The position numbers were made by a program, and so were the translations under genes. The notes under the pieces are model-generated. The model ran no database searches and was not told where the DNA came from. It worked only from the letters and a program-made list of their open reading frames with translations. 64,000 bases of DNA from a virus, in IMG/VR virus record IMGVR_UViG_3300027779_002128, positions 1-64,000 of that record; one strand, 5' to 3'. Below, piece after piece: positions 1 through 64,000 of this stretch (positions are counted from its first letter, which is position 1; each line of letters begins with the position of its first letter).

Positions 1-52
1 AAATTTGCGTTCCGTTTTTTGTGCTATTGTATAGATCGGTTTTTACCCTCAT
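1..52 (-). CDS. Possible 5' end of a gene running off the left edge (MRVKTDLYNSTKNGTQI...)
   Basis: ATG at 52-50 with an open frame to the edge; ATAAATA motif lies exactly 5 nt upstream, as for other genes here. Confidence 0.4.
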   Translation of the reverse strand, partial: MRVKTDLYNSTKNGTQI

Positions 53-57
53 ACGCA

Positions 58-64
58 TATTTAT
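58..64 (-). promoter_or_regulatory. ATAAATA late-type promoter motif
   Basis: tatttat on + strand; same motif precedes several operon starts; resembles T4 late promoter TATAAATA. Confidence 0.45.
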
Positions 65-156
65 TAATCTCTGCACAACCTAGCCTTATTTTTTCGCACA
101 CCACTAACTGTATTTGTGCAAAGTGTCTTACGGCTTACTTTACACCGCTCTAGAAC

Positions 157-206
157 TTTTGTACACTATAAGCAACACATAAGCATTTTGTACACTATAA
201 GCAACA
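157..206. repeat. 21-bp perfect direct repeat x2 (ttttgtacactataagcaaca)
   Basis: Copies at 157-177 and 186-206, period 29. Confidence 0.9.
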
Positions 207-268
207 GTTATCATGATCATGCAATACTGTAGTTGCTTTACGCATAATGCATAACACTACTTTATCTC

Positions 269-320
269 CTAACACTTTAATGCACATATAAATGTATACA
301 TCTTACACTTTACTGCACAT
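269..320. repeat. 19-bp imperfect direct repeat x2
   Basis: ctaacactttaatgcacat (269-287) vs cttacactttactgcacat (302-320), 2 mismatches. Confidence 0.75.
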
Positions 321-508
321 GCGTAATAACTTGTACAGTTTACACACGTCAAAGGATTGTAGCACAGAAGGACTCACGTAGACATCGTTAGATGCGAATT
401 GTTATTAGGCTGTAGACTTACTGGCTTGTAGGTAGGAAAAAAATTTGCGTTTACCGGTCGACCCTTATCCTCCGCTTCTTTCTGTAGGGTTGTTATTACT
501 CGTATTAA

Positions 509-1009
509 CTAGCTAATTAACTCGCCCGTAATCTGCATTGTGTAGCGAGGGAGTATGCCTATGTTACTTGCCGCGTGGGGAACGTCTGCACTCCATAGTG
601 CGTAGTCGCCGGCTTTCCAATTGGTAACTGCTTTGCCGTTGAACTCTAAGTAGTGTCCTGGGTGCCAGTCTTCCATGAACACTAATGCTCTGTATGTGTT
701 GTCTCTTGTTACGCCGAATACACGTTCGTACGTTTCAAAGTGATCTGTGTGCGTAGGCATTATGTCTAGAGTATCCATTTTATAGAATACATAGCCTGTG
801 TTAGTTAAGCCTATCTTGTGTGCTACATAGTCTACCCAGTCTGGCATTGGATTACGACTGTCATACATGCCGCCGGAGAATGATGCATGATAGTAGCCTT
901 TGGCTTGCCATGTGTGTATCTCAGAGTCTTTAATAGGTTGCTTAGTGTAAGCGAAGTGAGTATGTTCGTCTGACCACACAGGAGTTATGTGTCCTTGCCT
1001 GGCTATCAT
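509..1009 (-). CDS. 2OG-Fe(II) dioxygenase / cupin-like protein
   Basis: HTD...H(AASN)...R(YTMQITG) facial-triad pattern; start likely ATG 1009 (ATGA overlap with upstream stop) rather than 1042. Confidence 0.7.
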   Translation of the reverse strand: MIARQGHITPVWSDEHTHFAYTKQPIKDSEIHTWQAKGYYHASFSGGMYDSRNPMPDWVDYVAHKIGLTNTGYVFYKMDTLDIMPTHTDHFETYERVFGVTRDNTYRALVFMEDWHPGHYLEFNGKAVTNWKAGDYALWSADVPHAASNIGILPRYTMQITGELIS

Positions 1010-1974
1010 GATGCTGACCTTATAGTGTCTAGTGTTACGCAATGGAAGCCACCACCTAGTGTGCGTTGATGTCTAGTAGGCAACATAGCACAATCAATGC
1101 CATGCTTCTCTAGTTCTATTCGCAGACTGTGTTGGTTTTCTTCTAATGCTACTAACGTAGGGCTTATGCTTAACATGTTCATGTTAATCCACACACTAGC
1201 ATTGTTGTAGTCGCCGTAGTAACCTATGTCTGTTGGCTCTGGGCACATTATGTAATCCCAATGTCTAAATGGTTCAGGCAGTTGGTTTACGTCTTTAATT
1301 CTTGTAGGGTTAAGCAACATCAAGCCTTCTCGTAGGAAAGCAACTGTGCTGTCTATGTGCATGTAACTGTACACACCTTCTAGTGGGTGTATGTTTAATC
1401 CTGTGTGTTTTTGTAACCAGTCAGCGCCTGCACGGTTTCCTGAGTTACTTACTAGGTACAGTATATCATCATTAGCACGAATACAGTTAGCCGCATCGAA
1501 ACTTGGTGCTACTTCTGTTAATGCTAGAGTGTCTGGGTCGCCTAAACACTTGGTATTGTATAAGTCATCAGCATAGTATCTAGGTGCTTCAGTAATAGTT
1601 GGGAAGTGATGTGCTAGTGGATGATAGTTACATGCTCTTGCTCTAATAGGCATAGGGGTTGCTATAGCATGTTCGCCATGCAAGAACACTATATCCCTAG
1701 GACAGTAATCATAATACTTAACAACTTGATCGGAATCAAACGGTCTAAGTACTTCTATACTCTCACCTTCAAGAAACTTAACAAATGTTTCTAAGTCTTC
1801 GTCTGCTTCTTGCGTTACAATGTCTGGGTAAGGACCTGTGTGTATTGTGTTAGCATCTTCTACGTCTGCATAGTTGACCAATCGCATACTTAAATCTAAG
1901 TCCGGTACTCTTGCACCTCTTGCCCTTCCTACTATAACCTGTCTAAGTGTGTCCCACTCATTTTTTGCGTACAT
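1006..1974 (-). CDS. Amidinotransferase, StrB1 (inosamine-phosphate amidinotransferase)-like
   Basis: NEWDTL, CPRD, FDAAN, SNSGN, HIDST and LGGGFHC motifs; Asp/His/Cys triad retained. Confidence 0.9.
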   Translation of the reverse strand: MYAKNEWDTLRQVIVGRARGARVPDLDLSMRLVNYADVEDANTIHTGPYPDIVTQEADEDLETFVKFLEGESIEVLRPFDSDQVVKYYDYCPRDIVFLHGEHAIATPMPIRARACNYHPLAHHFPTITEAPRYYADDLYNTKCLGDPDTLALTEVAPSFDAANCIRANDDILYLVSNSGNRAGADWLQKHTGLNIHPLEGVYSYMHIDSTVAFLREGLMLLNPTRIKDVNQLPEPFRHWDYIMCPEPTDIGYYGDYNNASVWINMNMLSISPTLVALEENQHSLRIELEKHGIDCAMLPTRHQRTLGGGFHCVTLDTIRSAS

Positions 1975-4257
1975 TTATTCCTCTAGCTTTACGGTAATCA
2001 TATCAGCATCAATGGCTTTGAAGTTTGCCGCTTGAGCTAAATGCTTGTTGTCTGCGTTAACACCGGCTGTAATAACATCTGGTACTGCTACGTTATGCGA
2101 ACCTCGTTCCCACTTGCCTTTGCCTTTGTAGTTGTGTTCAAAACTAAAGTCTATAGTTTTGTTTAAAAATGATTCTTCTTCTAGTAGCTCACCAAAGTCT
2201 GTTTGGCTTCTACCCTCAGTCTTGCTCCACTCAGGCTTTGCAAGTTTTCTAGCACGTTTGGCTGTGTTTGATTGCATACGTGAGTAGTCCTGTGCATAGA
2301 ACGGACCTTTACGTCCACCTTCACTCATAGGCTTCCTATCATCGAATGGATTGTCTACTTGGTTGTATTTGTATTTAAAGTTTGCTTTCCATGTACCGTC
2401 ATCAGCAATAACAAATTTATATGTACCGTGGAACTGATCTGCTGGACCAAACTGACTGCCGAATTCTTTGCTGTCTATGTCAGGGTTAAAGTCTACTGTA
2501 CATCTATAGCCGCCTCTGGTTAGCCACATCATTCTCAAGAAAGGCCATATCTCATTTACTAGACTGTCTGCGAATGGTGATATGTCTGGTTTAATTATGT
2601 TGTAGTCAAAGTCCTCATACTCAATCTCATGATATACATTTGGTTTATTAAGTCTAATAACATAGTGTTCTCTAGCTAGGTTGTGCCTAACAGGGTAACC
2701 AAACGGTACGTCAGTTGCGCCTACCATAAAGTCTATGAATGTATGGAACAGTTTAACCCTGTGCATAACATGTATGCCTGCAATAGTAAAGTCATTACTG
2801 ATCCAATGGTTCTGATACTTGTGATAACTAATGTTCCACTTATGAGGATTCTGTCCTACAATAGTTTCAGGACCTACTGCCATACCTACACCAGCACCAA
2901 TGTTGTTGATGTTCATGTTTCTGTTACGCCAAAGGAATGTCATTGTTCTTGCAAAGTCGTGATGTTGTTCTGTAGGAAAGCCTACGATCCAATTAGTCGC
3001 GGCATACACCCCATGCTTCTTACCTGACTTAAAGTTGTCTTCCATCTCTTTAATAGTTACGCCTTTAGCCATGTCGTCTAATACTTTCTGTGAACCTGAC
3101 TCGCAACCGTAGTTAAGCATAATACAACCACCGGCGGCTAAGTCCTTGAAGTAGTCATCGTCCATGCGTCCGTCACAACGAGCATACCCAGTCCATCTCA
3201 TCTTAATGTTCTTTTCTCTGAGTGCAATAGCAAATGCTCTAAGTTCATTTATGTTACCGTTAATCAAACTATCAATGAACCACATAATGTCTGCACCCTT
3301 CTCATAGTACAAGTATTCTGCTTCACGCAACACATCTATAGCAAGACGTTGTCTGTATTTCCAAAAGTGTGTTTCTTCGCAGAACGTACACTTAGCAGTA
3401 CAACCACGTGAGAACTCTGAGGTTACTCCGTTGGGTACTTTGTATTCGTTAAAGTCTAAACCTTCGTAGTCAGGCATAGGCATATCATTAATATTGATAC
3501 GCTCCATTTCTTCCTGTGTAATCTTATACATAGGACCTCGGTCTATACCATCTTCTTGATCTTGAAGTATAGCAAGTATAGCCGCTTCGCCTTCTCCTGT
3601 GCATATATAATCGTAGTAAGGTTGTATGTCAAACCAATCCTTCTGTACGTTAGATCCGCCTACAGCAATTTTAATGTGTGGCGCTCTCTTCTTAAGTTCT
3701 TTACACATCCACTTAGTTGGTTCTTCTGATATGTAGTATTGACTAAAGCCTACTACTTCGGGATTCTCTTCTATAATATGTTGCAAGCCTTCTTCGAGGA
3801 TAGGCTCTAGCAAAGGATGTATATCATTCATGTATGTTTCACCTAGCCAATGCCAACTGGCAGAAGGATCCCATAACCTAAAAGGAATTAGCTTTTCAGG
3901 TTGCCAAATGTTTTGATGTGCGTTGTAGGCTTTAACATTTAAGTCAAGTATGCTTGTTTCGTACCCAGCACTCTTACAAACGCCACTTAGTCTTGCTAAG
4001 TTAAACGGTGGAAACTCTGGTGCCCACTCAGGACACATAACTAATATTAATTTTGTTGTTCTTGTTTTGTAGTCTACATAAACTGACTTTGTGTTCTTCT
4101 GCTGTACCTTCTTAGAAAATGGTGAAATCATATCCATCATCTGTTGATGTCGTTGATCCTCCACACTCATCTCAGGCTTTTCGTACCTGTCTTCATCAGC
4201 CTTGTCTACTGCAATGTTAGTAAGATTAAAATCTACATGTTTTTTATGTTCGTCCAT
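1975..4257 (-). CDS. Cobalamin-binding (class B) radical SAM enzyme, putative methyltransferase
   Basis: PPFNLARL, VGG and GEGE B12-domain motifs; SRGCTAKCTFC (CxxxCxxC); GCESGSQKVL; IVGFPTE. Confidence 0.88.
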   Translation of the reverse strand: MDEHKKHVDFNLTNIAVDKADEDRYEKPEMSVEDQRHQQMMDMISPFSKKVQQKNTKSVYVDYKTRTTKLILVMCPEWAPEFPPFNLARLSGVCKSAGYETSILDLNVKAYNAHQNIWQPEKLIPFRLWDPSASWHWLGETYMNDIHPLLEPILEEGLQHIIEENPEVVGFSQYYISEEPTKWMCKELKKRAPHIKIAVGGSNVQKDWFDIQPYYDYICTGEGEAAILAILQDQEDGIDRGPMYKITQEEMERININDMPMPDYEGLDFNEYKVPNGVTSEFSRGCTAKCTFCEETHFWKYRQRLAIDVLREAEYLYYEKGADIMWFIDSLINGNINELRAFAIALREKNIKMRWTGYARCDGRMDDDYFKDLAAGGCIMLNYGCESGSQKVLDDMAKGVTIKEMEDNFKSGKKHGVYAATNWIVGFPTEQHHDFARTMTFLWRNRNMNINNIGAGVGMAVGPETIVGQNPHKWNISYHKYQNHWISNDFTIAGIHVMHRVKLFHTFIDFMVGATDVPFGYPVRHNLAREHYVIRLNKPNVYHEIEYEDFDYNIIKPDISPFADSLVNEIWPFLRMMWLTRGGYRCTVDFNPDIDSKEFGSQFGPADQFHGTYKFVIADDGTWKANFKYKYNQVDNPFDDRKPMSEGGRKGPFYAQDYSRMQSNTAKRARKLAKPEWSKTEGRSQTDFGELLEEESFLNKTIDFSFEHNYKGKGKWERGSHNVAVPDVITAGVNADNKHLAQAANFKAIDADMITVKLEE

Positions 4258-4268
4258 ATCCCTCTACT

Positions 4269-5888
4269 TTAAAACTCAGCTACTAAATCGTAGTCTGTGG
4301 TGTTTAATTTTTTCAGTGACAAGAAATGATTATAGTTATAATCTATAATCGGTTTCAGTTTCACTTGTAGTTCTAGCCACTCATCGTCTGTTAAATTTGT
4401 TAAACGTAATATTTCTTGCTCTATTGCTACATGCCTATCGTTGTCATCTTTTATAGTATCGTAATCTTCATTAAACAATCCTTCGAATGTTTTATATCCA
4501 ACTACTCTCAAATACTTTAATGTTCCAGGCAATGCCGCAACAATAAATGGATGTCTATGAGCAATAGGCTTATAAACTTTCTCACTTATAAACACACCAT
4601 CTGTATGTATACAGCAACACGGTCTAGTTCCTGTATCTATTAAATTATGATAAAAGTTTGTTTCGTTAACAACACTAAAATAACTGTTATCAAAGTAACC
4701 AGCATCTTCAACGTTAATATCTACAGGATTATCTCTTCCACTAGTTCTATTTAGCACTAAAGGCAACCTATTCCAGAGTTTATAGATATTTTCTATGTAC
4801 GGATCATCTCTAAATTCTTTATCAATATTCTTATTATTTTTTATGTCCCACGAGCTTCTTGTAGAAAGGACTATGTCACTGTTCTTTATATCAAAACTTA
4901 CATAACTTTTCTCGATTAGATCGTGCTCAAATAAGAATCCTACCATACGAGCTCGTTGCCATCTAGGCATTCTATTAAAGCAAAGTAACTTCTTTTCTCG
5001 TTTGCCTATCTTAAACTCTTTCCCTGCCCATACTGGGTGCTTAGTAAAGTCTAATGTTCTATTACCTTCGAATCCAGCCTCCATGGAAGTCTTAGTTACG
5101 TTCTCAAAACGCATACCACTAATAATTTTCATCTTAGGTTGTATACCCATCAGCTGACACATGTGATTATAACTTGCTGTGCCGTCCAATGAACTAGTTA
5201 ACATGAACCATGTATTGCTTGGCATGTAATCAAGTTGGTCAATAAACCTATGTGCTTTGTGAATACTCTGCGGTTGTAAGGCTTCATCAGCATTAGAGAA
5301 AATAACTTTGTCTTTTCCTCTACCTAATGCTTTTTCTATTGCACTTAGTACTTCCATGTGGTTCACTCTATCGATTGCGTGGTCTTCATTAGCACCTGCG
5401 TATACTGGATATATTCTATGCCAGTACTCTACTAGCTCAGGATGTACGCCTAGTATTTGTTCTTGGAACATTCGATCAGCATGTTTACTAAAAGGTTTCA
5501 TAAAGGTTGCTGTTGTACCTTGTCTGTCTTGTTGTTCCCACCTGTCGTTTTGCCAGAAGTAACATTCGTAGGCCCGACTTGCTTCACGAATCCAAGACGC
5601 TATATGAGGAGCTGGTAGCAACTTAGGTAATACAAACACAGTAGACCATGATTTGTATTGGCGCGGATTCTTAGCGTCTAATATTAATACAACGTTTGGA
5701 CCCATTAGATTATTCTGTATGCGTGAGTTGGCGTTACTGTAGTCTTCCATAGTATTAAATTTTGCACCTAGCTTATGTAATGCATCTTTGAGAGGAAGGC
5801 TATCGCTATTCCACTCGCCCTCTACACAAATACACTCGCCGTGCTGACTAATGAAGCCTGCTTGCTCTGTTGCTTTTATATATTCCAT
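4269..5888 (-). CDS. GT10-like putative glycosyltransferase
   Basis: FNRMPR..R; SVVNET...ISEKVYKPI..HPFI...GYKTF..NEDYD C-terminal signature shared with three paralogues. Confidence 0.55.
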   Translation of the reverse strand: MEYIKATEQAGFISQHGECICVEGEWNSDSLPLKDALHKLGAKFNTMEDYSNANSRIQNNLMGPNVVLILDAKNPRQYKSWSTVFVLPKLLPAPHIASWIREASRAYECYFWQNDRWEQQDRQGTTATFMKPFSKHADRMFQEQILGVHPELVEYWHRIYPVYAGANEDHAIDRVNHMEVLSAIEKALGRGKDKVIFSNADEALQPQSIHKAHRFIDQLDYMPSNTWFMLTSSLDGTASYNHMCQLMGIQPKMKIISGMRFENVTKTSMEAGFEGNRTLDFTKHPVWAGKEFKIGKREKKLLCFNRMPRWQRARMVGFLFEHDLIEKSYVSFDIKNSDIVLSTRSSWDIKNNKNIDKEFRDDPYIENIYKLWNRLPLVLNRTSGRDNPVDINVEDAGYFDNSYFSVVNETNFYHNLIDTGTRPCCCIHTDGVFISEKVYKPIAHRHPFIVAALPGTLKYLRVVGYKTFEGLFNEDYDTIKDDNDRHVAIEQEILRLTNLTDDEWLELQVKLKPIIDYNYNHFLSLKKLNTTDYDLVAEF

Positions 5889-6682
5889 TGGTCACCGTGC
5901 TCGTCCCAGGGCCACTGTGGGTCATCGAACACTTCTTGTAATGTTGTTTGTTTCATTATGTCGTCACTAAAGTCGGCGTATTGCTTACTAGCATCTCCTA
6001 ATGGAAAGCCAATGTGTACTAACCAATCTCTGTACACAGGCGCACTAGGGTGATAGTCTGCAAACTCACTGCCGTCATGTGTACTTTTATATGTGTAATG
6101 TACCGGCCACTTGCATTCGTTATAAGTCCATAAACACGGCTCTACAATGTCTAAGTCGTTGTACATATTCTGTATGCTATGTGTTTCTTCGTCTGAGAAG
6201 CCTGCATAGTATCCTTGACCGTTTAAACCTAATCCCATTAAGCCTACACTATCAAACTGTTCTTGCTTTAGTGATTGTGTTACTGTGTCTATAATTGCAC
6301 AATCACGCATAGTCATACCTTGCACATCTACATGTTCCTTAAAGTACTCTTCGCTGAACACATCGTCTCTACCAAATACATTACCTGGAGTACGCCATTG
6401 TCCTTTAATCCACTTGTCTTCTCTGTAGAAAGTACTCCAACAGATAACAACTAAGTCTTTGTTTGTTAAGGACATTTTTCTTTTTGCTTGACTAAGCATT
6501 GTTTGTATGTAACTGTTTCCTGCACCACACTTACCTAAGTTTGTAAACTCTGCATTAGGCATATCCTGTGCAAGTAAGTCGGCCCATGTTGCCCAGCGGT
6601 ACCTAGTAAAACTACAGCCAAGTGTTACTAATCTATCGTACTTAGACAAGTCTATATCAGCAATGTTTGTATTGTAGTACAT
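5876..6682 (-). CDS. SGNH/GDSL hydrolase-like protein (esterase or acyltransferase)
   Basis: GCSFT (block I), NLGKCGAGN (block II), DYHP (block V). Confidence 0.65.
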   Translation of the reverse strand: MYYNTNIADIDLSKYDRLVTLGCSFTRYRWATWADLLAQDMPNAEFTNLGKCGAGNSYIQTMLSQAKRKMSLTNKDLVVICWSTFYREDKWIKGQWRTPGNVFGRDDVFSEEYFKEHVDVQGMTMRDCAIIDTVTQSLKQEQFDSVGLMGLGLNGQGYYAGFSDEETHSIQNMYNDLDIVEPCLWTYNECKWPVHYTYKSTHDGSEFADYHPSAPVYRDWLVHIGFPLGDASKQYADFSDDIMKQTTLQEVFDDPQWPWDEHGDQWNI

Positions 6683-8196
6683 TAAAAGTCTCTGTTCATT
6701 TGTGCATTTATTATAGTTTCTTGCAATGTTTCTTTATTATCAGGACTAGCCCAACTAACAGCTTGCAACGGCTTATTTAAATCTGATTTCTCTATGTGAG
6801 TTATTCTACCTAGCCTACTACGTTCAGCCATTCTCTTGTAGTTATGCTGTAAGATTGGCCACATCTTAATATACAATGCATGGCATTCATCTAAACTTAA
6901 CCCAGAGATGTAATCCATTATTTCTATTAGCTTTTCTGTTCTAACTAAGTGATCTTCTTCTAAGTCATATCCCTCGTCCCAGAAGTCTCCGAATGTTTTG
7001 TAACCTAACTTATGTAAGTATTGTATTGTATATGGAGGAGCAATTAATAAGAACGGTGTCTTAAATTGCATTGACTGTAATACTTTTTCTGATATGTTTG
7101 CAGTAGGTTGTCCGTAACGACTCTCGATACATATATCTACAAACGTTTCCCTGTACAATGGTTCCAGTGGTAAGTGTGTAGGGTTAACTACAACAGGGTT
7201 ACCAATGTTATCAAAGTCTGTGTTCTCTGGATAATGGTGCCCAGCACATTCATGTGCAAACGTTGAGCTTCTTGCACCAACATCATACGTTAGTGGAACA
7301 ACTTTGTTTAACATGTCTATGCCTTCTTTTAAGTTAGCAATAAACTTAGGCTCTCTATCAGGCTCTTGCTCTCCAGCACCGTTAACATTCATCCACGGGG
7401 TATCTAGTAACGTTTCAAGTGGCGTTTCGAAGAACCATATAATGTTACTGTTAATACCTTTAGTCTCGTACTGTTTTAGTATAGCACACATGATTGCTCT
7501 AATAGAAGTAAACCTCCAGCATGTGCAAACAAAATGTTTCTTGAAACTACGCTTAACAGTTATGTCTGCGTTGTTGTACATTATTAATTCGTTTAAGAAC
7601 GGATCGTCACATAGCAGTTTCATTTGCTTGGCATAAGAACTACATGCTTTTTCTACGCCATAGTCACCTGTGTGTACTATTACATTATACAATTTATTCT
7701 GTCCAGCAAAGTAACCAATAGTATCTAGTTCGGTTGAACGTACTCTATTGTGTGTGCCTGTTCCGTTTACATTCTCTCTAGGAAACTCTGTATAGAATCC
7801 GTAATTATAAGCAGACCCCCAGTAACCAGCAAGAGGATCATTTTCATAGTACATGCATATTGGTTCGTACAAAAATATGTGTAAGCCTTTTTTGTTTAGT
7901 AGCTCTACAGTACTAGCGCCAAGTTTTAATTCTATTAACTGTTTGATCTCACCGTTGGCTTGATAAAACAAACACGGAGCATCAATATCCTCATCTTTGT
8001 TCCAGCGTCTAAACTCTGTCCAAGTTCTAATACGTGGAATATCTCGTATAGTTGCTTTCATAATGTTTGGGTGACTGATTGCACCCTCAGGAAAATTATG
8101 ATATGCTAAACTACTTGTTACTTCTTCGTAGTTGATACTTAGCTCATCAGTAACTGCTTTGTTAGTAACTGTACTGGTTTTATCTAACTGTGCCAT
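6682..8196 (-). CDS. GT10-like putative glycosyltransferase
   Basis: DICIES...ISEKVLQSM..TPFL...GYKTFGDFWDEGYD. Confidence 0.55.
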   Translation of the reverse strand: MAQLDKTSTVTNKAVTDELSINYEEVTSSLAYHNFPEGAISHPNIMKATIRDIPRIRTWTEFRRWNKDEDIDAPCLFYQANGEIKQLIELKLGASTVELLNKKGLHIFLYEPICMYYENDPLAGYWGSAYNYGFYTEFPRENVNGTGTHNRVRSTELDTIGYFAGQNKLYNVIVHTGDYGVEKACSSYAKQMKLLCDDPFLNELIMYNNADITVKRSFKKHFVCTCWRFTSIRAIMCAILKQYETKGINSNIIWFFETPLETLLDTPWMNVNGAGEQEPDREPKFIANLKEGIDMLNKVVPLTYDVGARSSTFAHECAGHHYPENTDFDNIGNPVVVNPTHLPLEPLYRETFVDICIESRYGQPTANISEKVLQSMQFKTPFLLIAPPYTIQYLHKLGYKTFGDFWDEGYDLEEDHLVRTEKLIEIMDYISGLSLDECHALYIKMWPILQHNYKRMAERSRLGRITHIEKSDLNKPLQAVSWASPDNKETLQETIINAQMNRDF

Positions 8197-9425
8197 TAAT
8201 AATTTACCTTATGTGCAAAGTCATATTTATGTTTGCTTTGTAAGGTCCTAAAGTTTTTGTCGCAAATTTCTTTTACGTTATCTAACCATGTATAAAGTTC
8301 TTCGCCTTGTAATGCATCTAAGCGTTTTGTTTCTTCTATAATCATTTGCATACGTTTAATATCGTCTTGCTCAGCATCGTAACTTTCATTGATATAAGGA
8401 GCAAACGATTTGTACCCTATGCTTTTGAGAGCTGACATACTTCCGCATGGTGCTATTAATATAAACGGGTGCTTAAAACTTATAGGCTTAAATACTTTCT
8501 CACTAAAAAATATACCGTGCTCTTCATCACTTTCGAAGTAATGGGTTTCACTTACTAAACTAAAATATGTTTCAGCATACATCCAATCATCTGATTCAAT
8601 AAAGTCTGCTCTGTTTGTTACAAGCTCTTTGTGGTCAATATACTTAGGCGGCATGTTTACTAGCTCGTCCTTTATTGACATTAACTGTTTTGTAAGATTA
8701 ATGTTTTTAGTATCTTTGCATAGTTGTAATAGAACAGGGAACATCTCAGTCCAGTCTCGATCATCGTCACTAGGACCAAAGCTAATTAGACCACTGTCTA
8801 TTAATCCTTCTGCTAATAGCATAGAAACAAACAATGGTCTATGTGTGCGCCAACGTCTATTAAAGTTTAAAAATGATGTTGCATATTCTTTTTTCTCGAG
8901 TGTAGGCTTAAACTTAAGACGTTTATGACCTAGTAAATACTCTAGAGTATTGTTCGCACCCTTCTCAAAGTCTAAGATAATCTTTATTTTAATAGAGTCT
9001 TGGTTGTCTCTAGTAGCAACTATCTCTTGATTAAGTTTGTTTGCTTCAAAGGCACCTGTCATTAGTATAATCTTATGTGCAGGTATGCTGTAACGGTCCA
9101 CTAGACCGCTGTAAACGTCTTGTACGCAACTTAAGAAGGCTTCGTGACTATTTGCCACAACTAAGTAAAAATTGCTATTAGAACGCTTTAAACGAGCTAA
9201 AACAGTAGAGTCAAGTAACTCTTCTAGTTGTATTAATCCTAACGCAGGACTCTTACGAAACTCTATAATGTAGTAATCGTTTTCAGACTCGCTCCAATCA
9301 TGCATAAATGTAATCATAGGAGTATCACGCTCTTCAGACCATAATTTAATAACTTCGCCAAGTCTAGTAAGTTCTACATCAAAGAACGTTACCTTCGCTT
9401 CATGGTTAATCAATGCCAACTGCAA
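8196..9425 (-). CDS. GT10-like putative glycosyltransferase
   Basis: FNRRWR.HR; SLVSET...FSEKVFKPI..HPFI...GYKSF..NESYD. Confidence 0.55.
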   Translation of the reverse strand: MQLALINHEAKVTFFDVELTRLGEVIKLWSEERDTPMITFMHDWSESENDYYIIEFRKSPALGLIQLEELLDSTVLARLKRSNSNFYLVVANSHEAFLSCVQDVYSGLVDRYSIPAHKIILMTGAFEANKLNQEIVATRDNQDSIKIKIILDFEKGANNTLEYLLGHKRLKFKPTLEKKEYATSFLNFNRRWRTHRPLFVSMLLAEGLIDSGLISFGPSDDDRDWTEMFPVLLQLCKDTKNINLTKQLMSIKDELVNMPPKYIDHKELVTNRADFIESDDWMYAETYFSLVSETHYFESDEEHGIFFSEKVFKPISFKHPFILIAPCGSMSALKSIGYKSFAPYINESYDAEQDDIKRMQMIIEETKRLDALQGEELYTWLDNVKEICDKNFRTLQSKHKYDFAHKVNY

Positions 9426-10407
9426 TTACCTCCGTGTCTGCATTATGTCTCTTAGGAATAATAATATCCGTTCCACACATGCAATGATACTTGGTGCATG
9501 TAATTGTTCTTGGCCCTACTCTGCTTATGTCATCTAGTATGTGGCCTACTTGTCCACTTAGTCCGCAACTTGCCAGACTCACTTCACCTACAGGAGATAT
9601 GAATACACAGTCACCTATGTCGCAACTCCAACCTGTAAAGAAGTTTTGCCTTTGAACAATAACATCGTTACTGTTGCAAACTGCTTCAGTGCCATCTTCG
9701 GTTAGTGTATAACTTGCAGTACCGCTCTCATGTTTGAAAGGATTTTCAATAGTACTTTCTTGTTCAGTTGAATGCTGTTCTATAAATTCTGTTTTCTTAA
9801 GATCCTTATATTCCCATGGACCAGCATTCACACTTAGCTCGTCGTACAGCGGAGTCCACTCTATAAAGTAGTTAGGCATAACTTTTTTTAAGTGCTCGCC
9901 AAATGCTACACATTCCCAGAACCTTTCATCGTGTAATAATATTTTTGAACTAAGGTAGTTTAGTTTGTCACATAAGTATATACTTGTTTCTGCGTACTGT
10001 TCTTTCTTTGATTGCTCAACATGGAAACTTGCAACAACATCATCAAACAAGTGTAAGTGTTTCTCCCACCATGCTCTTGGCCTACTTAAATTTGTGTTAA
10101 TAGCAATAGTGCATTCGGGTAGTACATTTTTTAAATGTTCACAGATAGGAATAAAGTTTTTCCATGCTGTTGGTTCACCGCCACTAAAGAAAAACTTAAA
10201 GTGCTTATAGTCTTGTGTCTTATACTTTGCAATAATCTTATCTAAGTTTTCTATATATTTTTCTAGGTTACCTTCGTTAGGACTATCTCCAATCCAGTTG
10301 CCAGGGTTGCAGTATGTACAACTAAAGTTACAGAAATTGTTTACCTGCCAGGTTACACTAAGGTACTTCTCAGGTGCTGAGATCTCTACTAGTTTCTTTG
10401 ACACCAT
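9406..10407 (-). CDS. Radical SAM enzyme with C-terminal Cys-rich (SPASM/Twitch-like) tail
   Basis: CNFSCTYC, SGGEP, NTNLS; C-terminal CDIG..C...SC...CTKYHCMC. Confidence 0.88.
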   Translation of the reverse strand: MVSKKLVEISAPEKYLSVTWQVNNFCNFSCTYCNPGNWIGDSPNEGNLEKYIENLDKIIAKYKTQDYKHFKFFFSGGEPTAWKNFIPICEHLKNVLPECTIAINTNLSRPRAWWEKHLHLFDDVVASFHVEQSKKEQYAETSIYLCDKLNYLSSKILLHDERFWECVAFGEHLKKVMPNYFIEWTPLYDELSVNAGPWEYKDLKKTEFIEQHSTEQESTIENPFKHESGTASYTLTEDGTEAVCNSNDVIVQRQNFFTGWSCDIGDCVFISPVGEVSLASCGLSGQVGHILDDISRVGPRTITCTKYHCMCGTDIIIPKRHNADTEVIAVGID

Positions 10408-11672
10408 TCGTAAACCTCATGTAATTGTGGGATGACGCTAATCATATTTTCATCTCGGATCATATCATATTCATCGTTGTTATCGAAAAACTCTAAAAGT
10501 TTTTCTTTGTTTTCTTTTCCTGTCCACAGCGTTTGGACTAACATCTTAAAGTCATTCCTTAAGTCTGTATCTTCCTCTGCATGGAACTTGCCTATGTAAT
10601 GTTTTAGTTCTTTTATTATTTCTAGTCTAATAGCATTAGGTAATATTTGTATTGCCGCAAAGTCTGGGTATGTTAATACATTAACACGTGGTGGCAGTTC
10701 TCTACTTACAAACCCATTCTCATACATCCAATCATACATCTCACCATAGTTAAATATATTCCATATGCTTATAGTTGGAGTAATACCTACTTTAATATGC
10801 GGTGCTTTCTCTTTAATTGTAAGCATGTTGTTTTGTACTTTGTTCCAATTAAATCCCTTACGAATAAGTTCTCCTTGCTCACCAATTGAATCGATACTAG
10901 CCCATATCTCCATCTTAGGAAAATGGCTCCACAGTTCAATTAAGTCTCTGCCCTTATGGGATATCTTACTCATGTTAGTTGTATAGTTTAACTGTATGTT
11001 CTTCGCTAAGTCGTTTTCAATCCAGTAGTCTAAGCACTCATAGTGTTCAGGTGTTACTAGAATCTCGCCACCAGCAAAGTAACATTCCTCTACATCATCT
11101 AAGTAAGGTCTTAACTTATCCATGAACGAACCATCTGCGTTATTAGATATTAATGTTTTTGCTTTCTTATCATCTTCATGACCGAAACGTGTAATGAATA
11201 CATGCTCTTCAATCATCTTTAATTTTTCTTCACCATGCAAGTTTGAACAAGCAGGCCCACAACTACGACACTTAAAGTTACAGATATTACTAAAACGTAT
11301 GTCCATGTACTTTAACTTAAACTCGTCTATGCTACCATCACTGTTAGTTGACTCTATCATGTCTATATTATCTTTACCACGAACCATATTTTGACTTTGT
11401 CTTAAGGTCCATGTACCGTTATCTTCTAGTTCATAGCACCTAGAACATGCTTCATACGGTTCGTCATTGAGCATAGCATTACGCATTTTCTTATACTCAT
11501 CGGAGTTCATCATATCTAAAATGGACTCGCCTTCTTTTAGTTCACTAACCGGAGCATCACTATCAGCAACACAACACGGCATAACTTGTTTGTTTGGCCA
11601 TGCGTGGAAATGTATCCACGGTAGAACACAAAAATGTTTGCTGTCTTTTACTAGTTGTTTTGCTGTTTTCAT
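10389..11672 (-). CDS. Radical SAM enzyme with N-terminal Twitch domain
   Basis: FCVLPW..PCC..CSRC followed by CNFKCRSC, AGGE, YTTN, SID. Confidence 0.88.
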   Translation of the reverse strand: MKTAKQLVKDSKHFCVLPWIHFHAWPNKQVMPCCVADSDAPVSELKEGESILDMMNSDEYKKMRNAMLNDEPYEACSRCYELEDNGTWTLRQSQNMVRGKDNIDMIESTNSDGSIDEFKLKYMDIRFSNICNFKCRSCGPACSNLHGEEKLKMIEEHVFITRFGHEDDKKAKTLISNNADGSFMDKLRPYLDDVEECYFAGGEILVTPEHYECLDYWIENDLAKNIQLNYTTNMSKISHKGRDLIELWSHFPKMEIWASIDSIGEQGELIRKGFNWNKVQNNMLTIKEKAPHIKVGITPTISIWNIFNYGEMYDWMYENGFVSRELPPRVNVLTYPDFAAIQILPNAIRLEIIKELKHYIGKFHAEEDTDLRNDFKMLVQTLWTGKENKEKLLEFFDNNDEYDMIRDENMISVIPQLHEVYEWCQRN

Positions 11673-12916
11673 TATTTTCCCTGTAACCTTCTTAACTCAG
11701 GAAATGTTTTAAAGAAGTCTTCGCCTCTTATATCATCTAACCTAAATGTATTCTTGAAGAAGTCTTCCTTACATTCTTCCCAATTATCTTCACCATCAGC
11801 AAAGTCGGCCGCACTATTAGTTATCCGATCTATGCATCCTTTGTTACCTTTAAAGAAACTTCTTACATTCTCTCCAGCAACCTTCTTCAACGCACTAGGC
11901 ATTGCTTTTGCACTATAGTACTTAGGATTATCACATAAGTATAATGTGTGGTACCAATCATGATCAAAGTCTACTAGTCCTTGTAGTCTCATGTATTCAT
12001 AAAACTCAGGTATTGTCGCATAGTTCATTATACTGAATACTGTATTGATTTGGAAGTTCACATAATCAAGTGCTTTAAATGTTTTTAAGTTCTCTTCAAC
12101 CTTGCCCCAATTAGTTCCTGACCGCATTAGTTCAGCACGGTCTCCATAATGGTCAACTGAACAACTTAATTCTATGTTGTCAAAGTGTTTCCAAAGTTCT
12201 AATATATCATACTGCTTGTAGCTCAGTGTACTAGCATTTGTATTGTAACGCAATGTTACATCAGTCCTGCCTTTGCGTATCATGTCCTCTAGTATAACAT
12301 AATGCTCAGGAGTAATCAACGGTTCGCCACCAGCGAAGTAAGCCAGGTCTATATGTTCAACTTGATCTAATATCTCTTCTAGTACAGTTCCTTCGTTATC
12401 GTCAACGTGTATAATAATAGGTCCATCTGGATTATAAGTTTTCTTATCCTCCAATGCCCATTGCGAACTAAACTCTGTTCCACAACTACGACATTTAAAG
12501 TTACATATATTACTAAACCTTATATCAAAGTATTTCATTTTAAGTTCGTCTACATGTCCATCGGTGTGCGTCATTGCCAATGATTCATCGAATGAGTCAG
12601 AGAAGTTATCCATGCTGTATGTACGGAAGCTATGTGGGCCAGCCTTTTCATGACTATAACAAAAGTTACATATCTCAGACTTCTTACCTGCTAACATATT
12701 TAATCGTAAGTCTTTCATGTAGTCTGTGTTGAATGCTTCTTTAAGGCTCATGTCTCTAGCATTACCAATTGGATTAGTATAGTCGTTACTACAACAAGGG
12801 TATATGTCTCCTTTAGGTGTTGCATTCAAGTGTACCCAAGGGAACATACAAAACGTTTTACTATCTGTAAGCAATGCTTCTTTGTCTAAGTCCTGTAGTT
12901 TTATGTAATCACTCAT
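11672..12916 (-). CDS. Radical SAM enzyme with N-terminal Twitch domain
   Basis: FCMFPW..PCC..CNFC; CNFKCRSC; AGGEP; YNTN. Confidence 0.88.
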   Translation of the reverse strand: MSDYIKLQDLDKEALLTDSKTFCMFPWVHLNATPKGDIYPCCSNDYTNPIGNARDMSLKEAFNTDYMKDLRLNMLAGKKSEICNFCYSHEKAGPHSFRTYSMDNFSDSFDESLAMTHTDGHVDELKMKYFDIRFSNICNFKCRSCGTEFSSQWALEDKKTYNPDGPIIIHVDDNEGTVLEEILDQVEHIDLAYFAGGEPLITPEHYVILEDMIRKGRTDVTLRYNTNASTLSYKQYDILELWKHFDNIELSCSVDHYGDRAELMRSGTNWGKVEENLKTFKALDYVNFQINTVFSIMNYATIPEFYEYMRLQGLVDFDHDWYHTLYLCDNPKYYSAKAMPSALKKVAGENVRSFFKGNKGCIDRITNSAADFADGEDNWEECKEDFFKNTFRLDDIRGEDFFKTFPELRRLQGK

Positions 12917-14192
12917 ATAAATTTCTCAGTTCAGGAAACACTTCTACAAAACTTTCATTCCTTAATTTATCTAGCCTAGTAGTTTCTGCAACAAACTCAG
13001 CCCTAACATTATTAAAATCAGTACCAGAAGAGTCAACCAAATCAGGAAACGCAATTATATTTGATATTGTGTTTTTAAAATCATACTGTCTCTTTTTGTA
13101 TGTTAATATTAGTCTGTCATTACTGCTAACATATTTTACTATATTTTCTATGCCTTGTCTACCTTTATCTTTTAATTCTTGCGGTAAGTTAAACACACTA
13201 ATCCATTCAGGATTAGATACAGGATTCAGTTGCCAGTCGCCTCCAGGCATAAGTCCTGTGCTTAACATTTTCTTATAAAATTCTTCTAGTGTAGTATAGT
13301 TTAACATACTAACAGTTGAACTAATTTGTAAATTAACATTAGGCTCTAGTAATAATGTTTTAATATTTGCTTCTATATCCTTCCACTTAGTTCCACTTCT
13401 AATATATTCTGCTCTGTCGTCACAGTGATCAATACTACTGTAAATATTTACAGGATGATCAAACTGTTCCCACAGCTCTAATACGTTATACTTTTTAAAC
13501 TTTAGTTTACTTAGGTTAGTGTTGTAACTTAGTTTAACATCAGCTCTACCTTGCTTAATTAATTCTTCGAGCATCTTGTAATGGTAGTCGTCAACTAACG
13601 GCTCCCCACCAGCAAAGTAACATTCTTCCATGTACGGTATGTGCTCTAGCAACTCGTCAAATATATCTTTGTTACGTTCAGGCATCATATCTGTTGTTAA
13701 GTTTATGCCTTGCTTCTTATCTTCGGCTTCCCACAAACTACTATAGCCAGAGTTACAAGAACGGCACTTCATATTACATACGTGGCTAAGTCTAAAGTCA
13801 AAATATTTCATTTCAAAATCTGCTAAGTGACCGTCTCTTGCTGTACGCCTTAAGACTTTCTTTTTCCATTTGCCATACTTCTCATTTGCAGTATTCCTAA
13901 AACTATATGTGCCAGTGCCACTGTCTTCTATCTTATGACAGCCATTACATACTTCGTGCCTCTTACCTGCTATCATGTCTAGTCGTAATTGTTTCATGAA
14001 GTCTGAATTAACCATTTCTTCAATTGACAAATTCTTTCTCCCTATAGAATGAGAATACTTCATGTTGCCAATACAACATGGCAATGGCTTACCATCAGGA
14101 GTTACATGCATATGAACAAATGGTAACATGCAAAATGCATTGTTGTCCTTTGAATGTGGAATGTAGTTATCTATGTGATTCTTTTTTGGCAT
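12909..14192 (-). CDS. Radical SAM enzyme with N-terminal Twitch domain
   Basis: FCMLPF..PCC..CNGC; CNMKCRSC; AGGEP; YNTN. Confidence 0.88.
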   Translation of the reverse strand: MPKKNHIDNYIPHSKDNNAFCMLPFVHMHVTPDGKPLPCCIGNMKYSHSIGRKNLSIEEMVNSDFMKQLRLDMIAGKRHEVCNGCHKIEDSGTGTYSFRNTANEKYGKWKKKVLRRTARDGHLADFEMKYFDFRLSHVCNMKCRSCNSGYSSLWEAEDKKQGINLTTDMMPERNKDIFDELLEHIPYMEECYFAGGEPLVDDYHYKMLEELIKQGRADVKLSYNTNLSKLKFKKYNVLELWEQFDHPVNIYSSIDHCDDRAEYIRSGTKWKDIEANIKTLLLEPNVNLQISSTVSMLNYTTLEEFYKKMLSTGLMPGGDWQLNPVSNPEWISVFNLPQELKDKGRQGIENIVKYVSSNDRLILTYKKRQYDFKNTISNIIAFPDLVDSSGTDFNNVRAEFVAETTRLDKLRNESFVEVFPELRNLYE

Positions 14193-15634
14193 TACTTTAC
14201 TTCTACTAATTGTATATCGCTGGCATTAAGTTCACCGCACATGTTATAAAAGCCTTCCATCTCTGGGAAAGTCTCTAGGAAGTTTGTGTCTCTACGTCTG
14301 TCGTACTCGTTAAACCATTTGTAGAAATCAATTCTACCTCTGCGTATTTTCTCATCGTCGTACGGTGTGGTAGCAAAATAATCTCTTACTCGTCTAAAAC
14401 GTTCATACTCTAATTCACTAAACATTGTTCTATCATCTTCAACAAGGTTGTCCTTAACAAAAGATAAGATGTCATCGAAGTAAGGTAAGAACTCTTCTTT
14501 AGGTAATATGTGCATGTCATACTGCAACGGTTCTTTGAGGTACGGTGTATCAAATCTAATCTTTCTTACGTTAGGTTCACTGCCTAAGTTATTTGGTATA
14601 ATGTCTTCGTACGTCTTGCGCCACTCTAATACTTTTTTCAAGTACTCTTTAAATGTTGTAACACTTAGCACATTGAATGTTACCATGTGTGTTATATGAC
14701 TTTTAACGCCACGCAAGTATATGTCTTGATTCTTTTCCCAAAGTTCAATGTCTAAACCTGTTCTAATATATTCAGCACGTTTGCCCCATGTATCAATGGA
14801 ACTAAACATTTTAAAGCCACGTATTTTATTGTTCTCTGTTAGTTCTTTAACTACTTCTACTAATCTCTCTACACGTCTGCTAGTGTATCCTAAGTTAGTG
14901 TTAACGTTAATTTCTATATTTGGCTTTGGGTTCTCACTAAGTTCTTCGAACAGTCTCCAAGTAGTTTTATGCAAGATCGGTTCGCCGCCTGTTATCCTAA
15001 GTATGTTTAATGTTTCGCTTACCTCAGGCCACCACTTCCACCATGCTTCGACGTACGGAGAATCCTCATCGTAAATATCAAACCAGTCTATGTCAGCTTG
15101 GTGATTGCTAACCATATTGTACGGACCATGCTTCTTAATCTCTGCTCTATATAAGCTACTATGCATTGGATGACAGTACCCACACTTAAAGTTACACTCG
15201 TTACTGAATGCAATTTCTACATACTCTGGATTAATTTTATAGTCAGGTGGATTATATATAATCTCATTTAATCTATCTTCTGTGTATATGCTACTGTTAC
15301 GAATATGCCTGTCCGAAACATGCTTCTCTTCGCCTTCAGCTTTGTTCTCATCCATCTCTTCTACGTTCCAGCAGTACTGACAGCCACTTGGCTTATCACC
15401 GTTGAGCATTTGAATACGTTCATCAATTTTCTGCGGTGTGTTATGTAGTACACTTGGGTCGTACTTTAATTCTTGTAAAGGTATGTCATGTGGCTTAGGG
15501 TGGTAGCAACTATGCGTCTGCCCTCTATGTAAGTAAATAGTTGTGTGGTGCCACTTAGCCAGACAGAATGTCTCACTAATCTCATTAGTAAGCAGTTCGT
15601 CTATTTCTTCTATTCGCCCTATTCTATCACTCAT
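14192..15634 (-). CDS. Radical SAM enzyme with divergent N-terminal Twitch domain
   Basis: FCLAKW..HSCYHP..CQYC; CNFKCGYC; TGGEP; NTNL. Confidence 0.85.
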   Translation of the reverse strand: MSDRIGRIEEIDELLTNEISETFCLAKWHHTTIYLHRGQTHSCYHPKPHDIPLQELKYDPSVLHNTPQKIDERIQMLNGDKPSGCQYCWNVEEMDENKAEGEEKHVSDRHIRNSSIYTEDRLNEIIYNPPDYKINPEYVEIAFSNECNFKCGYCHPMHSSLYRAEIKKHGPYNMVSNHQADIDWFDIYDEDSPYVEAWWKWWPEVSETLNILRITGGEPILHKTTWRLFEELSENPKPNIEINVNTNLGYTSRRVERLVEVVKELTENNKIRGFKMFSSIDTWGKRAEYIRTGLDIELWEKNQDIYLRGVKSHITHMVTFNVLSVTTFKEYLKKVLEWRKTYEDIIPNNLGSEPNVRKIRFDTPYLKEPLQYDMHILPKEEFLPYFDDILSFVKDNLVEDDRTMFSELEYERFRRVRDYFATTPYDDEKIRRGRIDFYKWFNEYDRRRDTNFLETFPEMEGFYNMCGELNASDIQLVEVK

Positions 15635-15646
15635 ATTATACCTAGT

Positions 15647-15670
15647 ATAGCAGGAGCGAACCCCTGCTAT
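15647..15670 (-). other. Intergenic RNA hairpin with UUCG tetraloop
   Basis: Minus-strand RNA AUAGCAGGGG-UUCG-CUCCUGCUAU (10-bp stem, one GU pair); no U-tract in the sense direction. Confidence 0.7.
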
Positions 15671-15676
15671 GTTTTA

Positions 15677-16987
15677 TTATCCCTGTTTAATTCTCGTATT
15701 ACCGTAATGCACAACCTTCACGCCTTCGATATTAGGAATCTGTCTCCACGGGTCTAACACAATACTACCGACTGGAAACTGTAACTCAGTTCCGTTGCCT
15801 GTAGAAACAGACAATGCTGTGTCGCAATCTGTTCTATTATGTTTGCCGTTGTACCATCCTGGTACGTTATCTAGTTGGTCACCATAAGTGATACCTGGAT
15901 TGTGTGCTAGTAAGTATACTGCTGGCTCACTAAGTTTATCGTCTAACGGCACGTCACCAGTTTTCTCATCATAGTAATGTAATTCAAATCCTGCTTTTTG
16001 TATGTAGTGTCCTACTAGCATACTGGCCGAACCTGCATCATATTCTACTAAAGGCTTGTAAGCCTTACCGACTATAATGATTGGCAATCCGTTTACTATA
16101 TCACCTGCTAACTCCATTAAACGTTTTGCCATGTTCTCTGCTTGTACTTCTCGTGAAAGCATCACAGCATCAAACAAGTCGTAACCTAACCCTAAGTTCT
16201 CAGCCATCCACCGTAGTGCGATATTATCTCTTGGGTGACAAGCACCACCATCGCCCATACCCGGCTTCATATATCCAGGTCCCATGATACGTCTATCACT
16301 TGAAGCTAATGCATCACAAACAACTTCCGCGTTTATGTTACCTTGCTTTTCTGCAACGTCTTGAATCATATTTACTAAGGATACTTTTGCTGATATAAAT
16401 GTATTGTAAAATACTTTAATGCACTCACATTCATCCCAGGTACCTATAATATACCTTGGATCGTTCTGCATTATTGTTTTATAAAAGTCTACAAGTTGTT
16501 TTGCATCACCTGTTTCACTTCCATCTGCGGTTCCAATCATTACCATTTCTGGATTAACCATATCCCATTTTACTGTACCCATTGCAATTAAGTATGGGTT
16601 GTAAATAAAACGAGCATTAGTTAAGAGTGGAATAAACTCACGTCTAACAGTACCTGGTAGTACTGTGCTAATAAGGACTATTAGTTGTTCATTGGTTGCT
16701 ACCGCATTTACTTTCCTAAGGATATCTTTAACTATACTGTAATCGAAATCCTTATTAGGTAAATGGCTGGTAGGTGCTTTTCCATCATACTGTGGGTCAT
16801 GCGGTGTAGGCACAGCAACAAAGACAATTTCTTGTCCTCTTACTGCATCTTCCACTGTATCAACCATTGCAAAGTTTTCAGGCTCTACAGGGTTAATGTC
16901 AAACCCAACAACATCATGTACTTCAGCGACCATTTCGGCGCAGGCTTGTCCTAACTTGCCAACTCCGATAAATCCGACTGAGGCCAT
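15677..16987 (-). CDS. UDP-glucose/GDP-mannose dehydrogenase family
   Basis: GFIGVGKLG, AVPTP, STVLPGT, YNP, KVFYN, GGACHPRD (catalytic Cys); AGGAG RBS upstream. Confidence 0.92.
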   Translation of the reverse strand: MASVGFIGVGKLGQACAEMVAEVHDVVGFDINPVEPENFAMVDTVEDAVRGQEIVFVAVPTPHDPQYDGKAPTSHLPNKDFDYSIVKDILRKVNAVATNEQLIVLISTVLPGTVRREFIPLLTNARFIYNPYLIAMGTVKWDMVNPEMVMIGTADGSETGDAKQLVDFYKTIMQNDPRYIIGTWDECECIKVFYNTFISAKVSLVNMIQDVAEKQGNINAEVVCDALASSDRRIMGPGYMKPGMGDGGACHPRDNIALRWMAENLGLGYDLFDAVMLSREVQAENMAKRLMELAGDIVNGLPIIIVGKAYKPLVEYDAGSASMLVGHYIQKAGFELHYYDEKTGDVPLDDKLSEPAVYLLAHNPGITYGDQLDNVPGWYNGKHNRTDCDTALSVSTGNGTELQFPVGSIVLDPWRQIPNIEGVKVVHYGNTRIKQG

Positions 16988-17027
16988 TTTTATCTCCTGT
17001 TGTTAGTAGTATTTTTAAACTACGCTG

Positions 17028-17819
17028 TTATTTATCAGGATTGAATTCAGGTTTTATATGTATTTGGTTAGCTTCATATAGAATATTCATGCTGTTCCAG
17101 AAGTCGTAAAATTGTTGAGGGGTAAGTATGCAAGGATTATCGCTGTCGTCGTCACCTAAATATTTTTCAATAGAGACAACACCTTTGTATGCTACAGCAA
17201 TACCTGGGAATATTCCAGCTTCACGACTCTCGTATGCTATTGCAACATCAGGGAAAGCCTGTTGTAAATCATCTATGTGTGCTAGTTCAAGCTCTTCTAT
17301 TTTAGGCGGAAACTCGCTACTAGCATAGTATACAGTTAGTTTATCTCTACCTGACTCTTTATAATATCGCATAACATCATGTACATGCTGATGACTATAT
17401 ATAACATGATCAAAGTTATCTTTAGCATAGCGTATCAAGTCTTCAATCGGTTCTATAGCATCATAATGAAGTTTAAGTATGTGTGCATTGCAATGCTCGT
17501 TGACCCAGGCCGCGGCCTGATCATCAGTAACACTCCATATAAGCGGTATGCCAATATCTTTGCAAAAGTCTGTTATTGCTATTGCGTTGCTAGGAGTAAG
17601 TTCTGAACGTTTGGCTACATCAATGTATGCCATTGTCCCCCACTTACTTGCAATAGGAACATACTTTTTATTTTTAGGAACAGTTAATGTGGGTGTACTT
17701 TTACTAAGAACGATTGCATCGGCATTGCCTGTTGCGGCTGATACTACTCGTTGTTTTAATACCTCAATGTCGTTCTCATGCCCTATTCCGATATTTGCAT
17801 AAAGTTTAATTGCCACCAC
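17028..17819 (-). CDS. Degenerate NeuB (N-acetylneuraminate synthase)-family TIM-barrel protein
   Basis: Follows the NeuB pattern (ANIGIGH~AEIGINH, ADAI, EL..FC..IGI, S.FP..ELEL, IEKY~IEKH) but catalytic residues are substituted; no C-terminal SAF/AFP domain. Confidence 0.7.
   Translation of the reverse strand: MVAIKLYANIGIGHENDIEVLKQRVVSAATGNADAIVLSKSTPTLTVPKNKKYVPIASKWGTMAYIDVAKRSELTPSNAIAITDFCKDIGIPLIWSVTDDQAAAWVNEHCNAHILKLHYDAIEPIEDLIRYAKDNFDHVIYSHQHVHDVMRYYKESGRDKLTVYYASSEFPPKIEELELAHIDDLQQAFPDVAIAYESREAGIFPGIAVAYKGVVSIEKYLGDDDSDNPCILTPQQFYDFWNSMNILYEANQIHIKPEFNPDK
17029..17035 (-). promoter_or_regulatory. ATAAATA late-type promoter motif upstream of the dehydrogenase-radical SAM block
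   Basis: tatttat at 17029-17035 overlapping the stop of the NeuB-like gene, about 40 nt before ATG 16987. Confidence 0.55.
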
Positions 17820-18819
17820 CTATCAAGCCCTTCTCAAGCAAGTCTTGAATTTGTTTTTCTCTAATCATTACACCCCAGCGTTTAGGGTTAACAAATGTCT
17901 TCTTAAAGAACTCACACATCTTAGGGTCCGGATTAAACAACATCATTTGATTTACGTTGTCGTTAAGCCTATCACCTAGTTCACATACTTCGGTGTATAA
18001 TGCGTCCTTATCCCATAATAGTTTACTATACTTACATTTTTGATCAGCATTAGTATTAAAGTTAATAGCAACCTCATCATAGAAGAATGATTTAAACCAG
18101 TCATAGTCTGATATTAAATTAACCTCCCAGTCGCTAGTTACAGCCATCTCACAGCCTAGTCTTGCTCCATAGATAGCCCATAAGCCATTTTCTATATCAC
18201 TACCAATGTTGCACCATGTTTGTAGTCTATTATAATTTCCATACCATATTTTTTCTTGGAACTCGTCTGCCCTAACTCTCTTCCCTTGATCCAAACTCAT
18301 TTTAACACCTTCCCTAAACCCTGCTCTAAATGCCTGGAAAGGACTTGCTGTTTGGTGTACTTCTGAGAATGTGTCGTTAAGTTGTATGTAGTTTAACTTC
18401 CAACAAAACTCCATGCCCTCACCGTCATCCGATGCTTCATGGGTGCTAATTGTTTTAGTGTATTCCGTAGGCCAACATTTAAGTCCGCCGTTACCATATA
18501 CTAATCCATTTAAAATGTTTTTACCGTTCCAACTAAATATGCTCTGGCTAATATCGTTACCGTCATGATCAGTGTCTGGGAAGTCTAATGCTTGTTCAAA
18601 GAAGTCTGGCATAACAATGTTGTCGCCGTCTACTGTGATAAATCGTTCTGTTTCTGCTTGATTGGCGCATTCTTTATGTGCGGCATCAAACCCTTTAACG
18701 CCGTGTACTCGTTTAGCCCAAGGTACTTTGTTTAATAAGTCAGCCCAATGCTCTTCGCAATTAGGTTCGTCATATGAGATATAAAATATATCTAATTCTG
18801 TGACATCTTGTTTTGGCAT
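17806..18819 (-). CDS. GT-A-like putative glycosyltransferase
   Basis: ISYDEPN, HGVKG..AAH, VDGDN (DxD), YGNGG, AFRAGFRE. Confidence 0.55.
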   Translation of the reverse strand: MPKQDVTELDIFYISYDEPNCEEHWADLLNKVPWAKRVHGVKGFDAAHKECANQAETERFITVDGDNIVMPDFFEQALDFPDTDHDGNDISQSIFSWNGKNILNGLVYGNGGLKCWPTEYTKTISTHEASDDGEGMEFCWKLNYIQLNDTFSEVHQTASPFQAFRAGFREGVKMSLDQGKRVRADEFQEKIWYGNYNRLQTWCNIGSDIENGLWAIYGARLGCEMAVTSDWEVNLISDYDWFKSFFYDEVAINFNTNADQKCKYSKLLWDKDALYTEVCELGDRLNDNVNQMMLFNPDPKMCEFFKKTFVNPKRWGVMIREKQIQDLLEKGLIGGGN

Positions 18820-20021
18820 TATGTATGTGTCTCTTTGCGTTTGTTGTAGAGCAAGTTGTTGGTACCGGTAGCAAATGCAAAGAAGTCATCAGCATAACTG
18901 TTAAAACCGGGAATAACATCTGTAATGTTATTTATTGTTTGTTGATGTATTTTCATAGCATGTTCTTGATTATATGTAATGCGTCCTTGTATATATTCTA
19001 AATCTAAGTTCTCTATGTTATTTAATACTTTTTGCGTATTATCGACGCAAGTTTTGAACTCACTTAACGTATTTCTATTATAGGGGTAAATATCTTTGTT
19101 GACACCCGCATGAGGCAACCATTCTGTAGTAGCGTCTGGCTGGTATAGTTTAAATCCTAACGTTGTTAGTTTATTTACAAATTGAGGATGTATGTACACA
19201 AACGGATACCCAAGCACAATAGGCTTAAACGTTTTCTCTGTTACATGAGCTAAACTGGATGCACTAGTCTCTGCAACTATTTCGACTGCAACATCGTTGT
19301 ATAGCTCTGGAGGAAGCATGTCAAAATCCTTACGTCCAGTCTCATTTAGCCACGGTCTATCTATAACTTTAGCAACATTGTTAACCATGCTTCTCATAGC
19401 ATCAAACGAATGGGGTTGATTATCGTAAACAGTTGTCCACGCTTCAAAAAGTTTTACCTCTGAATGCTCAGACCAATGTTCCATTTGTTCATATGTCATA
19501 CAAGCATATTTTAAACTATCGCTTATACTAGAGTGCAAAAAATAGTAAAGTGCAGGGAATCTTGATGGCTTCCACAGCTTACCAGGAAGAAATAATACTT
19601 TTGAATTAGACGGTTTCCATGTAAGATTTTCAATATTGTCTTTAGTGTATGTACTTATAGCTTGATGCAAAAACCACCATATGCTTAACACGTTATCATA
19701 TTGTTCGGCATGTTGAAACGTTGAATTAGTTAGAATTAAATAGTTACTAACAAACTTAGTGCTGTTAATATGTTTAGTTAAACAGTCGCACCAAAGTCGC
19801 ATACCATCGGAATCTGCATTTTCTTCGATATTTAATAACACTATTACTTGTAAATTTTCTGCTAGTGCAATATCAATAATTTTGTTTACTAGCACAGCCG
19901 CCGCGTGGCCTATGTCAACATCATCATTAGTGGCCGCCGTGGGTATATGGGCAACCGCACAGTCATCAAAAAACTGTATATTAAAAGGATAACCACCTTC
20001 TTGCCAAGAGACACGTCTCAT
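18819..20021 (-). CDS. GT10-like putative glycosyltransferase (divergent)
   Basis: EIVAET...VTEKTFKPIVLGYPF...LGFK. Confidence 0.5.
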   Translation of the reverse strand: MRRVSWQEGGYPFNIQFFDDCAVAHIPTAATNDDVDIGHAAAVLVNKIIDIALAENLQVIVLLNIEENADSDGMRLWCDCLTKHINSTKFVSNYLILTNSTFQHAEQYDNVLSIWWFLHQAISTYTKDNIENLTWKPSNSKVLFLPGKLWKPSRFPALYYFLHSSISDSLKYACMTYEQMEHWSEHSEVKLFEAWTTVYDNQPHSFDAMRSMVNNVAKVIDRPWLNETGRKDFDMLPPELYNDVAVEIVAETSASSLAHVTEKTFKPIVLGYPFVYIHPQFVNKLTTLGFKLYQPDATTEWLPHAGVNKDIYPYNRNTLSEFKTCVDNTQKVLNNIENLDLEYIQGRITYNQEHAMKIHQQTINNITDVIPGFNSYADDFFAFATGTNNLLYNKRKETHT

Positions 20022-20747
20022 TTAACTACGTTGGTACTTGTCGAATAATTTTACTGTGTACACACTACAATGTCGTAAGTCACCTAAAAGTTTTCGTGTA
20101 ACTTTCTTTTCTGTAATTAGTTCTGCAAGACTTATAATTTCATAATGAAACATTGTGTGTGGATCGTGCTCGGCTGTTAAGAAGAACTTTAATAATCGTT
20201 GCCCTTTAATAGTTGCACTAATTGGGTACACATCTTTGTACACTTCTTTTGATTTGTTACTTAAACTAACAACCAATTCGTCTACATTTACAGAACATTT
20301 AATATCAAATGATGTACTCTTGCCGTAATCAATTTCGTTAAGGAAATCTTTTTCTGCTTCTGTGTATATTGTGTTGATGCTTTTTAGTTCAATGCTGTAT
20401 AAGTTATCTACTTTAGGATCAATATTTACTCTGTACTTATGAGACTCCGTTTGATTACTTGTTAAGATAGTTAACTGCTCTTGAGAAAAGTTAAACGTTT
20501 GCCAGCCTTCTTGTATGTGTGTATCTGTGTTTTGTGTTAGACAAACTATCTCACCACTTTTATCAAAGTATAATTTCCACTCTTTGTCTTTTTGAGCTTG
20601 TATTAGATTTTCAGCACCACCTGCCTTTTCTTTTTCAGCAAGGAAACGTTTCCTTCTTTCTAGTGCGGCATTAGATACAACGTTATCTTGTTGTGCTTCT
20701 TCTACCACAGCCTTCTTAGTAGTCTTTGTTTTCTTTTTAGTAGGCAT
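20022..20747 (-). CDS. Hypothetical protein with Lys-rich N-terminus
   Basis: 241-aa ORF coupled to both neighbours; no recognisable motif. Confidence 0.75.
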   Translation of the reverse strand: MPTKKKTKTTKKAVVEEAQQDNVVSNAALERRKRFLAEKEKAGGAENLIQAQKDKEWKLYFDKSGEIVCLTQNTDTHIQEGWQTFNFSQEQLTILTSNQTESHKYRVNIDPKVDNLYSIELKSINTIYTEAEKDFLNEIDYGKSTSFDIKCSVNVDELVVSLSNKSKEVYKDVYPISATIKGQRLLKFFLTAEHDPHTMFHYEIISLAELITEKKVTRKLLGDLRHCSVYTVKLFDKYQRS

Positions 20748-21600
20748 AAGAATCCTCCATTTGTTTAATCATTTTGTCTGTTAGCCACTCGTCTTCTACA
20801 TAATGGAATGGTAGTTGTTGTTGGAAGTTTCCTACCTTAAAATTCTTACAATCTTTATAGTATGTAGGCAAACTATCGGTCCATGTTTCGCTAAGTGCGG
20901 CACCTTTTACTTCTTGTATATGACTTTTCATATGTATAAATGTAGGTACTGCTTCAATATTTTCTCTACAACATTCTTGTTCAATTCCCAGTAGTTGCAT
21001 TGCTAAAGCAAATGCTACGTCTCCACTGAGCCAATCAGGCTTGCCTTTTGGCATATACCTGTGAAAGAATCTTTGCCAATGCTGGAATATAATTTCAGTC
21101 ATTGCGAATAGCTCACTTGCTAGATCACTTTGTTTAAAGTAAAAGAATGCTGTGTAGACATTAGGTAAGCCATTTGCAACAAAGTATTTTCTGTAGTAAT
21201 CACTGTTAACAACCTCGCCTCGGTATGTTCTAACTTTAGTTGTTACCCAAACATCACGTTGACCCATAATATCCCACCAATGACTTACATCTGTAGGGAA
21301 TAACATATCAGTATCTAATACTACAGTCTCATCATACGGAGTCATATAGTAATACTTCCACTTGTTATTAATTTTCCATTCGGCATTTTCTGCGTCGTCT
21401 GACCAAGGTATGTCAACAATATTATCAAATACTTTTGTATGCTTAGGCTTAATTAGTTCTCTAGTCGCTGGGTCTACACACACCGTTAGATTGCTTACAA
21501 CCGTCTGTGTTGCTTTTAAATTCAATGCTAGTGCATACGCCTGCTTTAAGTAATCAGTCGTGCTGTTGTTTTGTGCTATTACTATATAACCCTTACTCAT
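20737..21600 (-). CDS. GT-A fold putative glycosyltransferase (GT8/GT71-like)
   Basis: GY..IAQN..DY..AY.LA; TPYDETVVLDTD (DxD); paralogue of 21939-22895. Confidence 0.65.
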   Translation of the reverse strand: MSKGYIVIAQNNSTTDYLKQAYALALNLKATQTVVSNLTVCVDPATRELIKPKHTKVFDNIVDIPWSDDAENAEWKINNKWKYYYMTPYDETVVLDTDMLFPTDVSHWWDIMGQRDVWVTTKVRTYRGEVVNSDYYRKYFVANGLPNVYTAFFYFKQSDLASELFAMTEIIFQHWQRFFHRYMPKGKPDWLSGDVAFALAMQLLGIEQECCRENIEAVPTFIHMKSHIQEVKGAALSETWTDSLPTYYKDCKNFKVGNFQQQLPFHYVEDEWLTDKMIKQMEDSYAY

Positions 21601-21787
21601 TTGCTATTCTCTCTAATACTTTATTCTTTTCATCGTCAGTCATTGTATACCAGTCTCGCATCTCGGTAGCAGTTCTAAAACAACCGATACAATACTCTCC
21701 GCTCTCATCAAAAGTACAAACTTTGATACACGGACTTATTACTGTTGAGGGAGGCCTAGCCTTTCCCCTTCTCAAATCTTCTTCCAA
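21593..21787 (-). CDS. DUF1289-family small Cys/Fe-S-type protein
   Basis: SPCIKVC...CIGCFRT..E..DW; start may be TTG 21775 (TTGA overlap). Confidence 0.85.
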   Translation of the reverse strand: MEEDLRRGKARPPSTVISPCIKVCTFDESGEYCIGCFRTATEMRDWYTMTDDEKNKVLERIANE

Positions 21788-21942
21788 TCCTCTTTAAACA
21801 AACAGAACCTACTATGTCCGCTAGATGTTTTATAAACAAATTGTGCCGCTAACAGTTGTATTACTTTGCCTTCAAACTTTCCATTAAGACGACATGTGTG
21901 TTCTATCTTATCGCCTAGCTCAGGTTTCTTACGGCTACTCAT
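21772..21942 (-). CDS. Small 56-aa protein missed by the ORF track (MSSRKKPELGDKIEHTCRLNGKFEGKV...EDWKKI)
   Basis: ATG overlaps upstream stop (ATGA, 21939-21942); 171-nt frame fills the gap exactly. Confidence 0.7.
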   Translation of the reverse strand: MSSRKKPELGDKIEHTCRLNGKFEGKVIQLLAAQFVYKTSSGHSRFCLFKEDWKKI

Positions 21943-22895
21943 GTTCCTACAGTTTCTATTTCTTGTGCCTTAGCAATTTTCTTTGTAGGTGCTTTAGGCT
22001 GTGTAATAAACTTAATTAGTTCATCACCGATTCTATTTATAGCCCACTTATTCATAACATGTAGATCAACTCCCTTCCATCTAGTAAGAATAAAGTCGCC
22101 CGGACTCCTGACTTTTTCTAAATATAATAATAGATCGTTGCTCGCCAATGCTCTATCAACATCATCAAGATCAAATGTTTTATATAATTTGTGTGGTAAC
22201 TGTGCTACGCCTTTGTCTTGGTAGCCTCCAATCATGTGGGCGGCAATACTAAAACTATAATCGTTTCTATACATGCTTCCTTGCCACTTGTATAAGTCTC
22301 TGTAAAAATCTTTGTTGTTCTTAACATGCTTTACAAAATTAAAAAATGTTTCTGCATACGTTGACTTTTTAAAATAAACTACTGTAGCCCAATACATTGT
22401 TATACCAGTTGGACCGAGTCTATCTAGTTCCTCAAAGTTTCTTTCTGATAGTACGTCCTGAAACTCCCAATTCATCATTAGTTCATTGTTATGTCCCCAA
22501 CATTGATTGAGAGCATCACTCTGTATTAAGTAATCTACATCTAGTAAAATTGTTTCATCATATGGAGAGATATCATATGCATCGCACCTGTTAACATTGT
22601 AAAACTGTAACTGTTTTGATGTATGACTAGTGTCTTTATACATGCGTATGTTACTTTGCTTGAACTCCATGTCTTTATCAACTACAACTATATTTTTAAA
22701 TGCTTGTTGCATTTTTCTAATACCAATAGTTTTTTTGCCATGCTCGAGACTATGAGGATCAGTTACTACAGTAATTTGTGTTCGATCTAATCCCATGTGT
22801 TCTTGTATCAATAGACTGTTAACGTATGCTAACTTAATGTAATCTATTTCAGTATTGTTATGGGCGAACATTATCACCCCACGACTATTCGCCAC
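21939..22895 (-). CDS. GT-A fold putative glycosyltransferase (GT8/GT71-like)
   Basis: GVIMFAHN..DY..LA; SPYDETILLDVD (DxD); RNDYSFSIA. Confidence 0.65.
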   Translation of the reverse strand: MANSRGVIMFAHNNTEIDYIKLAYVNSLLIQEHMGLDRTQITVVTDPHSLEHGKKTIGIRKMQQAFKNIVVVDKDMEFKQSNIRMYKDTSHTSKQLQFYNVNRCDAYDISPYDETILLDVDYLIQSDALNQCWGHNNELMMNWEFQDVLSERNFEELDRLGPTGITMYWATVVYFKKSTYAETFFNFVKHVKNNKDFYRDLYKWQGSMYRNDYSFSIAAHMIGGYQDKGVAQLPHKLYKTFDLDDVDRALASNDLLLYLEKVRSPGDFILTRWKGVDLHVMNKWAINRIGDELIKFITQPKAPTKKIAKAQEIETVGT

Positions 22896-23256
22896 TGTCG
22901 CTTCCTGGATTATTTAAGTCTAGTACAGACGATACATTTCTTGCTTTTCTAATTTTTTCATATTCTATGTAATAGTCATTAGTAACTTCAAAGTATCTGC
23001 TCATAATCTCTGCATAGAAGTTTGACAAATCGATTGCAATAGGATGATTATATACATCTAATAGAATAGCTTCAGTGTGTTTATCGTCAAGCAATACTTT
23101 AACAAAAGTAATTAGTTCACGGTCAATAGTAAACGTACCACCGTTAATACTGTAACTAAGCAAACTTTCTGTCTTTGCTTTCAATACATCTTTCTGATTG
23201 TTAAGTGTTTGCCTATAATTAGAAAATTCTAATGCTGTTTGTAGTTTAGCCGCCAT
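22885..23256 (-). CDS. Hypothetical protein, first gene of the enzyme operon
   Basis: 123-aa ORF with GAG RBS, directly after an exact TATAAATA. Confidence 0.8.
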   Translation of the reverse strand: MAAKLQTALEFSNYRQTLNNQKDVLKAKTESLLSYSINGGTFTIDRELITFVKVLLDDKHTEAILLDVYNHPIAIDLSNFYAEIMSRYFEVTNDYYIEYEKIRKARNVSSVLDLNNPGSDSGE

Positions 23257-23271
23257 ATTTTAACTCTCGTG

Positions 23272-23279
23272 TATTTATA
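23272..23279 (-). promoter_or_regulatory. Exact T4-type late promoter TATAAATA heading the enzyme cluster
   Basis: tatttata on + strand, just downstream of the terminator and about 15 nt before ATG 23256. Confidence 0.7.
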
Positions 23280-23293
23280 CTGATATTTAAGCC

Positions 23294-23329
23294 AAAAAAA
23301 AGCCAGTCAATGAATAAACTGGCTTTTTT
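23294..23329 (-). terminator. Rho-independent terminator (possibly bidirectional)
   Basis: aaaaaaaagccagt-N10-actggctttttt inverted repeat after the 321-aa gene. Confidence 0.85.
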
Positions 23330-23345
23330 ATAGTTGTGTATTAAA

Positions 23346-24311
23346 TTACGAGCCTGTTACAGATCCAACGCTATCTACTGGAACACCAAAGCTAAATCCT
23401 GAGCCACTTGCATCTGGTTGCCATCTTCTAGCATTTAAAGTTAATGTACCTGTTGCTGGTGCATCGATTACGTTATCTGATGCATCAACTAATGTTGTTT
23501 TAAATGTAACTACAGTTGGATTAGTTGTTGAATTTACTTTACCAAACACTTTAATATAGTCATTACTGTATGGTGAACTTGCACCGTAGTAAGACCAAAG
23601 CTCTGCAAAACTTGTTGTTAGTTCGTAAAAACCTTTTCCTTGACTTGTTCCTGCGTCAGCACTTGCTGTATCATATTTTAGATAGAAATTACCCATACCA
23701 CTTAATCTGTTAACATGTGCTGTATACTGAGCACCAGATGATCCTGTGTAACTTCCTGAAACTCCAAGTTGGCCACCACCGTTAAAGAAACCTCTAGCTT
23801 CTGCTTCATTGGAAAACGTCCATGTAGTTTCTTGATTTAGTGTACCAGTCCACGATGTTGTACGAGTTGCACTTGCATCTGTTGATACTGTTGTAGTTGA
23901 AGGACCGAAACGATCATTCCAGCAATCTTGGATATTTAACATTAAGTTAGTCCATGTTGCCGCTACAATATTAGTACTTGTTGTGACGTCTGTGTTAACG
24001 TTAGCTCTTAAAGAAACCCCTAAGAATGCACACATAGCCTGTACGTCATCCTGTAGGTCTTTAAAACCACCTGCGCCTGCTGTTGTTATAGAGCTACCTG
24101 CTGATGCTGATGCAACGCCGGCTCCGCCTTGTCCCCAACCATACGTTGATGCCGCGGTATATGTTCCTAATGTAACATCTTGTGCGTTAGACATTAATGC
24201 GTTTACGTTAGTACGAGCATTGGTGAAGTCTAAATCATCAATGGTATCGCCAGTATTAACGCCTGTCATAGTAGTACCACCTGATACTGTTATACTTGAT
24301 CCTGATGCCAT
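23346..24311 (-). CDS. Ser/Thr/Gly-rich putative virion structural protein
   Basis: Composition, strong AGGAG RBS, tandem ATAAATA promoters, own terminator; EARGFFNGGG motif. Confidence 0.65.
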   Translation of the reverse strand: MASGSSITVSGGTTMTGVNTGDTIDDLDFTNARTNVNALMSNAQDVTLGTYTAASTYGWGQGGAGVASASAGSSITTAGAGGFKDLQDDVQAMCAFLGVSLRANVNTDVTTSTNIVAATWTNLMLNIQDCWNDRFGPSTTTVSTDASATRTTSWTGTLNQETTWTFSNEAEARGFFNGGGQLGVSGSYTGSSGAQYTAHVNRLSGMGNFYLKYDTASADAGTSQGKGFYELTTSFAELWSYYGASSPYSNDYIKVFGKVNSTTNPTVVTFKTTLVDASDNVIDAPATGTLTLNARRWQPDASGSGFSFGVPVDSVGSVTGS

Positions 24312-24330
24312 TTAATTCTCCTAATAATTC

Positions 24331-24353
24331 TATTTATTATATAGTGTATTTAT
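24331..24353 (-). promoter_or_regulatory. Tandem ATAAATA late-type promoter motifs
   Basis: tatttat at 24331-24337 and 24347-24353. Confidence 0.6.
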
Positions 24354-26891
24354 CTAGTTTACGCCGATGACTGCTTCAATAACTCCAGCATCACCGTCTT
24401 CTTTGTTTTCTAAAGCTCTACCAATAACTGCTCTAGCGTCATATTGATCACTGCCTAAAGCCCAGGCCAACCCTGGTACATCACTTGATACGAGCCTTTC
24501 GCCCTTGTTAATTTTTCCTATAACCCTAACTGGACATCTTCCTGCCATTGCTACTGGTAAACCCTCTGCACCACTGTTCATTAAGTATGCTGGGTCTGTA
24601 GATATCACACCAAACACATCTGTGTCTGCGTGATTCTCTGTTTGTGTTATTTCTGCACTTCCGCCCAGTTTCACAACTGTGCCTGATTCGTAGTCAGCGT
24701 CTGCTGAATATATTTCAGCCAAATCCGCATATCTTGCCGTTGTTGCTACGCCACTAAATACGCCGGCTGTTAAAGTATTAGTACTAGGAATATACTGCAA
24801 TCCTGTATCTGTTTTTAATTCTTGGTAGCTTGTTGCACCAGTACTAAACGTAATAGAGTGGGAACCAGCCGCTGAATTTTCAGCAGTTAATTTAAGTGTG
24901 TTTGCCTTAGTAGCAATACCGGTCATTGTACCAGAAACTGTTGCATTAGTAAATGCACTTGTTCCTGAACTTGTAACATCACCTGTTAAGGCTCCAACTA
25001 ATGCAGTCGAAGTAATACTTGTCATGCCTGTTAGTGTTGTATCTAAACTTGTTGTTACATCACTGCCTGAAGCAACTGATGTTAATCCAGCACCTGTTTT
25101 AATGCCTAATGTTTCAGCATCTAAGTTAATAGAAAATGTGCCACTGTCTCCAACAACTGTTAAGTCATCATCTGATGCTGTTACTTGTGAGTCAACGTAT
25201 GCTTTAACTGATTGCTGAGTTGGGATAAGTGTAGCACTATTAGATACCATGTTATCTTCGTCAACAAAAGCTGTTGCTGTAATTGAACCATCGCTTAATG
25301 ATCCAAATGTTAATACGCCCGTTGCCGCGATATCTGTTGTTGATAGTGTATTGGATAGTGGAATGTATGACAAACCAGCATCACTTTCTAATTCATATTG
25401 TGTATCATCTGTTGAAGCGTTAACGAATGTTAAGTATCTAGCATTGCCTAATGAACCTTGGTTGTCAATAAGTACTTTAGATGATGCACCTGTAATAGAA
25501 CTTGAACCTGATAGTATTAATGAACCGTTACTGATTGTTAAGTCTGTTCCAGAGCTTAATGTTATATCACTGTTAAATGTTGTTCCGCCTACAAATGTTG
25601 TTGTACCGTTTACTGTAATAACGTCTGCACCAGCATCACCTAAGTTAACTGCACCGTTTAGTGTAGTAACTCCAGAAATTGTTGCACTTGATAATGATGA
25701 TAAACTAGAAACTGTTACTGCTGTTGCATTAATTGTTGCTATAGTGGCTGTGCCATCTACAGTAAGTGATTGTGTATCAATTGCATTACCATATATATTT
25801 TCAACTTTTTGTGCATCTGTGCCTAGTGTTTGCGTGTTAACACCGTTAAGTGTCAATGTACCGTTAATAGTAGTATCGCCGCCTAGTATAGAACCTGCTG
25901 TAACAACAATGTTTGCAAATGTGGCTGTGCTTGTAGTACCTGTAACATCACCTGATACACCAATACTTCCGGCTACTGTTAAGTCACCTGTCACACTAGC
26001 CGCGCCTGGAATATTTAATTGAGTGTTAACTGTTAGTGTATCAACAAATCCAGTTGAGACAGGATTAGATGCATCACCTAATGCTGTTGCATATAGTGTT
26101 GCAAAGTTTGATGTTTGTGATGCTTCGTATTCTGCACGTTGGTTAGAACCAGGTAATATAATACCTGCTGTTCTACCTGTTCTTGCTGAAGCAATACCAC
26201 CAGACCCTGTAAGTTCTGGATAGTAATCAATTGTTTCAGAACCAATTGGTGTTGCAGTTGGGTTAGCAATAGTAAATGATGCATGGTCGGAATACAATGT
26301 CATTATTGTTTCTTTCTGACCGTTTACTGTTGTAGTACCTACGTTGCTACCAGATCCTGATTTAATGTAAACTAGTGCTAAGACAGGAAGGGTTAAACCT
26401 CCAGATGTCTTTAAAAATAGTGTTCTTAGTCTAGTACCGTAATGAGCTGGTGAGCCGTTTGTTGCATTTGATGAGTAAGAAGTTGTTACTTCTCCTGGGT
26501 AACTTGCTTCTACAAATGAAGTACCGTTGTGTATTTCTAATTTATTTGTATCCTGATTAAAAAACTGTGTGCCTGCGCCTTCACCCTCTGTTGGCCTACT
26601 GCCAGTGGCGCCAACCACAACACCTGTTCTTTTCCAGTCTGTTCCGTCCCATACTCTTAATAAGCTCTCACCTTTGTCAAACCAAATTTGACCAATAAGT
26701 TTAGTGCCTGGAGTTGGTTCTGCAACGCCGGCAAAATTCTCAAGATGCCTAATAGTGTTCTGGGCAAAGTATTGTCCATAGTTTGCTGAGTTACGTCCAA
26801 CTAATGCAAGCGAAAACTGTGTAGTTTCTACTGCATTATCGGCAACGGTATATGTTAATGTACCGTCTTTGTTTGTTATTTCATATGCCAT
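24354..26891 (-). CDS. Tail fibre protein with C-terminal peptidase G2-type autocleaving chaperone
   Basis: N-terminal LVGRN..YGQ..LENFA..GQIWFD anchor; beta-rich shaft; ARYADLAE...GVIST.PAYLMN...VAMAGRCPV...IGRALE. Confidence 0.75.
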   Translation of the reverse strand: MAYEITNKDGTLTYTVADNAVETTQFSLALVGRNSANYGQYFAQNTIRHLENFAGVAEPTPGTKLIGQIWFDKGESLLRVWDGTDWKRTGVVVGATGSRPTEGEGAGTQFFNQDTNKLEIHNGTSFVEASYPGEVTTSYSSNATNGSPAHYGTRLRTLFLKTSGGLTLPVLALVYIKSGSGSNVGTTTVNGQKETIMTLYSDHASFTIANPTATPIGSETIDYYPELTGSGGIASARTGRTAGIILPGSNQRAEYEASQTSNFATLYATALGDASNPVSTGFVDTLTVNTQLNIPGAASVTGDLTVAGSIGVSGDVTGTTSTATFANIVVTAGSILGGDTTINGTLTLNGVNTQTLGTDAQKVENIYGNAIDTQSLTVDGTATIATINATAVTVSSLSSLSSATISGVTTLNGAVNLGDAGADVITVNGTTTFVGGTTFNSDITLSSGTDLTISNGSLILSGSSSITGASSKVLIDNQGSLGNARYLTFVNASTDDTQYELESDAGLSYIPLSNTLSTTDIAATGVLTFGSLSDGSITATAFVDEDNMVSNSATLIPTQQSVKAYVDSQVTASDDDLTVVGDSGTFSINLDAETLGIKTGAGLTSVASGSDVTTSLDTTLTGMTSITSTALVGALTGDVTSSGTSAFTNATVSGTMTGIATKANTLKLTAENSAAGSHSITFSTGATSYQELKTDTGLQYIPSTNTLTAGVFSGVATTARYADLAEIYSADADYESGTVVKLGGSAEITQTENHADTDVFGVISTDPAYLMNSGAEGLPVAMAGRCPVRVIGKINKGERLVSSDVPGLAWALGSDQYDARAVIGRALENKEDGDAGVIEAVIGVN

Positions 26892-26931
26892 CAGAGGATT
26901 CCCTCATTAAATTATCTGTTTTCATTATTGT

Positions 26932-26938
26932 TATTTAT
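26932..26938 (-). promoter_or_regulatory. ATAAATA late-type promoter motif
   Basis: tatttat in the intergenic gap upstream of ATG 26891. Confidence 0.55.
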
Positions 26939-26972
26939 CATCTTCTATTAAGTGCGTACATATTTAAATTCT

Positions 26973-29900
26973 CTAAATGCCGAAGCCACCGAAGTCTATT
27001 ACAATATTAGAGAAATCAATGTCGTCGATATTGATTGGGTTAGCTTCTAACCAGGCTATTGCCGCCGCAATGTCAACATCTTCAACTACAGCATTTACTG
27101 TTGGTTGAATGGCAACTGGTGCTACATAGCCACAGGTTGATGAGTTGTATGCTATTACACTATTATAACTTCCGCCATTTCCATCAGCATAAGTTCCCAT
27201 TAATGTTGTACCGACGCAATGCTGAGTAACATAAGTTCCATAAGGACTATATACTGTGTTGATACTGATTCCACCTTCTTGACTATTGTCAATTGTAGTA
27301 TCGTCGGTAATTACAACAACAGTTGTTGTAATTCCGTTTTCGATGACAGTTCCACCATCTACTGCTGTTGATTTAGGTGTTCCATTTGCGTAATAGTAGC
27401 CAGATGCCATTGCCATTGCATAACTATCATAGCCAACTGCTATCCACCAACCGTCAGTTACTGTATCTATAATAACTGTTGTAGTCTTTAAAGATCCATC
27501 ATAGTTATACAAGCCAGTAGCTATAGCTTCAACGTAATTATCATAACCTGCTGTTGTCCACCAGTATACTGGTACAAATACAGGTGGTATCAATGTTCCA
27601 TCTTCGTAGTACAAGCCAGTTGCCATTGCTAGTGCATGGGTAGCGAAGCCTAATTCAATCCACCAATATGTAGTTACTGTAGTGCCAATCCATCCCGGAA
27701 TGTTAGTTGCCATAGCTGTTAAAGTAATAGTTCCACCAGTTATTGTTGCCTTACTATCTGTGTTGTAGAACTGCCAAGTAAACACACAAGATGAAGTATG
27801 TATACTGCTAAAAAGGTTTTCTGCATCTACATTTAATGTACATGTACTGCCTGAGAAACTTGTTGAAGCTATAGCGTCTCCCATAGCTATTCTCTGTCCT
27901 GGCCCCCAATAACTATAGTTAACGTTGTTGTCATAGAAGATATCAGGTTGCCATAATATGTCTTCTTGACTAGTAAAGCTCGTAATTTCCCCAACTCCGG
28001 TTATCTTTGGAATCCAGGCGCCTTCTAAAGGTATTGGAGATGCATAAGACAATGCTCCGGAATTATTACCAATATATGATCCTTGTCTACCAACAGTAAA
28101 TGTTGAATCACTATTTAATGTTACACTTACTGCAACTGTTCCATTATAGCCTGATTCCAAAGAATGGCCGCCTGATGCCAATGCTGAGATTGATGATAAG
28201 GTTACAGTAGGTAAGGTAACTGGCTCTGCATGTATATTTGTAATTGTTAATGTACCTGAACTATGATAAAGTATGCCGTCCCTATAAACACTAATAACAC
28301 CAGTTTCATCTGCATAATGAGTAGCTCGTGTAGTTGATGTTACTGTAAACGATCCTGTGTAAACGTTTTGTGCAGTAAATGATGTTGTAAAACTACCACT
28401 GGTTGCAGTAACTGATGCGGCCGGAAACGTTGTGTCCCAGGTATAATTATTTTGTGTAAAGTTCACACCAACAAGTGTCATCGTAAATGCCGAGCCTTCG
28501 TCAAGCGTACTTACATTTACACCTGTTTGACTTGTTACTATCGTTGGCTCACCTGTATTAGTTACTGTACAAGTTTTTGTAATTGCAGTCGCATCATTCC
28601 ATGCAGGTGTGCCAGCAACTGGTGTAGCTGTTAGGCTTATAGTCCTTGTTGCAGAGCTATTGCTAGGCTGTGTTTGCCATGTAAATGTCATCGAATTTGC
28701 TGTTATTGGTCTATCTGAGTTCCAAATAGACGGAGATTGGTAATCTGTGTACCAGCCATCTGATATAGTAACATACTGTCCAATTGCATGTTGTGTATTT
28801 AATGTTGCTGTAATTGTTTTATACTCGTCAGTAACAGTTGTCTCACCTAACGTCCAACTTACAAGCGTTGGTACAGCATTGTCTACTACTGTTTTATCAA
28901 TAGTAATTGATTGCTGAATAACTTTTGAACCACTTATTGCAGTACCTGTTGTACCATCAGGTTGTGTGTATGTAGCCGATGCTGATACAGTCAGCTTATA
29001 TTGAGTCTCTCCTACACTTGAATATGTATATGTTTTTTGTACTCTATGTGCTACACCATCTAACGAATCGCCAAATTCAGAAGTTACGTTAGTCCAACTG
29101 CTTCCACCGTCTGTACTTTTTTCTACTACATGGCTGTAAGCAAATGGTGATGTTACTTTCCACCCAGGCGACATAGGAATACTTGCACTATATGAAAAGT
29201 TTGTTCTTATCTGAGGATTACTTGTTGCTGTACCATCAGTGTACTCTACTATAGTACCACTCCCATTTATCCCGCCACCTGGTAAAGCAAAGACGCTACC
29301 AGCTATCGCTACGCCTGGCGCCACTGCCGCACTAGTTACAATTACTTTAAAACTTGCTACTTGTTGTTGACTTGTTTGTTTAATTCCTAAGTCTTCTCCG
29401 TCAGCACCAACTCCTGAAGTAGTTGCAATAGCAACAGCTACATAAGTTTTAGTACCGATAGCATCGTCAGAAGTAGTAAAGGTTGATTGGAATGTTACAG
29501 CTTGGGAGAGTACCGAGGATGTACTTTTACCAAAGTCATTAGCAACTTCTTGTTTAATTTGGTTTAAACCAGTTAATGTAAGTCCGGTTATGAGCCCTAA
29601 ACTGTAGTGATCGTATGACCACCTGCCGTCTGATGTTTGGGTGCCTCCGGCGTCGCCCCAGCCAGGAGACGTTTGGTGTCCGTATGAATTTGTGCTTACT
29701 AAAGTGTATCCACCTCCTGTAGTTTCGTACCAGTTTACTGTTGGGTTTACTTTGTTAGGTACAGGGGTATATAGTAAAACTGGTTGGGATTCAGGTGGTG
29801 TAACATTGATATCAACTGTCATAACAACGTCACCGCTGTTCTGATATATACTTGTAGGTGACTCCGTACTGGAAAGAAGATTAAAAGTTTGACCAGTGGG

Positions 29901-30089
29901 TACGTTGTCTGGAAGTTGTGTTAGGTTATTAAATGAACTAAAACTTAGCGATGGACCTTCAACAGTTGATACGGAATTTGTTGAAGAATTAAGGTATGGC
30001 ACACCTTTATAACTACTGATGCCATCGGTACCTTTAAGATGTGCTTTTATTTCTGAGAGGCTAATTCCACCAGTTTTACTTATTGCCAT
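26973..30089 (-). CDS. Putative fibre-tip adhesin / receptor-binding protein
   Basis: MAISKTGGISLSEI N-terminus of the kind found after S74 fibres; Thr/Ser-rich beta segments; C-terminal WW repeats. Confidence 0.55.
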   Translation of the reverse strand: MAISKTGGISLSEIKAHLKGTDGISSYKGVPYLNSSTNSVSTVEGPSLSFSSFNNLTQLPDNVPTGQTFNLLSSTESPTSIYQNSGDVVMTVDINVTPPESQPVLLYTPVPNKVNPTVNWYETTGGGYTLVSTNSYGHQTSPGWGDAGGTQTSDGRWSYDHYSLGLITGLTLTGLNQIKQEVANDFGKSTSSVLSQAVTFQSTFTTSDDAIGTKTYVAVAIATTSGVGADGEDLGIKQTSQQQVASFKVIVTSAAVAPGVAIAGSVFALPGGGINGSGTIVEYTDGTATSNPQIRTNFSYSASIPMSPGWKVTSPFAYSHVVEKSTDGGSSWTNVTSEFGDSLDGVAHRVQKTYTYSSVGETQYKLTVSASATYTQPDGTTGTAISGSKVIQQSITIDKTVVDNAVPTLVSWTLGETTVTDEYKTITATLNTQHAIGQYVTISDGWYTDYQSPSIWNSDRPITANSMTFTWQTQPSNSSATRTISLTATPVAGTPAWNDATAITKTCTVTNTGEPTIVTSQTGVNVSTLDEGSAFTMTLVGVNFTQNNYTWDTTFPAASVTATSGSFTTSFTAQNVYTGSFTVTSTTRATHYADETGVISVYRDGILYHSSGTLTITNIHAEPVTLPTVTLSSISALASGGHSLESGYNGTVAVSVTLNSDSTFTVGRQGSYIGNNSGALSYASPIPLEGAWIPKITGVGEITSFTSQEDILWQPDIFYDNNVNYSYWGPGQRIAMGDAIASTSFSGSTCTLNVDAENLFSSIHTSSCVFTWQFYNTDSKATITGGTITLTAMATNIPGWIGTTVTTYWWIELGFATHALAMATGLYYEDGTLIPPVFVPVYWWTTAGYDNYVEAIATGLYNYDGSLKTTTVIIDTVTDGWWIAVGYDSYAMAMASGYYYANGTPKSTAVDGGTVIENGITTTVVVITDDTTIDNSQEGGISINTVYSPYGTYVTQHCVGTTLMGTYADGNGGSYNSVIAYNSSTCGYVAPVAIQPTVNAVVEDVDIAAAIAWLEANPINIDDIDFSNIVIDFGGFGI

Positions 30090-32424
30090 TAGCTGATGAC
30101 TCCTGCTTTAACTTAGCCACCTCCGCCTGCAATTCGTTAATTGCATTGATAAGTAAACCAATTGTGTTGCCATATGCAACACTAAGCATGCCATCTTCTT
30201 GTTCGTGAACTGCTTCAGGTAAAACTTTTTGTAAGTCTTGTGCAATTAATCCTGTGCCTCTAATACCGGTGTTTATTTTATCAAATGTAACACCTGTTAG
30301 TTCTGCACATTTTTCTAATGCGTTTTCAATTGGCATTACGTTTTCTTTTAGTCTACTATCAGAGAATGCTGTAATATCGTCAGACGCTAATATTGAACCG
30401 CCTGCTCCAAAAGTAACACTACCACTTGCGCCTGCAAACGATAATGAACCTGTGTAAGCAATATCGGATGCACCCATACTAATACCGCCACTTGAGACAA
30501 TTGCCGCATTAAATGTTTTTTGTCCACCAATTGATTGTGACCCTGCTTTTGTTACAAAGTCTGTTGTGTCTGGATCTGAAAGAGAGCCTGTGTTTGCTAT
30601 TTGTCCACTAGCATTAATAGATATGCCTGAGCCTGCTGTAAACAAACCTCTAATGTCTGCTGGTGTTACTTCTATGCTATCTGCGTTTACAGTAATACCT
30701 GTGCCACCTATAACATTAAGTGTTCTACTTGCGTCAATAGTTCCGCCACCAGTTAAGCCTGTGCCAGCACTAATGCTTACGCTCGAATGATCTATATGTT
30801 CGTTTGCTACAAAGTTATTTAAACCATCATGATCGATCTCTGAAGCGTCTGCTGTAATTTGTCCGCCTGCATCAATATCAACACCATTTGCACCTGAGAG
30901 CAAACCTCTAATGTCTGCGTCGCTAGGTCCTGTGTAAGTTATTGTACCGCCGGATTTAGAAAGACTGCCTAAGCCGCCTGCATCAACTACTGCAATTGCA
31001 CCTGCTACTTGTCCTGATGATGAATATCTGTTTGTACTACCTTCTGTTAAATCGTCTGTAGTAAAACCACTTAAAGTAACAGCTATATCATCTGCATTAA
31101 CAGTAATACCTGTGCCTGCGCCAATGTCTATTGTAAATGTTGTTTCTGTTACACCGTTAACGACTGCTGTTGTATTAGCACTTACTGTTCCACCTCTTGC
31201 AAATATGTTTGAAATAGTACTTACAGGGTCTCTCCAAAATAACGCACCAGAACCATTTGTAAATAATTGCTGTCCGCTAGTTCCGTCTGCTGTTGGATAT
31301 ACCTGTGTACCAAGTTTAAATGCTGATGTATCTAATGATGTAAAGTAGCCTGCTCCTGCTCTGGCTCCTGTTGTACCTAAGTTACCAGCACTAGAAAATG
31401 TTAATGCCCCACCGACGTTAACGTTTGTTGCATACGCATTAGTAAATGGTGTTCCTAAACTACCTATTGCTGTTGTACCTGATGTAGATACAATGCTACC
31501 TGTTGTTAATGCTGATATGTGACCTTCTGCATATTTTTTAGAGCTTGACCCTAAGTCAATAGTGTCCGTAGTTGCTGGTAGTAAGTCTGCACCACTGTGG
31601 AATACAGCACTTGCAGATACATTAGATGAATCTGAACCATAACTACCAATATTTAACTTGTATGCGGCATCACTTCTAAGTGCTCTAGATGATGTGCCTA
31701 TTGTTGATGTATTATCTGTTCTTAAATTAATACCTGGACTTATAGTTGATCCTATACCTCCAGTTTGTGTTAACTGTGAGTAATAATTTATCGATGCGCC
31801 TTCTGTTGTACTTGCGGCATCACCTGCTGTAAATTGAGTATGGCCACTAAACAACGCAACAATGTGTTCTTCAGAAGTATAAGTAGGTGTGCTACCTCCA
31901 CTGTTTGTTAACATTATGGCAGTAACAGCTCTTGGCACTGACGCTGAATCTACTAAAAATATATTTCTTAATTTTGTTCCGTACCTTGATGGTGACGAAA
32001 CTGCTGACACGCCTGAGAATGATGTATTTGTTTCTCCAGGTATGCCAACCATTTTATATCCTGTTCCATCATTGATATAAAATTTAGAATTTGTTTTATC
32101 GTAATATTGTGTTGCTGATGCATTTTCACCAGACGGTACACCAGATGCACTTACTAGCGGTGTTAGTGGAACCCATTGTCCGCCTACACTATCGTACACT
32201 CTTAAAACTTTTTTAGTAGAATCGTACCATATTTGTCCGTTAGTTTGTTTTGTTGGAGCGGTCCCATGTGCAAAGTTATCTAATAAATCAACAAATGCAT
32301 TAGCAATCGGCTGTCCGTAGTTAGCATAATTTCTACCTACTAACTGAATTGCAAAGTCGTCATTAAGAGCACCATCAGGAATGGTAATACTTGAGCCTGC
32401 TCTGTTATCTATAATATATGGCAC
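30076..32424 (-). CDS. Tail fibre protein with C-terminal peptidase S74 chaperone
   Basis: AFSDSRLKEN, GLIAQD, SVAY..LINAINEL coiled coil; N-terminus paralogous to 24354-26891; GTG start with AGGA RBS. Confidence 0.85.
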   Translation of the reverse strand: MPYIIDNRAGSSITIPDGALNDDFAIQLVGRNYANYGQPIANAFVDLLDNFAHGTAPTKQTNGQIWYDSTKKVLRVYDSVGGQWVPLTPLVSASGVPSGENASATQYYDKTNSKFYINDGTGYKMVGIPGETNTSFSGVSAVSSPSRYGTKLRNIFLVDSASVPRAVTAIMLTNSGGSTPTYTSEEHIVALFSGHTQFTAGDAASTTEGASINYYSQLTQTGGIGSTISPGINLRTDNTSTIGTSSRALRSDAAYKLNIGSYGSDSSNVSASAVFHSGADLLPATTDTIDLGSSSKKYAEGHISALTTGSIVSTSGTTAIGSLGTPFTNAYATNVNVGGALTFSSAGNLGTTGARAGAGYFTSLDTSAFKLGTQVYPTADGTSGQQLFTNGSGALFWRDPVSTISNIFARGGTVSANTTAVVNGVTETTFTIDIGAGTGITVNADDIAVTLSGFTTDDLTEGSTNRYSSSGQVAGAIAVVDAGGLGSLSKSGGTITYTGPSDADIRGLLSGANGVDIDAGGQITADASEIDHDGLNNFVANEHIDHSSVSISAGTGLTGGGTIDASRTLNVIGGTGITVNADSIEVTPADIRGLFTAGSGISINASGQIANTGSLSDPDTTDFVTKAGSQSIGGQKTFNAAIVSSGGISMGASDIAYTGSLSFAGASGSVTFGAGGSILASDDITAFSDSRLKENVMPIENALEKCAELTGVTFDKINTGIRGTGLIAQDLQKVLPEAVHEQEDGMLSVAYGNTIGLLINAINELQAEVAKLKQESSANGNK

Positions 32425-32435
32425 AGTTTATCCTC

Positions 32436-33101
32436 TTAACTTAATTGTATTCTAATTGTATAGATTACTTCTATAACTCTGTTTTTGCTTTTTTGTACTG
32501 GATGAAATATAACATGTGTAAGCATTGCACTGGTATCAATACTAGTAGACCATAAACCTGTTGGTGTCGTTGGCTTTGAAAATAATGCTAATTCATCGAA
32601 TACATAGTTGCCTTCGTTTGACACACTACTATCAAATGCATCTGCATCTGATGGTTCGCTGTATCCTAACGTACATGTAATTTTTAAATCTGTATAACTA
32701 ACGCCATTGATAATATCAATTTTGTTTGTTGCTCTTTCACTAACTGGGTTTTCAGCATCAGTACTTACTGGTTTAGCAAATGTTCTACTATATAAATTAG
32801 CACCTGACTCGTAACCTTCTGTTACTCTAGGTGTTTTATATACAACTTTGCCTGCTGTATCAACACTAGTTGCACCGTTACCGAATGCCATGTAATGTAT
32901 AAATGCATCATCGGCGTTTGTTAGTGCTTGGGCAACAATGTATGCCATGTTCCCATAGTGAATAGCGTTTCGTTTGTTTACTAGTTCTTGACCAGTTTCT
33001 TTATCACGAATTAAAATATGTCCGCTAACGTTTAAACCTAGATTGTCATCTGGCTTGTCTTGCGGCTTCTTTTCTGTTTCTTTTAGTTTATCGTTGCTCA
33101 T
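32436..33101 (-). CDS. Baseplate/tail-associated structural protein
   Basis: GHILIRD..NAI..MAFGNG..FDELAL..FHPVQKS..YTIRI; start probably ATG 33101 after ATAAATA. Confidence 0.6.
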   Translation of the reverse strand: MSNDKLKETEKKPQDKPDDNLGLNVSGHILIRDKETGQELVNKRNAIHYGNMAYIVAQALTNADDAFIHYMAFGNGATSVDTAGKVVYKTPRVTEGYESGANLYSRTFAKPVSTDAENPVSERATNKIDIINGVSYTDLKITCTLGYSEPSDADAFDSSVSNEGNYVFDELALFSKPTTPTGLWSTSIDTSAMLTHVIFHPVQKSKNRVIEVIYTIRIQLS

Positions 33102-33106
33102 ACCTT

Positions 33107-33113
33107 TATTTAT
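33107..33113 (-). promoter_or_regulatory. ATAAATA late-type promoter motif, 5 nt before ATG
   Basis: ATAAATA-AAGGT-ATG. Confidence 0.6.
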
Positions 33114-33137
33114 CACTTTATTAAAGCACCTTTTAAT

Positions 33138-36100
33138 TTAAAGTTTATGTAAAAATTTCATAATACTTGTTGCGTTTGCCAAGTCGGCATTTCCTCTATC
33201 TGCTAAACTTAATGCTGACTGACCTGATATTGTTGCTGAGTCAAAGTCATCGGACCCATCTTGCCCAGCATACACAAAACTTCTTAGTGTTGCTGTTCCA
33301 TTTTCAACAAACAATGTGTTGTCTAAAGTATCTGCATAACTGGCAGTTATTGCCCAAACACTACTAGCATTTGCTGAAACTTTTACAACTTCAAATAAGG
33401 CTACGTTTGCGTTTGCAAATACTCTAATACCTTCTTGTAATGCAATGTTGGCAACACCTGTGCCTATTGCTGTTAATGTTGCTGTTGTACTTGTTACGTT
33501 TGTAATTGTTACACCTACGTCTGCTGTTGTAATATTACCTGCCGCTATTTTATCCCATGCTCCAGATACAGTCCAGTCGTTATCAGTTGTATCGCCAGGT
33601 GTATTGTCTACTGCTTCGTCCCATGTACTTGGGCTACTGTATCTTGTTCCTGTATCAAGCCATACATTGCTAGATGGGTTTAAGTTATTAAAGTGCTCTG
33701 TTGCTTCTGCACTATATACTGGTTGCCCTATTGGATGAGTTCCTGTAGATGTTCCAAACGCACCCCTAGTTAATGCACTTAATACTTTACCGTTTCTTCT
33801 GCCGTATTGTATTCTCTCTGGTCCAACCCATATACTGCCTGGGATAATCGAAGTTGGGTTTGGCAAGAATGATGCATTGTCAACAGTTATACTTGTTGAT
33901 GAAATAGTCATTGCTTTTGTTATCTTTGTTGTTGCTGTACTACTTATACGCAAGAAGTCAACATCACCAAATAAACTGTGATGCATTCTGTATGTAACTT
34001 CTCTAGCACTTGGCGACACTTTTGTTGTTTCTCTTTCTTGTACAACTGTTAATGCTGTATCATAAGAGCCTGTTCCACCTACTGTAGTTGCGGCATCCCA
34101 ACCGTTAGTTGAATCTACTGCAAAGAAGTTATCAGAATCATCAGGGTCAACACCTGCTGTAGCAGTAACTATTGTATTGGTTAACTTATAATTAAAGTTC
34201 TGACCTCTAACGCTAACAACAGTTCCACTAGCAACATCATTCTTTAACATGCTGTTAACTGTAACTGTTGTTCCAGAAATACTTGCAACTTCGCCGACAT
34301 CCTTGCCGGCTATTGTTATAATTTGTCCAACCAATACATTTGATACACTTACAAACGGAAGTTTATTATCATTTACATAAACTGCAGAGCTTGTTGTCTC
34401 TGTTAATGTTTCAGTAAGTGCTAAATGTATTTCAGTATACCCTGCACCACCTGTTGAAACTGTTATTGCTGTTACTGTGCCTGCCGCATTTACACTTGCT
34501 GTTGCAACTGCTGTTGTTGTAGGTAAGTTACCAAGTGCATCTGTAATAACTACTGTAGGTGTTTTGTATCCAATACCGCCTCTTGTAATTACAACGCTTG
34601 AATTATCTTCTTTTAAAGATGTGGTACTGTGGAAAAGTGTTGCATTAGCAACATCAAGTCCGTCAAATACACTAACATTGCCTGCGGCTCCTCTTGAGAA
34701 GTCCGAAGTAGTAACTGTGAAAATAACACTTTCTAAAGGATCAAGTAATGCAAGTTCTTCTGGTCTTTCCTCACCATACGCAACTCTCTGGAATGTTATT
34801 CCATCAAATCCATCATACGACTCGCCATTTTTTCTTAGTGTTACTGGGTTAGCATTTGAATCAAACACACCTTCGTAACTTACTATTTGTTTAGAGTTAT
34901 CCCATTTAGTATCACCTATTCCGTATGTTGTAACAGGACCGTAGTTTGTTAAGTCTCTGCTATCAGTAAATACTGTATCGTCGTTGTCAGTGTTTTCATC
35001 AAACAAGTCCGAGTCAAATCCAAAGTCTGTTTGTATTGCACTCATATAATCTGCTTGATCAACTATGCTAGAGAACTTAGTAGCATCTAATGTTTCGCCT
35101 CTGAAGTTTCCGCCAACTTTATCTTTAATTAATGCTAATGTGTTTTTAAGTTTTCCGTTAGTAACTAAGCCTGCCATAACAGTACCGTTGCCTACAATAG
35201 TTGTATTTCTTGCGGCTGTTACATCATTGTAGTGTGTATTAACTTCTGCAATAAACTGAGCCTGTACTTCTGCATCAAACTTAAATAATTTGTCTGCGGC
35301 TCTAACACTTGCATTTGCTGATACTTCTTGTTTTGTTTGTACTGACAAGTTAGCAATGTTATATCCAATGCTTGTTTGCAATGATACATTAGCAACGTCC
35401 CATGCTCGTTCAGTTAATTGATAGTTAGTCCTATCAAAACTAATTGTAGTATTTGCACGTCTAATTGGGTCACTAGTTGTATAACCATCTGCTGTTGCAG
35501 TAACATAATCAATGTACTGTCTTGAGTTAGACATAATGTTTACATCTTGATCGACTCCTTCATCAAGTATTCTAACTGTTCCTGTTACTAAGTCAACAAA
35601 TGGTGGTCTGTCATAATCACTAATATTATTTTGGCCTATTGAATCAATTGGAGTTGATTTGCCGTCTTTATATTCTCTAATTTTTGCACTGAATGGTTTA
35701 ACTTCGTTCATGTAATCTAATACTTTCTGGAAGTTGTCTGCTTTAAATCCGTTCAATGTTATTAAGTCATTTTCTTCTTTGTTAATATATAAGTACGAAG
35801 TTTTAAATGCCCAGCTCAATTGTTTCTGTTCCATGTATGCATGTTTCATCATTTCAAAGAACAACTCATTCCAATGAACAGTACTAACAAATACATTATC
35901 TTTTAATGCTGTTAGTATAAGTCTTAGCTCACTGCTTAATGTTGGATTAGTATTATCTGTGTAAACAGTTGTTGGTAGTTTCACTGTGTCATTAACTACA
36001 CTTACTAGTTTAAACTTCTTAGTTGGTCCGTTGTACATCCACAGTTGGGAAGTATCATTTTGATTACTTTTAACTTGTACTACACCACCGTCTTTAACAC

Positions 36101-39100
36101 TAGTAATACCTTTTAGTTCAGACACACTTGTTACATTAAAGATAGGCTTTAACGTATCAGTATATCTTATAGCTTCGTTAGTAACAGGGTCAGTTCTCTG
36201 TACATCAAACCAATCTGTAGTTGTTAAGTATGCTCTTGCTGTTGGTAAACTTGCGTCCCAACCAGGGTTAACTGAGTTAGTTCTAATGTTTGAAAGTATT
36301 CTATTTAATACACTTACCATAACACGTCTAGCGGCCTTAACATCTTTAAACATTGTTTGTCTTGGTCTAAAGGCTATGCCGTATTTCTCAACGTCACTTA
36401 GTTTAGGATCTGGTACTGGTGATGCTTCAGCATTCTCACCACATAAGCTATCAATAAGTTTATCTGTTAAGTGGTCTGGTACTGAGCTATCAGTGTCGCC
36501 TTCTCTCATTAATTTCCATGCAGTATGCGAGATACCTTCTGGATTTAAGTTTCTACTTAGATTAATTTGTAAGTGTGATTCTTCTTCACGTATGTCTGAA
36601 ATGTTATGCAACAACATGCTTTTATCACTAACAAAACTTATCATGTCTAATCCATAACCTACTGGATCGGCAATATATTTTGCAATAGTTCTAATATCTA
36701 GTTGTCTATTTTCGTTACGCTTTGCTCGGTCGTCTAGTTCACGTCTATTAGTTACCCAATAGTAATAGTACATTGTGTATTCACCAGTCTTTGCATCTTG
36801 TCTTCTTTCAGTAACAAAACGATTGGACCAACGTGGTTGTCCATCACCTGTCCAGTTAACAGGTTTGGCTTTACTTTCAACCCACTCACATACTGTAACT
36901 TGGCTTCCAGGGAAAGCAGAACCCCAATTGGCATTTCTTTCTTTGTCAGTTCCTTGCTCATACCAGTTGTATCTAATTGTACTAGTGTCCCACCAAACTT
37001 TACCTATATTGTTTTTGCCAAAGTTTGTTCTTGCATTATTATAACTTACAGGGTCATACTCACTTATGAATGATATTTCATTTGATATGAATCCAGGTAG
37101 TATACCTTTGAACGGATCCCAGAAGTCTAAGTCGTTTATTTTATTTCCTGTATCTGGGTCGTATACTAATGCATTGTTTATAAACTCTACATCAACTAAC
37201 GGTGTTTGCCATCTAGTAGGAATACCATTTTCTAAGTATGCCCAACCGCCTTCAACAAAGTCAGCCATAGTGTAAACAGTATTAGTATAGTTTGTAACAC
37301 CACTTGCGTTATCAATAATTGCTTGTTTTAAGTTTGAATAATTATCAACCCATGCTTTAGGTTCTTCCATTAATGTTGTTGTTGGACTTGTATTGCTAAT
37401 AGTTGGTTCTAAATCAGCAATAACATTCCTCTTGTTAAACCGCTTACTTGCAAAGTAATTTACTGGAGCACTTTGTTTTGCTGTGCCGTTAAGTGTTACT
37501 TCGTTTCCAAAGATATCTGATATGTCGTAAGCAAACAATTCACTCATACGTGAACTTGAGCCATCACCAAATATACTGTTGTTATCGTTTAAGCCATATG
37601 GATCAACACCGTTAGGCATTAATTTATTAAACATTCCTAGTTTACCTGTGCCGTAAGCATCTAACCTAGAAGGCGGAGATATAGGAGCAATTTTTTCTGC
37701 ACATATTAATGTTAAAATTGCTGTGTTAGTAAACATACCATCTGCCGCTTCTGGATATCTTTCTTGTAATTGTTGTGTTGTTAATAATCCTAATTCATCG
37801 TTAGTATCATACAATTCTTGAATGTCTGCTATTGCTTGCTCGTCTGTATATTCGGTTGCGCCACTGTCTGCTTCAAGTATAGCTGTAATACATAGCATGC
37901 CATTATTATAATCACCAATTGGTATACCTAGTTTTTCTAAGGTTCCTGGGGTTGGTGAATCTATGTTCCATCCAGGGAATGTATCAGATACAAACGTTAC
38001 TTCACCTGAGTCACCGAATGGAGTATATTCTGATCTTGCTTCTGACGGTAGATACCCTGCACCATTTAATGCATTATTAAGAGCTCTTGACAATGAACGC
38101 GGTGCAAAAGTTTCGCTTACTGTGTCTGGCAAACCTAGTAAGTCTTTAGCATTTCCTCTTTCGGTACAGTTTGGAATTTCTTGTGCTGTTAAGAATACTC
38201 TAGCACCTTCTCCGCCTGCTTGTTCGTCTGGGTTATAGTAACCGTAGTTATATTTCTTAGGATCTCTTTCTATTACTTTTGTCTTAAGAATAAGTTTGCC
38301 TAAGTTGAATTGTTCTTTTGCCCAAAGTTGCGGGCTTTCAAGATAGGCGGCTTTACTTGCACTCCTTAAATCAACGCATACATACGTTGTTGGGTCGTAT
38401 GCACCTGGAGTACCTGAGTATGGCTGGAAATGTGCTCCATCCCATACAAATTCTGGATATTTTTCCCAGTCAGGGTGCTTAAAGCCTTTATCGTAACCTA
38501 GTGTATTAGTTAGTTCAATTATTAATGCATTCAGTTGTGCTATTTCAAGGTCGGTCAGTCCTTGGACCGTATTCTGTTTTGCAACAAGTCTGTCAAGTAT
38601 TAATTTATCATTAACAGACAGATTTTCGCTATTTCTGAGAGCTAGTTCCTTAGTAGAGCTAAATGGTGCGTACTGATATTCAGGATGATCCGGTCCGTAT
38701 AATGTTAATTCAGGCTGGGTAGGGTCGCCGTAACCAAGTGTACGTGATGCATCGTAAGTCACTTGCTCTACTTGTTCAGCTAAAGTTTCTAATGATGTAT
38801 TCTGTCTTAAGGCACCTTGTAATGCATAATCGTATTCTAGTGGAATACCCATTGTTAGGTCTGTTGGGAATTCTTTATATAAACCTCTGTCTATAATTCG
38901 TATGGCTGTAATAGCACCGGTTGTATTAACATCTGTAACAATAAATTTAGCAACTCTTAAAGGCCCGTTGCCTCTTTTATCTTCCTTAGGATTACCGTTG
39001 GCGTCAAGAGTAACATTCTGTCCTACTGCTATCGTAAGTTTAGCATCATTCTTAGGAGTAGTAGGATTAATTGTGTCAACTAATTTGCCGTTTGCGGTCA

Positions 39101-42100
39101 AATCTGCGTACCATGCCTTTCTACCTGTGACTGTAATTTTAGCGCCTGCACCAAATAAGTTTGTTACAATGCCGCTTGATAAGAACGAAGCATCTTCAAT
39201 TACAAATTTATTATCATATACACTTGCTTTACCCTCAACAGTTTTAGGTATCCAATATAGTTTCTTCTGCGGACTAACAAAGTAAACAGTCATCTCGTCT
39301 GTTAATGTAACTGCTGTATCAAGTGTAACTGTTTTAGTTGCTACATTTACCGCAGTAACATAACCAAATATAGTCATTGTTCCGCCATTGTTCCAAGACA
39401 TTACTTGTCCTGCTTTAACATACTGGTTACCATTAACATCGTTAAGTGAATCAAGTACAAATGTTGTTGAACTTGATACTGCACCATTAACTGTTATATA
39501 GTAATCATTAAGTGTTGTGCCTGGGAAGTATGATAATTGCACATAACTCTCTGCTCTAATATGGCTTGTATTACCAGGAGCAAGAGCAATCTCAACTCTC
39601 GGCATTGTTGAAGTTATTGCAGGGTCCTTGTATGATACATCACCACTGGTTACATTCCATGTCTTTGATTCGCCTAATTGTACTTCACCTATAGCTCTTA
39701 CATAGCGACTACTAATTTCAGTATCACCAGTGAGCTTACCGTTACCATCTGTAATTTGTATAATTTCGTTTATAGAAGCAACTGTGCCTGCTGTCAGTGT
39801 TACATTAGACGTCCATGCCGCATCTATTTCAACTACAGTAGGTATTGGACTTGTATCTTTAATTGTAAGTGCTGGTGGGTTATCTATATCGTATCCTGCA
39901 CCTTGGTTAATAACAATTACTTCAGCAATGCCGCCATTTTCGTCTAATTTAGTTACTGTTGCCGCTCCACCAACACCTGGTGTGCTAATGCTTTCGTTAA
40001 ATATAACTGTTAAGTTTGCAGGGTTAGTGTAACCGGAACCAGCTGATACTATACACACTTCGTCGCTTAATGGTGCTAGAACATTTGTTTCAGGTGTGCC
40101 ACCAATTAATCTCAGTCTATCACCTACCATGTAATTACTACCGCCTGTACTTCTGTTCGTAGTCTCTAGCGGTATTCTTGCAGGTGTCTCATATACGTCT
40201 GCGTTATTTGATCCTGGTCTTCTATAAAATTTCTCAAGACTGCCATCTGCTAGTCTTCTATAATCGTTAACAGTTATAGGACCTGCAACAGATCCACCAC
40301 CACCACCACCAACTGATACTGATGCGTTACCCTCGCCACCTTTGGTTAACTCTTTAGTTGGTGATATAAATGGTGCAACAAATGTTTCGCTTACTGTAGT
40401 TGATTGATCAAAACCTCTGTTAATATGGAAGTCGCCAACTTGTTTAAATGTTCCGCCGCCACATCCGTTTGCAATTGTAAATGGTAAACTGGTACAACTT
40501 ATTAATGCTAGTGTGTTAGTAGCATCGTCGATTTCAGCAGTAATACCCATATTAGCACAATTAACTTGTGTTTTAATATCTATGCCTGTTGATCCTCTCT
40601 TAACAATTCTTCTGCCGTTAATTAGAAGTTCGGTGCCATCTGCAATGCCAATAAGATCATTAAGGTCTATATCAGTTTCTGGTGTTGGCTTTCTTAAATA
40701 TGCTTGAGCAGTAGGGCCGCCATTGTAGTAGTTGCCGTTATTATCTATTGCTCTCGGTGTGATGTTAATAATAGGCATAGAATTGTATATTATATTATCT
40801 ACATCTGCTAATGCTAGTTCTTGTCGTTGCGTTTTAAGATACGTTTCAACATCTGACCCTGTAGGATTCCCGCCAGCAGTTTCGTCTGTTGATGTGTTTG
40901 TACCGGGCTCATCAAATGACGGCCCAGTATACTCAGTAGTATCATTTGCACTATCGTTTTTCCACTGGTTGCCAGCTTCAGTACTTGTAATATTATTTAC
41001 AGTAGTACCACCTAGTGATACAGTACTTCCTATTTTCCTAGGTGCATACTTAACATATTTTGTTGTCTTGTTTAAATCGTTACTGTTTTCTAAGTTTTTG
41101 CCCCACGGTTCGTCGGATGCTTCAGACGATTTTAATACATACGGAGTTCGACTTACTGTTGTTAACTTTTTAGCAAAAGGTATTATTAGTCCGCCACTTA
41201 CTCGTTGGGCTTGTCCACTTACTACTGTGTCTGCATCTAACTCACTTGAAGTGAATGCATAATTTTGTGGATCTAATACTTTTGCTTTTACTGGCAACTT
41301 AGCACTATATGGTAAGAAGTTAAATCCTGTTAAATGTTGTTGTCCTGGAGTTGTACTATTACCGACGCCTAAGCCTATACCACTTAAATCGATATATGGT
41401 ATCCAAATTCTCTCACCATTTGGCAAAGTAACCCACTCGCCGTCGAGCTGGAATTTGGACCAATTTACATAGCCTGGTGCAACACCTGGCGTATCTATGC
41501 CGCCACCGTTAGCCGTAATATCTGGACAATTTTCTCCTGACGGACATACACCTATATCAGACCAAAGGGTTAGTTGGCAAGAAGACCAGTTTGATGTATT
41601 GCCAACTGCACAATTTTGTACGTCAGCTAAAGCCTCATAGCGTCTTGCTTGAGAGTCTGTAGCAAAGGCGGCATATTTGTTAACCCAGGTACTGTTACCT
41701 GAAGTAGTATCTGCGTTGCCTGTTGTTGCAGGAGTTTCAACAGCACACGATCTTCCTGTGAATGTAAATCTTCCTTGTTTAACACCAACTGAGTGACTTT
41801 GGGTTGATTCACCCGCCTGTGTTTCTTCACTTGTAATTGTAAAGTTTGATACTCCTGTAGTACAAGTCCATGTCATATCAAAGTATCCAGGCCCTTTGTT
41901 ATTACCTGCTATCATTCGTACGAAGTAGTACTTGCCTGCTTCCATGTCAACATATCTATCACCAGGTTTGTTAGACTGATTATTATCGTCAGTTGTCATC
42001 CACCCAGTTCTTAATAGACAGTTATCTCTGTGATAGTTATACTTGTCAGATTTATCAAACCCATCTCCTTTAAAGTATTCATGTCTAGTATCAGCCCCTA

Positions 42101-45100
42101 CGCCTGCTAAGTCGTCAACTCCCATTCTAACTGGTTTTCCGTTATGAGATGTTGTTGTGTATTCACTTGATATCCACGCCCAAATACCATCGTCGGAATA
42201 ACCGTTACATAAGTAACGTCCAGTGTACGGTGCTTTAAAGTAACCTTTAAGTTCTGTTGAGCTGTACTTTGCTAATGTTGTTCGCTGTATTGTGCTAATA
42301 GTTGTTTTAGCTAATTCTCTAACACCTGGCCCTGTTGCAACTTTATCATGATTGTGACAATGTTGCCATTCCCCCCACTTTGCGTCTGGCATGCTGTTAT
42401 ATGCACCCGAGTTATAAGGATTAGGTAAACGCATATACGGATAGTATATGTTATCACAATGAACTTTCTTTTGGTATCCAGTTTTATTACGATCAAATCG
42501 TTCGTTGTCGGACTTATGTTGCCCAAAGTAACCCCAACTGTTAGTGCCTTGCCATGTACTTTTAACAGCACCTTGAGTATATGCAGTACTGTGTCCTTCA
42601 ACACATGCGGCTGTTGGCGGATTTATAAGGTCGCTGTCAACTACAGCACCAGTAAACTCAATAATTGCTTGCCATAAAACTGCTGTTGTTTGTGTATCTG
42701 CTCTAGTAACAGTAGAATCTGGTCTAATAAATATAGTAACATATTCGCCTAAACTACATTTCACAGCTGAACTTATAAAACCAATACCTGATACACCAAT
42801 ATCATGTTGTAACCACTTTGCTCTATTGTCGGCGTGATCAGACTTTTTAGTACTATCTAAGTCTGTATCGCCACTAAACTGTAACATTCCTGTGGTTGTG
42901 TTTATATGGTTTGCCGATACTCGTTGATCGCTTTCTGATGCAACTGGTCCCGGATTTGAACTAGCATCAAAAGCCCAATCTTCTCTGCTTTGGCGTTGGC
43001 TTATTAAATTAGAGTCTACAATATCATTACGCTTTAAGTTTGTGTTGCCAATAAAGTCTACACCGTATTGTGATACTTGATCGCCTTTTGTTCCTCTAGC
43101 GTCTCCAGATACTTGAGTACTTTCTAGTACTCTTGCGTTCATCCACCAATTCAGCTCTTTTGTTGGTCGCTTATTAGCACCATTAGGATTCTTTACCCAG
43201 CCACCGTTAGATACACCAGTCTCAGCACCAGTGAAAGGATTAATTACAGAGTCATCGACTAATCCAGCTTTGCCTTCTGTAGCATAAAAGTATGGTTCGG
43301 TGTTTTGCACCATTACTACACTTCCGTGTTCTAATTGTGTGGAACTTTCTAAGAAGTCAAAGAACACTCTAATAGAATTGTTTCCTGAAATATTTACATT
43401 TACATATTGCCAGTTACTGGTGTCAAATTTGTCTGCGTATGTACCTGCAGAAGTACCTGCAGAAAAGTCAAACGACTCATTGTCTGTATATGTTACACTA
43501 CCAGTTTGGTCAATACCAACGTCTGCCGCTTCTTCTTTAGTTAATACTATGTCTTCACCTCTGCGTTGAGCATTAGTGTTATCAATAATTGCATACTCTA
43601 GCTGACCTAGTTCAGCCGCACAAGAACTTGAATCATTAGCAGGTGATGTAAGTTCTGGTAGTGTTGCACAAGGTCCTGGTAAGCCAGCTAAGAACTCACC
43701 GTTTAACATTGGCCCTAGTGGTGTAGTGGGAATTGTATGGGCATTAGTTGTACCAGGTGCTAACTGTCCTGTTTTTCCTACGTTAACTTCACCATCAGCA
43801 ATTTGGTCACCTATACCTAATTCAACAGTTACACCTTCGTCATCACTGTCTGTACTTCCGCCTGCTACAGTAGTAGGTCTAAATAAATCTAAAATACTAT
43901 CTTCATTATAATCTGTTGGCAACCTATCAGCAATAGTGTTATTCCATCCTCTGCCTGCCCAACCTGTATCTGGTATTAGTCTGCTAGTATGTGCATTGCC
44001 AGGAAGTTCAGTAAGTCTAATATATTTTACCCTAGTTACTGTACCTGTGTAATTAGATAATACAGGGGTCGGTTGACCTGCGGCATTAAGTATGCTATAA
44101 TTCCAACTTGTGAGCTGGTTTGTATATACATGTTCTTCGGTCCAGAAACAAGCAACAAATAATTCTTCAGGGCGTATACCTGTAATACCTATATCTTCAT
44201 TAGTTGAAGTTACATATTCTGGTAATGTTATAGTTCCTGGCACCCTACCTAATATCTCTGCTTCTTCTTCAGATATTATGTTACCGTCGGTGTCTGTAAA
44301 TATTTCAATTTTATAAGCAACTGCTTCTGGACTCACAGTAAATTTCTTACTGTACATAAATCTAGGCATTAATCCGCTGTATGGTGTTTTGTCTGTCTCG
44401 ACATAACTTGCTACATCTGGATAATCAGTTGGTAAATGTGTATCATTTAGAGTATAGTAACCTCTACCATAACCGAATACTGTGTCTCCACCATTAACAC
44501 CAGGTAAGTACCCTGGTCCTTCAGGTCCATCTGATGGCTTCCACATATTTGGTTTAAGCCCTGGTGTCCACATAAAGAATTTGTTATGACCTGTGTCACT
44601 AACTGTAACAGTATTGCCTGTAATTTTTAATCCTGAAATAGCATTAATATTTGCTACAGGATCTGAATTGTTGCCGCCTGTAACTGCAAATGGTTCTTCT
44701 ATAGTTTGTAAACCAATAAATGCGGCTGGCTCAACTGGAGGTAAATTAACTACACTAACAGTTGATTCTACTCTCATAGGATCTAGTCTATTAGTAATTC
44801 TGTTACTAGCATCCACAGTTGGTGTAATGCCGTTTATGTAATAATATTCAGTTCGTTTGTAGTTACCAAAACTGCTCCATAAATTAACAGTTCCGTAATA
44901 GTCTATTGGTGAGTCAACTATCTCTGGATTAATTTTATCAACTAGTATGTAATAGACGTCACCGTTTGCCGAACCTGCACCATCGTTTTGTACAGCTTCG
45001 TAAACTTCAAATAAGTTTAGTTCACTAACAGCTAATCTAAATGTCGGTATAGTAACAGTACTTGAATTAGCAAGTGTTTTAGTAACTGTAGATAACATGT

Positions 45101-48100
45101 TATAGCTAATACGTTTTGTACCTGGCGCTGTAGCTGATACTGAGTTGTTAGTTGGTATTACATTTAGTAATAAATTTGCGTTATTTTCTGCTGTAGCATC
45201 TGCAAAGTATCCGCTTAATGTAGTAGAACTTGTATTGCCAACTAGCTCGGCCCAACGTGCCACTTCGAATACTGTGTTGTTTGACATAGTAATGTCGGCA
45301 CTTGCTTTATAACTCTTAGAGTTGTGACTAACAATAGCGCCAGACCAGTATGCTATATTTTCTAATGGATCTGAGCTAACTGTAAATCCTACAGACGCTT
45401 CCCACGTTGTATATTGTGCTACTGTCTGTGCTTGGTGGTTAGACGGCACAGCTGATTTATTACTATTCGCACTCGGGGTAGTAGTTTCTTGTGTTGAGGA
45501 ATATGCTCTATATTTTCCTAATGGTGCATTCCAAATATAGTATATTAATGTATCTGGATCAGTATATGCTAATCCATGAATTGGCCCACTATTAAGTGGT
45601 CCTGGATTAAACTCGTTATCAATAACATTTTCGCCTGCACTTGCATACGAAATACTCTTTTCAGATACTAATGCTCCGCCACTTATTTCGTTAACTAAAG
45701 ATGGATCATTAATGTATGCTCCGTAGTTACTAATGTACTTAGAAGATAATCCGTTAAACACCGTTGTGTCTGGATTATTCATTATAACAAATCCAACTTC
45801 TGAACCTCTATCTTTTTGTCTTACATGTTCTCTTCTTAAACCAATTGCTCTGTTAATAGAACTTTCAACTGCTTTAGCACTATTAATGTTGTCAATTTTA
45901 AAGGTGCTACCGTTAACATTTACTTCGTCAAATCCAAGTGTTGTAACCAGAGGGTATCTGTCCGAGTCTCTACCACGTTGTCTTGCAACTGATATTCCAA
46001 CCGGTGGATAAGTGTTAGCTGGTGTTACTGCTGGCAAGGCGTCTGTATGAATTTTTATTTTTGCGCCTTCTGATCTAACAAACTGTGGTGGAACAATATT
46101 GCTGTTAGCACTATATGTTACAATTATCTCATTTAGTTTTGGATCATTTGTAACGTCTACAACGTTTGTTGCTGTAGCACTATTAGTACCGTCGTATGCT
46201 GTTGCACCTGTTAACGTTGCTATTTTATGTTCGTAGTATGTTGCTGTTCCTGTTATAGGTGCCCATCTTCCGCCTATGTTAATAGTGTTAGGCGTTAATG
46301 AATCTATAATATAAGTTTTGTTATATGCTTTAGGGTCAGCAAAATGTACTGCTATAGATTTGTTTGATGACGCATATATTGGAGAGATTCCGTGAGGAGC
46401 CACTGTTTTAATTTGTATGCCATCACCGTAAATTGAACCTGATGAGAACCCAGGTATATATGGTGCTTTGATTATAACATTGTCTGTGTCTATAACAGTA
46501 TCAATATTGTATGCACCACTAAATGTATTTGTAAATACTCTAATAGTATCACCGACTGTAAGACAGTGATTTGCAATTGTTAGTTTAGATTTATTTAAAT
46601 GCCTAATAGTAACATTTTGAGAATACCCAATTGTTGAGCCTGATGTAATGTCTTCAAACTCAAATCTTCTATAACCAGTGTCTGTTACTGTGAAGTGAGT
46701 TGCACCATTAGGGGTAAACGTTGTTACTACTTTTGCTTCGTAACCTATGTTTTTTAAGTTTGTGATTACGTTTGCTACACCAAAAGCAGGATGCTGTAAA
46801 ATAAAAGTTCCTGTAGTTGTGTTGTACGATATTAATTTAAATCTACGATTTTGTATAACTTTTATAGCATCATATGTTGCTTGTTCACTTACGGTTCTCG
46901 GGGTAGTTATTTTAAATGCTAAACTATCTTTCATGTCGCTTAAGAATCGAATACCAACTTTAGTTGCATTATTGCTAGCCGCGGCATATAGTTTTGCTAT
47001 TGGTGATGTAGCTGGTGTTGTTTTAGTTGCTGTTGCTGTTGCATTGCCACTAACTGTTACTGCAACTGATGTAGCACTATAACCACTACCTCTGTTGTAC
47101 ATAACAATACTGTCAACTAATGCATTTAGTGTTGATGTTAGTAACGCTGTTACAGTTGCATCACCTTGTACAGTAATTGTTGGTGCTGTTGTATATCCTG
47201 CACCTGCATTTGTTACTGTTACTGCTGTAATAGTTCCATCAGAATTAATTGTAGCTGTTGCTGTTGCAACATTTGCCAATCCGAATGTTGGACTACTTGA
47301 ATCTGGGTCAGTATTTTCTGGGTCGCTAATTATTAATATTGGTGCCGCATATCCTAAACCACCGTTACCTATTGTAACTGCTGTGCTTATAGGACCAATA
47401 ATTGTTGCTAGTGCTGATGCAGTATCGCTTGTAGGACTAGCTGTAAGTGTAACTGTTGGAGCACTAGCATAACCAGAACCTCCACTGCTAACTGTGATAC
47501 TCTCGACCCTAATTGGATCTACAACAACTTGATTTGTTCCACCAGCAGTAAGTGTCGCAGGATTCTGAGTTTCTATACCAACATTGTCTACTAACTGAAA
47601 TGCGTCTAAATTGCTTATGCTTGTTATGTCACCAGTTGCTACAACTTTATCACTCTTGTTTATAGGGGTTAACGTAACACCATTAATAATTTTACCTAAG
47701 TGAGGATTAACTGCTGTAATTGTTTTGCTTACTTGAGGCCCAATACTTTCAATACGAGCCTGAATCATTTGCGGAGCACTAAAGTCTGTAATCTGAGATT
47801 GTTTTTCTTGTACTACATTTTCGTTAGTCCACACAACCACTTGATTGTTTATGTTTGCATTGTCTAGAGACAAGTAGTAATCTAAATACTTGCCAGAATC
47901 TGTTGTACCAATTTCATTGGTATCTAAGTAGTTAAATAAACTGTCATTAGTTAGTAATGATACTTTCCCGCCTGCATTTCTTTTTAGGTAGTGAACTGAT
48001 GCGTCTGTTGGCGTTAGTTTATAAACATTCCAGTCGTTATCTTCACTGTATGCAATATGTACTAAGTCGTTTGTTGTAGGCTTAAATATTAAATCACTGC

Positions 48101-51100
48101 TGTATAGCTCTGGCAGACTAGCGATATCAAATGACTGGAAGGTAACATTACCCTTGTTCACATAACCAGCATTTTTAATGGTAGCATACTTAGGATCTGT
48201 TAAACCAGATGCATTAACTAATTTAGTTGTTGGCCACAAGTTGTTTTCTTTAACACCTGTAGGCTTTTTAATAAACCTTGTTGAGTCATCAATATCAATT
48301 AATATTGTGTCATCGTTTTTATCGTCGGCTGTAACTGCGTAGTTTCTTTTAGTTCCCATTCTAACAGCAATACCGTCTTGTGCTGTTACTTTAATGTTTA
48401 ATACAGCACCAGGTATATCAGTTTTCAATGATGTAGCTAGTGTTACTGTTGGATCTTCTATAACCTTAATTACAGTTCCACTTGCAATAACTTTAACTAT
48501 TTGCTGTTGCTTACCATCAGCATCTGCTGTAGTAGGTGGATTCATGATAGTTGACTTAACACTCTCCGGAAGTCTCTTAACATCTGGGAATGTAACACTG
48601 GCACCATTTGCGGCAATAGTAAACATTGTTCCGTTTACTGTTGTGTACTGCTGATCAGCAGTACTAGAATTATTGTCGTGATCACCGAATGCTAATGAGT
48701 TGTGATTGTTACTTATTAACACATTGCCGATATATAAATCAACAAACTTATAGTTACCGTCTTCGCCAACTTCTAGATTGTTTGTATCAATCGCCGTGCT
48801 TAATGTAATTGTAAAACTGTTGTTTTGTTCTGGGTATACAATAACACCATCTGCTCTAGTGGCAGTAGTATCTAAACTTGGATACGTTGCTGTTGTTGTT
48901 ACAGAACTAATGCTACCTGAATCATATGTAAAATATGAAGAAGCAACCGCTGTACCGTCTATTGTTACGGCTACATCGTTAATTGTTGTTTGCGTAGTTG
49001 AACCAGCCATTGCACTTGATACTGCATATCTTTGTATAGGTTGGTAATGTACATTGGCATTAGAATTATCAGTACCAAAGTTGTCTGCATTGTCTAAGTA
49101 AAAATCTTTACCGGCAAATATTGCAGTATATTTTGTTACTGTTGAACTTCCACTAATAACTTCTGATGGTACTAAACTAACTTTTACATTAGCATTAATG
49201 GCTAAGTTATCATTAATCGCTGTTAGTACATTTGCTGTAGTAATAGCACTTCCACCATTTGTTACTGTAATTACTTGTGCGGTATTTGAACTTAACGCAT
49301 CAGCAATAGTAATTGATGCAGTTGTTTGTGTAAAGTCAAAGTAGTTGCTTATAGGTGCAATAGTTTTATTAATTGTTGAACTACCTGAACTAAGTACTAT
49401 ATTACTTGCTAGTACTTTTGCAGTAGGTATTGCCCCGTAACCACTTCCTGAGTTTGTAACAGTTATTTTTTGTAGTTTACTTGTTGCTGTATCTAGTGTT
49501 GCTGTAGCTGTTGCTTGTACTCCACCTATTCCTGGTCCGGAGATTTCAATACTAGGCACAATGTTATATGCATAAGTGGCATCTACAACATCGACTCTTT
49601 CAACAATGTTAGTAACATTTTCTGGAAAGTCTAAAGTAATTAATTGCGGGTCTTGAGTTATTTCTGTTTTAACAAGTTTTAGCTCAATGCTTTGATCATT
49701 TTCAGTGTCGCCGAAGTCGCCCACTCTAAGAGCCCATTCATCAAATATGCTAACGTTACCTGATACTACTGCACTACTTCTAGCAATTCTTCCTAAACTT
49801 TCTTTAGTACCTTTGCCTTGTATCATGCCTCTGTAGAAATCAAACTGCTCATCATCTTGAATATCAAGTTCAGTTAAGTAGTCCCGTTCAGTGTAACCAA
49901 ATAATGATCTACTTGCTTGGTATACTTGCTTCTCTACTGGAATAAATCCAAACTCGTGATAACGTCCTAGGCTCTCTGCCATGTTATCTAAGTTAGGTAA
50001 TAATTCTTCACCATCAATAATAAATCCTTGACTTAAGAATTTGCCTTCCCAGTTTGCTGTTCGTTGTCCTTTAAGTTTAATACGTTTGTGTCGTTGATTA
50101 AACGTGTCATTAAAAATAACATCACTAAAGTTTGTTTCGTTATCAAATACCAATGCATGTTCAATCTCTTTAGTAAACAACATTAAACTATAAATTTGGC
50201 TTCCAGTTGGTGGACTTACTTCTATGTAATCATTTTCTCTAAGAATAGTACAATGCGTAGGATCTATTCCTTCGCCTATTTGATCTAGTATTGCAAACTG
50301 CTCTCTGTCTGTTCTATTAATTTTTGCAATGAATCCTCTAGGAGCAATAAACTTAACATTGCCGGCTAGTGGAGATAGTTCAATAGTGTTACCTATTTGC
50401 CATACGCCAGTTGTCCAGAACAAAAATTGTTTTGCACTATAGGCCCAATCTTTAACAGCGGCAATGTCGCTGTCAAACTGGCTAAAATCAAAACCTTGAC
50501 TGGCTTGGAATCTACCTAAGTTAATCATTAGATCAACAACTTCTTGTACTGTTGTGTACTCAGTTTCATATGGAATACGTTTTATTACTTCAGTTGAATC
50601 TAAATACTGTACTGCTGTTGCAGAATCAATCTGAGGTAGTTTAGCAAGCCTTTGCCATAACTTAGTATCAAATATTGTACCTGATGTTATACTTAACGGT
50701 GCTTGATAAAAATTATTTCTATATTGTACAATATTGCCAGTGCTGTAAGTTACACCTTGTTTCCATACAGAAAATGTTTCAGGATCTCCGCCAACTTCTA
50801 TTCTCAGAGATTTTCCTGTTTTAATACCTTCTATTACTTCAAAGTATCCTCTGTTCTTATCAAATCCTCTAACTCTATATCCAGTTGAAGTTTGTTCAAC
50901 AACAACACCTGAGTAGAAGTTTCTTGACTTGTAGTTACTACTATGCAATGTTGTTGTAATATTTTCTTTAGGAATAATTAAACTTGTAGCATTACCGGAA
51001 TTACTATATTGGTCTGTTCTTGCAGAAAGTGTGTCTTTGTCAATAAAGCCACTCATTCTATGTGCAAGTTTAACATTAAGTGAACGCAACGGTGTAGCAA

Positions 51101-54100
51101 AGTTTAGTGTAGTATCTAACCCTTGGAACTTTAACCAACTATTAATAAACTGCGTGTAACCAATGTTAGTGTGCATTTTACCAGTAGTTTTATTTACATC
51201 ACCGTGAATTTTAAAATCTGTTGTGTTTAAGAACTTCCAACGTTTATTAGTATTTTTACTTAAGAACTGTGTATTGTTAACTGCTGGTCTTGACAACGTT
51301 GTAGGGTCTGAGAATACAGTTGCAAAACGACCTGGCTTAGCTAATAGTAATGCTTCTGCTAAGGCAAACGGATATGTTGAACTGTACTTAAATGCATTTT
51401 CTACTGGTGCGCCATCACCAAATTTCCATACACCGTCTAAGCCTGTGCCTTTTGCTAATGTAGTAGATTTAGTACTTGTTAATGCCGCTGTTGCTGATGA
51501 ATTAGTTTTGCCAGAAAATGTGCTGTTGTCTTTACCAGAAACAGATACTGTTACTTTAGCTCTAACACCGCCGCCACCTGTTATTGTTGCTGTTGCATAA
51601 GTATAACCAGAACCAGGAGTTGTTACGGTCACACTTGTTAATTTTTTATTTGTAATTACTGCTGTAGCCGCCGCGTTGTTACCGTCTCCTGTTATTACTA
51701 CACTTGGTGCAGAAGTATATAATCCACCTTTATCTGTAACATTTATTGAAGTTACAGCACCTACTTGTTCTGAAACACTTCTGTACTCTCCTTTCCATCT
51801 ATCTGTACTAATAATACCGCCACCTACATGATAAGGGAAAGCAGGTGTGCCGTCAGCATTGATGGTTGCTACATAGTGATAAATTGGTGTTGCACTATCC
51901 GGTGTTACAGCTAATCTCATGTTGTAGCTAGTTGTATATCCACTAGAACCGGCACTTGCACTTATTTTAAAGTCTTTTATATATTGTCCAGTTGGCTTTC
52001 CGCCTGGTCCAGTTGTTTCGTCTGCGTTGCCAGTTCCCCTTGCTCTTGTATCTAATTCCCAACCGCTTTTTATTCTAACAATACTACTTGTATTGTCTGA
52101 TGCATCACTATAACCATATGGTCCGTAAATTGGTAAACCATCAAATGCCCAACCCACAATAGGTGAAGCAGAGTCTGTTGCCCATGCTGTTAAGCCAATT
52201 ACTTCTGGTGTTATAGTGTAATGTGTTTTTACACCAGCCGTTGTAATAGTAGAATTGCCTAAGCCACTCTCTTGTCCTTTGTTATAAATCCATGTTGCTG
52301 TGTCGTACGTCTTATTGTTGTCCCACCACTTGCCACTGTCTAGACTCATTAACGGATCACCGTTAACTAGTACACCAACGGCGCCTGCTTTTGTTTGACT
52401 AGATGCATTCCAAGATGATGAATCATTTAATTGTGTTAATCTAGGAAAAGCAAATGTTGTTTTTTGCTCTGTAGTTTTACTAGTTGTAGTAGGTAAGTTA
52501 TTACTTTCAACATACAATTTGTTATTATCTGTACTAACACTAATACCATCTAATGCTCTAAAACTACCTGTTCTAAACGCAAACAAACTGTCTGCTGTTC
52601 CTGTAGTGTTAGCCCAGTCTACTGTAATAGACGAACTATCTGTTGTTTTAATTCTGTAAGGGCTTATAAGTTTAGCACTAGAATCTATAGGTAAAACTTT
52701 ACTTAACCCAATACGTCTGTATGGATTATTAACTGTATAACTAGTTGTGTTTTTTCTAGGTCCTTGTCTAATAATACCTTGTTCTAAGTCAGCCCACAGT
52801 ACTATATTAGTTGAGCCATAATTAATAGACGGGGTACTTTTACTAACATCGGTATCAGCATACACATAATATTGTGCATCAAACCATAACGGCTTTTCTG
52901 TAAAGCCTAGCATTTCCCACGGATGAGTGTTAGGTCTTACTGTATCGTAATAGTACTCGTAAAATCCTCTCCAATGTCCTGGTAAGTCTGTTGAGCTATA
53001 GTTCCATGTCCATTCATCAGTAGAATCATAAAATTCATTTACAACTGGATCTAGTTTGTTGCTAATATTCCATGCTGAGAAGTAATGTCTTAATAAATCG
53101 TGAAACTCGTTGTGAGTATATCCGTTAGTTCTAAATGCACCACATCTTATATCTATACTGTTGTACGCTGGTAGACTGTTAGCTGTTCTAAATTCTGCTT
53201 TTGCAGAGTTGTAAATTCTAGTTTCAAATTCTAAAAGAATATCGTCTCTAAAATCACCAAATGCTTTTTGTCTACTTCCGTCATGTCCTATTAGTGTTGA
53301 TATGCTCGTTTTAAAACTTGTATCTGTTGCTATTATTGGTTGGTGTAAAGGTAGTATACCCATTGTACTTGGAGTCGGTGGGCACTGAGCACTATCTCTT
53401 TCTGCGTTATACAGTTTAGTACATAGTGTGTCGCCTGCTGTTACTGTAGTTACTAATGTTATTTCTATTGGGTTATAACTTGAAATAGTATAATCTTTTT
53501 CAACAGTTAATAATTTATTATTTAAGTATACTAGCAGACTGTTCTCAATTAAGTCTAAGTCTAAATACTTAGTTAATGTGTAAGCAGTTGTACCTAGTGT
53601 AATAATAAAGTCTTGTTTAGTATAGTTGTCTCCAAAAGGCAAGATATATGTTTTACTGAATACATCTTTGCCAATCTTAAAACTGGTAACGTTTCTTAAT
53701 ACTTGCTCGAGAATATATTCATTGGACAAACCTGTTACAGATTTATCTGAGTAATATTTTTCTATCTCATGTCTTACGCGATTTTTAAATTTAACATATT
53801 CATTTGCATTAAATCTTAATGCATCAACTAAGTTGCCTGGCTGGTCGTCAAGTAGAAATGCGCCAAGCAAAATGTCTTGATTGGTTTGCACTATATTGTT
53901 TTCAATACCAGCAACTTTAGGACCGTCTTGGTAGTTGTTACTACCTAATGATTTTCCTGTAAACCCTTCTTGTCCTTCAATATGATCTTTAAATTGTCCT
54001 GTGTACTCTGGTGCACTAATATATGTTATGTCAGTATTCTTAGTGTTATGTCCCCAACTTAATGGTATTTCGTATTTACTAATACCAGTTGTGCTAACTA

Positions 54101-54701
54101 ATCCTTTGTCTGAGTACGCACTAATTTCTATAAAGTCACCTGCTTTAAAAGTTCTTGTTGATGCAAATCTTATAAAACCTTCTCTGTTTACTTCACCGTA
54201 TGTGAAATCAGTAACTGCTACTGCATTTACTTTTATAATAATGTCGTATCCGCTAACTGTTGATGTCATTGTATTTGGGTAGCAACCTATCCAAAATTCG
54301 TCTGTTACAAGATCAACATTAACTTGAGTATAATCGTATGTTGTAATAATTCTTTGTTGCGTAGGATTATCAACAGTTTTCCATGCGTTGTGATATTCAG
54401 GAGCGTCTTTATCTAGTTTGTAATAATAATATCCCTTGATACTTGATGCACTAGTTGTTGTTGCAGATTGATTATATTCTGCTGTTAGTGAACCGTCGTA
54501 TGTACCGTGGTAGTAAGTTGTGCCTAAAACCAGTCCGTTTGGCATATAAAAGTTTTGGCCAAAGAACACATGCAGATGTGAGGTACCGTTACCTCCATCA
54601 TGTGTATTTGATTTAGCTTCTGTGGCATATAACGGGTAATGTCCGTCGATTGCAAACGGTCCTGCTGTGTTACCTGCCCCAACGAAATTTACAGTTGCCA
54701 T
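33138..54701 (-). CDS. Giant (7,187 aa) multidomain virion/baseplate-associated protein
   Basis: Uninterrupted 21.5-kb ORF; YHYH-like segment (GWAFDGLPIYGPYG, YHYV), PA14-like segment (GYFKAP..SDDG..AGKYY), CBM5/12-like Trp motifs, repeated GxGY..AP.V...ATATA units. Confidence 0.8.
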   Translation of the reverse strand: MATVNFVGAGNTAGPFAIDGHYPLYATEAKSNTHDGGNGTSHLHVFFGQNFYMPNGLVLGTTYYHGTYDGSLTAEYNQSATTTSASSIKGYYYYKLDKDAPEYHNAWKTVDNPTQQRIITTYDYTQVNVDLVTDEFWIGCYPNTMTSTVSGYDIIIKVNAVAVTDFTYGEVNREGFIRFASTRTFKAGDFIEISAYSDKGLVSTTGISKYEIPLSWGHNTKNTDITYISAPEYTGQFKDHIEGQEGFTGKSLGSNNYQDGPKVAGIENNIVQTNQDILLGAFLLDDQPGNLVDALRFNANEYVKFKNRVRHEIEKYYSDKSVTGLSNEYILEQVLRNVTSFKIGKDVFSKTYILPFGDNYTKQDFIITLGTTAYTLTKYLDLDLIENSLLVYLNNKLLTVEKDYTISSYNPIEITLVTTVTAGDTLCTKLYNAERDSAQCPPTPSTMGILPLHQPIIATDTSFKTSISTLIGHDGSRQKAFGDFRDDILLEFETRIYNSAKAEFRTANSLPAYNSIDIRCGAFRTNGYTHNEFHDLLRHYFSAWNISNKLDPVVNEFYDSTDEWTWNYSSTDLPGHWRGFYEYYYDTVRPNTHPWEMLGFTEKPLWFDAQYYVYADTDVSKSTPSINYGSTNIVLWADLEQGIIRQGPRKNTTSYTVNNPYRRIGLSKVLPIDSSAKLISPYRIKTTDSSSITVDWANTTGTADSLFAFRTGSFRALDGISVSTDNNKLYVESNNLPTTTSKTTEQKTTFAFPRLTQLNDSSSWNASSQTKAGAVGVLVNGDPLMSLDSGKWWDNNKTYDTATWIYNKGQESGLGNSTITTAGVKTHYTITPEVIGLTAWATDSASPIVGWAFDGLPIYGPYGYSDASDNTSSIVRIKSGWELDTRARGTGNADETTGPGGKPTGQYIKDFKISASAGSSGYTTSYNMRLAVTPDSATPIYHYVATINADGTPAFPYHVGGGIISTDRWKGEYRSVSEQVGAVTSINVTDKGGLYTSAPSVVITGDGNNAAATAVITNKKLTSVTVTTPGSGYTYATATITGGGGVRAKVTVSVSGKDNSTFSGKTNSSATAALTSTKSTTLAKGTGLDGVWKFGDGAPVENAFKYSSTYPFALAEALLLAKPGRFATVFSDPTTLSRPAVNNTQFLSKNTNKRWKFLNTTDFKIHGDVNKTTGKMHTNIGYTQFINSWLKFQGLDTTLNFATPLRSLNVKLAHRMSGFIDKDTLSARTDQYSNSGNATSLIIPKENITTTLHSSNYKSRNFYSGVVVEQTSTGYRVRGFDKNRGYFEVIEGIKTGKSLRIEVGGDPETFSVWKQGVTYSTGNIVQYRNNFYQAPLSITSGTIFDTKLWQRLAKLPQIDSATAVQYLDSTEVIKRIPYETEYTTVQEVVDLMINLGRFQASQGFDFSQFDSDIAAVKDWAYSAKQFLFWTTGVWQIGNTIELSPLAGNVKFIAPRGFIAKINRTDREQFAILDQIGEGIDPTHCTILRENDYIEVSPPTGSQIYSLMLFTKEIEHALVFDNETNFSDVIFNDTFNQRHKRIKLKGQRTANWEGKFLSQGFIIDGEELLPNLDNMAESLGRYHEFGFIPVEKQVYQASRSLFGYTERDYLTELDIQDDEQFDFYRGMIQGKGTKESLGRIARSSAVVSGNVSIFDEWALRVGDFGDTENDQSIELKLVKTEITQDPQLITLDFPENVTNIVERVDVVDATYAYNIVPSIEISGPGIGGVQATATATLDTATSKLQKITVTNSGSGYGAIPTAKVLASNIVLSSGSSTINKTIAPISNYFDFTQTTASITIADALSSNTAQVITVTNGGSAITTANVLTAINDNLAINANVKVSLVPSEVISGSSTVTKYTAIFAGKDFYLDNADNFGTDNSNANVHYQPIQRYAVSSAMAGSTTQTTINDVAVTIDGTAVASSYFTYDSGSISSVTTTATYPSLDTTATRADGVIVYPEQNNSFTITLSTAIDTNNLEVGEDGNYKFVDLYIGNVLISNNHNSLAFGDHDNNSSTADQQYTTVNGTMFTIAANGASVTFPDVKRLPESVKSTIMNPPTTADADGKQQQIVKVIASGTVIKVIEDPTVTLATSLKTDIPGAVLNIKVTAQDGIAVRMGTKRNYAVTADDKNDDTILIDIDDSTRFIKKPTGVKENNLWPTTKLVNASGLTDPKYATIKNAGYVNKGNVTFQSFDIASLPELYSSDLIFKPTTNDLVHIAYSEDNDWNVYKLTPTDASVHYLKRNAGGKVSLLTNDSLFNYLDTNEIGTTDSGKYLDYYLSLDNANINNQVVVWTNENVVQEKQSQITDFSAPQMIQARIESIGPQVSKTITAVNPHLGKIINGVTLTPINKSDKVVATGDITSISNLDAFQLVDNVGIETQNPATLTAGGTNQVVVDPIRVESITVSSGGSGYASAPTVTLTASPTSDTASALATIIGPISTAVTIGNGGLGYAAPILIISDPENTDPDSSSPTFGLANVATATATINSDGTITAVTVTNAGAGYTTAPTITVQGDATVTALLTSTLNALVDSIVMYNRGSGYSATSVAVTVSGNATATATKTTPATSPIAKLYAAASNNATKVGIRFLSDMKDSLAFKITTPRTVSEQATYDAIKVIQNRRFKLISYNTTTGTFILQHPAFGVANVITNLKNIGYEAKVVTTFTPNGATHFTVTDTGYRRFEFEDITSGSTIGYSQNVTIRHLNKSKLTIANHCLTVGDTIRVFTNTFSGAYNIDTVIDTDNVIIKAPYIPGFSSGSIYGDGIQIKTVAPHGISPIYASSNKSIAVHFADPKAYNKTYIIDSLTPNTINIGGRWAPITGTATYYEHKIATLTGATAYDGTNSATATNVVDVTNDPKLNEIIVTYSANSNIVPPQFVRSEGAKIKIHTDALPAVTPANTYPPVGISVARQRGRDSDRYPLVTTLGFDEVNVNGSTFKIDNINSAKAVESSINRAIGLRREHVRQKDRGSEVGFVIMNNPDTTVFNGLSSKYISNYGAYINDPSLVNEISGGALVSEKSISYASAGENVIDNEFNPGPLNSGPIHGLAYTDPDTLIYYIWNAPLGKYRAYSSTQETTTPSANSNKSAVPSNHQAQTVAQYTTWEASVGFTVSSDPLENIAYWSGAIVSHNSKSYKASADITMSNNTVFEVARWAELVGNTSSTTLSGYFADATAENNANLLLNVIPTNNSVSATAPGTKRISYNMLSTVTKTLANSSTVTIPTFRLAVSELNLFEVYEAVQNDGAGSANGDVYYILVDKINPEIVDSPIDYYGTVNLWSSFGNYKRTEYYYINGITPTVDASNRITNRLDPMRVESTVSVVNLPPVEPAAFIGLQTIEEPFAVTGGNNSDPVANINAISGLKITGNTVTVSDTGHNKFFMWTPGLKPNMWKPSDGPEGPGYLPGVNGGDTVFGYGRGYYTLNDTHLPTDYPDVASYVETDKTPYSGLMPRFMYSKKFTVSPEAVAYKIEIFTDTDGNIISEEEAEILGRVPGTITLPEYVTSTNEDIGITGIRPEELFVACFWTEEHVYTNQLTSWNYSILNAAGQPTPVLSNYTGTVTRVKYIRLTELPGNAHTSRLIPDTGWAGRGWNNTIADRLPTDYNEDSILDLFRPTTVAGGSTDSDDEGVTVELGIGDQIADGEVNVGKTGQLAPGTTNAHTIPTTPLGPMLNGEFLAGLPGPCATLPELTSPANDSSSCAAELGQLEYAIIDNTNAQRRGEDIVLTKEEAADVGIDQTGSVTYTDNESFDFSAGTSAGTYADKFDTSNWQYVNVNISGNNSIRVFFDFLESSTQLEHGSVVMVQNTEPYFYATEGKAGLVDDSVINPFTGAETGVSNGGWVKNPNGANKRPTKELNWWMNARVLESTQVSGDARGTKGDQVSQYGVDFIGNTNLKRNDIVDSNLISQRQSREDWAFDASSNPGPVASESDQRVSANHINTTTGMLQFSGDTDLDSTKKSDHADNRAKWLQHDIGVSGIGFISSAVKCSLGEYVTIFIRPDSTVTRADTQTTAVLWQAIIEFTGAVVDSDLINPPTAACVEGHSTAYTQGAVKSTWQGTNSWGYFGQHKSDNERFDRNKTGYQKKVHCDNIYYPYMRLPNPYNSGAYNSMPDAKWGEWQHCHNHDKVATGPGVRELAKTTISTIQRTTLAKYSSTELKGYFKAPYTGRYLCNGYSDDGIWAWISSEYTTTSHNGKPVRMGVDDLAGVGADTRHEYFKGDGFDKSDKYNYHRDNCLLRTGWMTTDDNNQSNKPGDRYVDMEAGKYYFVRMIAGNNKGPGYFDMTWTCTTGVSNFTITSEETQAGESTQSHSVGVKQGRFTFTGRSCAVETPATTGNADTTSGNSTWVNKYAAFATDSQARRYEALADVQNCAVGNTSNWSSCQLTLWSDIGVCPSGENCPDITANGGGIDTPGVAPGYVNWSKFQLDGEWVTLPNGERIWIPYIDLSGIGLGVGNSTTPGQQHLTGFNFLPYSAKLPVKAKVLDPQNYAFTSSELDADTVVSGQAQRVSGGLIIPFAKKLTTVSRTPYVLKSSEASDEPWGKNLENSNDLNKTTKYVKYAPRKIGSTVSLGGTTVNNITSTEAGNQWKNDSANDTTEYTGPSFDEPGTNTSTDETAGGNPTGSDVETYLKTQRQELALADVDNIIYNSMPIINITPRAIDNNGNYYNGGPTAQAYLRKPTPETDIDLNDLIGIADGTELLINGRRIVKRGSTGIDIKTQVNCANMGITAEIDDATNTLALISCTSLPFTIANGCGGGTFKQVGDFHINRGFDQSTTVSETFVAPFISPTKELTKGGEGNASVSVGGGGGGSVAGPITVNDYRRLADGSLEKFYRRPGSNNADVYETPARIPLETTNRSTGGSNYMVGDRLRLIGGTPETNVLAPLSDEVCIVSAGSGYTNPANLTVIFNESISTPGVGGAATVTKLDENGGIAEVIVINQGAGYDIDNPPALTIKDTSPIPTVVEIDAAWTSNVTLTAGTVASINEIIQITDGNGKLTGDTEISSRYVRAIGEVQLGESKTWNVTSGDVSYKDPAITSTMPRVEIALAPGNTSHIRAESYVQLSYFPGTTLNDYYITVNGAVSSSTTFVLDSLNDVNGNQYVKAGQVMSWNNGGTMTIFGYVTAVNVATKTVTLDTAVTLTDEMTVYFVSPQKKLYWIPKTVEGKASVYDNKFVIEDASFLSSGIVTNLFGAGAKITVTGRKAWYADLTANGKLVDTINPTTPKNDAKLTIAVGQNVTLDANGNPKEDKRGNGPLRVAKFIVTDVNTTGAITAIRIIDRGLYKEFPTDLTMGIPLEYDYALQGALRQNTSLETLAEQVEQVTYDASRTLGYGDPTQPELTLYGPDHPEYQYAPFSSTKELALRNSENLSVNDKLILDRLVAKQNTVQGLTDLEIAQLNALIIELTNTLGYDKGFKHPDWEKYPEFVWDGAHFQPYSGTPGAYDPTTYVCVDLRSASKAAYLESPQLWAKEQFNLGKLILKTKVIERDPKKYNYGYYNPDEQAGGEGARVFLTAQEIPNCTERGNAKDLLGLPDTVSETFAPRSLSRALNNALNGAGYLPSEARSEYTPFGDSGEVTFVSDTFPGWNIDSPTPGTLEKLGIPIGDYNNGMLCITAILEADSGATEYTDEQAIADIQELYDTNDELGLLTTQQLQERYPEAADGMFTNTAILTLICAEKIAPISPPSRLDAYGTGKLGMFNKLMPNGVDPYGLNDNNSIFGDGSSSRMSELFAYDISDIFGNEVTLNGTAKQSAPVNYFASKRFNKRNVIADLEPTISNTSPTTTLMEEPKAWVDNYSNLKQAIIDNASGVTNYTNTVYTMADFVEGGWAYLENGIPTRWQTPLVDVEFINNALVYDPDTGNKINDLDFWDPFKGILPGFISNEISFISEYDPVSYNNARTNFGKNNIGKVWWDTSTIRYNWYEQGTDKERNANWGSAFPGSQVTVCEWVESKAKPVNWTGDGQPRWSNRFVTERRQDAKTGEYTMYYYYWVTNRRELDDRAKRNENRQLDIRTIAKYIADPVGYGLDMISFVSDKSMLLHNISDIREEESHLQINLSRNLNPEGISHTAWKLMREGDTDSSVPDHLTDKLIDSLCGENAEASPVPDPKLSDVEKYGIAFRPRQTMFKDVKAARRVMVSVLNRILSNIRTNSVNPGWDASLPTARAYLTTTDWFDVQRTDPVTNEAIRYTDTLKPIFNVTSVSELKGITSVKDGGVVQVKSNQNDTSQLWMYNGPTKKFKLVSVVNDTVKLPTTVYTDNTNPTLSSELRLILTALKDNVFVSTVHWNELFFEMMKHAYMEQKQLSWAFKTSYLYINKEENDLITLNGFKADNFQKVLDYMNEVKPFSAKIREYKDGKSTPIDSIGQNNISDYDRPPFVDLVTGTVRILDEGVDQDVNIMSNSRQYIDYVTATADGYTTSDPIRRANTTISFDRTNYQLTERAWDVANVSLQTSIGYNIANLSVQTKQEVSANASVRAADKLFKFDAEVQAQFIAEVNTHYNDVTAARNTTIVGNGTVMAGLVTNGKLKNTLALIKDKVGGNFRGETLDATKFSSIVDQADYMSAIQTDFGFDSDLFDENTDNDDTVFTDSRDLTNYGPVTTYGIGDTKWDNSKQIVSYEGVFDSNANPVTLRKNGESYDGFDGITFQRVAYGEERPEELALLDPLESVIFTVTTSDFSRGAAGNVSVFDGLDVANATLFHSTTSLKEDNSSVVITRGGIGYKTPTVVITDALGNLPTTTAVATASVNAAGTVTAITVSTGGAGYTEIHLALTETLTETTSSAVYVNDNKLPFVSVSNVLVGQIITIAGKDVGEVASISGTTVTVNSMLKNDVASGTVVSVRGQNFNYKLTNTIVTATAGVDPDDSDNFFAVDSTNGWDAATTVGGTGSYDTALTVVQERETTKVSPSAREVTYRMHHSLFGDVDFLRISSTATTKITKAMTISSTSITVDNASFLPNPTSIIPGSIWVGPERIQYGRRNGKVLSALTRGAFGTSTGTHPIGQPVYSAEATEHFNNLNPSSNVWLDTGTRYSSPSTWDEAVDNTPGDTTDNDWTVSGAWDKIAAGNITTADVGVTITNVTSTTATLTAIGTGVANIALQEGIRVFANANVALFEVVKVSANASSVWAITASYADTLDNTLFVENGTATLRSFVYAGQDGSDDFDSATISGQSALSLADRGNADLANATSIMKFLHKL

Positions 54702-54832
54702 TAGTACGAGCCTCCTGTTGTACTTGTACTAGTATTTATCGTTGTAGAATTCGTGGTATTTTCAGATGAAGTTAGTGTTCCATTGTAGTTTCCATGGAAG
54801 TATGTTGTGCCTAAAACCAGTCCGTTTGGCAT
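54517..54832. repeat. 29-bp perfect direct repeat inside a duplicated ~70-codon module
   Basis: gttgtgcctaaaaccagtccgtttggcat at 54517-54545 and 54804-54832, both encoding MPNGLVLGTT. Confidence 0.95.
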
Positions 54833-57070
54833 GTAAAATGTCTTTCCGAAGAATACATGTTCATGCGTTGTGCTGTCGCCAGCCGCCTGTGCTAGTGCTT
54901 CTTTTGAGTATAAAGGATAGTAACCATTTATAGAATATGGACCGCCTGTATTTGATGCGCCTAGTGTTACGCCTGTTGAAGTATTAGTACCGTATGGCGT
55001 ATAACTAAAACTTTCAGTTTCAATAAAGTTTTCAAAAAGTATTTCGCTTTGTGCATTGTATTGTTTGTACACTAAATATGTTCCTAATTGTGGATCAACT
55101 GTTGTACTTTTACTGATGTTTGTTGAATCAGTAATTGGCACATCTTCAGCATAGCCAAATATTTTGCTACCGTTAAATGTTGAAGTAGGATATACCGCAA
55201 TATCATCTAGTGCATTTCCATCACTGCTATATAAATTGAATAACGGTGCTTGGTTGTTTACTATTTTTTCTTGACATAATTGCCATTGCAATCCTGTCCA
55301 TTTAAATTCTTTGCCTAAGTATGTTTCGCCACCTACGACAGAAACTGTTTGATTCGTTGATGCTATTAACGGCTTAAATATTGCAGACCCTTCTTTAGCG
55401 CCAGATGGGTTAGTGTCTGGGTCGCCTAGTTGTTCTAGCCTGTACTGAGAATCTATATAATAACCAGTACCACCAGTTGTCATAGTAACACCTGTTACTG
55501 CTCCACTGCTAACTGTTGCTGTCGCTGTTGCTCCAGTACCGTATGTGTCTGTTATTGTAATAACTGAACTACCAGTGTAACCTGTTCCGCCTGCTGTAAC
55601 TGTTATTGCACTCATACTACTTGTTCTACCTTGGCCTGATAACGTAACACTAAATGTTGCGCCTGTACCTATGGATGCTGTTACTACCGGCTTCATTGCT
55701 ACTTTAGTTAACTTGTATACATATTTTGCAATTTCTTTTGTTTCATTGATAAAAATTAAACTGCTATAGTTTAGTTTGTTTAATCCATCTATTAATGTTG
55801 TTTTTGGTGAACCATCTAATTCTTTGTATGTAACATTATATGCCACTGCATCTATATCTGCAATAGACTTAAGAGTGCCGTGATTGTATAATTCTAAATC
55901 TTTATCAAATTCTATGACTGGTCTAGAAGCTCTAAACTTCCTGCTAGGCAAAGAGTCACTGGCGTCTAAAAAGTTATTTCTGTGATACCAAAAGTTTATT
56001 CTACTCCATACATTATTATTTAATGCATTTCTTTCTTGCACAATATAATCCATTGGTGCCCTATCTGCCACTTGTACTGTAAATTTTAATGCACTATAAT
56101 TAGCATGTGCTTTAATTTCAGTAACAAGTTCAACAATGTTTCTTGGTTGAGTAGTTGCATGATTCAATGTAATAGTTGTTGTACCGTCACTTAATATTGT
56201 TGCACCGTTGTATCTGTTTAATGTACCAACGATGATTGTTTTAATTTCTTTTTGCAATGCTGGTGCATTTGCTCCAGCAATATAAGTTAATGGAATACTA
56301 ACGTCTGTTGTAATTGCATCACCTGTTTGTGCCGCTGTGTATGTTACTATATCTGTAACTGTACCAGCAATTTTCCAAACTAAGTCAATATTTTTACTTG
56401 TATACATAGTTGACGTATACCTAGCACTTAGGTTAACTATTTTTTTAGTTAATGTAATAGCTGATCCGACGCCTTGTACAACATATTCAATGTTGTGCTT
56501 TGTTGCTGGAGCTACATAGTCTCCTGAGAATGTAACAACCATACCGTTACGGAATGCTTTACCGCTAGTAGGTGTAAATTCTTTCTTGCCAACAATATCT
56601 GTATCAACATCTATATAATTTGTTACAGTACCGGTAACTACAATTGCAGTAGGACCGTACGGATACCAATAGTACTCTTGATAGTTTATAAACTTATCAA
56701 TGTTAATTGGAGGTAAAAATGATGAGTACTTTTCTGAAAAAATCTTGTTATGGTTAAGTGTATTAACTCCGTATGTTTGCAGAGTATCTACAAGCTCGTC
56801 GTAAAAGAATAAGTTTTCACTTTTTCCTGTGGTTGTATTAATTGTATTAACTGCTGGGCTTAGTCCGTAAAACTTTTTAACTGTTGTTGGCTCAGCAAGA
56901 AACTTTCCAGCAACATTAACATCGTCACTGCTTGGAGAGCCAATATAGCCTTGTATAGAATCAACATTTGATTTACTAAATAATTGTTCTACTGTACTCT
57001 CAAAAAAGTTCTTAATAGCAGTCGTTTGGAGGACTGCTGGCAACTTTTGATACACTTTCTTTTCAGACAT
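54701..57070 (-). CDS. Virion/baseplate-associated protein, probably the N-terminal partner of the giant protein
   Basis: LPAVLQT..FFE..QLF..GYIG; DKFINYQEYYW; TAATG-coupled to the giant ORF. Confidence 0.7.
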   Translation of the reverse strand: MSEKKVYQKLPAVLQTTAIKNFFESTVEQLFSKSNVDSIQGYIGSPSSDDVNVAGKFLAEPTTVKKFYGLSPAVNTINTTTGKSENLFFYDELVDTLQTYGVNTLNHNKIFSEKYSSFLPPINIDKFINYQEYYWYPYGPTAIVVTGTVTNYIDVDTDIVGKKEFTPTSGKAFRNGMVVTFSGDYVAPATKHNIEYVVQGVGSAITLTKKIVNLSARYTSTMYTSKNIDLVWKIAGTVTDIVTYTAAQTGDAITTDVSIPLTYIAGANAPALQKEIKTIIVGTLNRYNGATILSDGTTTITLNHATTQPRNIVELVTEIKAHANYSALKFTVQVADRAPMDYIVQERNALNNNVWSRINFWYHRNNFLDASDSLPSRKFRASRPVIEFDKDLELYNHGTLKSIADIDAVAYNVTYKELDGSPKTTLIDGLNKLNYSSLIFINETKEIAKYVYKLTKVAMKPVVTASIGTGATFSVTLSGQGRTSSMSAITVTAGGTGYTGSSVITITDTYGTGATATATVSSGAVTGVTMTTGGTGYYIDSQYRLEQLGDPDTNPSGAKEGSAIFKPLIASTNQTVSVVGGETYLGKEFKWTGLQWQLCQEKIVNNQAPLFNLYSSDGNALDDIAVYPTSTFNGSKIFGYAEDVPITDSTNISKSTTVDPQLGTYLVYKQYNAQSEILFENFIETESFSYTPYGTNTSTGVTLGASNTGGPYSINGYYPLYSKEALAQAAGDSTTHEHVFFGKTFYMPNGLVLGTTYFHGNYNGTLTSSENTTNSTTINTSTSTTGGSY
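54733..54739 (-). promoter_or_regulatory. ATAAATA motif plus AGGAGG RBS for the giant gene, inside the end of the 789-aa gene
   Basis: tatttat 54733-54739; cctcct near 54711-54716. Confidence 0.5.
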
Positions 57071-57073
57071 TTA

Positions 57074-60000
57074 CTATGATCCTAATGTTTGGTTATCTAA
57101 TCTACTTACAATTTCTATATCGCTAACTGTAGCGGTGCTTATGAATAGTTCGTTTGGCTCTGCTTTAACTTGGAACATCTCGCCAAATTTTCCTGTACTA
57201 GTTTTAGGTAATATAACAATACTACCTATGTTACTACCTAGTTGCTGATGAATGTATGAGCTTAATTCAGTAAAGTAAAAAGACTCACCAAATTCCCAAT
57301 TAGTTACAGCAAAATATATATTAATAGCATTAATAACCTTAGCTTTTAGTTCGTTGTCGCTAATTTGATCCGACAACTTAATTACTTTAAACTTCGCTTG
57401 GCATACTGCATCTGCAGAAGAACCAAACAATAATTTAAACTTGGCACTACGATACACTAATGTATCACTCGCACTCTTATAAGAATCGAGAATTGCAAAC
57501 TCAGATGATAATTCGTCGCTTGTAGGTTCTAGCGGGAAAGTACCAATTTGTCTTGCTTGCCATTCTAAAACGTCTGTGTAATAACTTGTAGTTAATACTA
57601 CCATCTCAACAACATTACTAATACTTGGATCAATTCTAACATCACTTGGTGCTACATGGTTCCATCGTATTGTTCCTGGTGCTATAAAAGGAGCATCACT
57701 ATTCTGTGTTTTACCTCTACCGTTTTTAACAAAGTAGTCAGTAGTTAAATTTAACTTAACTTGCGTTAATGATGTACTTAGCGGAGTTAATTGATATGTT
57801 TTCATATCGTCTGCTGTTGTAACAATTAAACCTTTTGTGTTAACTAAATCTTCAAACTGTGTGGCAACTGTTTTGTTTTTAACAACTATCCACTGAGAAC
57901 TGCTCAACGATACATCTTTTCTATATGATGTAGGCGATACAGTATCTCTGGCATCGTTAATTAATAATGTATCTTCACGCCTAAAATCTCTAATAACGCC
58001 TGTGTACGGCTTATCGTATTTGTATCCATCAAAGTCTGTGTAATATGAAAAGAACACATAATCTGTTGCGTCAACATATTCTAAGAACTGTATTGGTCTA
58101 TCTGGTACTAAGTCGTTGTCAGTATCTAACGGAGCAACAATAACTTTTCTGTTATCAGTATAACCGTCTGATTCTTTAAAACTGTCCACTACTTCCCATT
58201 CAATAGGCTTATCTAATTTCTCTCTGCTGTTTTCGTAATGAACAACAATTTTATCTCTATAAGGCGGATTAGCAGTATCATCTCTGGAATAATGATAATC
58301 GCCATTTTGTACTCTTGCGTATTCTAGTTTACCTACGCCTGTAACAGTATCGTATGATTTTAAATGCAATCTACCGAGGTCCGGTGTGCTGTCAACTGCT
58401 GAGCCGTCTGCTCCCCATGACTTAACTGTTTCTGTTGCTCCTGCACCTGTGCCTGCAACTCCGTTAGCAGTAACAACTTGAGCTCTTGATTTGAAAATCT
58501 TTTCTGTTCCAGCTGATCCTTCATTAGGTACTTGTCTATAAACCATGTATGGGATAGATTCTGTAGTATCCACAAATTTTATACCGAATGTAGTATCGTT
58601 AAATGGTATATCAATTTTGCTAGGTAAACTTTGTATAGTTCCGATATTGTTTGCAATAACTACATTAGTTTCAGAAGTAATACCACCTACTTGATGGTAA
58701 GTATTTAGTGTTACTATTGCTTCGTCAACATATTTATTATTAACAACTTGGTCAGCAACATTTGTTCCGTAAGTTTTAAGTATACCAAAGTTACTAACCC
58801 ACTGGGTGTCAACGTCAGTTGCCTTTGTATCTCTAGTTCTTAATGGTAAGTTTATTGCTAAGCCTATTGGTGTTATAGCAATACCATGTTCTGTATTGGT
58901 CCATTGCGTTCCACTCCATTCGAATGTTTCCGATGTGCCTGGCTTAGTATTTGTGCTGGTAATAATAACTGTATCTTTATTACTTTTATTATCACTGCCT
59001 AAAGTTTTTACCGATTTAACGTTGTAAAACTTAAGGTCTGCCTCACTTTGTACAACGTATTCTGCTCCACGTATCGTCATTTTATACTTATAGTTATTAA
59101 TATCAATAGCACTATATTCCATTAGTATAACCCAACTGTTTGGGCCTGCTTGTACAGAATTTAAACTATAACTGCCTGTTTTACTTGCTGTTGTAAGCTC
59201 TGTGCTAGGTATTTTATACCAAGTATCAGTTTGTAAGTTATAACCTATTCCGAATGTTTCTCTGTTCTTTATGGCTGTTTCGAAGCCAGAAGCTCCACCA
59301 ATTTCTGCTGTGCTAAATAGTTTTCTCATTGAAACAATAACTTCACGCACTTCCCATGATGAGTTAACTTCTTCACTTAATGTAATTGGCCCTATGCTGG
59401 TACTTAGTCCTGCACTTAAGGCTCCACGGTTTTCTATGTTAACAATTCTTACCCACTTATAGCCTGCTAAATCAGATGGGTTAACAAATTTTAAGAAAGT
59501 GTTTTCTTTAAACATTGATGTTTTTGCTAAAGTGTTAACTAATACGTTTCTATTACCATCAGTAAATTGTTCACTGATATAACCAGTCTTACTTGTTTCT
59601 GTTAACGGTAATGCATTCCATAATACAGCATCATGTGCCGTGTACCTAAAGTTTGCATAAGCTCCGCCTGTAGCAGTATTTGTCCAAACGTTTCTCATTT
59701 TATAATAAACAAAGTTATTAACTTTTCTATCTTTTAATGCGGCAGGGATAACACTAGCAACAACTTCTAGAGCTGTTGTGGCGTCATTAACTGTAATTTC
59801 TTGTTTATAGTTACTGTTGTTAGCATAAACAAATGCATCATCGGCAAATGTGTCAATGTTATGATATGTACCAGTTGGGTCATTTATATCAATATAACGA
59901 CTATGGCCTGAATGCGTTCTGTTTATTGCTTTAATTTTTGTTACATTACTACTTTGTGTTTCTGGAAATACATTGTAGTCTTGAGCACTAACCATTCTAT

Positions 60001-61285
60001 TCTGCGTGTAAAATGTTTTAGGAGCTCTATCTTTAATGGCCGCCAAACTTTCTGCAGGACTACTGTTACCTACAGCGTATTGTAAACTGTAAGTTAACGA
60101 TAAGTTATATTTCTTACCTGCTTCGTTTGTATAAGGTACTGATATTGATAGCCCTCTTGCTTCTTCTGGATCCATAGTGTATCTCGAAGGATCACTAGTT
60201 CTGTACCATAGTCTGTAAATTCCTGTAGGCACGTTTCCAAATTCACCGTCTGGGAAACGTAATCTTATTCCGTTGCTGTCGCCTATGTTTTCTACAGAGT
60301 ATAAATTTCTTGAGTCTAAACTTTTACTGTTATAGTTTAGAGTTTGTCCAACTGTGTTAGGAATTTTCTCCCACTTAGACAACACTTGACCGCCTGTGTT
60401 TACTTCTTGTAAGTACACATCTGATTCGTTAATATTTTCAATTAGCACATCTTGTGTTCTACTTTCAACTGGTGTTGTAAAATTGTAGTCTGTAAATGCC
60501 AACGATCCTTGTCTAAACATAACAAAGAACCCTGTGTTGCTACTGCTTGTTCCTTTGCCATCATTTCTATAAATTAGATTAAACAAGTTTGTCGGATCTG
60601 GGTGCCTTTCATAAAAATGACTGTTGTCCTTAAAATCTGGATTAACAATATTAAACTGTTTAGTTGCCCCATTAATGTTTACAGAGTTATTATATGTTAT
60701 AGGAGAGTTGAAAGGTGTATTAAGTTGATACAACTCTGTGTTAATGCTGTTAACTGTTCCTGTTTTAATAGGAGATGAGAATCTATTAGTGCTACTCATT
60801 GCAGAGTTCAGTACTGTAATAAACTGTTCATAGTTGTCTGAGTTATTTACATCATCCCAGAGGATTGTTTTATTCATTAAATTAACGCCTAAACTGTCTG
60901 TAAGAGGCTCTGTTGTTTTTACACCTGTAAGTTTCATTACTCCACTGGCAGGAATGTTTCTTTTAGGATTGTAACCTAGCATTCTTGCAAGTTTAAACAC
61001 TGAGTCTTTTCGTTCTGCTGTCTCTAAGAAGTTTTCTCTAGTGTTCACGTCCATTCTGAATGCTAATGACTGCGACAGGTATGCCAGCAATTCTATAATT
61101 GCTATAAATTCTGAGCTCTCAATATAGTCGTTAAAGTTTTCTGGGAAATTTGTTTTAACGTAGTCGACCATTGCACCACGCATGGTGTCAAAGTCGTATG
61201 CTTGATAATCTACCTGACTGTATGCCTTGTAAGCAATTTTCCAATCTTCTGCGGCAAATAAATTGTTTTGTCTACTTTTAGCCAT
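57074..61285 (-). CDS. Baseplate wedge subunit, T4 gp6-like
   Basis: DFD....F.D..ESS...IELLAY....E.FL.TA....SV..LA..LGYNPKR; RFPDG.FG..P; QNRMVSAQDY. Confidence 0.88.
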   Translation of the reverse strand: MAKSRQNNLFAAEDWKIAYKAYSQVDYQAYDFDTMRGAMVDYVKTNFPENFNDYIESSEFIAIIELLAYLSQSLAFRMDVNTRENFLETAERKDSVFKLARMLGYNPKRNIPASGVMKLTGVKTTEPLTDSLGVNLMNKTILWDDVNNSDNYEQFITVLNSAMSSTNRFSSPIKTGTVNSINTELYQLNTPFNSPITYNNSVNINGATKQFNIVNPDFKDNSHFYERHPDPTNLFNLIYRNDGKGTSSSNTGFFVMFRQGSLAFTDYNFTTPVESRTQDVLIENINESDVYLQEVNTGGQVLSKWEKIPNTVGQTLNYNSKSLDSRNLYSVENIGDSNGIRLRFPDGEFGNVPTGIYRLWYRTSDPSRYTMDPEEARGLSISVPYTNEAGKKYNLSLTYSLQYAVGNSSPAESLAAIKDRAPKTFYTQNRMVSAQDYNVFPETQSSNVTKIKAINRTHSGHSRYIDINDPTGTYHNIDTFADDAFVYANNSNYKQEITVNDATTALEVVASVIPAALKDRKVNNFVYYKMRNVWTNTATGGAYANFRYTAHDAVLWNALPLTETSKTGYISEQFTDGNRNVLVNTLAKTSMFKENTFLKFVNPSDLAGYKWVRIVNIENRGALSAGLSTSIGPITLSEEVNSSWEVREVIVSMRKLFSTAEIGGASGFETAIKNRETFGIGYNLQTDTWYKIPSTELTTASKTGSYSLNSVQAGPNSWVILMEYSAIDINNYKYKMTIRGAEYVVQSEADLKFYNVKSVKTLGSDNKSNKDTVIITSTNTKPGTSETFEWSGTQWTNTEHGIAITPIGLAINLPLRTRDTKATDVDTQWVSNFGILKTYGTNVADQVVNNKYVDEAIVTLNTYHQVGGITSETNVVIANNIGTIQSLPSKIDIPFNDTTFGIKFVDTTESIPYMVYRQVPNEGSAGTEKIFKSRAQVVTANGVAGTGAGATETVKSWGADGSAVDSTPDLGRLHLKSYDTVTGVGKLEYARVQNGDYHYSRDDTANPPYRDKIVVHYENSREKLDKPIEWEVVDSFKESDGYTDNRKVIVAPLDTDNDLVPDRPIQFLEYVDATDYVFFSYYTDFDGYKYDKPYTGVIRDFRREDTLLINDARDTVSPTSYRKDVSLSSSQWIVVKNKTVATQFEDLVNTKGLIVTTADDMKTYQLTPLSTSLTQVKLNLTTDYFVKNGRGKTQNSDAPFIAPGTIRWNHVAPSDVRIDPSISNVVEMVVLTTSYYTDVLEWQARQIGTFPLEPTSDELSSEFAILDSYKSASDTLVYRSAKFKLLFGSSADAVCQAKFKVIKLSDQISDNELKAKVINAINIYFAVTNWEFGESFYFTELSSYIHQQLGSNIGSIVILPKTSTGKFGEMFQVKAEPNELFISTATVSDIEIVSRLDNQTLGS

Positions 61286-61659
61286 TAACTAATACCTTCA
61301 TTTATTTGTTGAGTATAAGTTAGGTATAATGTTTCAACGGAACCAAACGGTATCACGTCTATTATAACTTCAGCACTTATAGAGTTATCCAATACAAGCA
61401 CTTTTACTTCTTTCTCACCGACCCTTGGGTCTTTTTTTAATATTCTTTGTATATCTTCCTTGGCAAGTTTTTCAACGTTACTATCTGCTGGGTCCATTAA
61501 TAAGTCCCAAATAATACACCCAAAGTTTGGTCTCATTGCCCGTTCACCCTTTTTAGTGTATAGCTCGTTTTGTAAATCACGGAGTACTGTATCGGCACCA
61601 GTTGTAGTAAATGGTGCTTTAGTTTTACCTATTGTATTAAATCCGATTAATCTAGCCAT
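61285..61659 (-). CDS. Baseplate wedge subunit, gp25-like
   Basis: DL.N.L.T.KGER..RPNFG..IWDLL.DP...DPRV; start ATG 61659. Confidence 0.88.
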   Translation of the reverse strand: MARLIGFNTIGKTKAPFTTTGADTVLRDLQNELYTKKGERAMRPNFGCIIWDLLMDPADSNVEKLAKEDIQRILKKDPRVGEKEVKVLVLDNSISAEVIIDVIPFGSVETLYLTYTQQINEGIS

Positions 61660-61664
61660 ACTGT

Positions 61665-61671
61665 TATTTAT
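61665..61671 (-). promoter_or_regulatory. ATAAATA late-type promoter motif, 5 nt before the gp25-like ATG
   Basis: ATAAATA-ACAGT-ATG. Confidence 0.6.
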
Positions 61672-61732
61672 CAGAATCATTATAACAAGTTTTAATTTAC
61701 CAAAAAGGGTAGCAACCTGTATGTAATATGCT

Positions 61733-61814
61733 TAAATACAAGTAAGCACATTCTTGTGTGAAACAAACGATATACATTATCGTTCCATGTAAACCCACGT
61801 GCAAGGGGATATGA
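61733..61814 (+). promoter_or_regulatory. TAAATA motif followed by a structured 5' leader
   Basis: TAAATA 61733-61738; three predicted hairpins, the last pairing with the AAGGGG SD. Confidence 0.45.
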
Positions 61815-62057
61815 ATGCGTCATCTTTCAAACGTGTTTAATGAGATTTGGGCAGTAGCAGAAGAGCGTAACCGATCAGGCAATCGTTTTATTAAGATTTA
61901 CGAATCTAAAAAGCGATATGTTACGTTTGGGATTTATGATTCCAGGACAAAGCGTTATTGTATGTTTAATACAATAAACCTTGTTGGTAACTTTCGGTAT
62001 AACTCAAAGGTTGTGCCGCCAGAATTCTCAGAAATGAGACATTTGGTTAACTCTTAG
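61815..62057 (+). CDS. Small basic hypothetical protein (80 aa)
   Basis: SD AAGGGG 6 nt upstream, own terminator, no overlapping minus-strand gene. Confidence 0.75.
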   Translation: MRHLSNVFNEIWAVAEERNRSGNRFIKIYESKKRYVTFGIYDSRTKRYCMFNTINLVGNFRYNSKVVPPEFSEMRHLVNS

Positions 62058-62062
62058 AAGTG

Positions 62063-62099
62063 AGGGCAGTTCGTCTGCCCTTGTTTCTCCTTCCTTTTT
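62063..62099 (+). terminator. Rho-independent terminator
   Basis: agggcag-ttcgt-ctgccct followed by a pyrimidine/U-rich tail. Confidence 0.65.
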
Positions 62100-62122
62100 A
62101 TCGTTTAAGTGTAAATAGTACT

Positions 62123-62305
62123 ATGCAACAAAACCATGAAATGACCGAAGCAGAACTTTATAGGAAAGCTGTAATTAATCTTGAAGGACGGTGTAAGGCA
62201 CTAGAACAAGAGGTTAAAACAGAGAATTCGTTAAAATATACTGCATATAAAAGGATTGCTGATTTAACTGCGGAACTTAATTTACTAAAAAGTAAGACTA
62301 GTTAA
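62123..62305 (+). CDS. Small coiled-coil hypothetical protein (MQQNHEMTEAELYRK...)
   Basis: TAAATA-GTACT-ATG at 62112-62125; heptad-like Leu pattern; the track start GTG 62060 lies in the terminator. Confidence 0.7.
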   Translation: MQQNHEMTEAELYRKAVINLEGRCKALEQEVKTENSLKYTAYKRIADLTAELNLLKSKTS

Positions 62306-64000
62306 GCAGGTCCATCTTCGGACGTCTTTTTAACGTAAAATTCTTCACGTTTTGCCTTGAGCATGTCTGCCAACACGCTCCACGGTACCCCACCTTCGGG
62401 TAAATCACCTAAGTTTATATCCATTTCATCCGGTGATTGAAACAACTGAGACTCGTATAGCCTTTGTGCTACAAGTACAGGGTCTATTGTGCCGCCTGGC
62501 TTGTCTAATACCCATTTCTGCATTTCTCTTGCTACGTTTTTATGTTGATCTGTATCATTTAACATAGTTGCAACTCTACTGCCAGCAAATACTTCTGGGC
62601 TAATGCTGTTAGCAAAACTAGTAATAGCAAGTTTACCATGATCATGCAGTGGTACTTTTAAATCGCCTGATATAGTATTGTATGTGTTGTTAAGGTCAGC
62701 AACTAGTCCTAATGTTGCTCCTACAGGGCCTATGCCTCCACTAAAGTCAACAAGTTTATTACCGAATGCGTCTTCAAAAATCATTTCGCCATCAACTGGC
62801 ATAGATATACCGTGTGATGCTAAAATGTTTTTTAAGTCTTGTGCGTCTTTAGCCATTGCAACAGCATCGTTAATTAGCCCTTGCATTTCTCCCATCTGGC
62901 CTTTTAATAATTCTAAGTCGAATCCAAGTTTGTCTAAACCGAACTGATTGAGTTGTGCCTGTAACGCAGATAGTTCTTTCTTCAAGCCTATTATTTTCTC
63001 CATTAATGCATTTGATGTTGGGAATCTAATAGGAGGTAATGCGGCTTTTATACCAGCAATTAATCCACCGAGGCCCATTATTTCTAATAATTTGGTTTCA
63101 TTCATTGTAGTGAAATTGTTAAATATTCCGCTCATTTTGTCGTATACTGGCGTGCCTTCTAATGCCGACAATGCCGTTCCTATAGGATCTTTTGCGGCAT
63201 CCATTACTGCTTGGGCGCCACTTAGTGCTTCTTTGCCAGCGGCTGTTGTGGCATCAAGGGCATCGTTAACTCCAGTAATTACATTTCCATCTTTGTCTTT
63301 ATAACTGGTTCCTACATTAGAACCTTCTGGTGTCTGCACAGTATCTGGTTGTTTCTGATCTGATGTACTTGCCCCTTCAGGTAACTTTTCTGTAATGGTC
63401 GGGTCTGCTGATGCCTTTTTATTTGACTCCGCTATAGGGTCAGCATTATAATGTGCCATATACGGCTCTTTTGTAAGCATTGCTGTTACAATAGAGTCTA
63501 TTTGGTCTACTTTGCCTGTTCTTTCGCCTGCTGTTGGTGCCATTGCCTCTGGCGTATCGTTTTCTTCTTGGGAATCCTCTGTCGGCTGTTTAGCTGGTTT
63601 ATTTTTTGGGTCTTTCCACTCTGGTGGCTTAACTGCCGCATCTTTAAATTTGTTTGTTCCTATTTGAGGAGCCACTGTAGCAACTACTGCCGGGATAGGT
63701 AGCATTGCTGGCGCACTATTTAACTGTACTGTAGCACCTACAATTGCTGTTATGGCTGGCGACACAATAGTTGAACCTAATAGACCACTTGCCATAAATG
63801 CGCCTGTGTTTGCCATTAGTGATATTCCGGAGCCCCAAGGTGCGGCCACTCCTGCTGTAAATACATCAAACTTGGCACCACTGTTTGCAATCCTTCCTGC
63901 GGCACTAAAGTCTATGTCGCCGCCTACAGCAGTTAGTTGTGCTCCTCTCTGGCCTAATGCAGACCATTCTCCTGCCGCTTCAAATCTTATATTACCACCT
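62302..64000 (-). CDS. Baseplate hub / tail lysozyme (gp5-like), 3' part; 5' end outside window
   Basis: Frame stays open from 63849 to the edge (GGNIRFEAAGEWS..., beta-helix-like); C-terminal GH24-like KVPL..AITSF..S..LN..KWV..LVAQR..E..LF; upstream of gp25/gp6. Confidence 0.7.
   Translation of the reverse strand, partial: GGNIRFEAAGEWSALGQRGAQLTAVGGDIDFSAAGRIANSGAKFDVFTAGVAAPWGSGISLMANTGAFMASGLLGSTIVSPAITAIVGATVQLNSAPAMLPIPAVVATVAPQIGTNKFKDAAVKPPEWKDPKNKPAKQPTEDSQEENDTPEAMAPTAGERTGKVDQIDSIVTAMLTKEPYMAHYNADPIAESNKKASADPTITEKLPEGASTSDQKQPDTVQTPEGSNVGTSYKDKDGNVITGVNDALDATTAAGKEALSGAQAVMDAAKDPIGTALSALEGTPVYDKMSGIFNNFTTMNETKLLEIMGLGGLIAGIKAALPPIRFPTSNALMEKIIGLKKELSALQAQLNQFGLDKLGFDLELLKGQMGEMQGLINDAVAMAKDAQDLKNILASHGISMPVDGEMIFEDAFGNKLVDFSGGIGPVGATLGLVADLNNTYNTISGDLKVPLHDHGKLAITSFANSISPEVFAGSRVATMLNDTDQHKNVAREMQKWVLDKPGGTIDPVLVAQRLYESQLFQSPDEMDINLGDLPEGGVPWSVLADMLKAKREEFYVKKTSEDGPA

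What the first reader, a model, noticed from the sequence alone, without database searches (positions are those of the whole stretch)
509..23279. Phage late-expressed ~23-kb glycan synthesis and tailoring cluster next to the tail genes
Seen: about 22 co-oriented genes, mostly coupled by TAATG/ATGA overlaps, starting at an exact TATAAATA just after the terminator of the structural operon. They encode 7 candidate glycosyltransferases, a nucleotide-sugar dehydrogenase, 6 radical SAM enzymes, an SGNH protein, an amidinotransferase and a 2OG oxygenase. Known: this enzyme set parallels aminoglycoside and unusual-sugar tailoring (BtrN-type Twitch dehydrogenase, GenK/GenD1-type B12 methylase, StrB1, KanJ-type dioxygenase). 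Inference: the late promoter and adjacency to Ser/Thr-rich fibres point to a pathway building a heavily modified (oxidised, C-methylated, guanidinylated, acylated) glycan on the virion. Alternatives are host-surface remodelling, DNA hypermodification or a small molecule.
Basis: partly seen in the sequence, partly recalled or inferred. Interest (0 to 1): 0.92.

Follow-up and report, generated by a model that had tools for sequence, protein, structure and literature searches.

The report
Phage radical-SAM sugar-tailoring operon behind fibres
A marine giant phage carries, right after its tail-fibre genes, one operon of 21 soluble proteins (seven sugar transferases, six radical-SAM enzymes, a streptomycin-type amidinotransferase and others) that most likely builds a heavily edited sugar chain; its chemistry and its target are still unknown.

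Summary
On the minus strand, 23256 to 509, lie 21 co-oriented ORFs, mostly overlapping. They start after a strong terminator hairpin and an exact TATAAATA.

Tools support:
- seven glycosyltransferase-fold proteins: four GT-B-like, one GT-A, two GT8/glycogenin-like;
- six radical SAM enzymes: four tandem N-terminal-Twitch enzymes of NCBIfam NF033640, one short rSAM, one B12-rSAM;
- a nucleotide-sugar dehydrogenase;
- a StrB1-like amidinotransferase (E 1e-100 to PDB 1bwd).

The 2OG-oxygenase and SGNH calls rest on motifs only.

The order fibre, g22, g21, GT8, GT8, x, GT-A, rSAM recurs in dozens of viral contigs. It also occurs in the cultured Ralstonia phage RsoM2USA.

No cluster protein has a membrane segment. 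A complete 337-kb relative has no thymidylate-synthase-family gene. This genome avoids GCWGC completely. These points argue against DNA glycosylation and against a self-contained surface-polysaccharide pathway. They do not show virion glycosylation.

The aminoglycoside parallel holds only at superfamily level.

The island type was noted coarsely as the 'host recognition cluster' of pelagimyophages (PMC7029224). This scan has noted it before on other DNA: 131 notes in at least 118 genomes. I class it as a new variant of a known kind.

The parts
23292..23333 (-). Intrinsic terminator hairpin plus U-run, ending the fibre transcription unit
   Evidence: -19.1 kcal/mol, z -6.2, 0 of 200 shuffles as good
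23272..23279 (-). TATAAATA, a T4-late-type promoter motif 16 nt before the g21 start
   Evidence: The ATAAATA core also precedes fibre genes g22 and g23. 9 of 19 copies lie in the 3.4% of the contig that is intergenic
22885..23256 (-). g21: 123-aa protein of no known family, first gene of the operon, in 45 of the 82 sequences compared (81 fetched viral loci plus this contig)
   Evidence: No Pfam or PHROG hit
21939..22895 (-). g20: GT8/glycogenin-like GT-A glycosyltransferase with a DxD motif, paralogue of g18
   Evidence: hhalign 99.8%, E 9e-29 to the g18 family
21593..21787 (-). g19: small Cys-rich DUF1289 protein, lineage-specific
   Evidence: PF06945, E 3e-18
20737..21600 (-). g18: GT8/glycogenin-like GT-A glycosyltransferase
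   Evidence: family profile against glycogenin, E 1.4e-4, residues 3-105 including DxD
20022..20747 (-). g17: Lys-rich 241-aa protein of no known family. It holds the conserved slot between the GT8 pair and g15. Its C-terminus is weakly like the slot proteins of relatives
18819..20021 (-). g16: GT-B-like glycosyltransferase, distant paralogue of g07, an insertion specific to this lineage
   Evidence: hhalign 97.8%, E 6.8e-13, 278 columns. Absent from the 93%-identical relative L001
17806..18819 (-). g15: GT-A-fold nucleotide-sugar transferase (invariant DGD) with a helical C-terminal domain. The most conserved core enzyme, in 58 of the 82 sequences compared
   Evidence: Z 8-10 to B4GALNT1, SunS, WrtF, PBCV-1 A64R; nucleotidyltransferases are tied at Z 8.4-9.1
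17028..17819 (-). g14: NeuB-family TIM barrel without a SAF domain, with both canonical metal-binding His replaced
   Evidence: Only in this lineage
15677..16987 (-). g13: UDP-glucose/GDP-mannose dehydrogenase family enzyme
   Evidence: PF00984 66 bits, PF03721 53 bits; TIGR03026 154.6 bits, below the 189.8 cut-off
14192..15634 (-). g12: N-terminal-Twitch radical SAM enzyme, type 2 (always next to g15 in relatives)
   Evidence: NF033640, 296 bits, cut-off 170
12909..14192 (-). g11: N-terminal-Twitch radical SAM enzyme
   Evidence: NF033640, 361 bits
11672..12916 (-). g10: N-terminal-Twitch radical SAM enzyme
   Evidence: NF033640, 366 bits
10389..11672 (-). g09: N-terminal-Twitch radical SAM enzyme
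   Evidence: NF033640, 375 bits
9406..10407 (-). g08: 333-aa radical SAM enzyme without the N-terminal Twitch domain
8196..9425 (-). g07: GT-B-fold glycosyltransferase
   Evidence: pLDDT 78.6; the top-listed VIA matches, Z up to 10.5, are nearly all GT-B glycosyltransferases
6682..8196 (-). g06: GT-B-like protein that shares the C-terminal (donor-binding) domain with g07
5876..6682 (-). g05: SGNH/GDSL-like esterase or acyltransferase candidate (invariant Ser in GCSFT, G-N, D-x-H)
   Evidence: Pfam hits below cut-off
4269..5888 (-). g04: GT-B-like glycosyltransferase, paralogue of g07 with an N-terminal extension
1975..4257 (-). g03: B12-binding (class B) radical SAM enzyme, a probable methyltransferase
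1006..1974 (-). g02: StrB1-like amidinotransferase with invariant His/Asp and a C-terminal His-Cys
   Evidence: E 1.4e-100 to 1bwd, full length; 59% identical to S-SCSM2R ORF309
509..1009 (-). g01: small cupin/2OG-Fe(II)-oxygenase-like protein (invariant HxD...H). It probably starts at the ATG at 1009, which gives an ATGA overlap with g02
23346..24311 (-). g22: Ser/Thr/Gly-rich virus-only protein that always precedes the operon. It is fused to a fibre N-terminus in phage RsoM2USA. Candidate acceptor
24354..26891 (-). g23: tail-fibre protein

Best explanation
This is one transcription unit of a marine jumbo myovirus. It probably runs from a T4-late-type promoter. It encodes only soluble proteins, and together they make and edit a glycan in the cytoplasm of the infected cell.

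Proposed steps:
1. A nucleotide-sugar dehydrogenase (g13) supplies a uronic-acid donor. Host pools supply the other donors.
2. Seven glycosyltransferases assemble the chain: two GT8-like (g18, g20), one GT-A (g15) and four GT-B-like (g04, g06, g07, g16).
3. Five radical SAM enzymes of, or near, the uncharacterised N-terminal-Twitch family (g08-g12) and a B12-radical SAM methylase (g03) edit unactivated C-H positions of the sugars.
4. An amidinotransferase (g02), a small Fe/2OG-type oxygenase (g01) and an SGNH-like enzyme (g05) add guanidino, hydroxyl and acyl changes.

The most likely acceptor is a virion protein of the fibre module encoded just upstream (g22 or g23), so that progeny carry a decorated fibre.

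Shown: the enzyme families, the operon structure, the promoter motif, and the conserved linkage to the fibre genes.
Inferred: every reaction, the order of the steps and the acceptor.
For: - Enzyme families.
- Relatives add an NDP-sugar epimerase/dehydratase, a DegT-like protein and a carbamoyltransferase, all sugar-tailoring types.
- None of the 21 proteins has a transmembrane segment. The pathway is therefore cytoplasmic and has no initiating transferase, flippase or polymerase of its own.
- The order fibre, g22, g21, GT8, GT8, x, g15, N-Twitch rSAM is kept in dozens of viral contigs whose proteins are only about 30-45% identical. It is also kept in the cultured phage RsoM2USA, where the g22-like domain is fused to a fibre N-terminus.
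- The operon starts at a terminator plus TATAAATA. The ATAAATA core is enriched in intergenic DNA and also precedes fibre genes. 19 of 19 relatives of one group have [CT]TAAATA[CA] before the g21 homologue.
- Identical fragments of both the operon and the fibre genes occur in four marine RNA libraries. This is weak, because DNA carry-over is not excluded.
Against: - No direct evidence for any glycoprotein.
- Structural matches do not separate protein-, lipid-, sugar- or DNA-directed transferases. T4 alpha- and beta-glucosyltransferases tie with the best GT-B matches.
- g15's fold is shared with nucleotidyltransferases.
- In one group of relatives the operon has a sigma-70-like TTGACA-N17-TATAAT promoter, which does not look late.
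- In cyanophage S-SCSM2R the g01/g02 sub-module is not next to fibres.
- The published reading of such islands favours host O-chain change (PMC7029224).
Confidence: 0.45

Rival explanations
1. Host-envelope remodelling. The soluble transferases add edited sugars to a host lipid-linked intermediate (LPS core or an undecaprenyl-linked repeat unit) at the inner face of the membrane. Host machinery exports the product. The receptor that the neighbouring fibres recognise is thereby masked, which prevents superinfection or the loss of progeny on cell debris.
For: - GT8 enzymes are typically LPS-core transferases without membrane segments (established knowledge).
- The published reading of the pelagimyophage 'host recognition cluster', with GT8 genes, UDP-glucose dehydrogenase and radical SAM cassettes, is O-chain modification (PMC7029224).
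- Linkage with receptor-binding genes would also be expected if the enzymes modify the receptor.
- Some relatives have sigma-70-like promoters.
Against: - No membrane protein, initiating transferase, flippase, ligase or Gtr-type component in 21 genes.
- The late-type promoter shared with fibre genes in this phage leaves little time for export before lysis.
Confidence: 0.25
2. Protein maturation by the radical SAM enzymes. The Twitch-type radical SAM enzymes and the B12-rSAM act directly on a fibre-module protein (cross-links, epimerisation, C-methylation, as in RiPP maturases). The oxygenase and amidinotransferase act on its side chains. The transferases then glycosylate it.
For: - SPASM/Twitch enzymes are mostly peptide maturases.
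- The best NCBIfam hit of g03 is a RiPP C-methyltransferase model (93 bits, cut-off 282).
- A neighbour cluster of g01 carries Asp/Asn beta-hydroxylase on 19% of its members.
- g15 matches the peptide S-glycosyltransferase SunS.
- A conserved 33-residue peptide accompanies such clusters in 14 relatives.
Against: - That peptide is absent from this genome.
- g21 shows no precursor-like variable core and no conserved Cys, Ser or Thr site.
- Relatives carry many dedicated sugar-tailoring enzymes.
- The N-Twitch family has no solved or studied relative either way.
Confidence: 0.12
3. A free, aminoglycoside-like or other pseudo-oligosaccharide small molecule, made in the infected cell to act on the host or on competitors.
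For: - StrB1-like amidinotransferase.
- Radical SAM, B12-rSAM and carbamoyltransferase enzymes are of types also found in aminoglycoside pathways.
- The authors of the S-SCSM2R paper called its homologues 'antibiotic synthesis genes'.
Against: - No cyclitol synthase (2-deoxy-scyllo-inosose or inositol-phosphate synthase), aminotransferase, kinase, phosphatase, exporter or self-resistance gene in the operon.
- Seven transferases are many for a small molecule.
- The conserved linkage to fibre genes is left unexplained.
Confidence: 0.08
4. DNA hypermodification. The transferases and tailoring enzymes decorate hydroxymethylated bases of the phage genome with an edited glycan.
For: - The g07 model matches T4 beta- and alpha-glucosyltransferases as well as any other GT-B enzyme (Z 10.5 and 9.8).
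- Radical SAM enzymes occur in thymidine hypermodification pathways (PMC5889632, listed).
Against: - A complete 337-kb relative with the module has no thymidylate-synthase-family gene, so no dCMP or dUMP hydroxymethylase of the known kind.
- This contig has 0 GCWGC sites where about 92 are expected. That is site avoidance of the kind expected if the DNA is exposed to restriction.
- The operon sits in the late structural block, not among replication genes.
Confidence: 0.05

Closest known systems
Host recognition cluster (HRC) of pelagimyophages and cyanomyophages (Zaragoza-Solas et al. 2020, PMC7029224)
   Same: A large variable island beside the tail-fibre genes and a giant structural protein. 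It holds GT8-type glycosyltransferases, UDP-glucose 6-dehydrogenase and radical SAM cassettes in marine myoviruses.
   Different: That work lists annotations only and favours host O-chain change. It does not recognise the N-terminal-Twitch family, the conserved core order or the amidinotransferase. The backbone here is nearest to PA5oct, SCTP-2, Atu_ph07 and RsoM2USA-type jumbo phages, not to T4-like pelagimyophages.
NCBIfam NF033640, N_Twi_rSAM (twitch domain-containing radical SAM protein)
   Same: g09-g12 score 296-375 bits against a cut-off of 170, over the full length. They have the CxxxCxxC motif and four invariant N-terminal Cys.
   Different: The family has a name but no known reaction. 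The family profile found no solved structure better than E 0.03.
StrB1, inosamine-phosphate amidinotransferase of streptomycin biosynthesis (PDB 1bwd)
   Same: Full-length profile match at E 1.4e-100, far better than to glycine amidinotransferase or SxtG (about 1e-58 to 1e-62). The His, Asp and C-terminal His-Cys columns are invariant.
   Different: There is no cyclitol pathway around it, so the acceptor is unknown. It is paired with a small cupin oxygenase, as in cyanophage S-SCSM2R ORF308/309.
Virus-encoded virion glycosylation (chlorovirus PBCV-1 A64R and partners; Mimivirus fibril glycan clusters; mycobacteriophage capsid/tail glycosylation, Freeman et al. 2023, cited)
   Same: Cytoplasmic, virus-encoded soluble transferases and sugar-tailoring enzymes encoded near structural genes. 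g15 matches PBCV-1 A64R.
   Different: None of those systems is reported to use arrays of radical SAM enzymes, a B12-rSAM or an amidinotransferase (my own knowledge, not tested here). Glycosylation of the virion is not shown here.
Aminoglycoside tailoring enzymes (BtrN, GenK/GenD1, KanJ)
   Same: The same broad superfamilies: Twitch radical SAM, class B radical SAM and Fe/2OG oxygenase.
   Different: The Twitch domain is N-terminal and the family is distinct. g03 reaches no equivalog cut-off. g01 looks Asp/Asn-hydroxylase-like rather than PhyH/KanJ-like. There are no cyclitol genes.

Membership tests
NF033640 N_Twi_rSAM | Full-length score above the curated cut-off (170 bits) | tested here: met
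   g09 374.8, g10 365.6, g11 361.3, g12 296.2 bits. g08 scores only 39.8 bits and is not a member
NF033640 N_Twi_rSAM | CxxxCxxC radical SAM motif and a Cys-rich Twitch domain placed before it | tested here: met
   Invariant C131, C135, C138 and N-terminal C15, C34, C76, C79 in alignment A1. Pfam SPASM at residues 15-86, ahead of Radical_SAM
NF033640 N_Twi_rSAM | Two [4Fe-4S] clusters and reductive SAM cleavage | not testable with these tools
   Needs purified protein
Amidinotransferase (StrB1/AGAT branch of the guanidino-group-modifying enzymes) | Full-length homology to solved members | tested here: met
   Family profile against 1bwd E 1.4e-100, SxtG 3e-62, AGAT 1e-58
Amidinotransferase (StrB1/AGAT branch of the guanidino-group-modifying enzymes) | Catalytic Cys near the C-terminus, with His and Asp | tested here: met
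   Invariant H206, D208, H311, C312 in A6. I did not check residue by residue how these map onto the StrB1 numbering
GT8 (glycogenin/LgtC-type retaining GT-A) | Sequence membership (Pfam Glyco_transf_8 or equivalent) | tested here: inconclusive
   No Pfam hit even at E 10. The family profile reaches glycogenin at E 1.4e-4 over the first 105 residues only
GT8 (glycogenin/LgtC-type retaining GT-A) | DxD metal/donor motif | tested here: met
   Invariant D98 in LDxDM (A4) and D119/D121 (A5)
GT-B fold glycosyltransferases | Two Rossmann-like domains matching solved GT-B enzymes | tested here: met
   g07 model pLDDT 78.6. Foldseek probability 1.0 to trehalose-6-phosphate synthases, GtfA and SdgB. 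VIA Z 8-10.5, and nearly all listed rows are GT-B. g04, g06 and g16 are tied to g07 by sequence or profile. No CAZy family can be assigned
GT-A fold glycosyltransferases (g15) | Nucleotide-diphospho-sugar transferase fold with DxD | tested here: met
   Model pLDDT 81.7. Z 8-10 to B4GALNT1, SunS, WrtF, SpsA and A64R. Invariant D64-G-D66. Sugar nucleotidyltransferases of the same fold tie at Z 8.4-9.1, so transferase versus nucleotidyltransferase is not fully settled
Class B (cobalamin-binding) radical SAM methyltransferases | B12-binding domain followed by a radical SAM domain | tested here: met
   PF02310 47.4 bits (cut-off 32.1) and PF04055 59.2 bits
Class B (cobalamin-binding) radical SAM methyltransferases | Membership of a characterised subfamily (GenK/GenD1, PhpK, RiPP C-methylases and others) | tested here: not met
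   Best hits are 93 bits against a 282 cut-off (TIGR03975) and 90 against 600 (PhpK)
UDP-glucose/GDP-mannose dehydrogenase family | N-terminal NAD and central domains above the Pfam cut-offs | tested here: met
   PF03721 53.3 bits, PF00984 66.3 bits
UDP-glucose/GDP-mannose dehydrogenase family | Equivalog-level assignment, or the C-terminal UDP-binding domain | tested here: inconclusive
   TIGR03026 154.6 bits, below the 189.8 cut-off. No C-terminal domain hit listed
NeuB (nonulosonic acid synthases) | Two metal-binding His and the AE-G-NH / K-Q motifs | tested here: not met
   The alignment to SpsE (1vli) shows ANIGIGH for AEAGINH, YESRE for FSDHS and EKY for EKH. The family-level Pfam hit is real (58 bits), so g14 is a divergent, probably non-canonical member
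Fe(II)/2-oxoglutarate oxygenases (cupin) | HxD/E...H facial triad | tested here: met
   Invariant H98, D100, H156 in A8
Fe(II)/2-oxoglutarate oxygenases (cupin) | Significant match to a family model or structure | tested here: inconclusive
   No Pfam or NCBIfam hit. AtsK only at E 0.25. An Atlas neighbour cluster carries Asp_Arg_Hydrox on 19% of members. The S-SCSM2R homologue is annotated 2OG-Fe(II) oxygenase by its depositors
SGNH/GDSL hydrolases | Blocks I, III and V (Ser, Asn, Asp-x-x-His) | tested here: inconclusive
   Invariant S24 (GCSFT), G55-N56 and D209-x-H211 in A7. Pfam Lipase_GDSL_2 reaches only E 0.007-0.013 in 2 of 15 members. No PDB match
Aminoglycoside (2-deoxystreptamine or streptidine) biosynthetic cluster | Cyclitol-forming enzyme plus aminotransferases | tested here: not met
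   No such family among the 21 ORFs with Pfam or NCBIfam

The most novel reading that the evidence does not exclude
The N-terminal-Twitch radical SAM enzymes are a new class of radical sugar editors. They act on a glycan that the phage itself builds on its fibre or adhesin protein. Their variable copy number (2-8 per locus) would then generate lineage-specific, hypermodified glycan coats on the host-recognition apparatus. This would be a virus-encoded radical glycan-diversification system, widespread in aquatic jumbo phages and shared with predatory Bdellovibrionota.
Probability: 0.3. Interest if true: 0.85.

Novelty: new variant of a known kind. Interest (0 to 1): 0.62.

Why it matters
If the reading holds, phages run cytoplasmic glycan pathways as rich in chemistry as antibiotic clusters (radical C-H editing, C-methylation, guanidinylation) and apply them to their own host-recognition parts. 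That would open an uncharacterised radical SAM family, found in more than 516 viral matches and a few predatory bacteria, to enzymology. It would also add a layer to how marine giant phages recognise hosts or escape defences.

The core module exists in a cultured phage (RsoM2USA), and a sub-module exists in a cultured cyanophage (S-SCSM2R). The question is therefore directly testable.

Tried and rejected
- Megablast of the cluster against cultured phages: no match.
- Single-sequence and profile searches of g04, g07, g15 and g05 against PDB sequences gave nothing useful. Fold prediction was needed.
- PHROGs gave only unnamed families.
- Complex prediction of g22 with g21 gave no verdict: score 0.00, controls not run. 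It is evidence neither way.
- A 33-residue peptide (ending ...RKKLKELRKRDPFIYK), named as a lead by earlier notes, is in 14 related loci but not in this genome. It cannot be part of this cluster's mechanism.
- Nonulosonic-acid synthesis by g14 is rejected, because both metal ligands are lost.
- Copy numbers of N-Twitch enzymes and GT-B enzymes per locus correlate negatively (Spearman -0.42). I do not interpret this. Loci are fixed 10-kb flanks, so more of one gene leaves less room for the other.
- Bacterial contexts of N-Twitch genes showed similar small tailoring cassettes but no identifiable acceptor. The taxa were Bdellovibrionota, Haliscomenobacter, Bacteroidales and Bryobacterales. The cassettes held carbamoyltransferase, SDR, methyltransferase and MBOAT genes.
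- RNA-library contigs cover parts of the operon. They cannot show strand, level or timing, and DNA carry-over is possible.
- g22 has no similar known fold in the ESM Atlas. All its near neighbours there are viral proteins.

Full report
**Setting.** The window is the first 64 kb of a single 75.6-kb viral contig. Nearly all genes lie on the minus strand. Reading that strand, the order is:
- a gp5-like lysozyme protein;
- gp25 baseplate wedge (PF04965);
- a 1,403-aa baseplate wedge protein;
- a 789-aa and a 7,187-aa structural protein;
- four Ser/Thr/Gly-rich fibre proteins, one with the endosialidase-chaperone domain;
- the finding.

The 1,403-aa wedge protein is about 38% identical to those of the jumbo phages PA5oct, SCTP-2, Atu_ph07 and Phosso. 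The same layout (baseplate, giant protein, fibres, module) is seen in Ralstonia jumbo phage RsoM2USA. The DNA recurs in seawater and marine metagenomes: 14 runs from 11 studies hold 60% or more of its sampled words, and two of these runs may be the source of this DNA.

**The observation.** From 23256 down to 509 there are 21 co-oriented ORFs. I number them g21 down to g01.
- Junctions: of 20, five are TAATG, two abut, nine overlap by 4-20 nt, and four are gaps of 11-151 nt.
- Operon start: after the stop of the upstream gene g22 there is a 13-bp-stem hairpin with a U-run (-19.1 kcal/mol, z -6.2). TATAAATA follows, 16 nt before the g21 ATG.
- The exact octamer occurs only twice in 64 kb, so an octamer count alone proves little.
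- The seven-base core ATAAATA is informative. Of 19 copies in the contig, 17 are on the coding strand. Nine lie in the 3.4% of the contig that is intergenic, including upstream of fibre genes g22 and g23 and of two other structural-block genes.
- In relatives the g21 homologue is always preceded by a promoter-like element. It is [CT]TAAATA[CA] in 19 of 19 loci of one group and ATAAATA in another. In a third group it is a clear TTGACA-N17-TATAAT.

So the operon start is conserved. A late-type promoter is likely in this phage, but late timing is not universal and is not measured.

**Radical SAM enzymes.** Pfam and NCBIfam identify six.
- g09-g12 are full-length members of NF033640, the 'twitch domain-containing radical SAM protein' family, at 296-375 bits against a cut-off of 170.
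- In these four, a SPASM/Twitch-type Cys domain lies before the CxxxCxxC core. The seven Cys are invariant.
- g08 is a shorter radical SAM enzyme.
- g03 has a B12-binding domain plus a radical SAM domain but reaches no characterised subfamily.
- A profile of the N-Twitch family finds no solved structure better than E 0.03. The family is catalogued but unstudied.

**Other enzymes found by family models.**
- g13 is a UDP-glucose/GDP-mannose dehydrogenase family enzyme.
- g14 is a NeuB-family barrel. Both metal-binding histidines and the N-terminal motifs are replaced, so nonulosonic-acid synthesis is not supported.

**The other twelve ORFs.** They had no Pfam hit, so I collected homologues from related viral contigs and worked with family profiles.
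- g18 reaches glycogenin (GT8) at E 1.4e-4 across the DxD region. g20 is its paralogue (hhalign 99.8%).
- An AlphaFold model of g07 (pLDDT 78.6) matches GT-B glycosyltransferases almost exclusively: Foldseek probability 1.0 and VIA Z up to 10.5. g04 and g06 share its C-terminal domain.
- g16 is a distant member of the same family (hhalign 97.8%, E 6.8e-13).
- The g15 model (pLDDT 81.7) has a GT-A domain with an invariant DGD, followed by a helical domain. It matches B4GALNT1, SunS, WrtF, SpsA and the PBCV-1 capsid glycosyltransferase. Nucleotidyltransferases of the same fold are tied.
- g02 is the clearest result. Its family profile matches the streptomycin enzyme StrB1 (1bwd) over the full length at E 1.4e-100, against about 1e-58 to 1e-62 for glycine amidinotransferase and SxtG. 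His, Asp and the C-terminal His-Cys are invariant.
- g01 has an invariant HxD...H, and its likely start gives an ATGA overlap with g02. Support beyond the motif is weak: AtsK at E 0.25, and an Atlas neighbour cluster with Asp/Asn beta-hydroxylase on 19% of its members.
- g05 has SGNH-like blocks but only sub-threshold Pfam hits.
- g17, g19 (DUF1289) and g21 remain unexplained.

**Conservation.**
- Patterns from the N-Twitch alignment matched more than 599 stretches in the viral collection, and 516 were confirmed as relatives.
- In the 80 loci kept, the order fibre (g23-like), g22, g21, GT8, GT8, a small slot protein, g15, g12-type rSAM, one to several g10-type rSAMs, g08, GT-B genes recurs again and again. 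Protein identities are only 30-45%.
- Of the 82 sequences compared (81 fetched viral loci plus this contig), GT-B genes are in 69, g15 in 58, the GT8 pair in 51, g21 in 45 and g22 in 43.
- Relatives add an NDP-sugar epimerase/dehydratase, a carbamoyltransferase and a short DegT-like protein next to the amidinotransferase. This strengthens the sugar reading.
- g14 and g16 are lineage-specific additions, and g17 in this form is too.
- Among cultured phages, RsoM2USA ORF355-348 has the minimal core. It has a g22-like domain fused to a fibre N-terminus, then g21, g20, g18, a slot protein, g15, one g12-type rSAM and a second g15-like gene. All are annotated hypothetical.
- Cyanophage S-SCSM2R ORF305-310 has a DegT-like gene, an rSAM, a glycosyltransferase, g01, g02 (59% identical) and a GT2. 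Its authors called these 'antibiotic synthesis genes' of unclear role.
- In genomes of cellular organisms the family is rare: 39 loci among about 185,000 species. It is mostly in Bdellovibrionota and some Bacteroidota, in small tailoring cassettes. Two 'Rickettsiales' MAG contigs are evidently phage.

**What it does.** The composition points to synthesis and heavy editing of a glycan.

*The target is open.* Facts that bear on it:
1. None of the 21 proteins has a transmembrane segment. The pathway is therefore cytoplasmic and lacks the membrane steps of a self-contained surface-polysaccharide route.
2. It is tied to the fibre/g22 genes across deep divergence, and g22 is a fibre domain in RsoM2USA.
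3. It shares a late-type promoter motif with the fibre genes in this phage.
4. A complete 337-kb relative with the module has no thymidylate-synthase-family gene.
5. This contig has no GCWGC site where about 92 are expected. That is the kind of restriction-site avoidance expected if the DNA is not blanket-modified.

*My weighting.* I rate decoration of a virion (fibre-module) protein as most likely, at about 0.45. Host-envelope remodelling through host lipid carriers comes next, at about 0.25. The remaining readings are direct radical maturation of a fibre protein, a free small molecule, and DNA hypermodification.

*Limits.* Fold matches cannot separate these, since T4 DNA glucosyltransferases tie with the other GT-B hits. 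Fragments identical to the operon and to the fibre genes occur in four marine RNA libraries. That is compatible with expression but gives no timing.

**Comparison with what is known.** The island type was described coarsely as the 'host recognition cluster' of pelagimyophages and cyanomyophages, with GT8 genes, UDP-glucose dehydrogenase and radical SAM cassettes. It was read there as host O-chain modification. A marine T4-like genome with 12 radical SAM genes was also noted in passing. I found no paper that defines the conserved core, the N-Twitch family's role or the amidinotransferase pairing. This scan has met the module often: 131 notes in at least 118 genomes, with follow-ups reaching similar verdicts. 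This window is therefore a further, well-preserved example. Its special features are four GT-B paralogues, the StrB1-like/cupin pair, a degenerate NeuB homologue, and the absence of the 33-residue peptide.

Noticed in passing
whole contig (window 1-64000 and beyond): GCAGC/GCTGC (GCWGC) occurs 0 times where about 92 copies are expected from a maximal-order Markov model. It is by far the most avoided short word. This suggests selection against a host restriction enzyme of that specificity.
   Followed up: partly
window 33138-54701 (-) and 54701-57070 (-): A single 7,187-aa ORF preceded by a 789-aa ORF that hits a PHROG of giant virion structural proteins (phrog_10938). It sits between the baseplate and fibre genes, as does the 2,541-aa ORF361 of RsoM2USA.
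   Followed up: no
L056:14792-14893, L057:7658-7759 and 12 further related loci: A near-invariant 33-residue ORF ending ...RKKLKELRKRDPFIYK, usually just before a carbamoyltransferase gene in related clusters. It is absent from this genome.
   Followed up: partly
window 15635-15676 (-): A 10-bp GC-rich hairpin (-14.8 kcal/mol, z -3.9) without a U-run, in the 42-nt gap between the dehydrogenase gene g13 and the first N-Twitch gene g12. It may be a processing or attenuation site inside the operon.
   Followed up: partly
window 1-508: Non-coding stretch after the last gene up to the contig end. It holds a 21-nt direct repeat (TGTTGCTTATAGTGTACAAAA, twice, about 27 nt apart). The cluster's far boundary may lie beyond the contig.
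   Followed up: no
L124:8136-9305 (RsoM2USA ORF355): One 390-aa protein joins the N-terminal motif of the window's fibres g23/g25 to a g22-like C-terminal part. This shows that g22 is a fibre component.
   Followed up: partly
L095 and L102 (contigs of a 'Rickettsiales bacterium MED657' MAG): Both carry the phage order g23, g21, g20, g18, x, g15, rSAM, GT-B, dehydrogenase. They look like phage contigs binned into a bacterial MAG.
   Followed up: no
window 17028-17819 (-): A NeuB-family gene kept intact and translationally coupled, although both metal-binding His and the N-terminal motifs are replaced. It is either a pseudoenzyme or has a different activity.
   Followed up: partly
L051, L045, L040, L078, L044, L026, L024 (upstream of g21 homologues): These relatives have near-consensus TTGACA-N17-TATAAT promoters before the operon instead of the late-type motif. 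The timing of the module may therefore differ between phage lineages.
   Followed up: partly

Follow-up and report, generated by a model that had tools for sequence, protein, structure and literature searches.

A StrB1-like amidinotransferase and a small 2OG oxygenase encoded as a conserved gene pair in marine phages: a proposed route to guanidino sugars

Why would a marine T4-like phage carry an L-arginine amidinotransferase resembling StrB1, and on which amine would such an enzyme act? The question is raised by a stretch of 64,000 nucleotides (the window; positions 1 to 64,000 of the 75.6-kb IMG/VR record IMGVR_UViG_3300027779_002128), near one end of which a putative amidinotransferase gene overlaps the gene for a small putative oxygenase. 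A sequence-only reading had proposed guanidinylation of an amino-sugar or cyclitol, with an acceptor amine that must come from elsewhere. We favor, with a probability of roughly 60%, a reading in which the two genes are central to a phage-borne cassette for replacing a single substituent of a sugar with a guanidino group. The pair, like the surrounding cluster, lies entirely on the minus strand:

509..1009 (-): predicted Fe(II)/2-oxoglutarate (2OG) oxygenase, 166 aa from ATG; H87-x-D89...H145, R155
1006..1009 (-): ATGA stop/start overlap of the amidinotransferase and oxygenase genes, read directly from the sequence
1006..1974 (-): predicted StrB1-like L-arginine amidinotransferase, 322 aa; triad C312-H206-D160, plus D94, R113 and D208

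Searches of Pfam and NCBIfam returned no match for the amidinotransferase, PHROGs matched it to one unnamed family only, and a megablast of the first 12 kb of the window against a phage collection was likewise empty. Among PDB entries, StrB1 of Streptomyces griseus (1bwd) is by far the best match, with the same fold and active-site residues: phmmer scored it at 238 bits (E 1.3e-69) versus 102-121 bits for HsvA, SxtG and AGAT (L-arginine:glycine amidinotransferase, EC 2.1.4.1), AGAT being the lowest of the amidinotransferases compared, and a profile search gave StrB1 279.7 bits versus 152-164 bits for the others. Residues 159-188 (sFDAANciranddiLYLVSNSGNraGadWLQ) align to vFDAANvlrfgtdlLYLVSDSGNelGakWLQ of StrB1, whereas HsvA and SxtG, which share the superfamily and catalytic triad with the phage enzyme (as do AGAT and CyrA-type proteins), show FDAAD in place of FDAAN. 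In the 1bwd alignment, D94, R113, D160, H206, D208 and C312 correspond to StrB1 D108, R127, D179, H227, D229 and C332, respectively, and all six are invariant among 28 phage homologs, in keeping with the earlier claim that the catalytic Asp, His and Cys are intact. Although ~26 residues shorter than StrB1, the 322-aa protein is thus predicted computationally to be an intact StrB1-type amidinotransferase. Both genes are under purifying selection: against an 86%-identical relative, Nei-Gojobori dN/dS is ~0.11 (amidinotransferase) and ~0.10 (oxygenase), with dS near saturation.

Phage amidinotransferases form a monophyletic clade of their own, on a long separate branch inside a StrB1-like group, where they join the clade of a StrB1 ortholog (SH-aLRT 94, from a quick tree search with no bootstrap); AGAT-like and HsvA-like sequences, together with that of Campylobacter phage CP220, fall outside this group. 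The references in this tree are annotated plasmid-borne proxies, one of them checked against the PDB, that replace the characterized StrB1, AGAT, SxtG and CyrA; with these proxies and no bootstrap, the phage enzyme stands on the StrB1 side. It neither clusters with AGAT nor carries an FDAAD-type motif, and PDB scores, profile scores and tree all agree with the original placement of its FDAAN..LYLVSNSGN..G..WLQ segment closer to the StrB1 branch than to AGAT.

Membership of the StrB1 branch does not by itself fix the acceptor, because the same group holds a clade associated with amino-acid and NRPS-like clusters. This clade, the largest cellular one in the StrB1-like group and separate from the phage clade, contains an enzyme that scores 390 bits against StrB1, versus 238 bits for the phage enzyme; 69 of the 75 nearest cellular homologs adjoin SbnA-like and SbnB-like genes and a gene for a 1400-aa adenylation/carrier protein, and these clusters contain neither a DegT-family aminotransferase nor a homolog of the small phage oxygenase. 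Actinomycete homologs are fused to aminoacyl-tRNA-synthetase-like or phosphotransferase domains. The closer score to StrB1, the Sbn-like neighbors and the synthetase-like fusions would suit an amino-acid or small-amine chemistry, in which the guanidinylated substrate is a polyamine or a free amino acid such as diaminopropionate, ornithine or lysine, and the oxygenase hydroxylates the product or arginine, yielding a soluble metabolite. We regard this as unlikely, since the phage loci lack SbnA-like, SbnB-like and adenylation/carrier partners, the phage clade is distinct from the cellular one, and the conserved phage partners are a sugar-type aminotransferase and glycosyltransferase (GT)-like proteins, both of which also occur fused to the oxygenase. 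The argument for a sugar acceptor is therefore carried by gene context, and StrB1 likeness alone, which had been taken to point to a sugar or cyclitol, does not suffice given the amino-acid context of the cellular clade.

The oxygenase yielded nothing at E <= 0.01 in Pfam or NCBIfam (best, Gig2-like, E 0.077) and no match in a PDB sequence search; it lies outside every curated 2OG Pfam family and therefore represents a subfamily with no curated assignment, numbering 1178 cluster representatives at E <= 1e-3. The ORF listing extends its frame to a TTG at 1042. Residues H87, D89, H145 and R155 (His+10, RYT), identified from the sequences, are invariant in 42 homologs. An AlphaFold2 model (pLDDT 92.9) displays the double-stranded beta-helix, and in an exhaustive structural search the best 50 of 48,161 chains were all Fe/2OG oxygenases (Z 9.7-12.8, residues 1-166), a result reproduced by Foldseek. 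Motif and fold thus agree on the 2OG-Fe(II) oxygenase identity first assigned to this gene, although no Pfam model detects it, and together they predict an intact enzyme. A cupin of the sugar ketoisomerase/epimerase type was also considered for the small protein, and was ruled out by the invariant HxD...H...R and the exclusively 2OG-oxygenase neighbors.

Among the best structural neighbors are prolyl hydroxylases that act on proteins (4iw3, 6f0w, 5c5t), as well as PiuC. Combined with the proximity of the cluster to tail-fiber genes, these hydroxylases might suggest an oxygenase that targets a side chain in a virion or host protein, in the manner of prolyl, lysyl and aspartyl hydroxylases, and an amidinotransferase that makes homoarginine-type side chains from lysine-type ones or modifies an amine of a protein-linked glycan once it is assembled. 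Such protein modification seems improbable: the fold matches come from all parts of the 2OG superfamily, their Z scores are tied, and the sugar-acting AviO1, EvdO and HygX are among them; a fusion of the oxygenase to a sugar aminotransferase is hard to square with a purely protein-directed role; and we know of no protein-lysine amidinotransferase.

The ATGA coupling reported for the oxygenase is readily seen on the minus strand, where the amidinotransferase gene ends ...GCA TCA TGA and the oxygenase gene begins ATG ATA GCC in the +1 register, the shared ATGA occupying 1009-1006; among relatives, too, the two genes most often overlap by four bases. Close relatives are present in at least 217 IMG/VR contigs, the 80 that were fetched being 56-86% identical. 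Across 81 phage loci, an oxygenase homolog is adjacent and co-oriented in 58 (33 upstream, 25 downstream), 2-8 genes away in 18, and absent from five. Oxygenase homologs are also found in fusions: one natural protein (P0168) joins a DegT to the oxygenase, and ~590-aa proteins of other phages consist of the oxygenase followed by a ~420-aa GT-like domain homologous to the window protein at 4269-5888. A search for longer amidinotransferase fusions found none to the oxygenase and none to DegT. Recurrence in either order, along with these fusions, indicates that the coupling is meaningful, as had been supposed, and the computational evidence shows two genes whose pairing is conserved, with translational coupling, across marine phages.

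The genes upstream of the pair, and the structural genes that follow the cluster, are as follows:

1975..4257 (-): cobalamin-binding radical SAM enzyme, 760 aa; PF02310 and PF04055
4269..5888 (-): candidate glycosyltransferase, phage-only protein, 539 aa; paralog of 6682-8196 and 8196-9425 (BLASTP)
6682..9425 (-): two more GT-like paralogs, 504 aa and 409 aa (BLASTP between window proteins)
9406..23279 (-): rest of the co-oriented cluster, with five radical SAM genes, UGDH, NeuB-like and several unassigned genes (Pfam)
15677-16987 (-): UDP-glucose/GDP-mannose dehydrogenase family gene (Pfam)
17028-17819 (-): NeuB-like gene (Pfam)
24354-32424 and 57074-61680: tail fiber and baseplate genes (PHROGs), the tail-fiber genes following the cluster

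The B12 radical SAM gene ends in a TAA immediately before the amidinotransferase ATG (TAAATG); its NCBIfam matches are confined to class-B methyltransferase subfamilies, all below cut-offs, and members of its family occur in 18 of the 81 loci, several of which place the gene immediately before that of the amidinotransferase. In three of four radical SAM paralogs from the cluster at 9406..23279, a SPASM-type domain is N-terminal. Pfam searches returned no family for the three GT-like proteins of the window, which are candidate glycosyltransferases on weak leads (GT10 for the protein at 4269-5888, score 0.79 in a protein atlas). The loci of relatives harbor tandem GTs, GDP-mannose 4,6-dehydratase and UDP-glucose dehydrogenase family genes, and, in 36 loci, a carbamoyltransferase. 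The module sits amid GT-like, nucleotide-sugar, carbamoyltransferase and radical SAM genes, adjoining tail-fiber genes.

This layout is that of the host recognition clusters described for marine T4-like myoviruses (pelagimyophages and cyanomyophages; PMC7029224, mSystems 2020), in which a large variable island after a baseplate/VrlC-type gene contains tail fibers, numerous GTs, UDP-glucose dehydrogenase and radical SAM cassettes. That report mentions neither amidinotransferase nor aminotransferase, and proposes modification of the host O-chain without specifying any chemistry. A second precedent is the module of Campylobacter phages CP220 and CPt10, with five radical SAM genes and a putative glycine amidinotransferase (PMC2853527); in these T4-like phages, too, the amidinotransferase gene shares a single block with several radical SAM genes, and two GT-A-like genes belong to it as well. 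The CP220 amidinotransferase, however, is only 26% identical to that of the window and has HsvA as its closest PDB relative; CP220 lacks a homolog of the small oxygenase, and its radical SAM genes are only generically similar to those of the window. The gene preceding its amidinotransferase, gp085, was considered as an oxygenase counterpart and is not homologous.

Phage glycosyltransferases can decorate DNA. A guanidino-bearing group might accordingly be placed on a modified base or a DNA-attached sugar as protection against restriction, and the Campylobacter phages that combine five radical SAM genes with an amidinotransferase do have modified DNA (PMC2853527). Such hypermodification is highly improbable for the window: no base-modification genes lie next to the pair, the cluster is in the structural region beside the tail fibers, and the CP220 amidinotransferase and radical SAM genes are, respectively, outside the StrB1-like group and not orthologous to those of the window.

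A sugar reading requires a source for the amine, and the window contains no aminotransferase, as originally stated; a DegT-family search of the entire 75.6-kb record was also empty. Base 1 of the window is a contig end, and the contig stops 508 bp past the oxygenase. In four of the seven nearest relatives a DegT gene lies 4-5 genes further on, and most likely the window lacks one because the contig ends; the gene in this phage would be expected, by analogy, just beyond that end. The need for an amine from another source is therefore probably an artifact of the contig end, as relatives carry a half-size DegT beside the pair. Such a gene is found within six genes in 68 of the 81 loci, most commonly in the order DegT-oxygenase-amidinotransferase, and in 13 no DegT lies within the stretch fetched; in eight of these 13, only the amidinotransferase, the oxygenase and a GT-like gene stand among replication genes.

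The DegT-like gene of relatives encodes ~199 aa and matches PF01041 (E 4e-17). Its product lacks the two-domain, 360-400-aa architecture: profile positions ~100-162 and 240-360 are missing in the HMM comparison, and alignment to 7b0m shows the loss of ~40 internal residues and of the entire C-terminal domain. The PLP-binding Asp and Lys are nevertheless kept, D86 (IDAA) and K110 (SFQxKK) being invariant, and a model of the protein (pLDDT 94.8) is matched best by GDP-perosamine synthase, ArnB, BtrR and PglE. So truncated a protein could be inactive or serve another role. In each of five large phage records it is the sole DegT match.

The same five records, which include the complete genome of Synechococcus phage S-SCSM2R, bear on the choice between sugar and cyclitol. 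None contains a DHQS-like cyclase/sugar-phosphate cyclase (PF01761) or an inositol-1-phosphate synthase (PF01658), and the absence of cyclitol synthases favors a sugar as acceptor. Of the two acceptors first proposed, the amino-sugar is thus favored by gene context, and the cyclitol disfavored. The pair in S-SCSM2R (PQ898602) is annotated '2OG-Fe(II) oxygenase family protein' (ORF308) and 'inosamine amidinotransferase' (ORF309) and was read as antibiotic synthesis genes, with no discussion of a sugar product (PMC12801897, BMC Biol 2025). It is homologous to the pair in the window (amidinotransferase 58.6% identical; oxygenase 28%, E 9e-21), and its genes are adjacent amid GTs, a short DegT (ORF305) and a radical SAM gene; their order is reversed, with the oxygenase first, and no B12 radical SAM gene lies beside them.

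DegT-family enzymes include StsC, a cyclitol aminotransferase, and the succession of keto, amino and guanidino groups is the logic of streptidine synthesis by StsC and StrB1. True StrB1 function, in which a phosphorylated aminocyclitol (scyllo-inosamine-4-phosphate or a relative) is amidinated toward a streptidine-like, antibiotic-type product, would accord with StrB1 as the closest solved structure, with the B12 radical SAM and carbamoyltransferase genes also found in aminoglycoside clusters, and with the published 'antibiotic synthesis genes' of S-SCSM2R. It is nonetheless very unlikely. Next to the StrB1 ortholog of a genuine streptidine-type Streptomyces cluster, recovered here as a comparison, lie genes for a DHQS-like cyclase and a phosphotransferase (APH); the five phage records lack PF01761 and PF01658, and with them the cyclitol supply genes that the function of an inosamine-phosphate amidinotransferase (EC 2.1.4.2) calls for; and a long branch of its own sets the phage clade apart. 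What the phage locus shares with streptidine biosynthesis is a DegT-family aminotransferase feeding an amidinotransferase; it differs in having a half-size DegT, a small 2OG oxygenase and GT-like neighbors, and no cyclitol-forming enzymes. A Streptomyces trio of aminotransferase, 'streptomycin biosynthesis protein' and amidinotransferase was rejected as a mirror of the phage trio, its middle gene being an HTH regulator.

In the favored sugar cassette, the mini-DegT would transaminate a keto sugar, either nucleotide-linked or already within a glycan. Cys312 of the amidinotransferase would accept the amidino group from L-arginine, with release of ornithine, and transfer to the newly made amine would yield an N-amidino (guanidino) sugar. 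The oxygenase would work on the same sugar, making the carbonyl for the aminotransferase or hydroxylating the product, and the cationic sugar would end up in a phage-directed glycan, carried either by some part of the virion or by the host surface. The identities of acceptor and product are inferred. A more specific version, which we hold only tentatively and consider doubtful, has the oxygenase replacing the dehydrogenase of the streptidine pathway (carbinol to ketone), after which mini-DegT and StrB1-like enzyme install the guanidinium on a sugar already incorporated in a tail-fiber or baseplate glycan. Were this self-contained hydroxyl-to-guanidino scheme correct, the phages would possess a cationic virion glycan for binding anionic host surfaces, and guanidino sugars would be widespread in marine phage particles, where they have so far escaped detection.

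We know of no natural guanidino sugars outside the aminocyclitol antibiotics, and a full-text literature search for 'guanidino sugar' gave no match. Should the sugar reading be right, a guanidino (N-amidino) sugar, to our knowledge unreported from any virus or surface glycan, is made by marine T4-like phages, and the antibiotic-gene reading of the S-SCSM2R homologs would be corrected. The module is common and lies in the host-recognition region, and so may have a bearing on how abundant ocean phages adsorb, exclude superinfecting phages or evade host defenses. S-SCSM2R, propagated on Synechococcus WH7803, is a cultured carrier in which the question is directly testable, and all three enzymes of the system are unusually small (199 aa for the DegT, 166 aa for the 2OG oxygenase and 322 aa for the amidinotransferase).

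Every gene in the window is encoded on the minus strand; those of principal interest are arranged as follows.

1975-4257, minus strand: 760-aa gene with B12-binding and radical SAM domains, upstream of the amidinotransferase
1006-1974, minus strand: amidinotransferase, ORF of 322 aa
1006-1009, minus strand: ATGA stop/start overlap between amidinotransferase and oxygenase
509-1009, minus strand: oxygenase, ORF of 166 aa counted from its ATG

The TAA stop of the radical SAM gene immediately precedes the amidinotransferase ATG. The parent IMG/VR record spans 75.6 kb (16% complete by CheckV); since the window comprises its bases 1-64000, the contig ends 508 bp past the oxygenase gene. This terminal segment (1-508, from the oxygenase stop to the contig end) contains no ORF of at least 50 aa on the minus (coding) strand, and the closest relative, locus L004, harbors only small ORFs in the same place. 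Baseplate wedge and long-tail-fibre proteins are found further along the window (PHROGs), and the source phage is a T4-like myovirus. A cluster extending from 509 to 23279 comes after the tail-fibre genes, in agreement with the ‘host recognition cluster’ of pelagimyophages and cyanomyophages (PMC7029224).

The amidinotransferase has no match in curated profile libraries. Searching PDB sequences identified StrB1 (1bwd; E 1.3e-69, 238 bits, residues 4-320), well ahead of HsvA (121 bits), SxtG (113) and AGAT (102), and a profile built from 28 phage homologues widened the gap (279.7 bits for StrB1 vs. 152-164). Alignment with 1bwd pairs D94, R113, D160, H206, D208 and C312 with D108, R127, D179, H227, D229 and C332, the catalytic and binding residues of StrB1; all six are invariant across the phage family, as expected from the intact active site proposed in the sequence-only reading. 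The FDAAN segment, on which that reading based its preference for StrB1, is indeed present in the window's enzyme and matches StrB1, whereas HsvA and SxtG carry FDAAD. Comparison with an 86%-identical relative gives a dN/dS of ∼0.11.

Phylogeny leads to the same assignment. A 61-row tree (quick IQ-TREE, SH-aLRT support only) included 29 phage proteins, 25 cellular proteins from a scan of species-representative genomes, and annotated plasmid-borne proxies, among them a Streptomyces near-orthologue of StrB1 (578.8 bits) encoded beside a DHQS-like cyclase, a full-length DegT and a phosphotransferase. All phage enzymes group together (support 100), separated by a long stem. Their clade lies within a StrB1-like group (support 94), as do a large clade of cellular proteins and the StrB1 clade of actinomycetes, whose order relative to each other the tree does not resolve. 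Outside this group fall the AGAT-like rows (Streptomyces genes and a PKS-linked gene of Dolichospermum), a Pantoea HsvA-like gene and a Campylobacter phage CP220 gene; the phage enzymes therefore do not cluster with AGAT, and their assignment to StrB1 stands.

The oxygenase matches no profile and no PDB sequence. Its HxD...H iron triad (H87, D89, H145) and an arginine 10 residues past the distal histidine (R155) are invariant in 42 homologues, and a confident AlphaFold2 model (pLDDT 92.9), compared exhaustively with known structures, returned Fe(II)/2OG oxygenases as all 50 of its best-matching chains (Z 9.7-12.8, whole length). These neighbours span PiuC, prolyl hydroxylases, AlkB, SnoK, and the sugar-acting AviO1, EvdO and HygX. 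The protein is therefore a genuine small member of the superfamily outside assigned families, bearing out the original call; searching 1.84 billion representatives with a profile detected 1178 relatives at E ≤ 1e-3.

Scanning IMG/VR revealed 217 contigs carrying close amidinotransferase relatives, the best 80 of which (56-86% identity), together with the window, provided 81 loci for context counts. The oxygenase is immediately adjacent and co-oriented in 58 of these (33 upstream, 25 downstream), lies 2-8 genes away in 18 more, and is absent from only five. A ∼199-aa DegT/DnrJ/EryC1/StrS protein (PF01041, E 4e-17), hereafter mini-DegT, is encoded within six genes in 68/81 loci, the most frequent order being DegT, oxygenase, amidinotransferase. 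Other neighbours include a NodU/TobZ-family carbamoyltransferase (36 loci), GDP-mannose 4,6-dehydratase, UDP-glucose dehydrogenase family and radical SAM genes, and tandem glycosyltransferases, so annotated in the cultured Synechococcus phage S-SCSM2R.

Mini-DegT retains the IDAA aspartate and SFxxxK lysine, both invariant, and lacks ∼40 internal residues (7b0m alignment; HMM profile positions ∼100-162) and the entire C-terminal domain. Its model (pLDDT 94.8) best matches the nucleotide-sugar aminotransferases GDP-perosamine synthase, ArnB, BtrR and PglE, and it is the sole DegT match in five large phage records. In one 397-aa protein (P0168, from the representative search) mini-DegT is fused to a following oxygenase; in several ∼590-aa proteins the oxygenase precedes a ∼420-aa domain whose homologues include the window’s three paralogues of 539, 504 and 409 aa and the product of the gene after the oxygenase in L006, L011 and similar relatives. 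These fusions link the oxygenase both with the aminotransferase step and with glycosyltransferase (GT)-like proteins, and nothing else supports a shared sugar substrate as strongly; together with the frequency of immediate co-oriented pairing, they uphold the functional coupling first suggested by the ATGA overlap.

The window lacks an aminotransferase, as initially noted, and no DegT match occurs anywhere in the 75.6-kb record. Contig truncation is the probable reason, where the sequence-only reading had the acceptor amine coming from elsewhere: in four of the seven closest relatives (L005, L006, L007, L011) DegT is encoded on the opposite strand, 4-5 genes downstream from the amidinotransferase, and by synteny the window’s copy would fall beyond base 1. 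The contig of the nearest relative, L004, is likewise truncated.

Membership of the StrB1 branch had been taken to imply an amino-sugar or cyclitol acceptor. However, 69 of 75 cellular homologues, which score 390 bits against StrB1 (above the phage enzyme), reside in one conserved cluster encoding an SbnA-type PLP enzyme, an SbnB-type ornithine-cyclodeaminase-family protein, the amidinotransferase, a ∼1400-aa adenylation/carrier/hexapeptide protein and a phosphopantetheinyl transferase, with neither the small oxygenase nor a short DegT nearby. This is an amino-acid context, suggesting that a guanidino amino acid is loaded onto a carrier protein; we know of no described product. The branch alone therefore does not indicate a sugar or cyclitol acceptor. 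Neither sugar-phosphate cyclase nor inositol-1-phosphate synthase was detected in five large phage records, including the complete S-SCSM2R genome, while both were detected in control genomes. This absence favours a sugar over a cyclitol. The argument for a sugar comes from gene context and not from the branch, and the earlier interpretation (StrB1 branch, real oxygenase, functional coupling) is otherwise largely right.

In the pathway we propose, mini-DegT would aminate a keto sugar, and the amidinotransferase would pass the arginine amidino group via a thiouronium intermediate at Cys312, as established for AGAT and StrB1, yielding a guanidino sugar. The oxygenase may either supply the carbonyl or hydroxylate the sugar; in nucleoside antibiotic pathways, LipL/LipO provide precedent for a 2OG oxygenase generating the carbonyl for the next transaminase. 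The abutting B12 radical SAM gene may methylate the same sugar, and candidate glycan targets include the virion fibre, the host envelope or DNA.

A full-text literature search for ‘guanidino sugar’ returned no result, and the only paper found to report a cyanophage gene of this type is the S-SCSM2R description, which lists ORF305, ORF306 and ORF309 as ‘antibiotic synthesis genes’ new to cyanophages (PMC12801897). The same paper reports two further products from the virion proteome, ORF266, a second protein with an amidinotransferase annotation (glycine amidinotransferase), and ORF269, which resembles prolyl hydroxylases (PMC12801897); ORF266 of PQ898602 (L001) is too distant to be detected with the window amidinotransferase (tblastn, E 1e-5). 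The proposed guanidino-sugar pathway is testable in a cultured phage.

Several loci depart from the common arrangement. Those of the L008-L018 type (e.g. L008:1971-5738) contain a minimal module in which amidinotransferase and oxygenase are accompanied only by a GT-like gene of 389 aa, with no DegT within the stretch fetched, flanked by a 5'-3' exonuclease gene and MoxR-type AAA/VWA-metallopeptidase genes, outside any glycan island. Both small oxygenase and short DegT are missing from L027 and L028, where GDP-mannose 4,6-dehydratase directly precedes the amidinotransferase and itself follows genes for a 136-aa protein (weak cupin match) and a 364-aa protein of no assigned family. The cellular cluster, found in many phyla including a Nitrosopumilus MAG, often also encodes DUF418 (e.g. 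L100:7974-9053, among L085-L163). StrB1-like amidinotransferases are also fused to a class II aminoacyl-tRNA-synthetase-like PF00152 domain (P0121-P0140, ∼700-760 aa, Amycolatopsis and relatives) or an APH-type phosphotransferase (P0141, Streptomyces albidoflavus).

Elsewhere in the window, four paralogous radical SAM genes (10389-15634, minus strand; mutual identity 22-39%), three with a SPASM-type cluster domain N-terminal to the radical SAM core, adjoin a fifth, non-paralogous one (9406-10407). A single 7,187-aa ORF (33138-54701, minus strand), with baseplate genes on one side and tail-fibre genes on the other, probably encodes a VrlC-type giant baseplate/fibre protein of marine T4-like phages.
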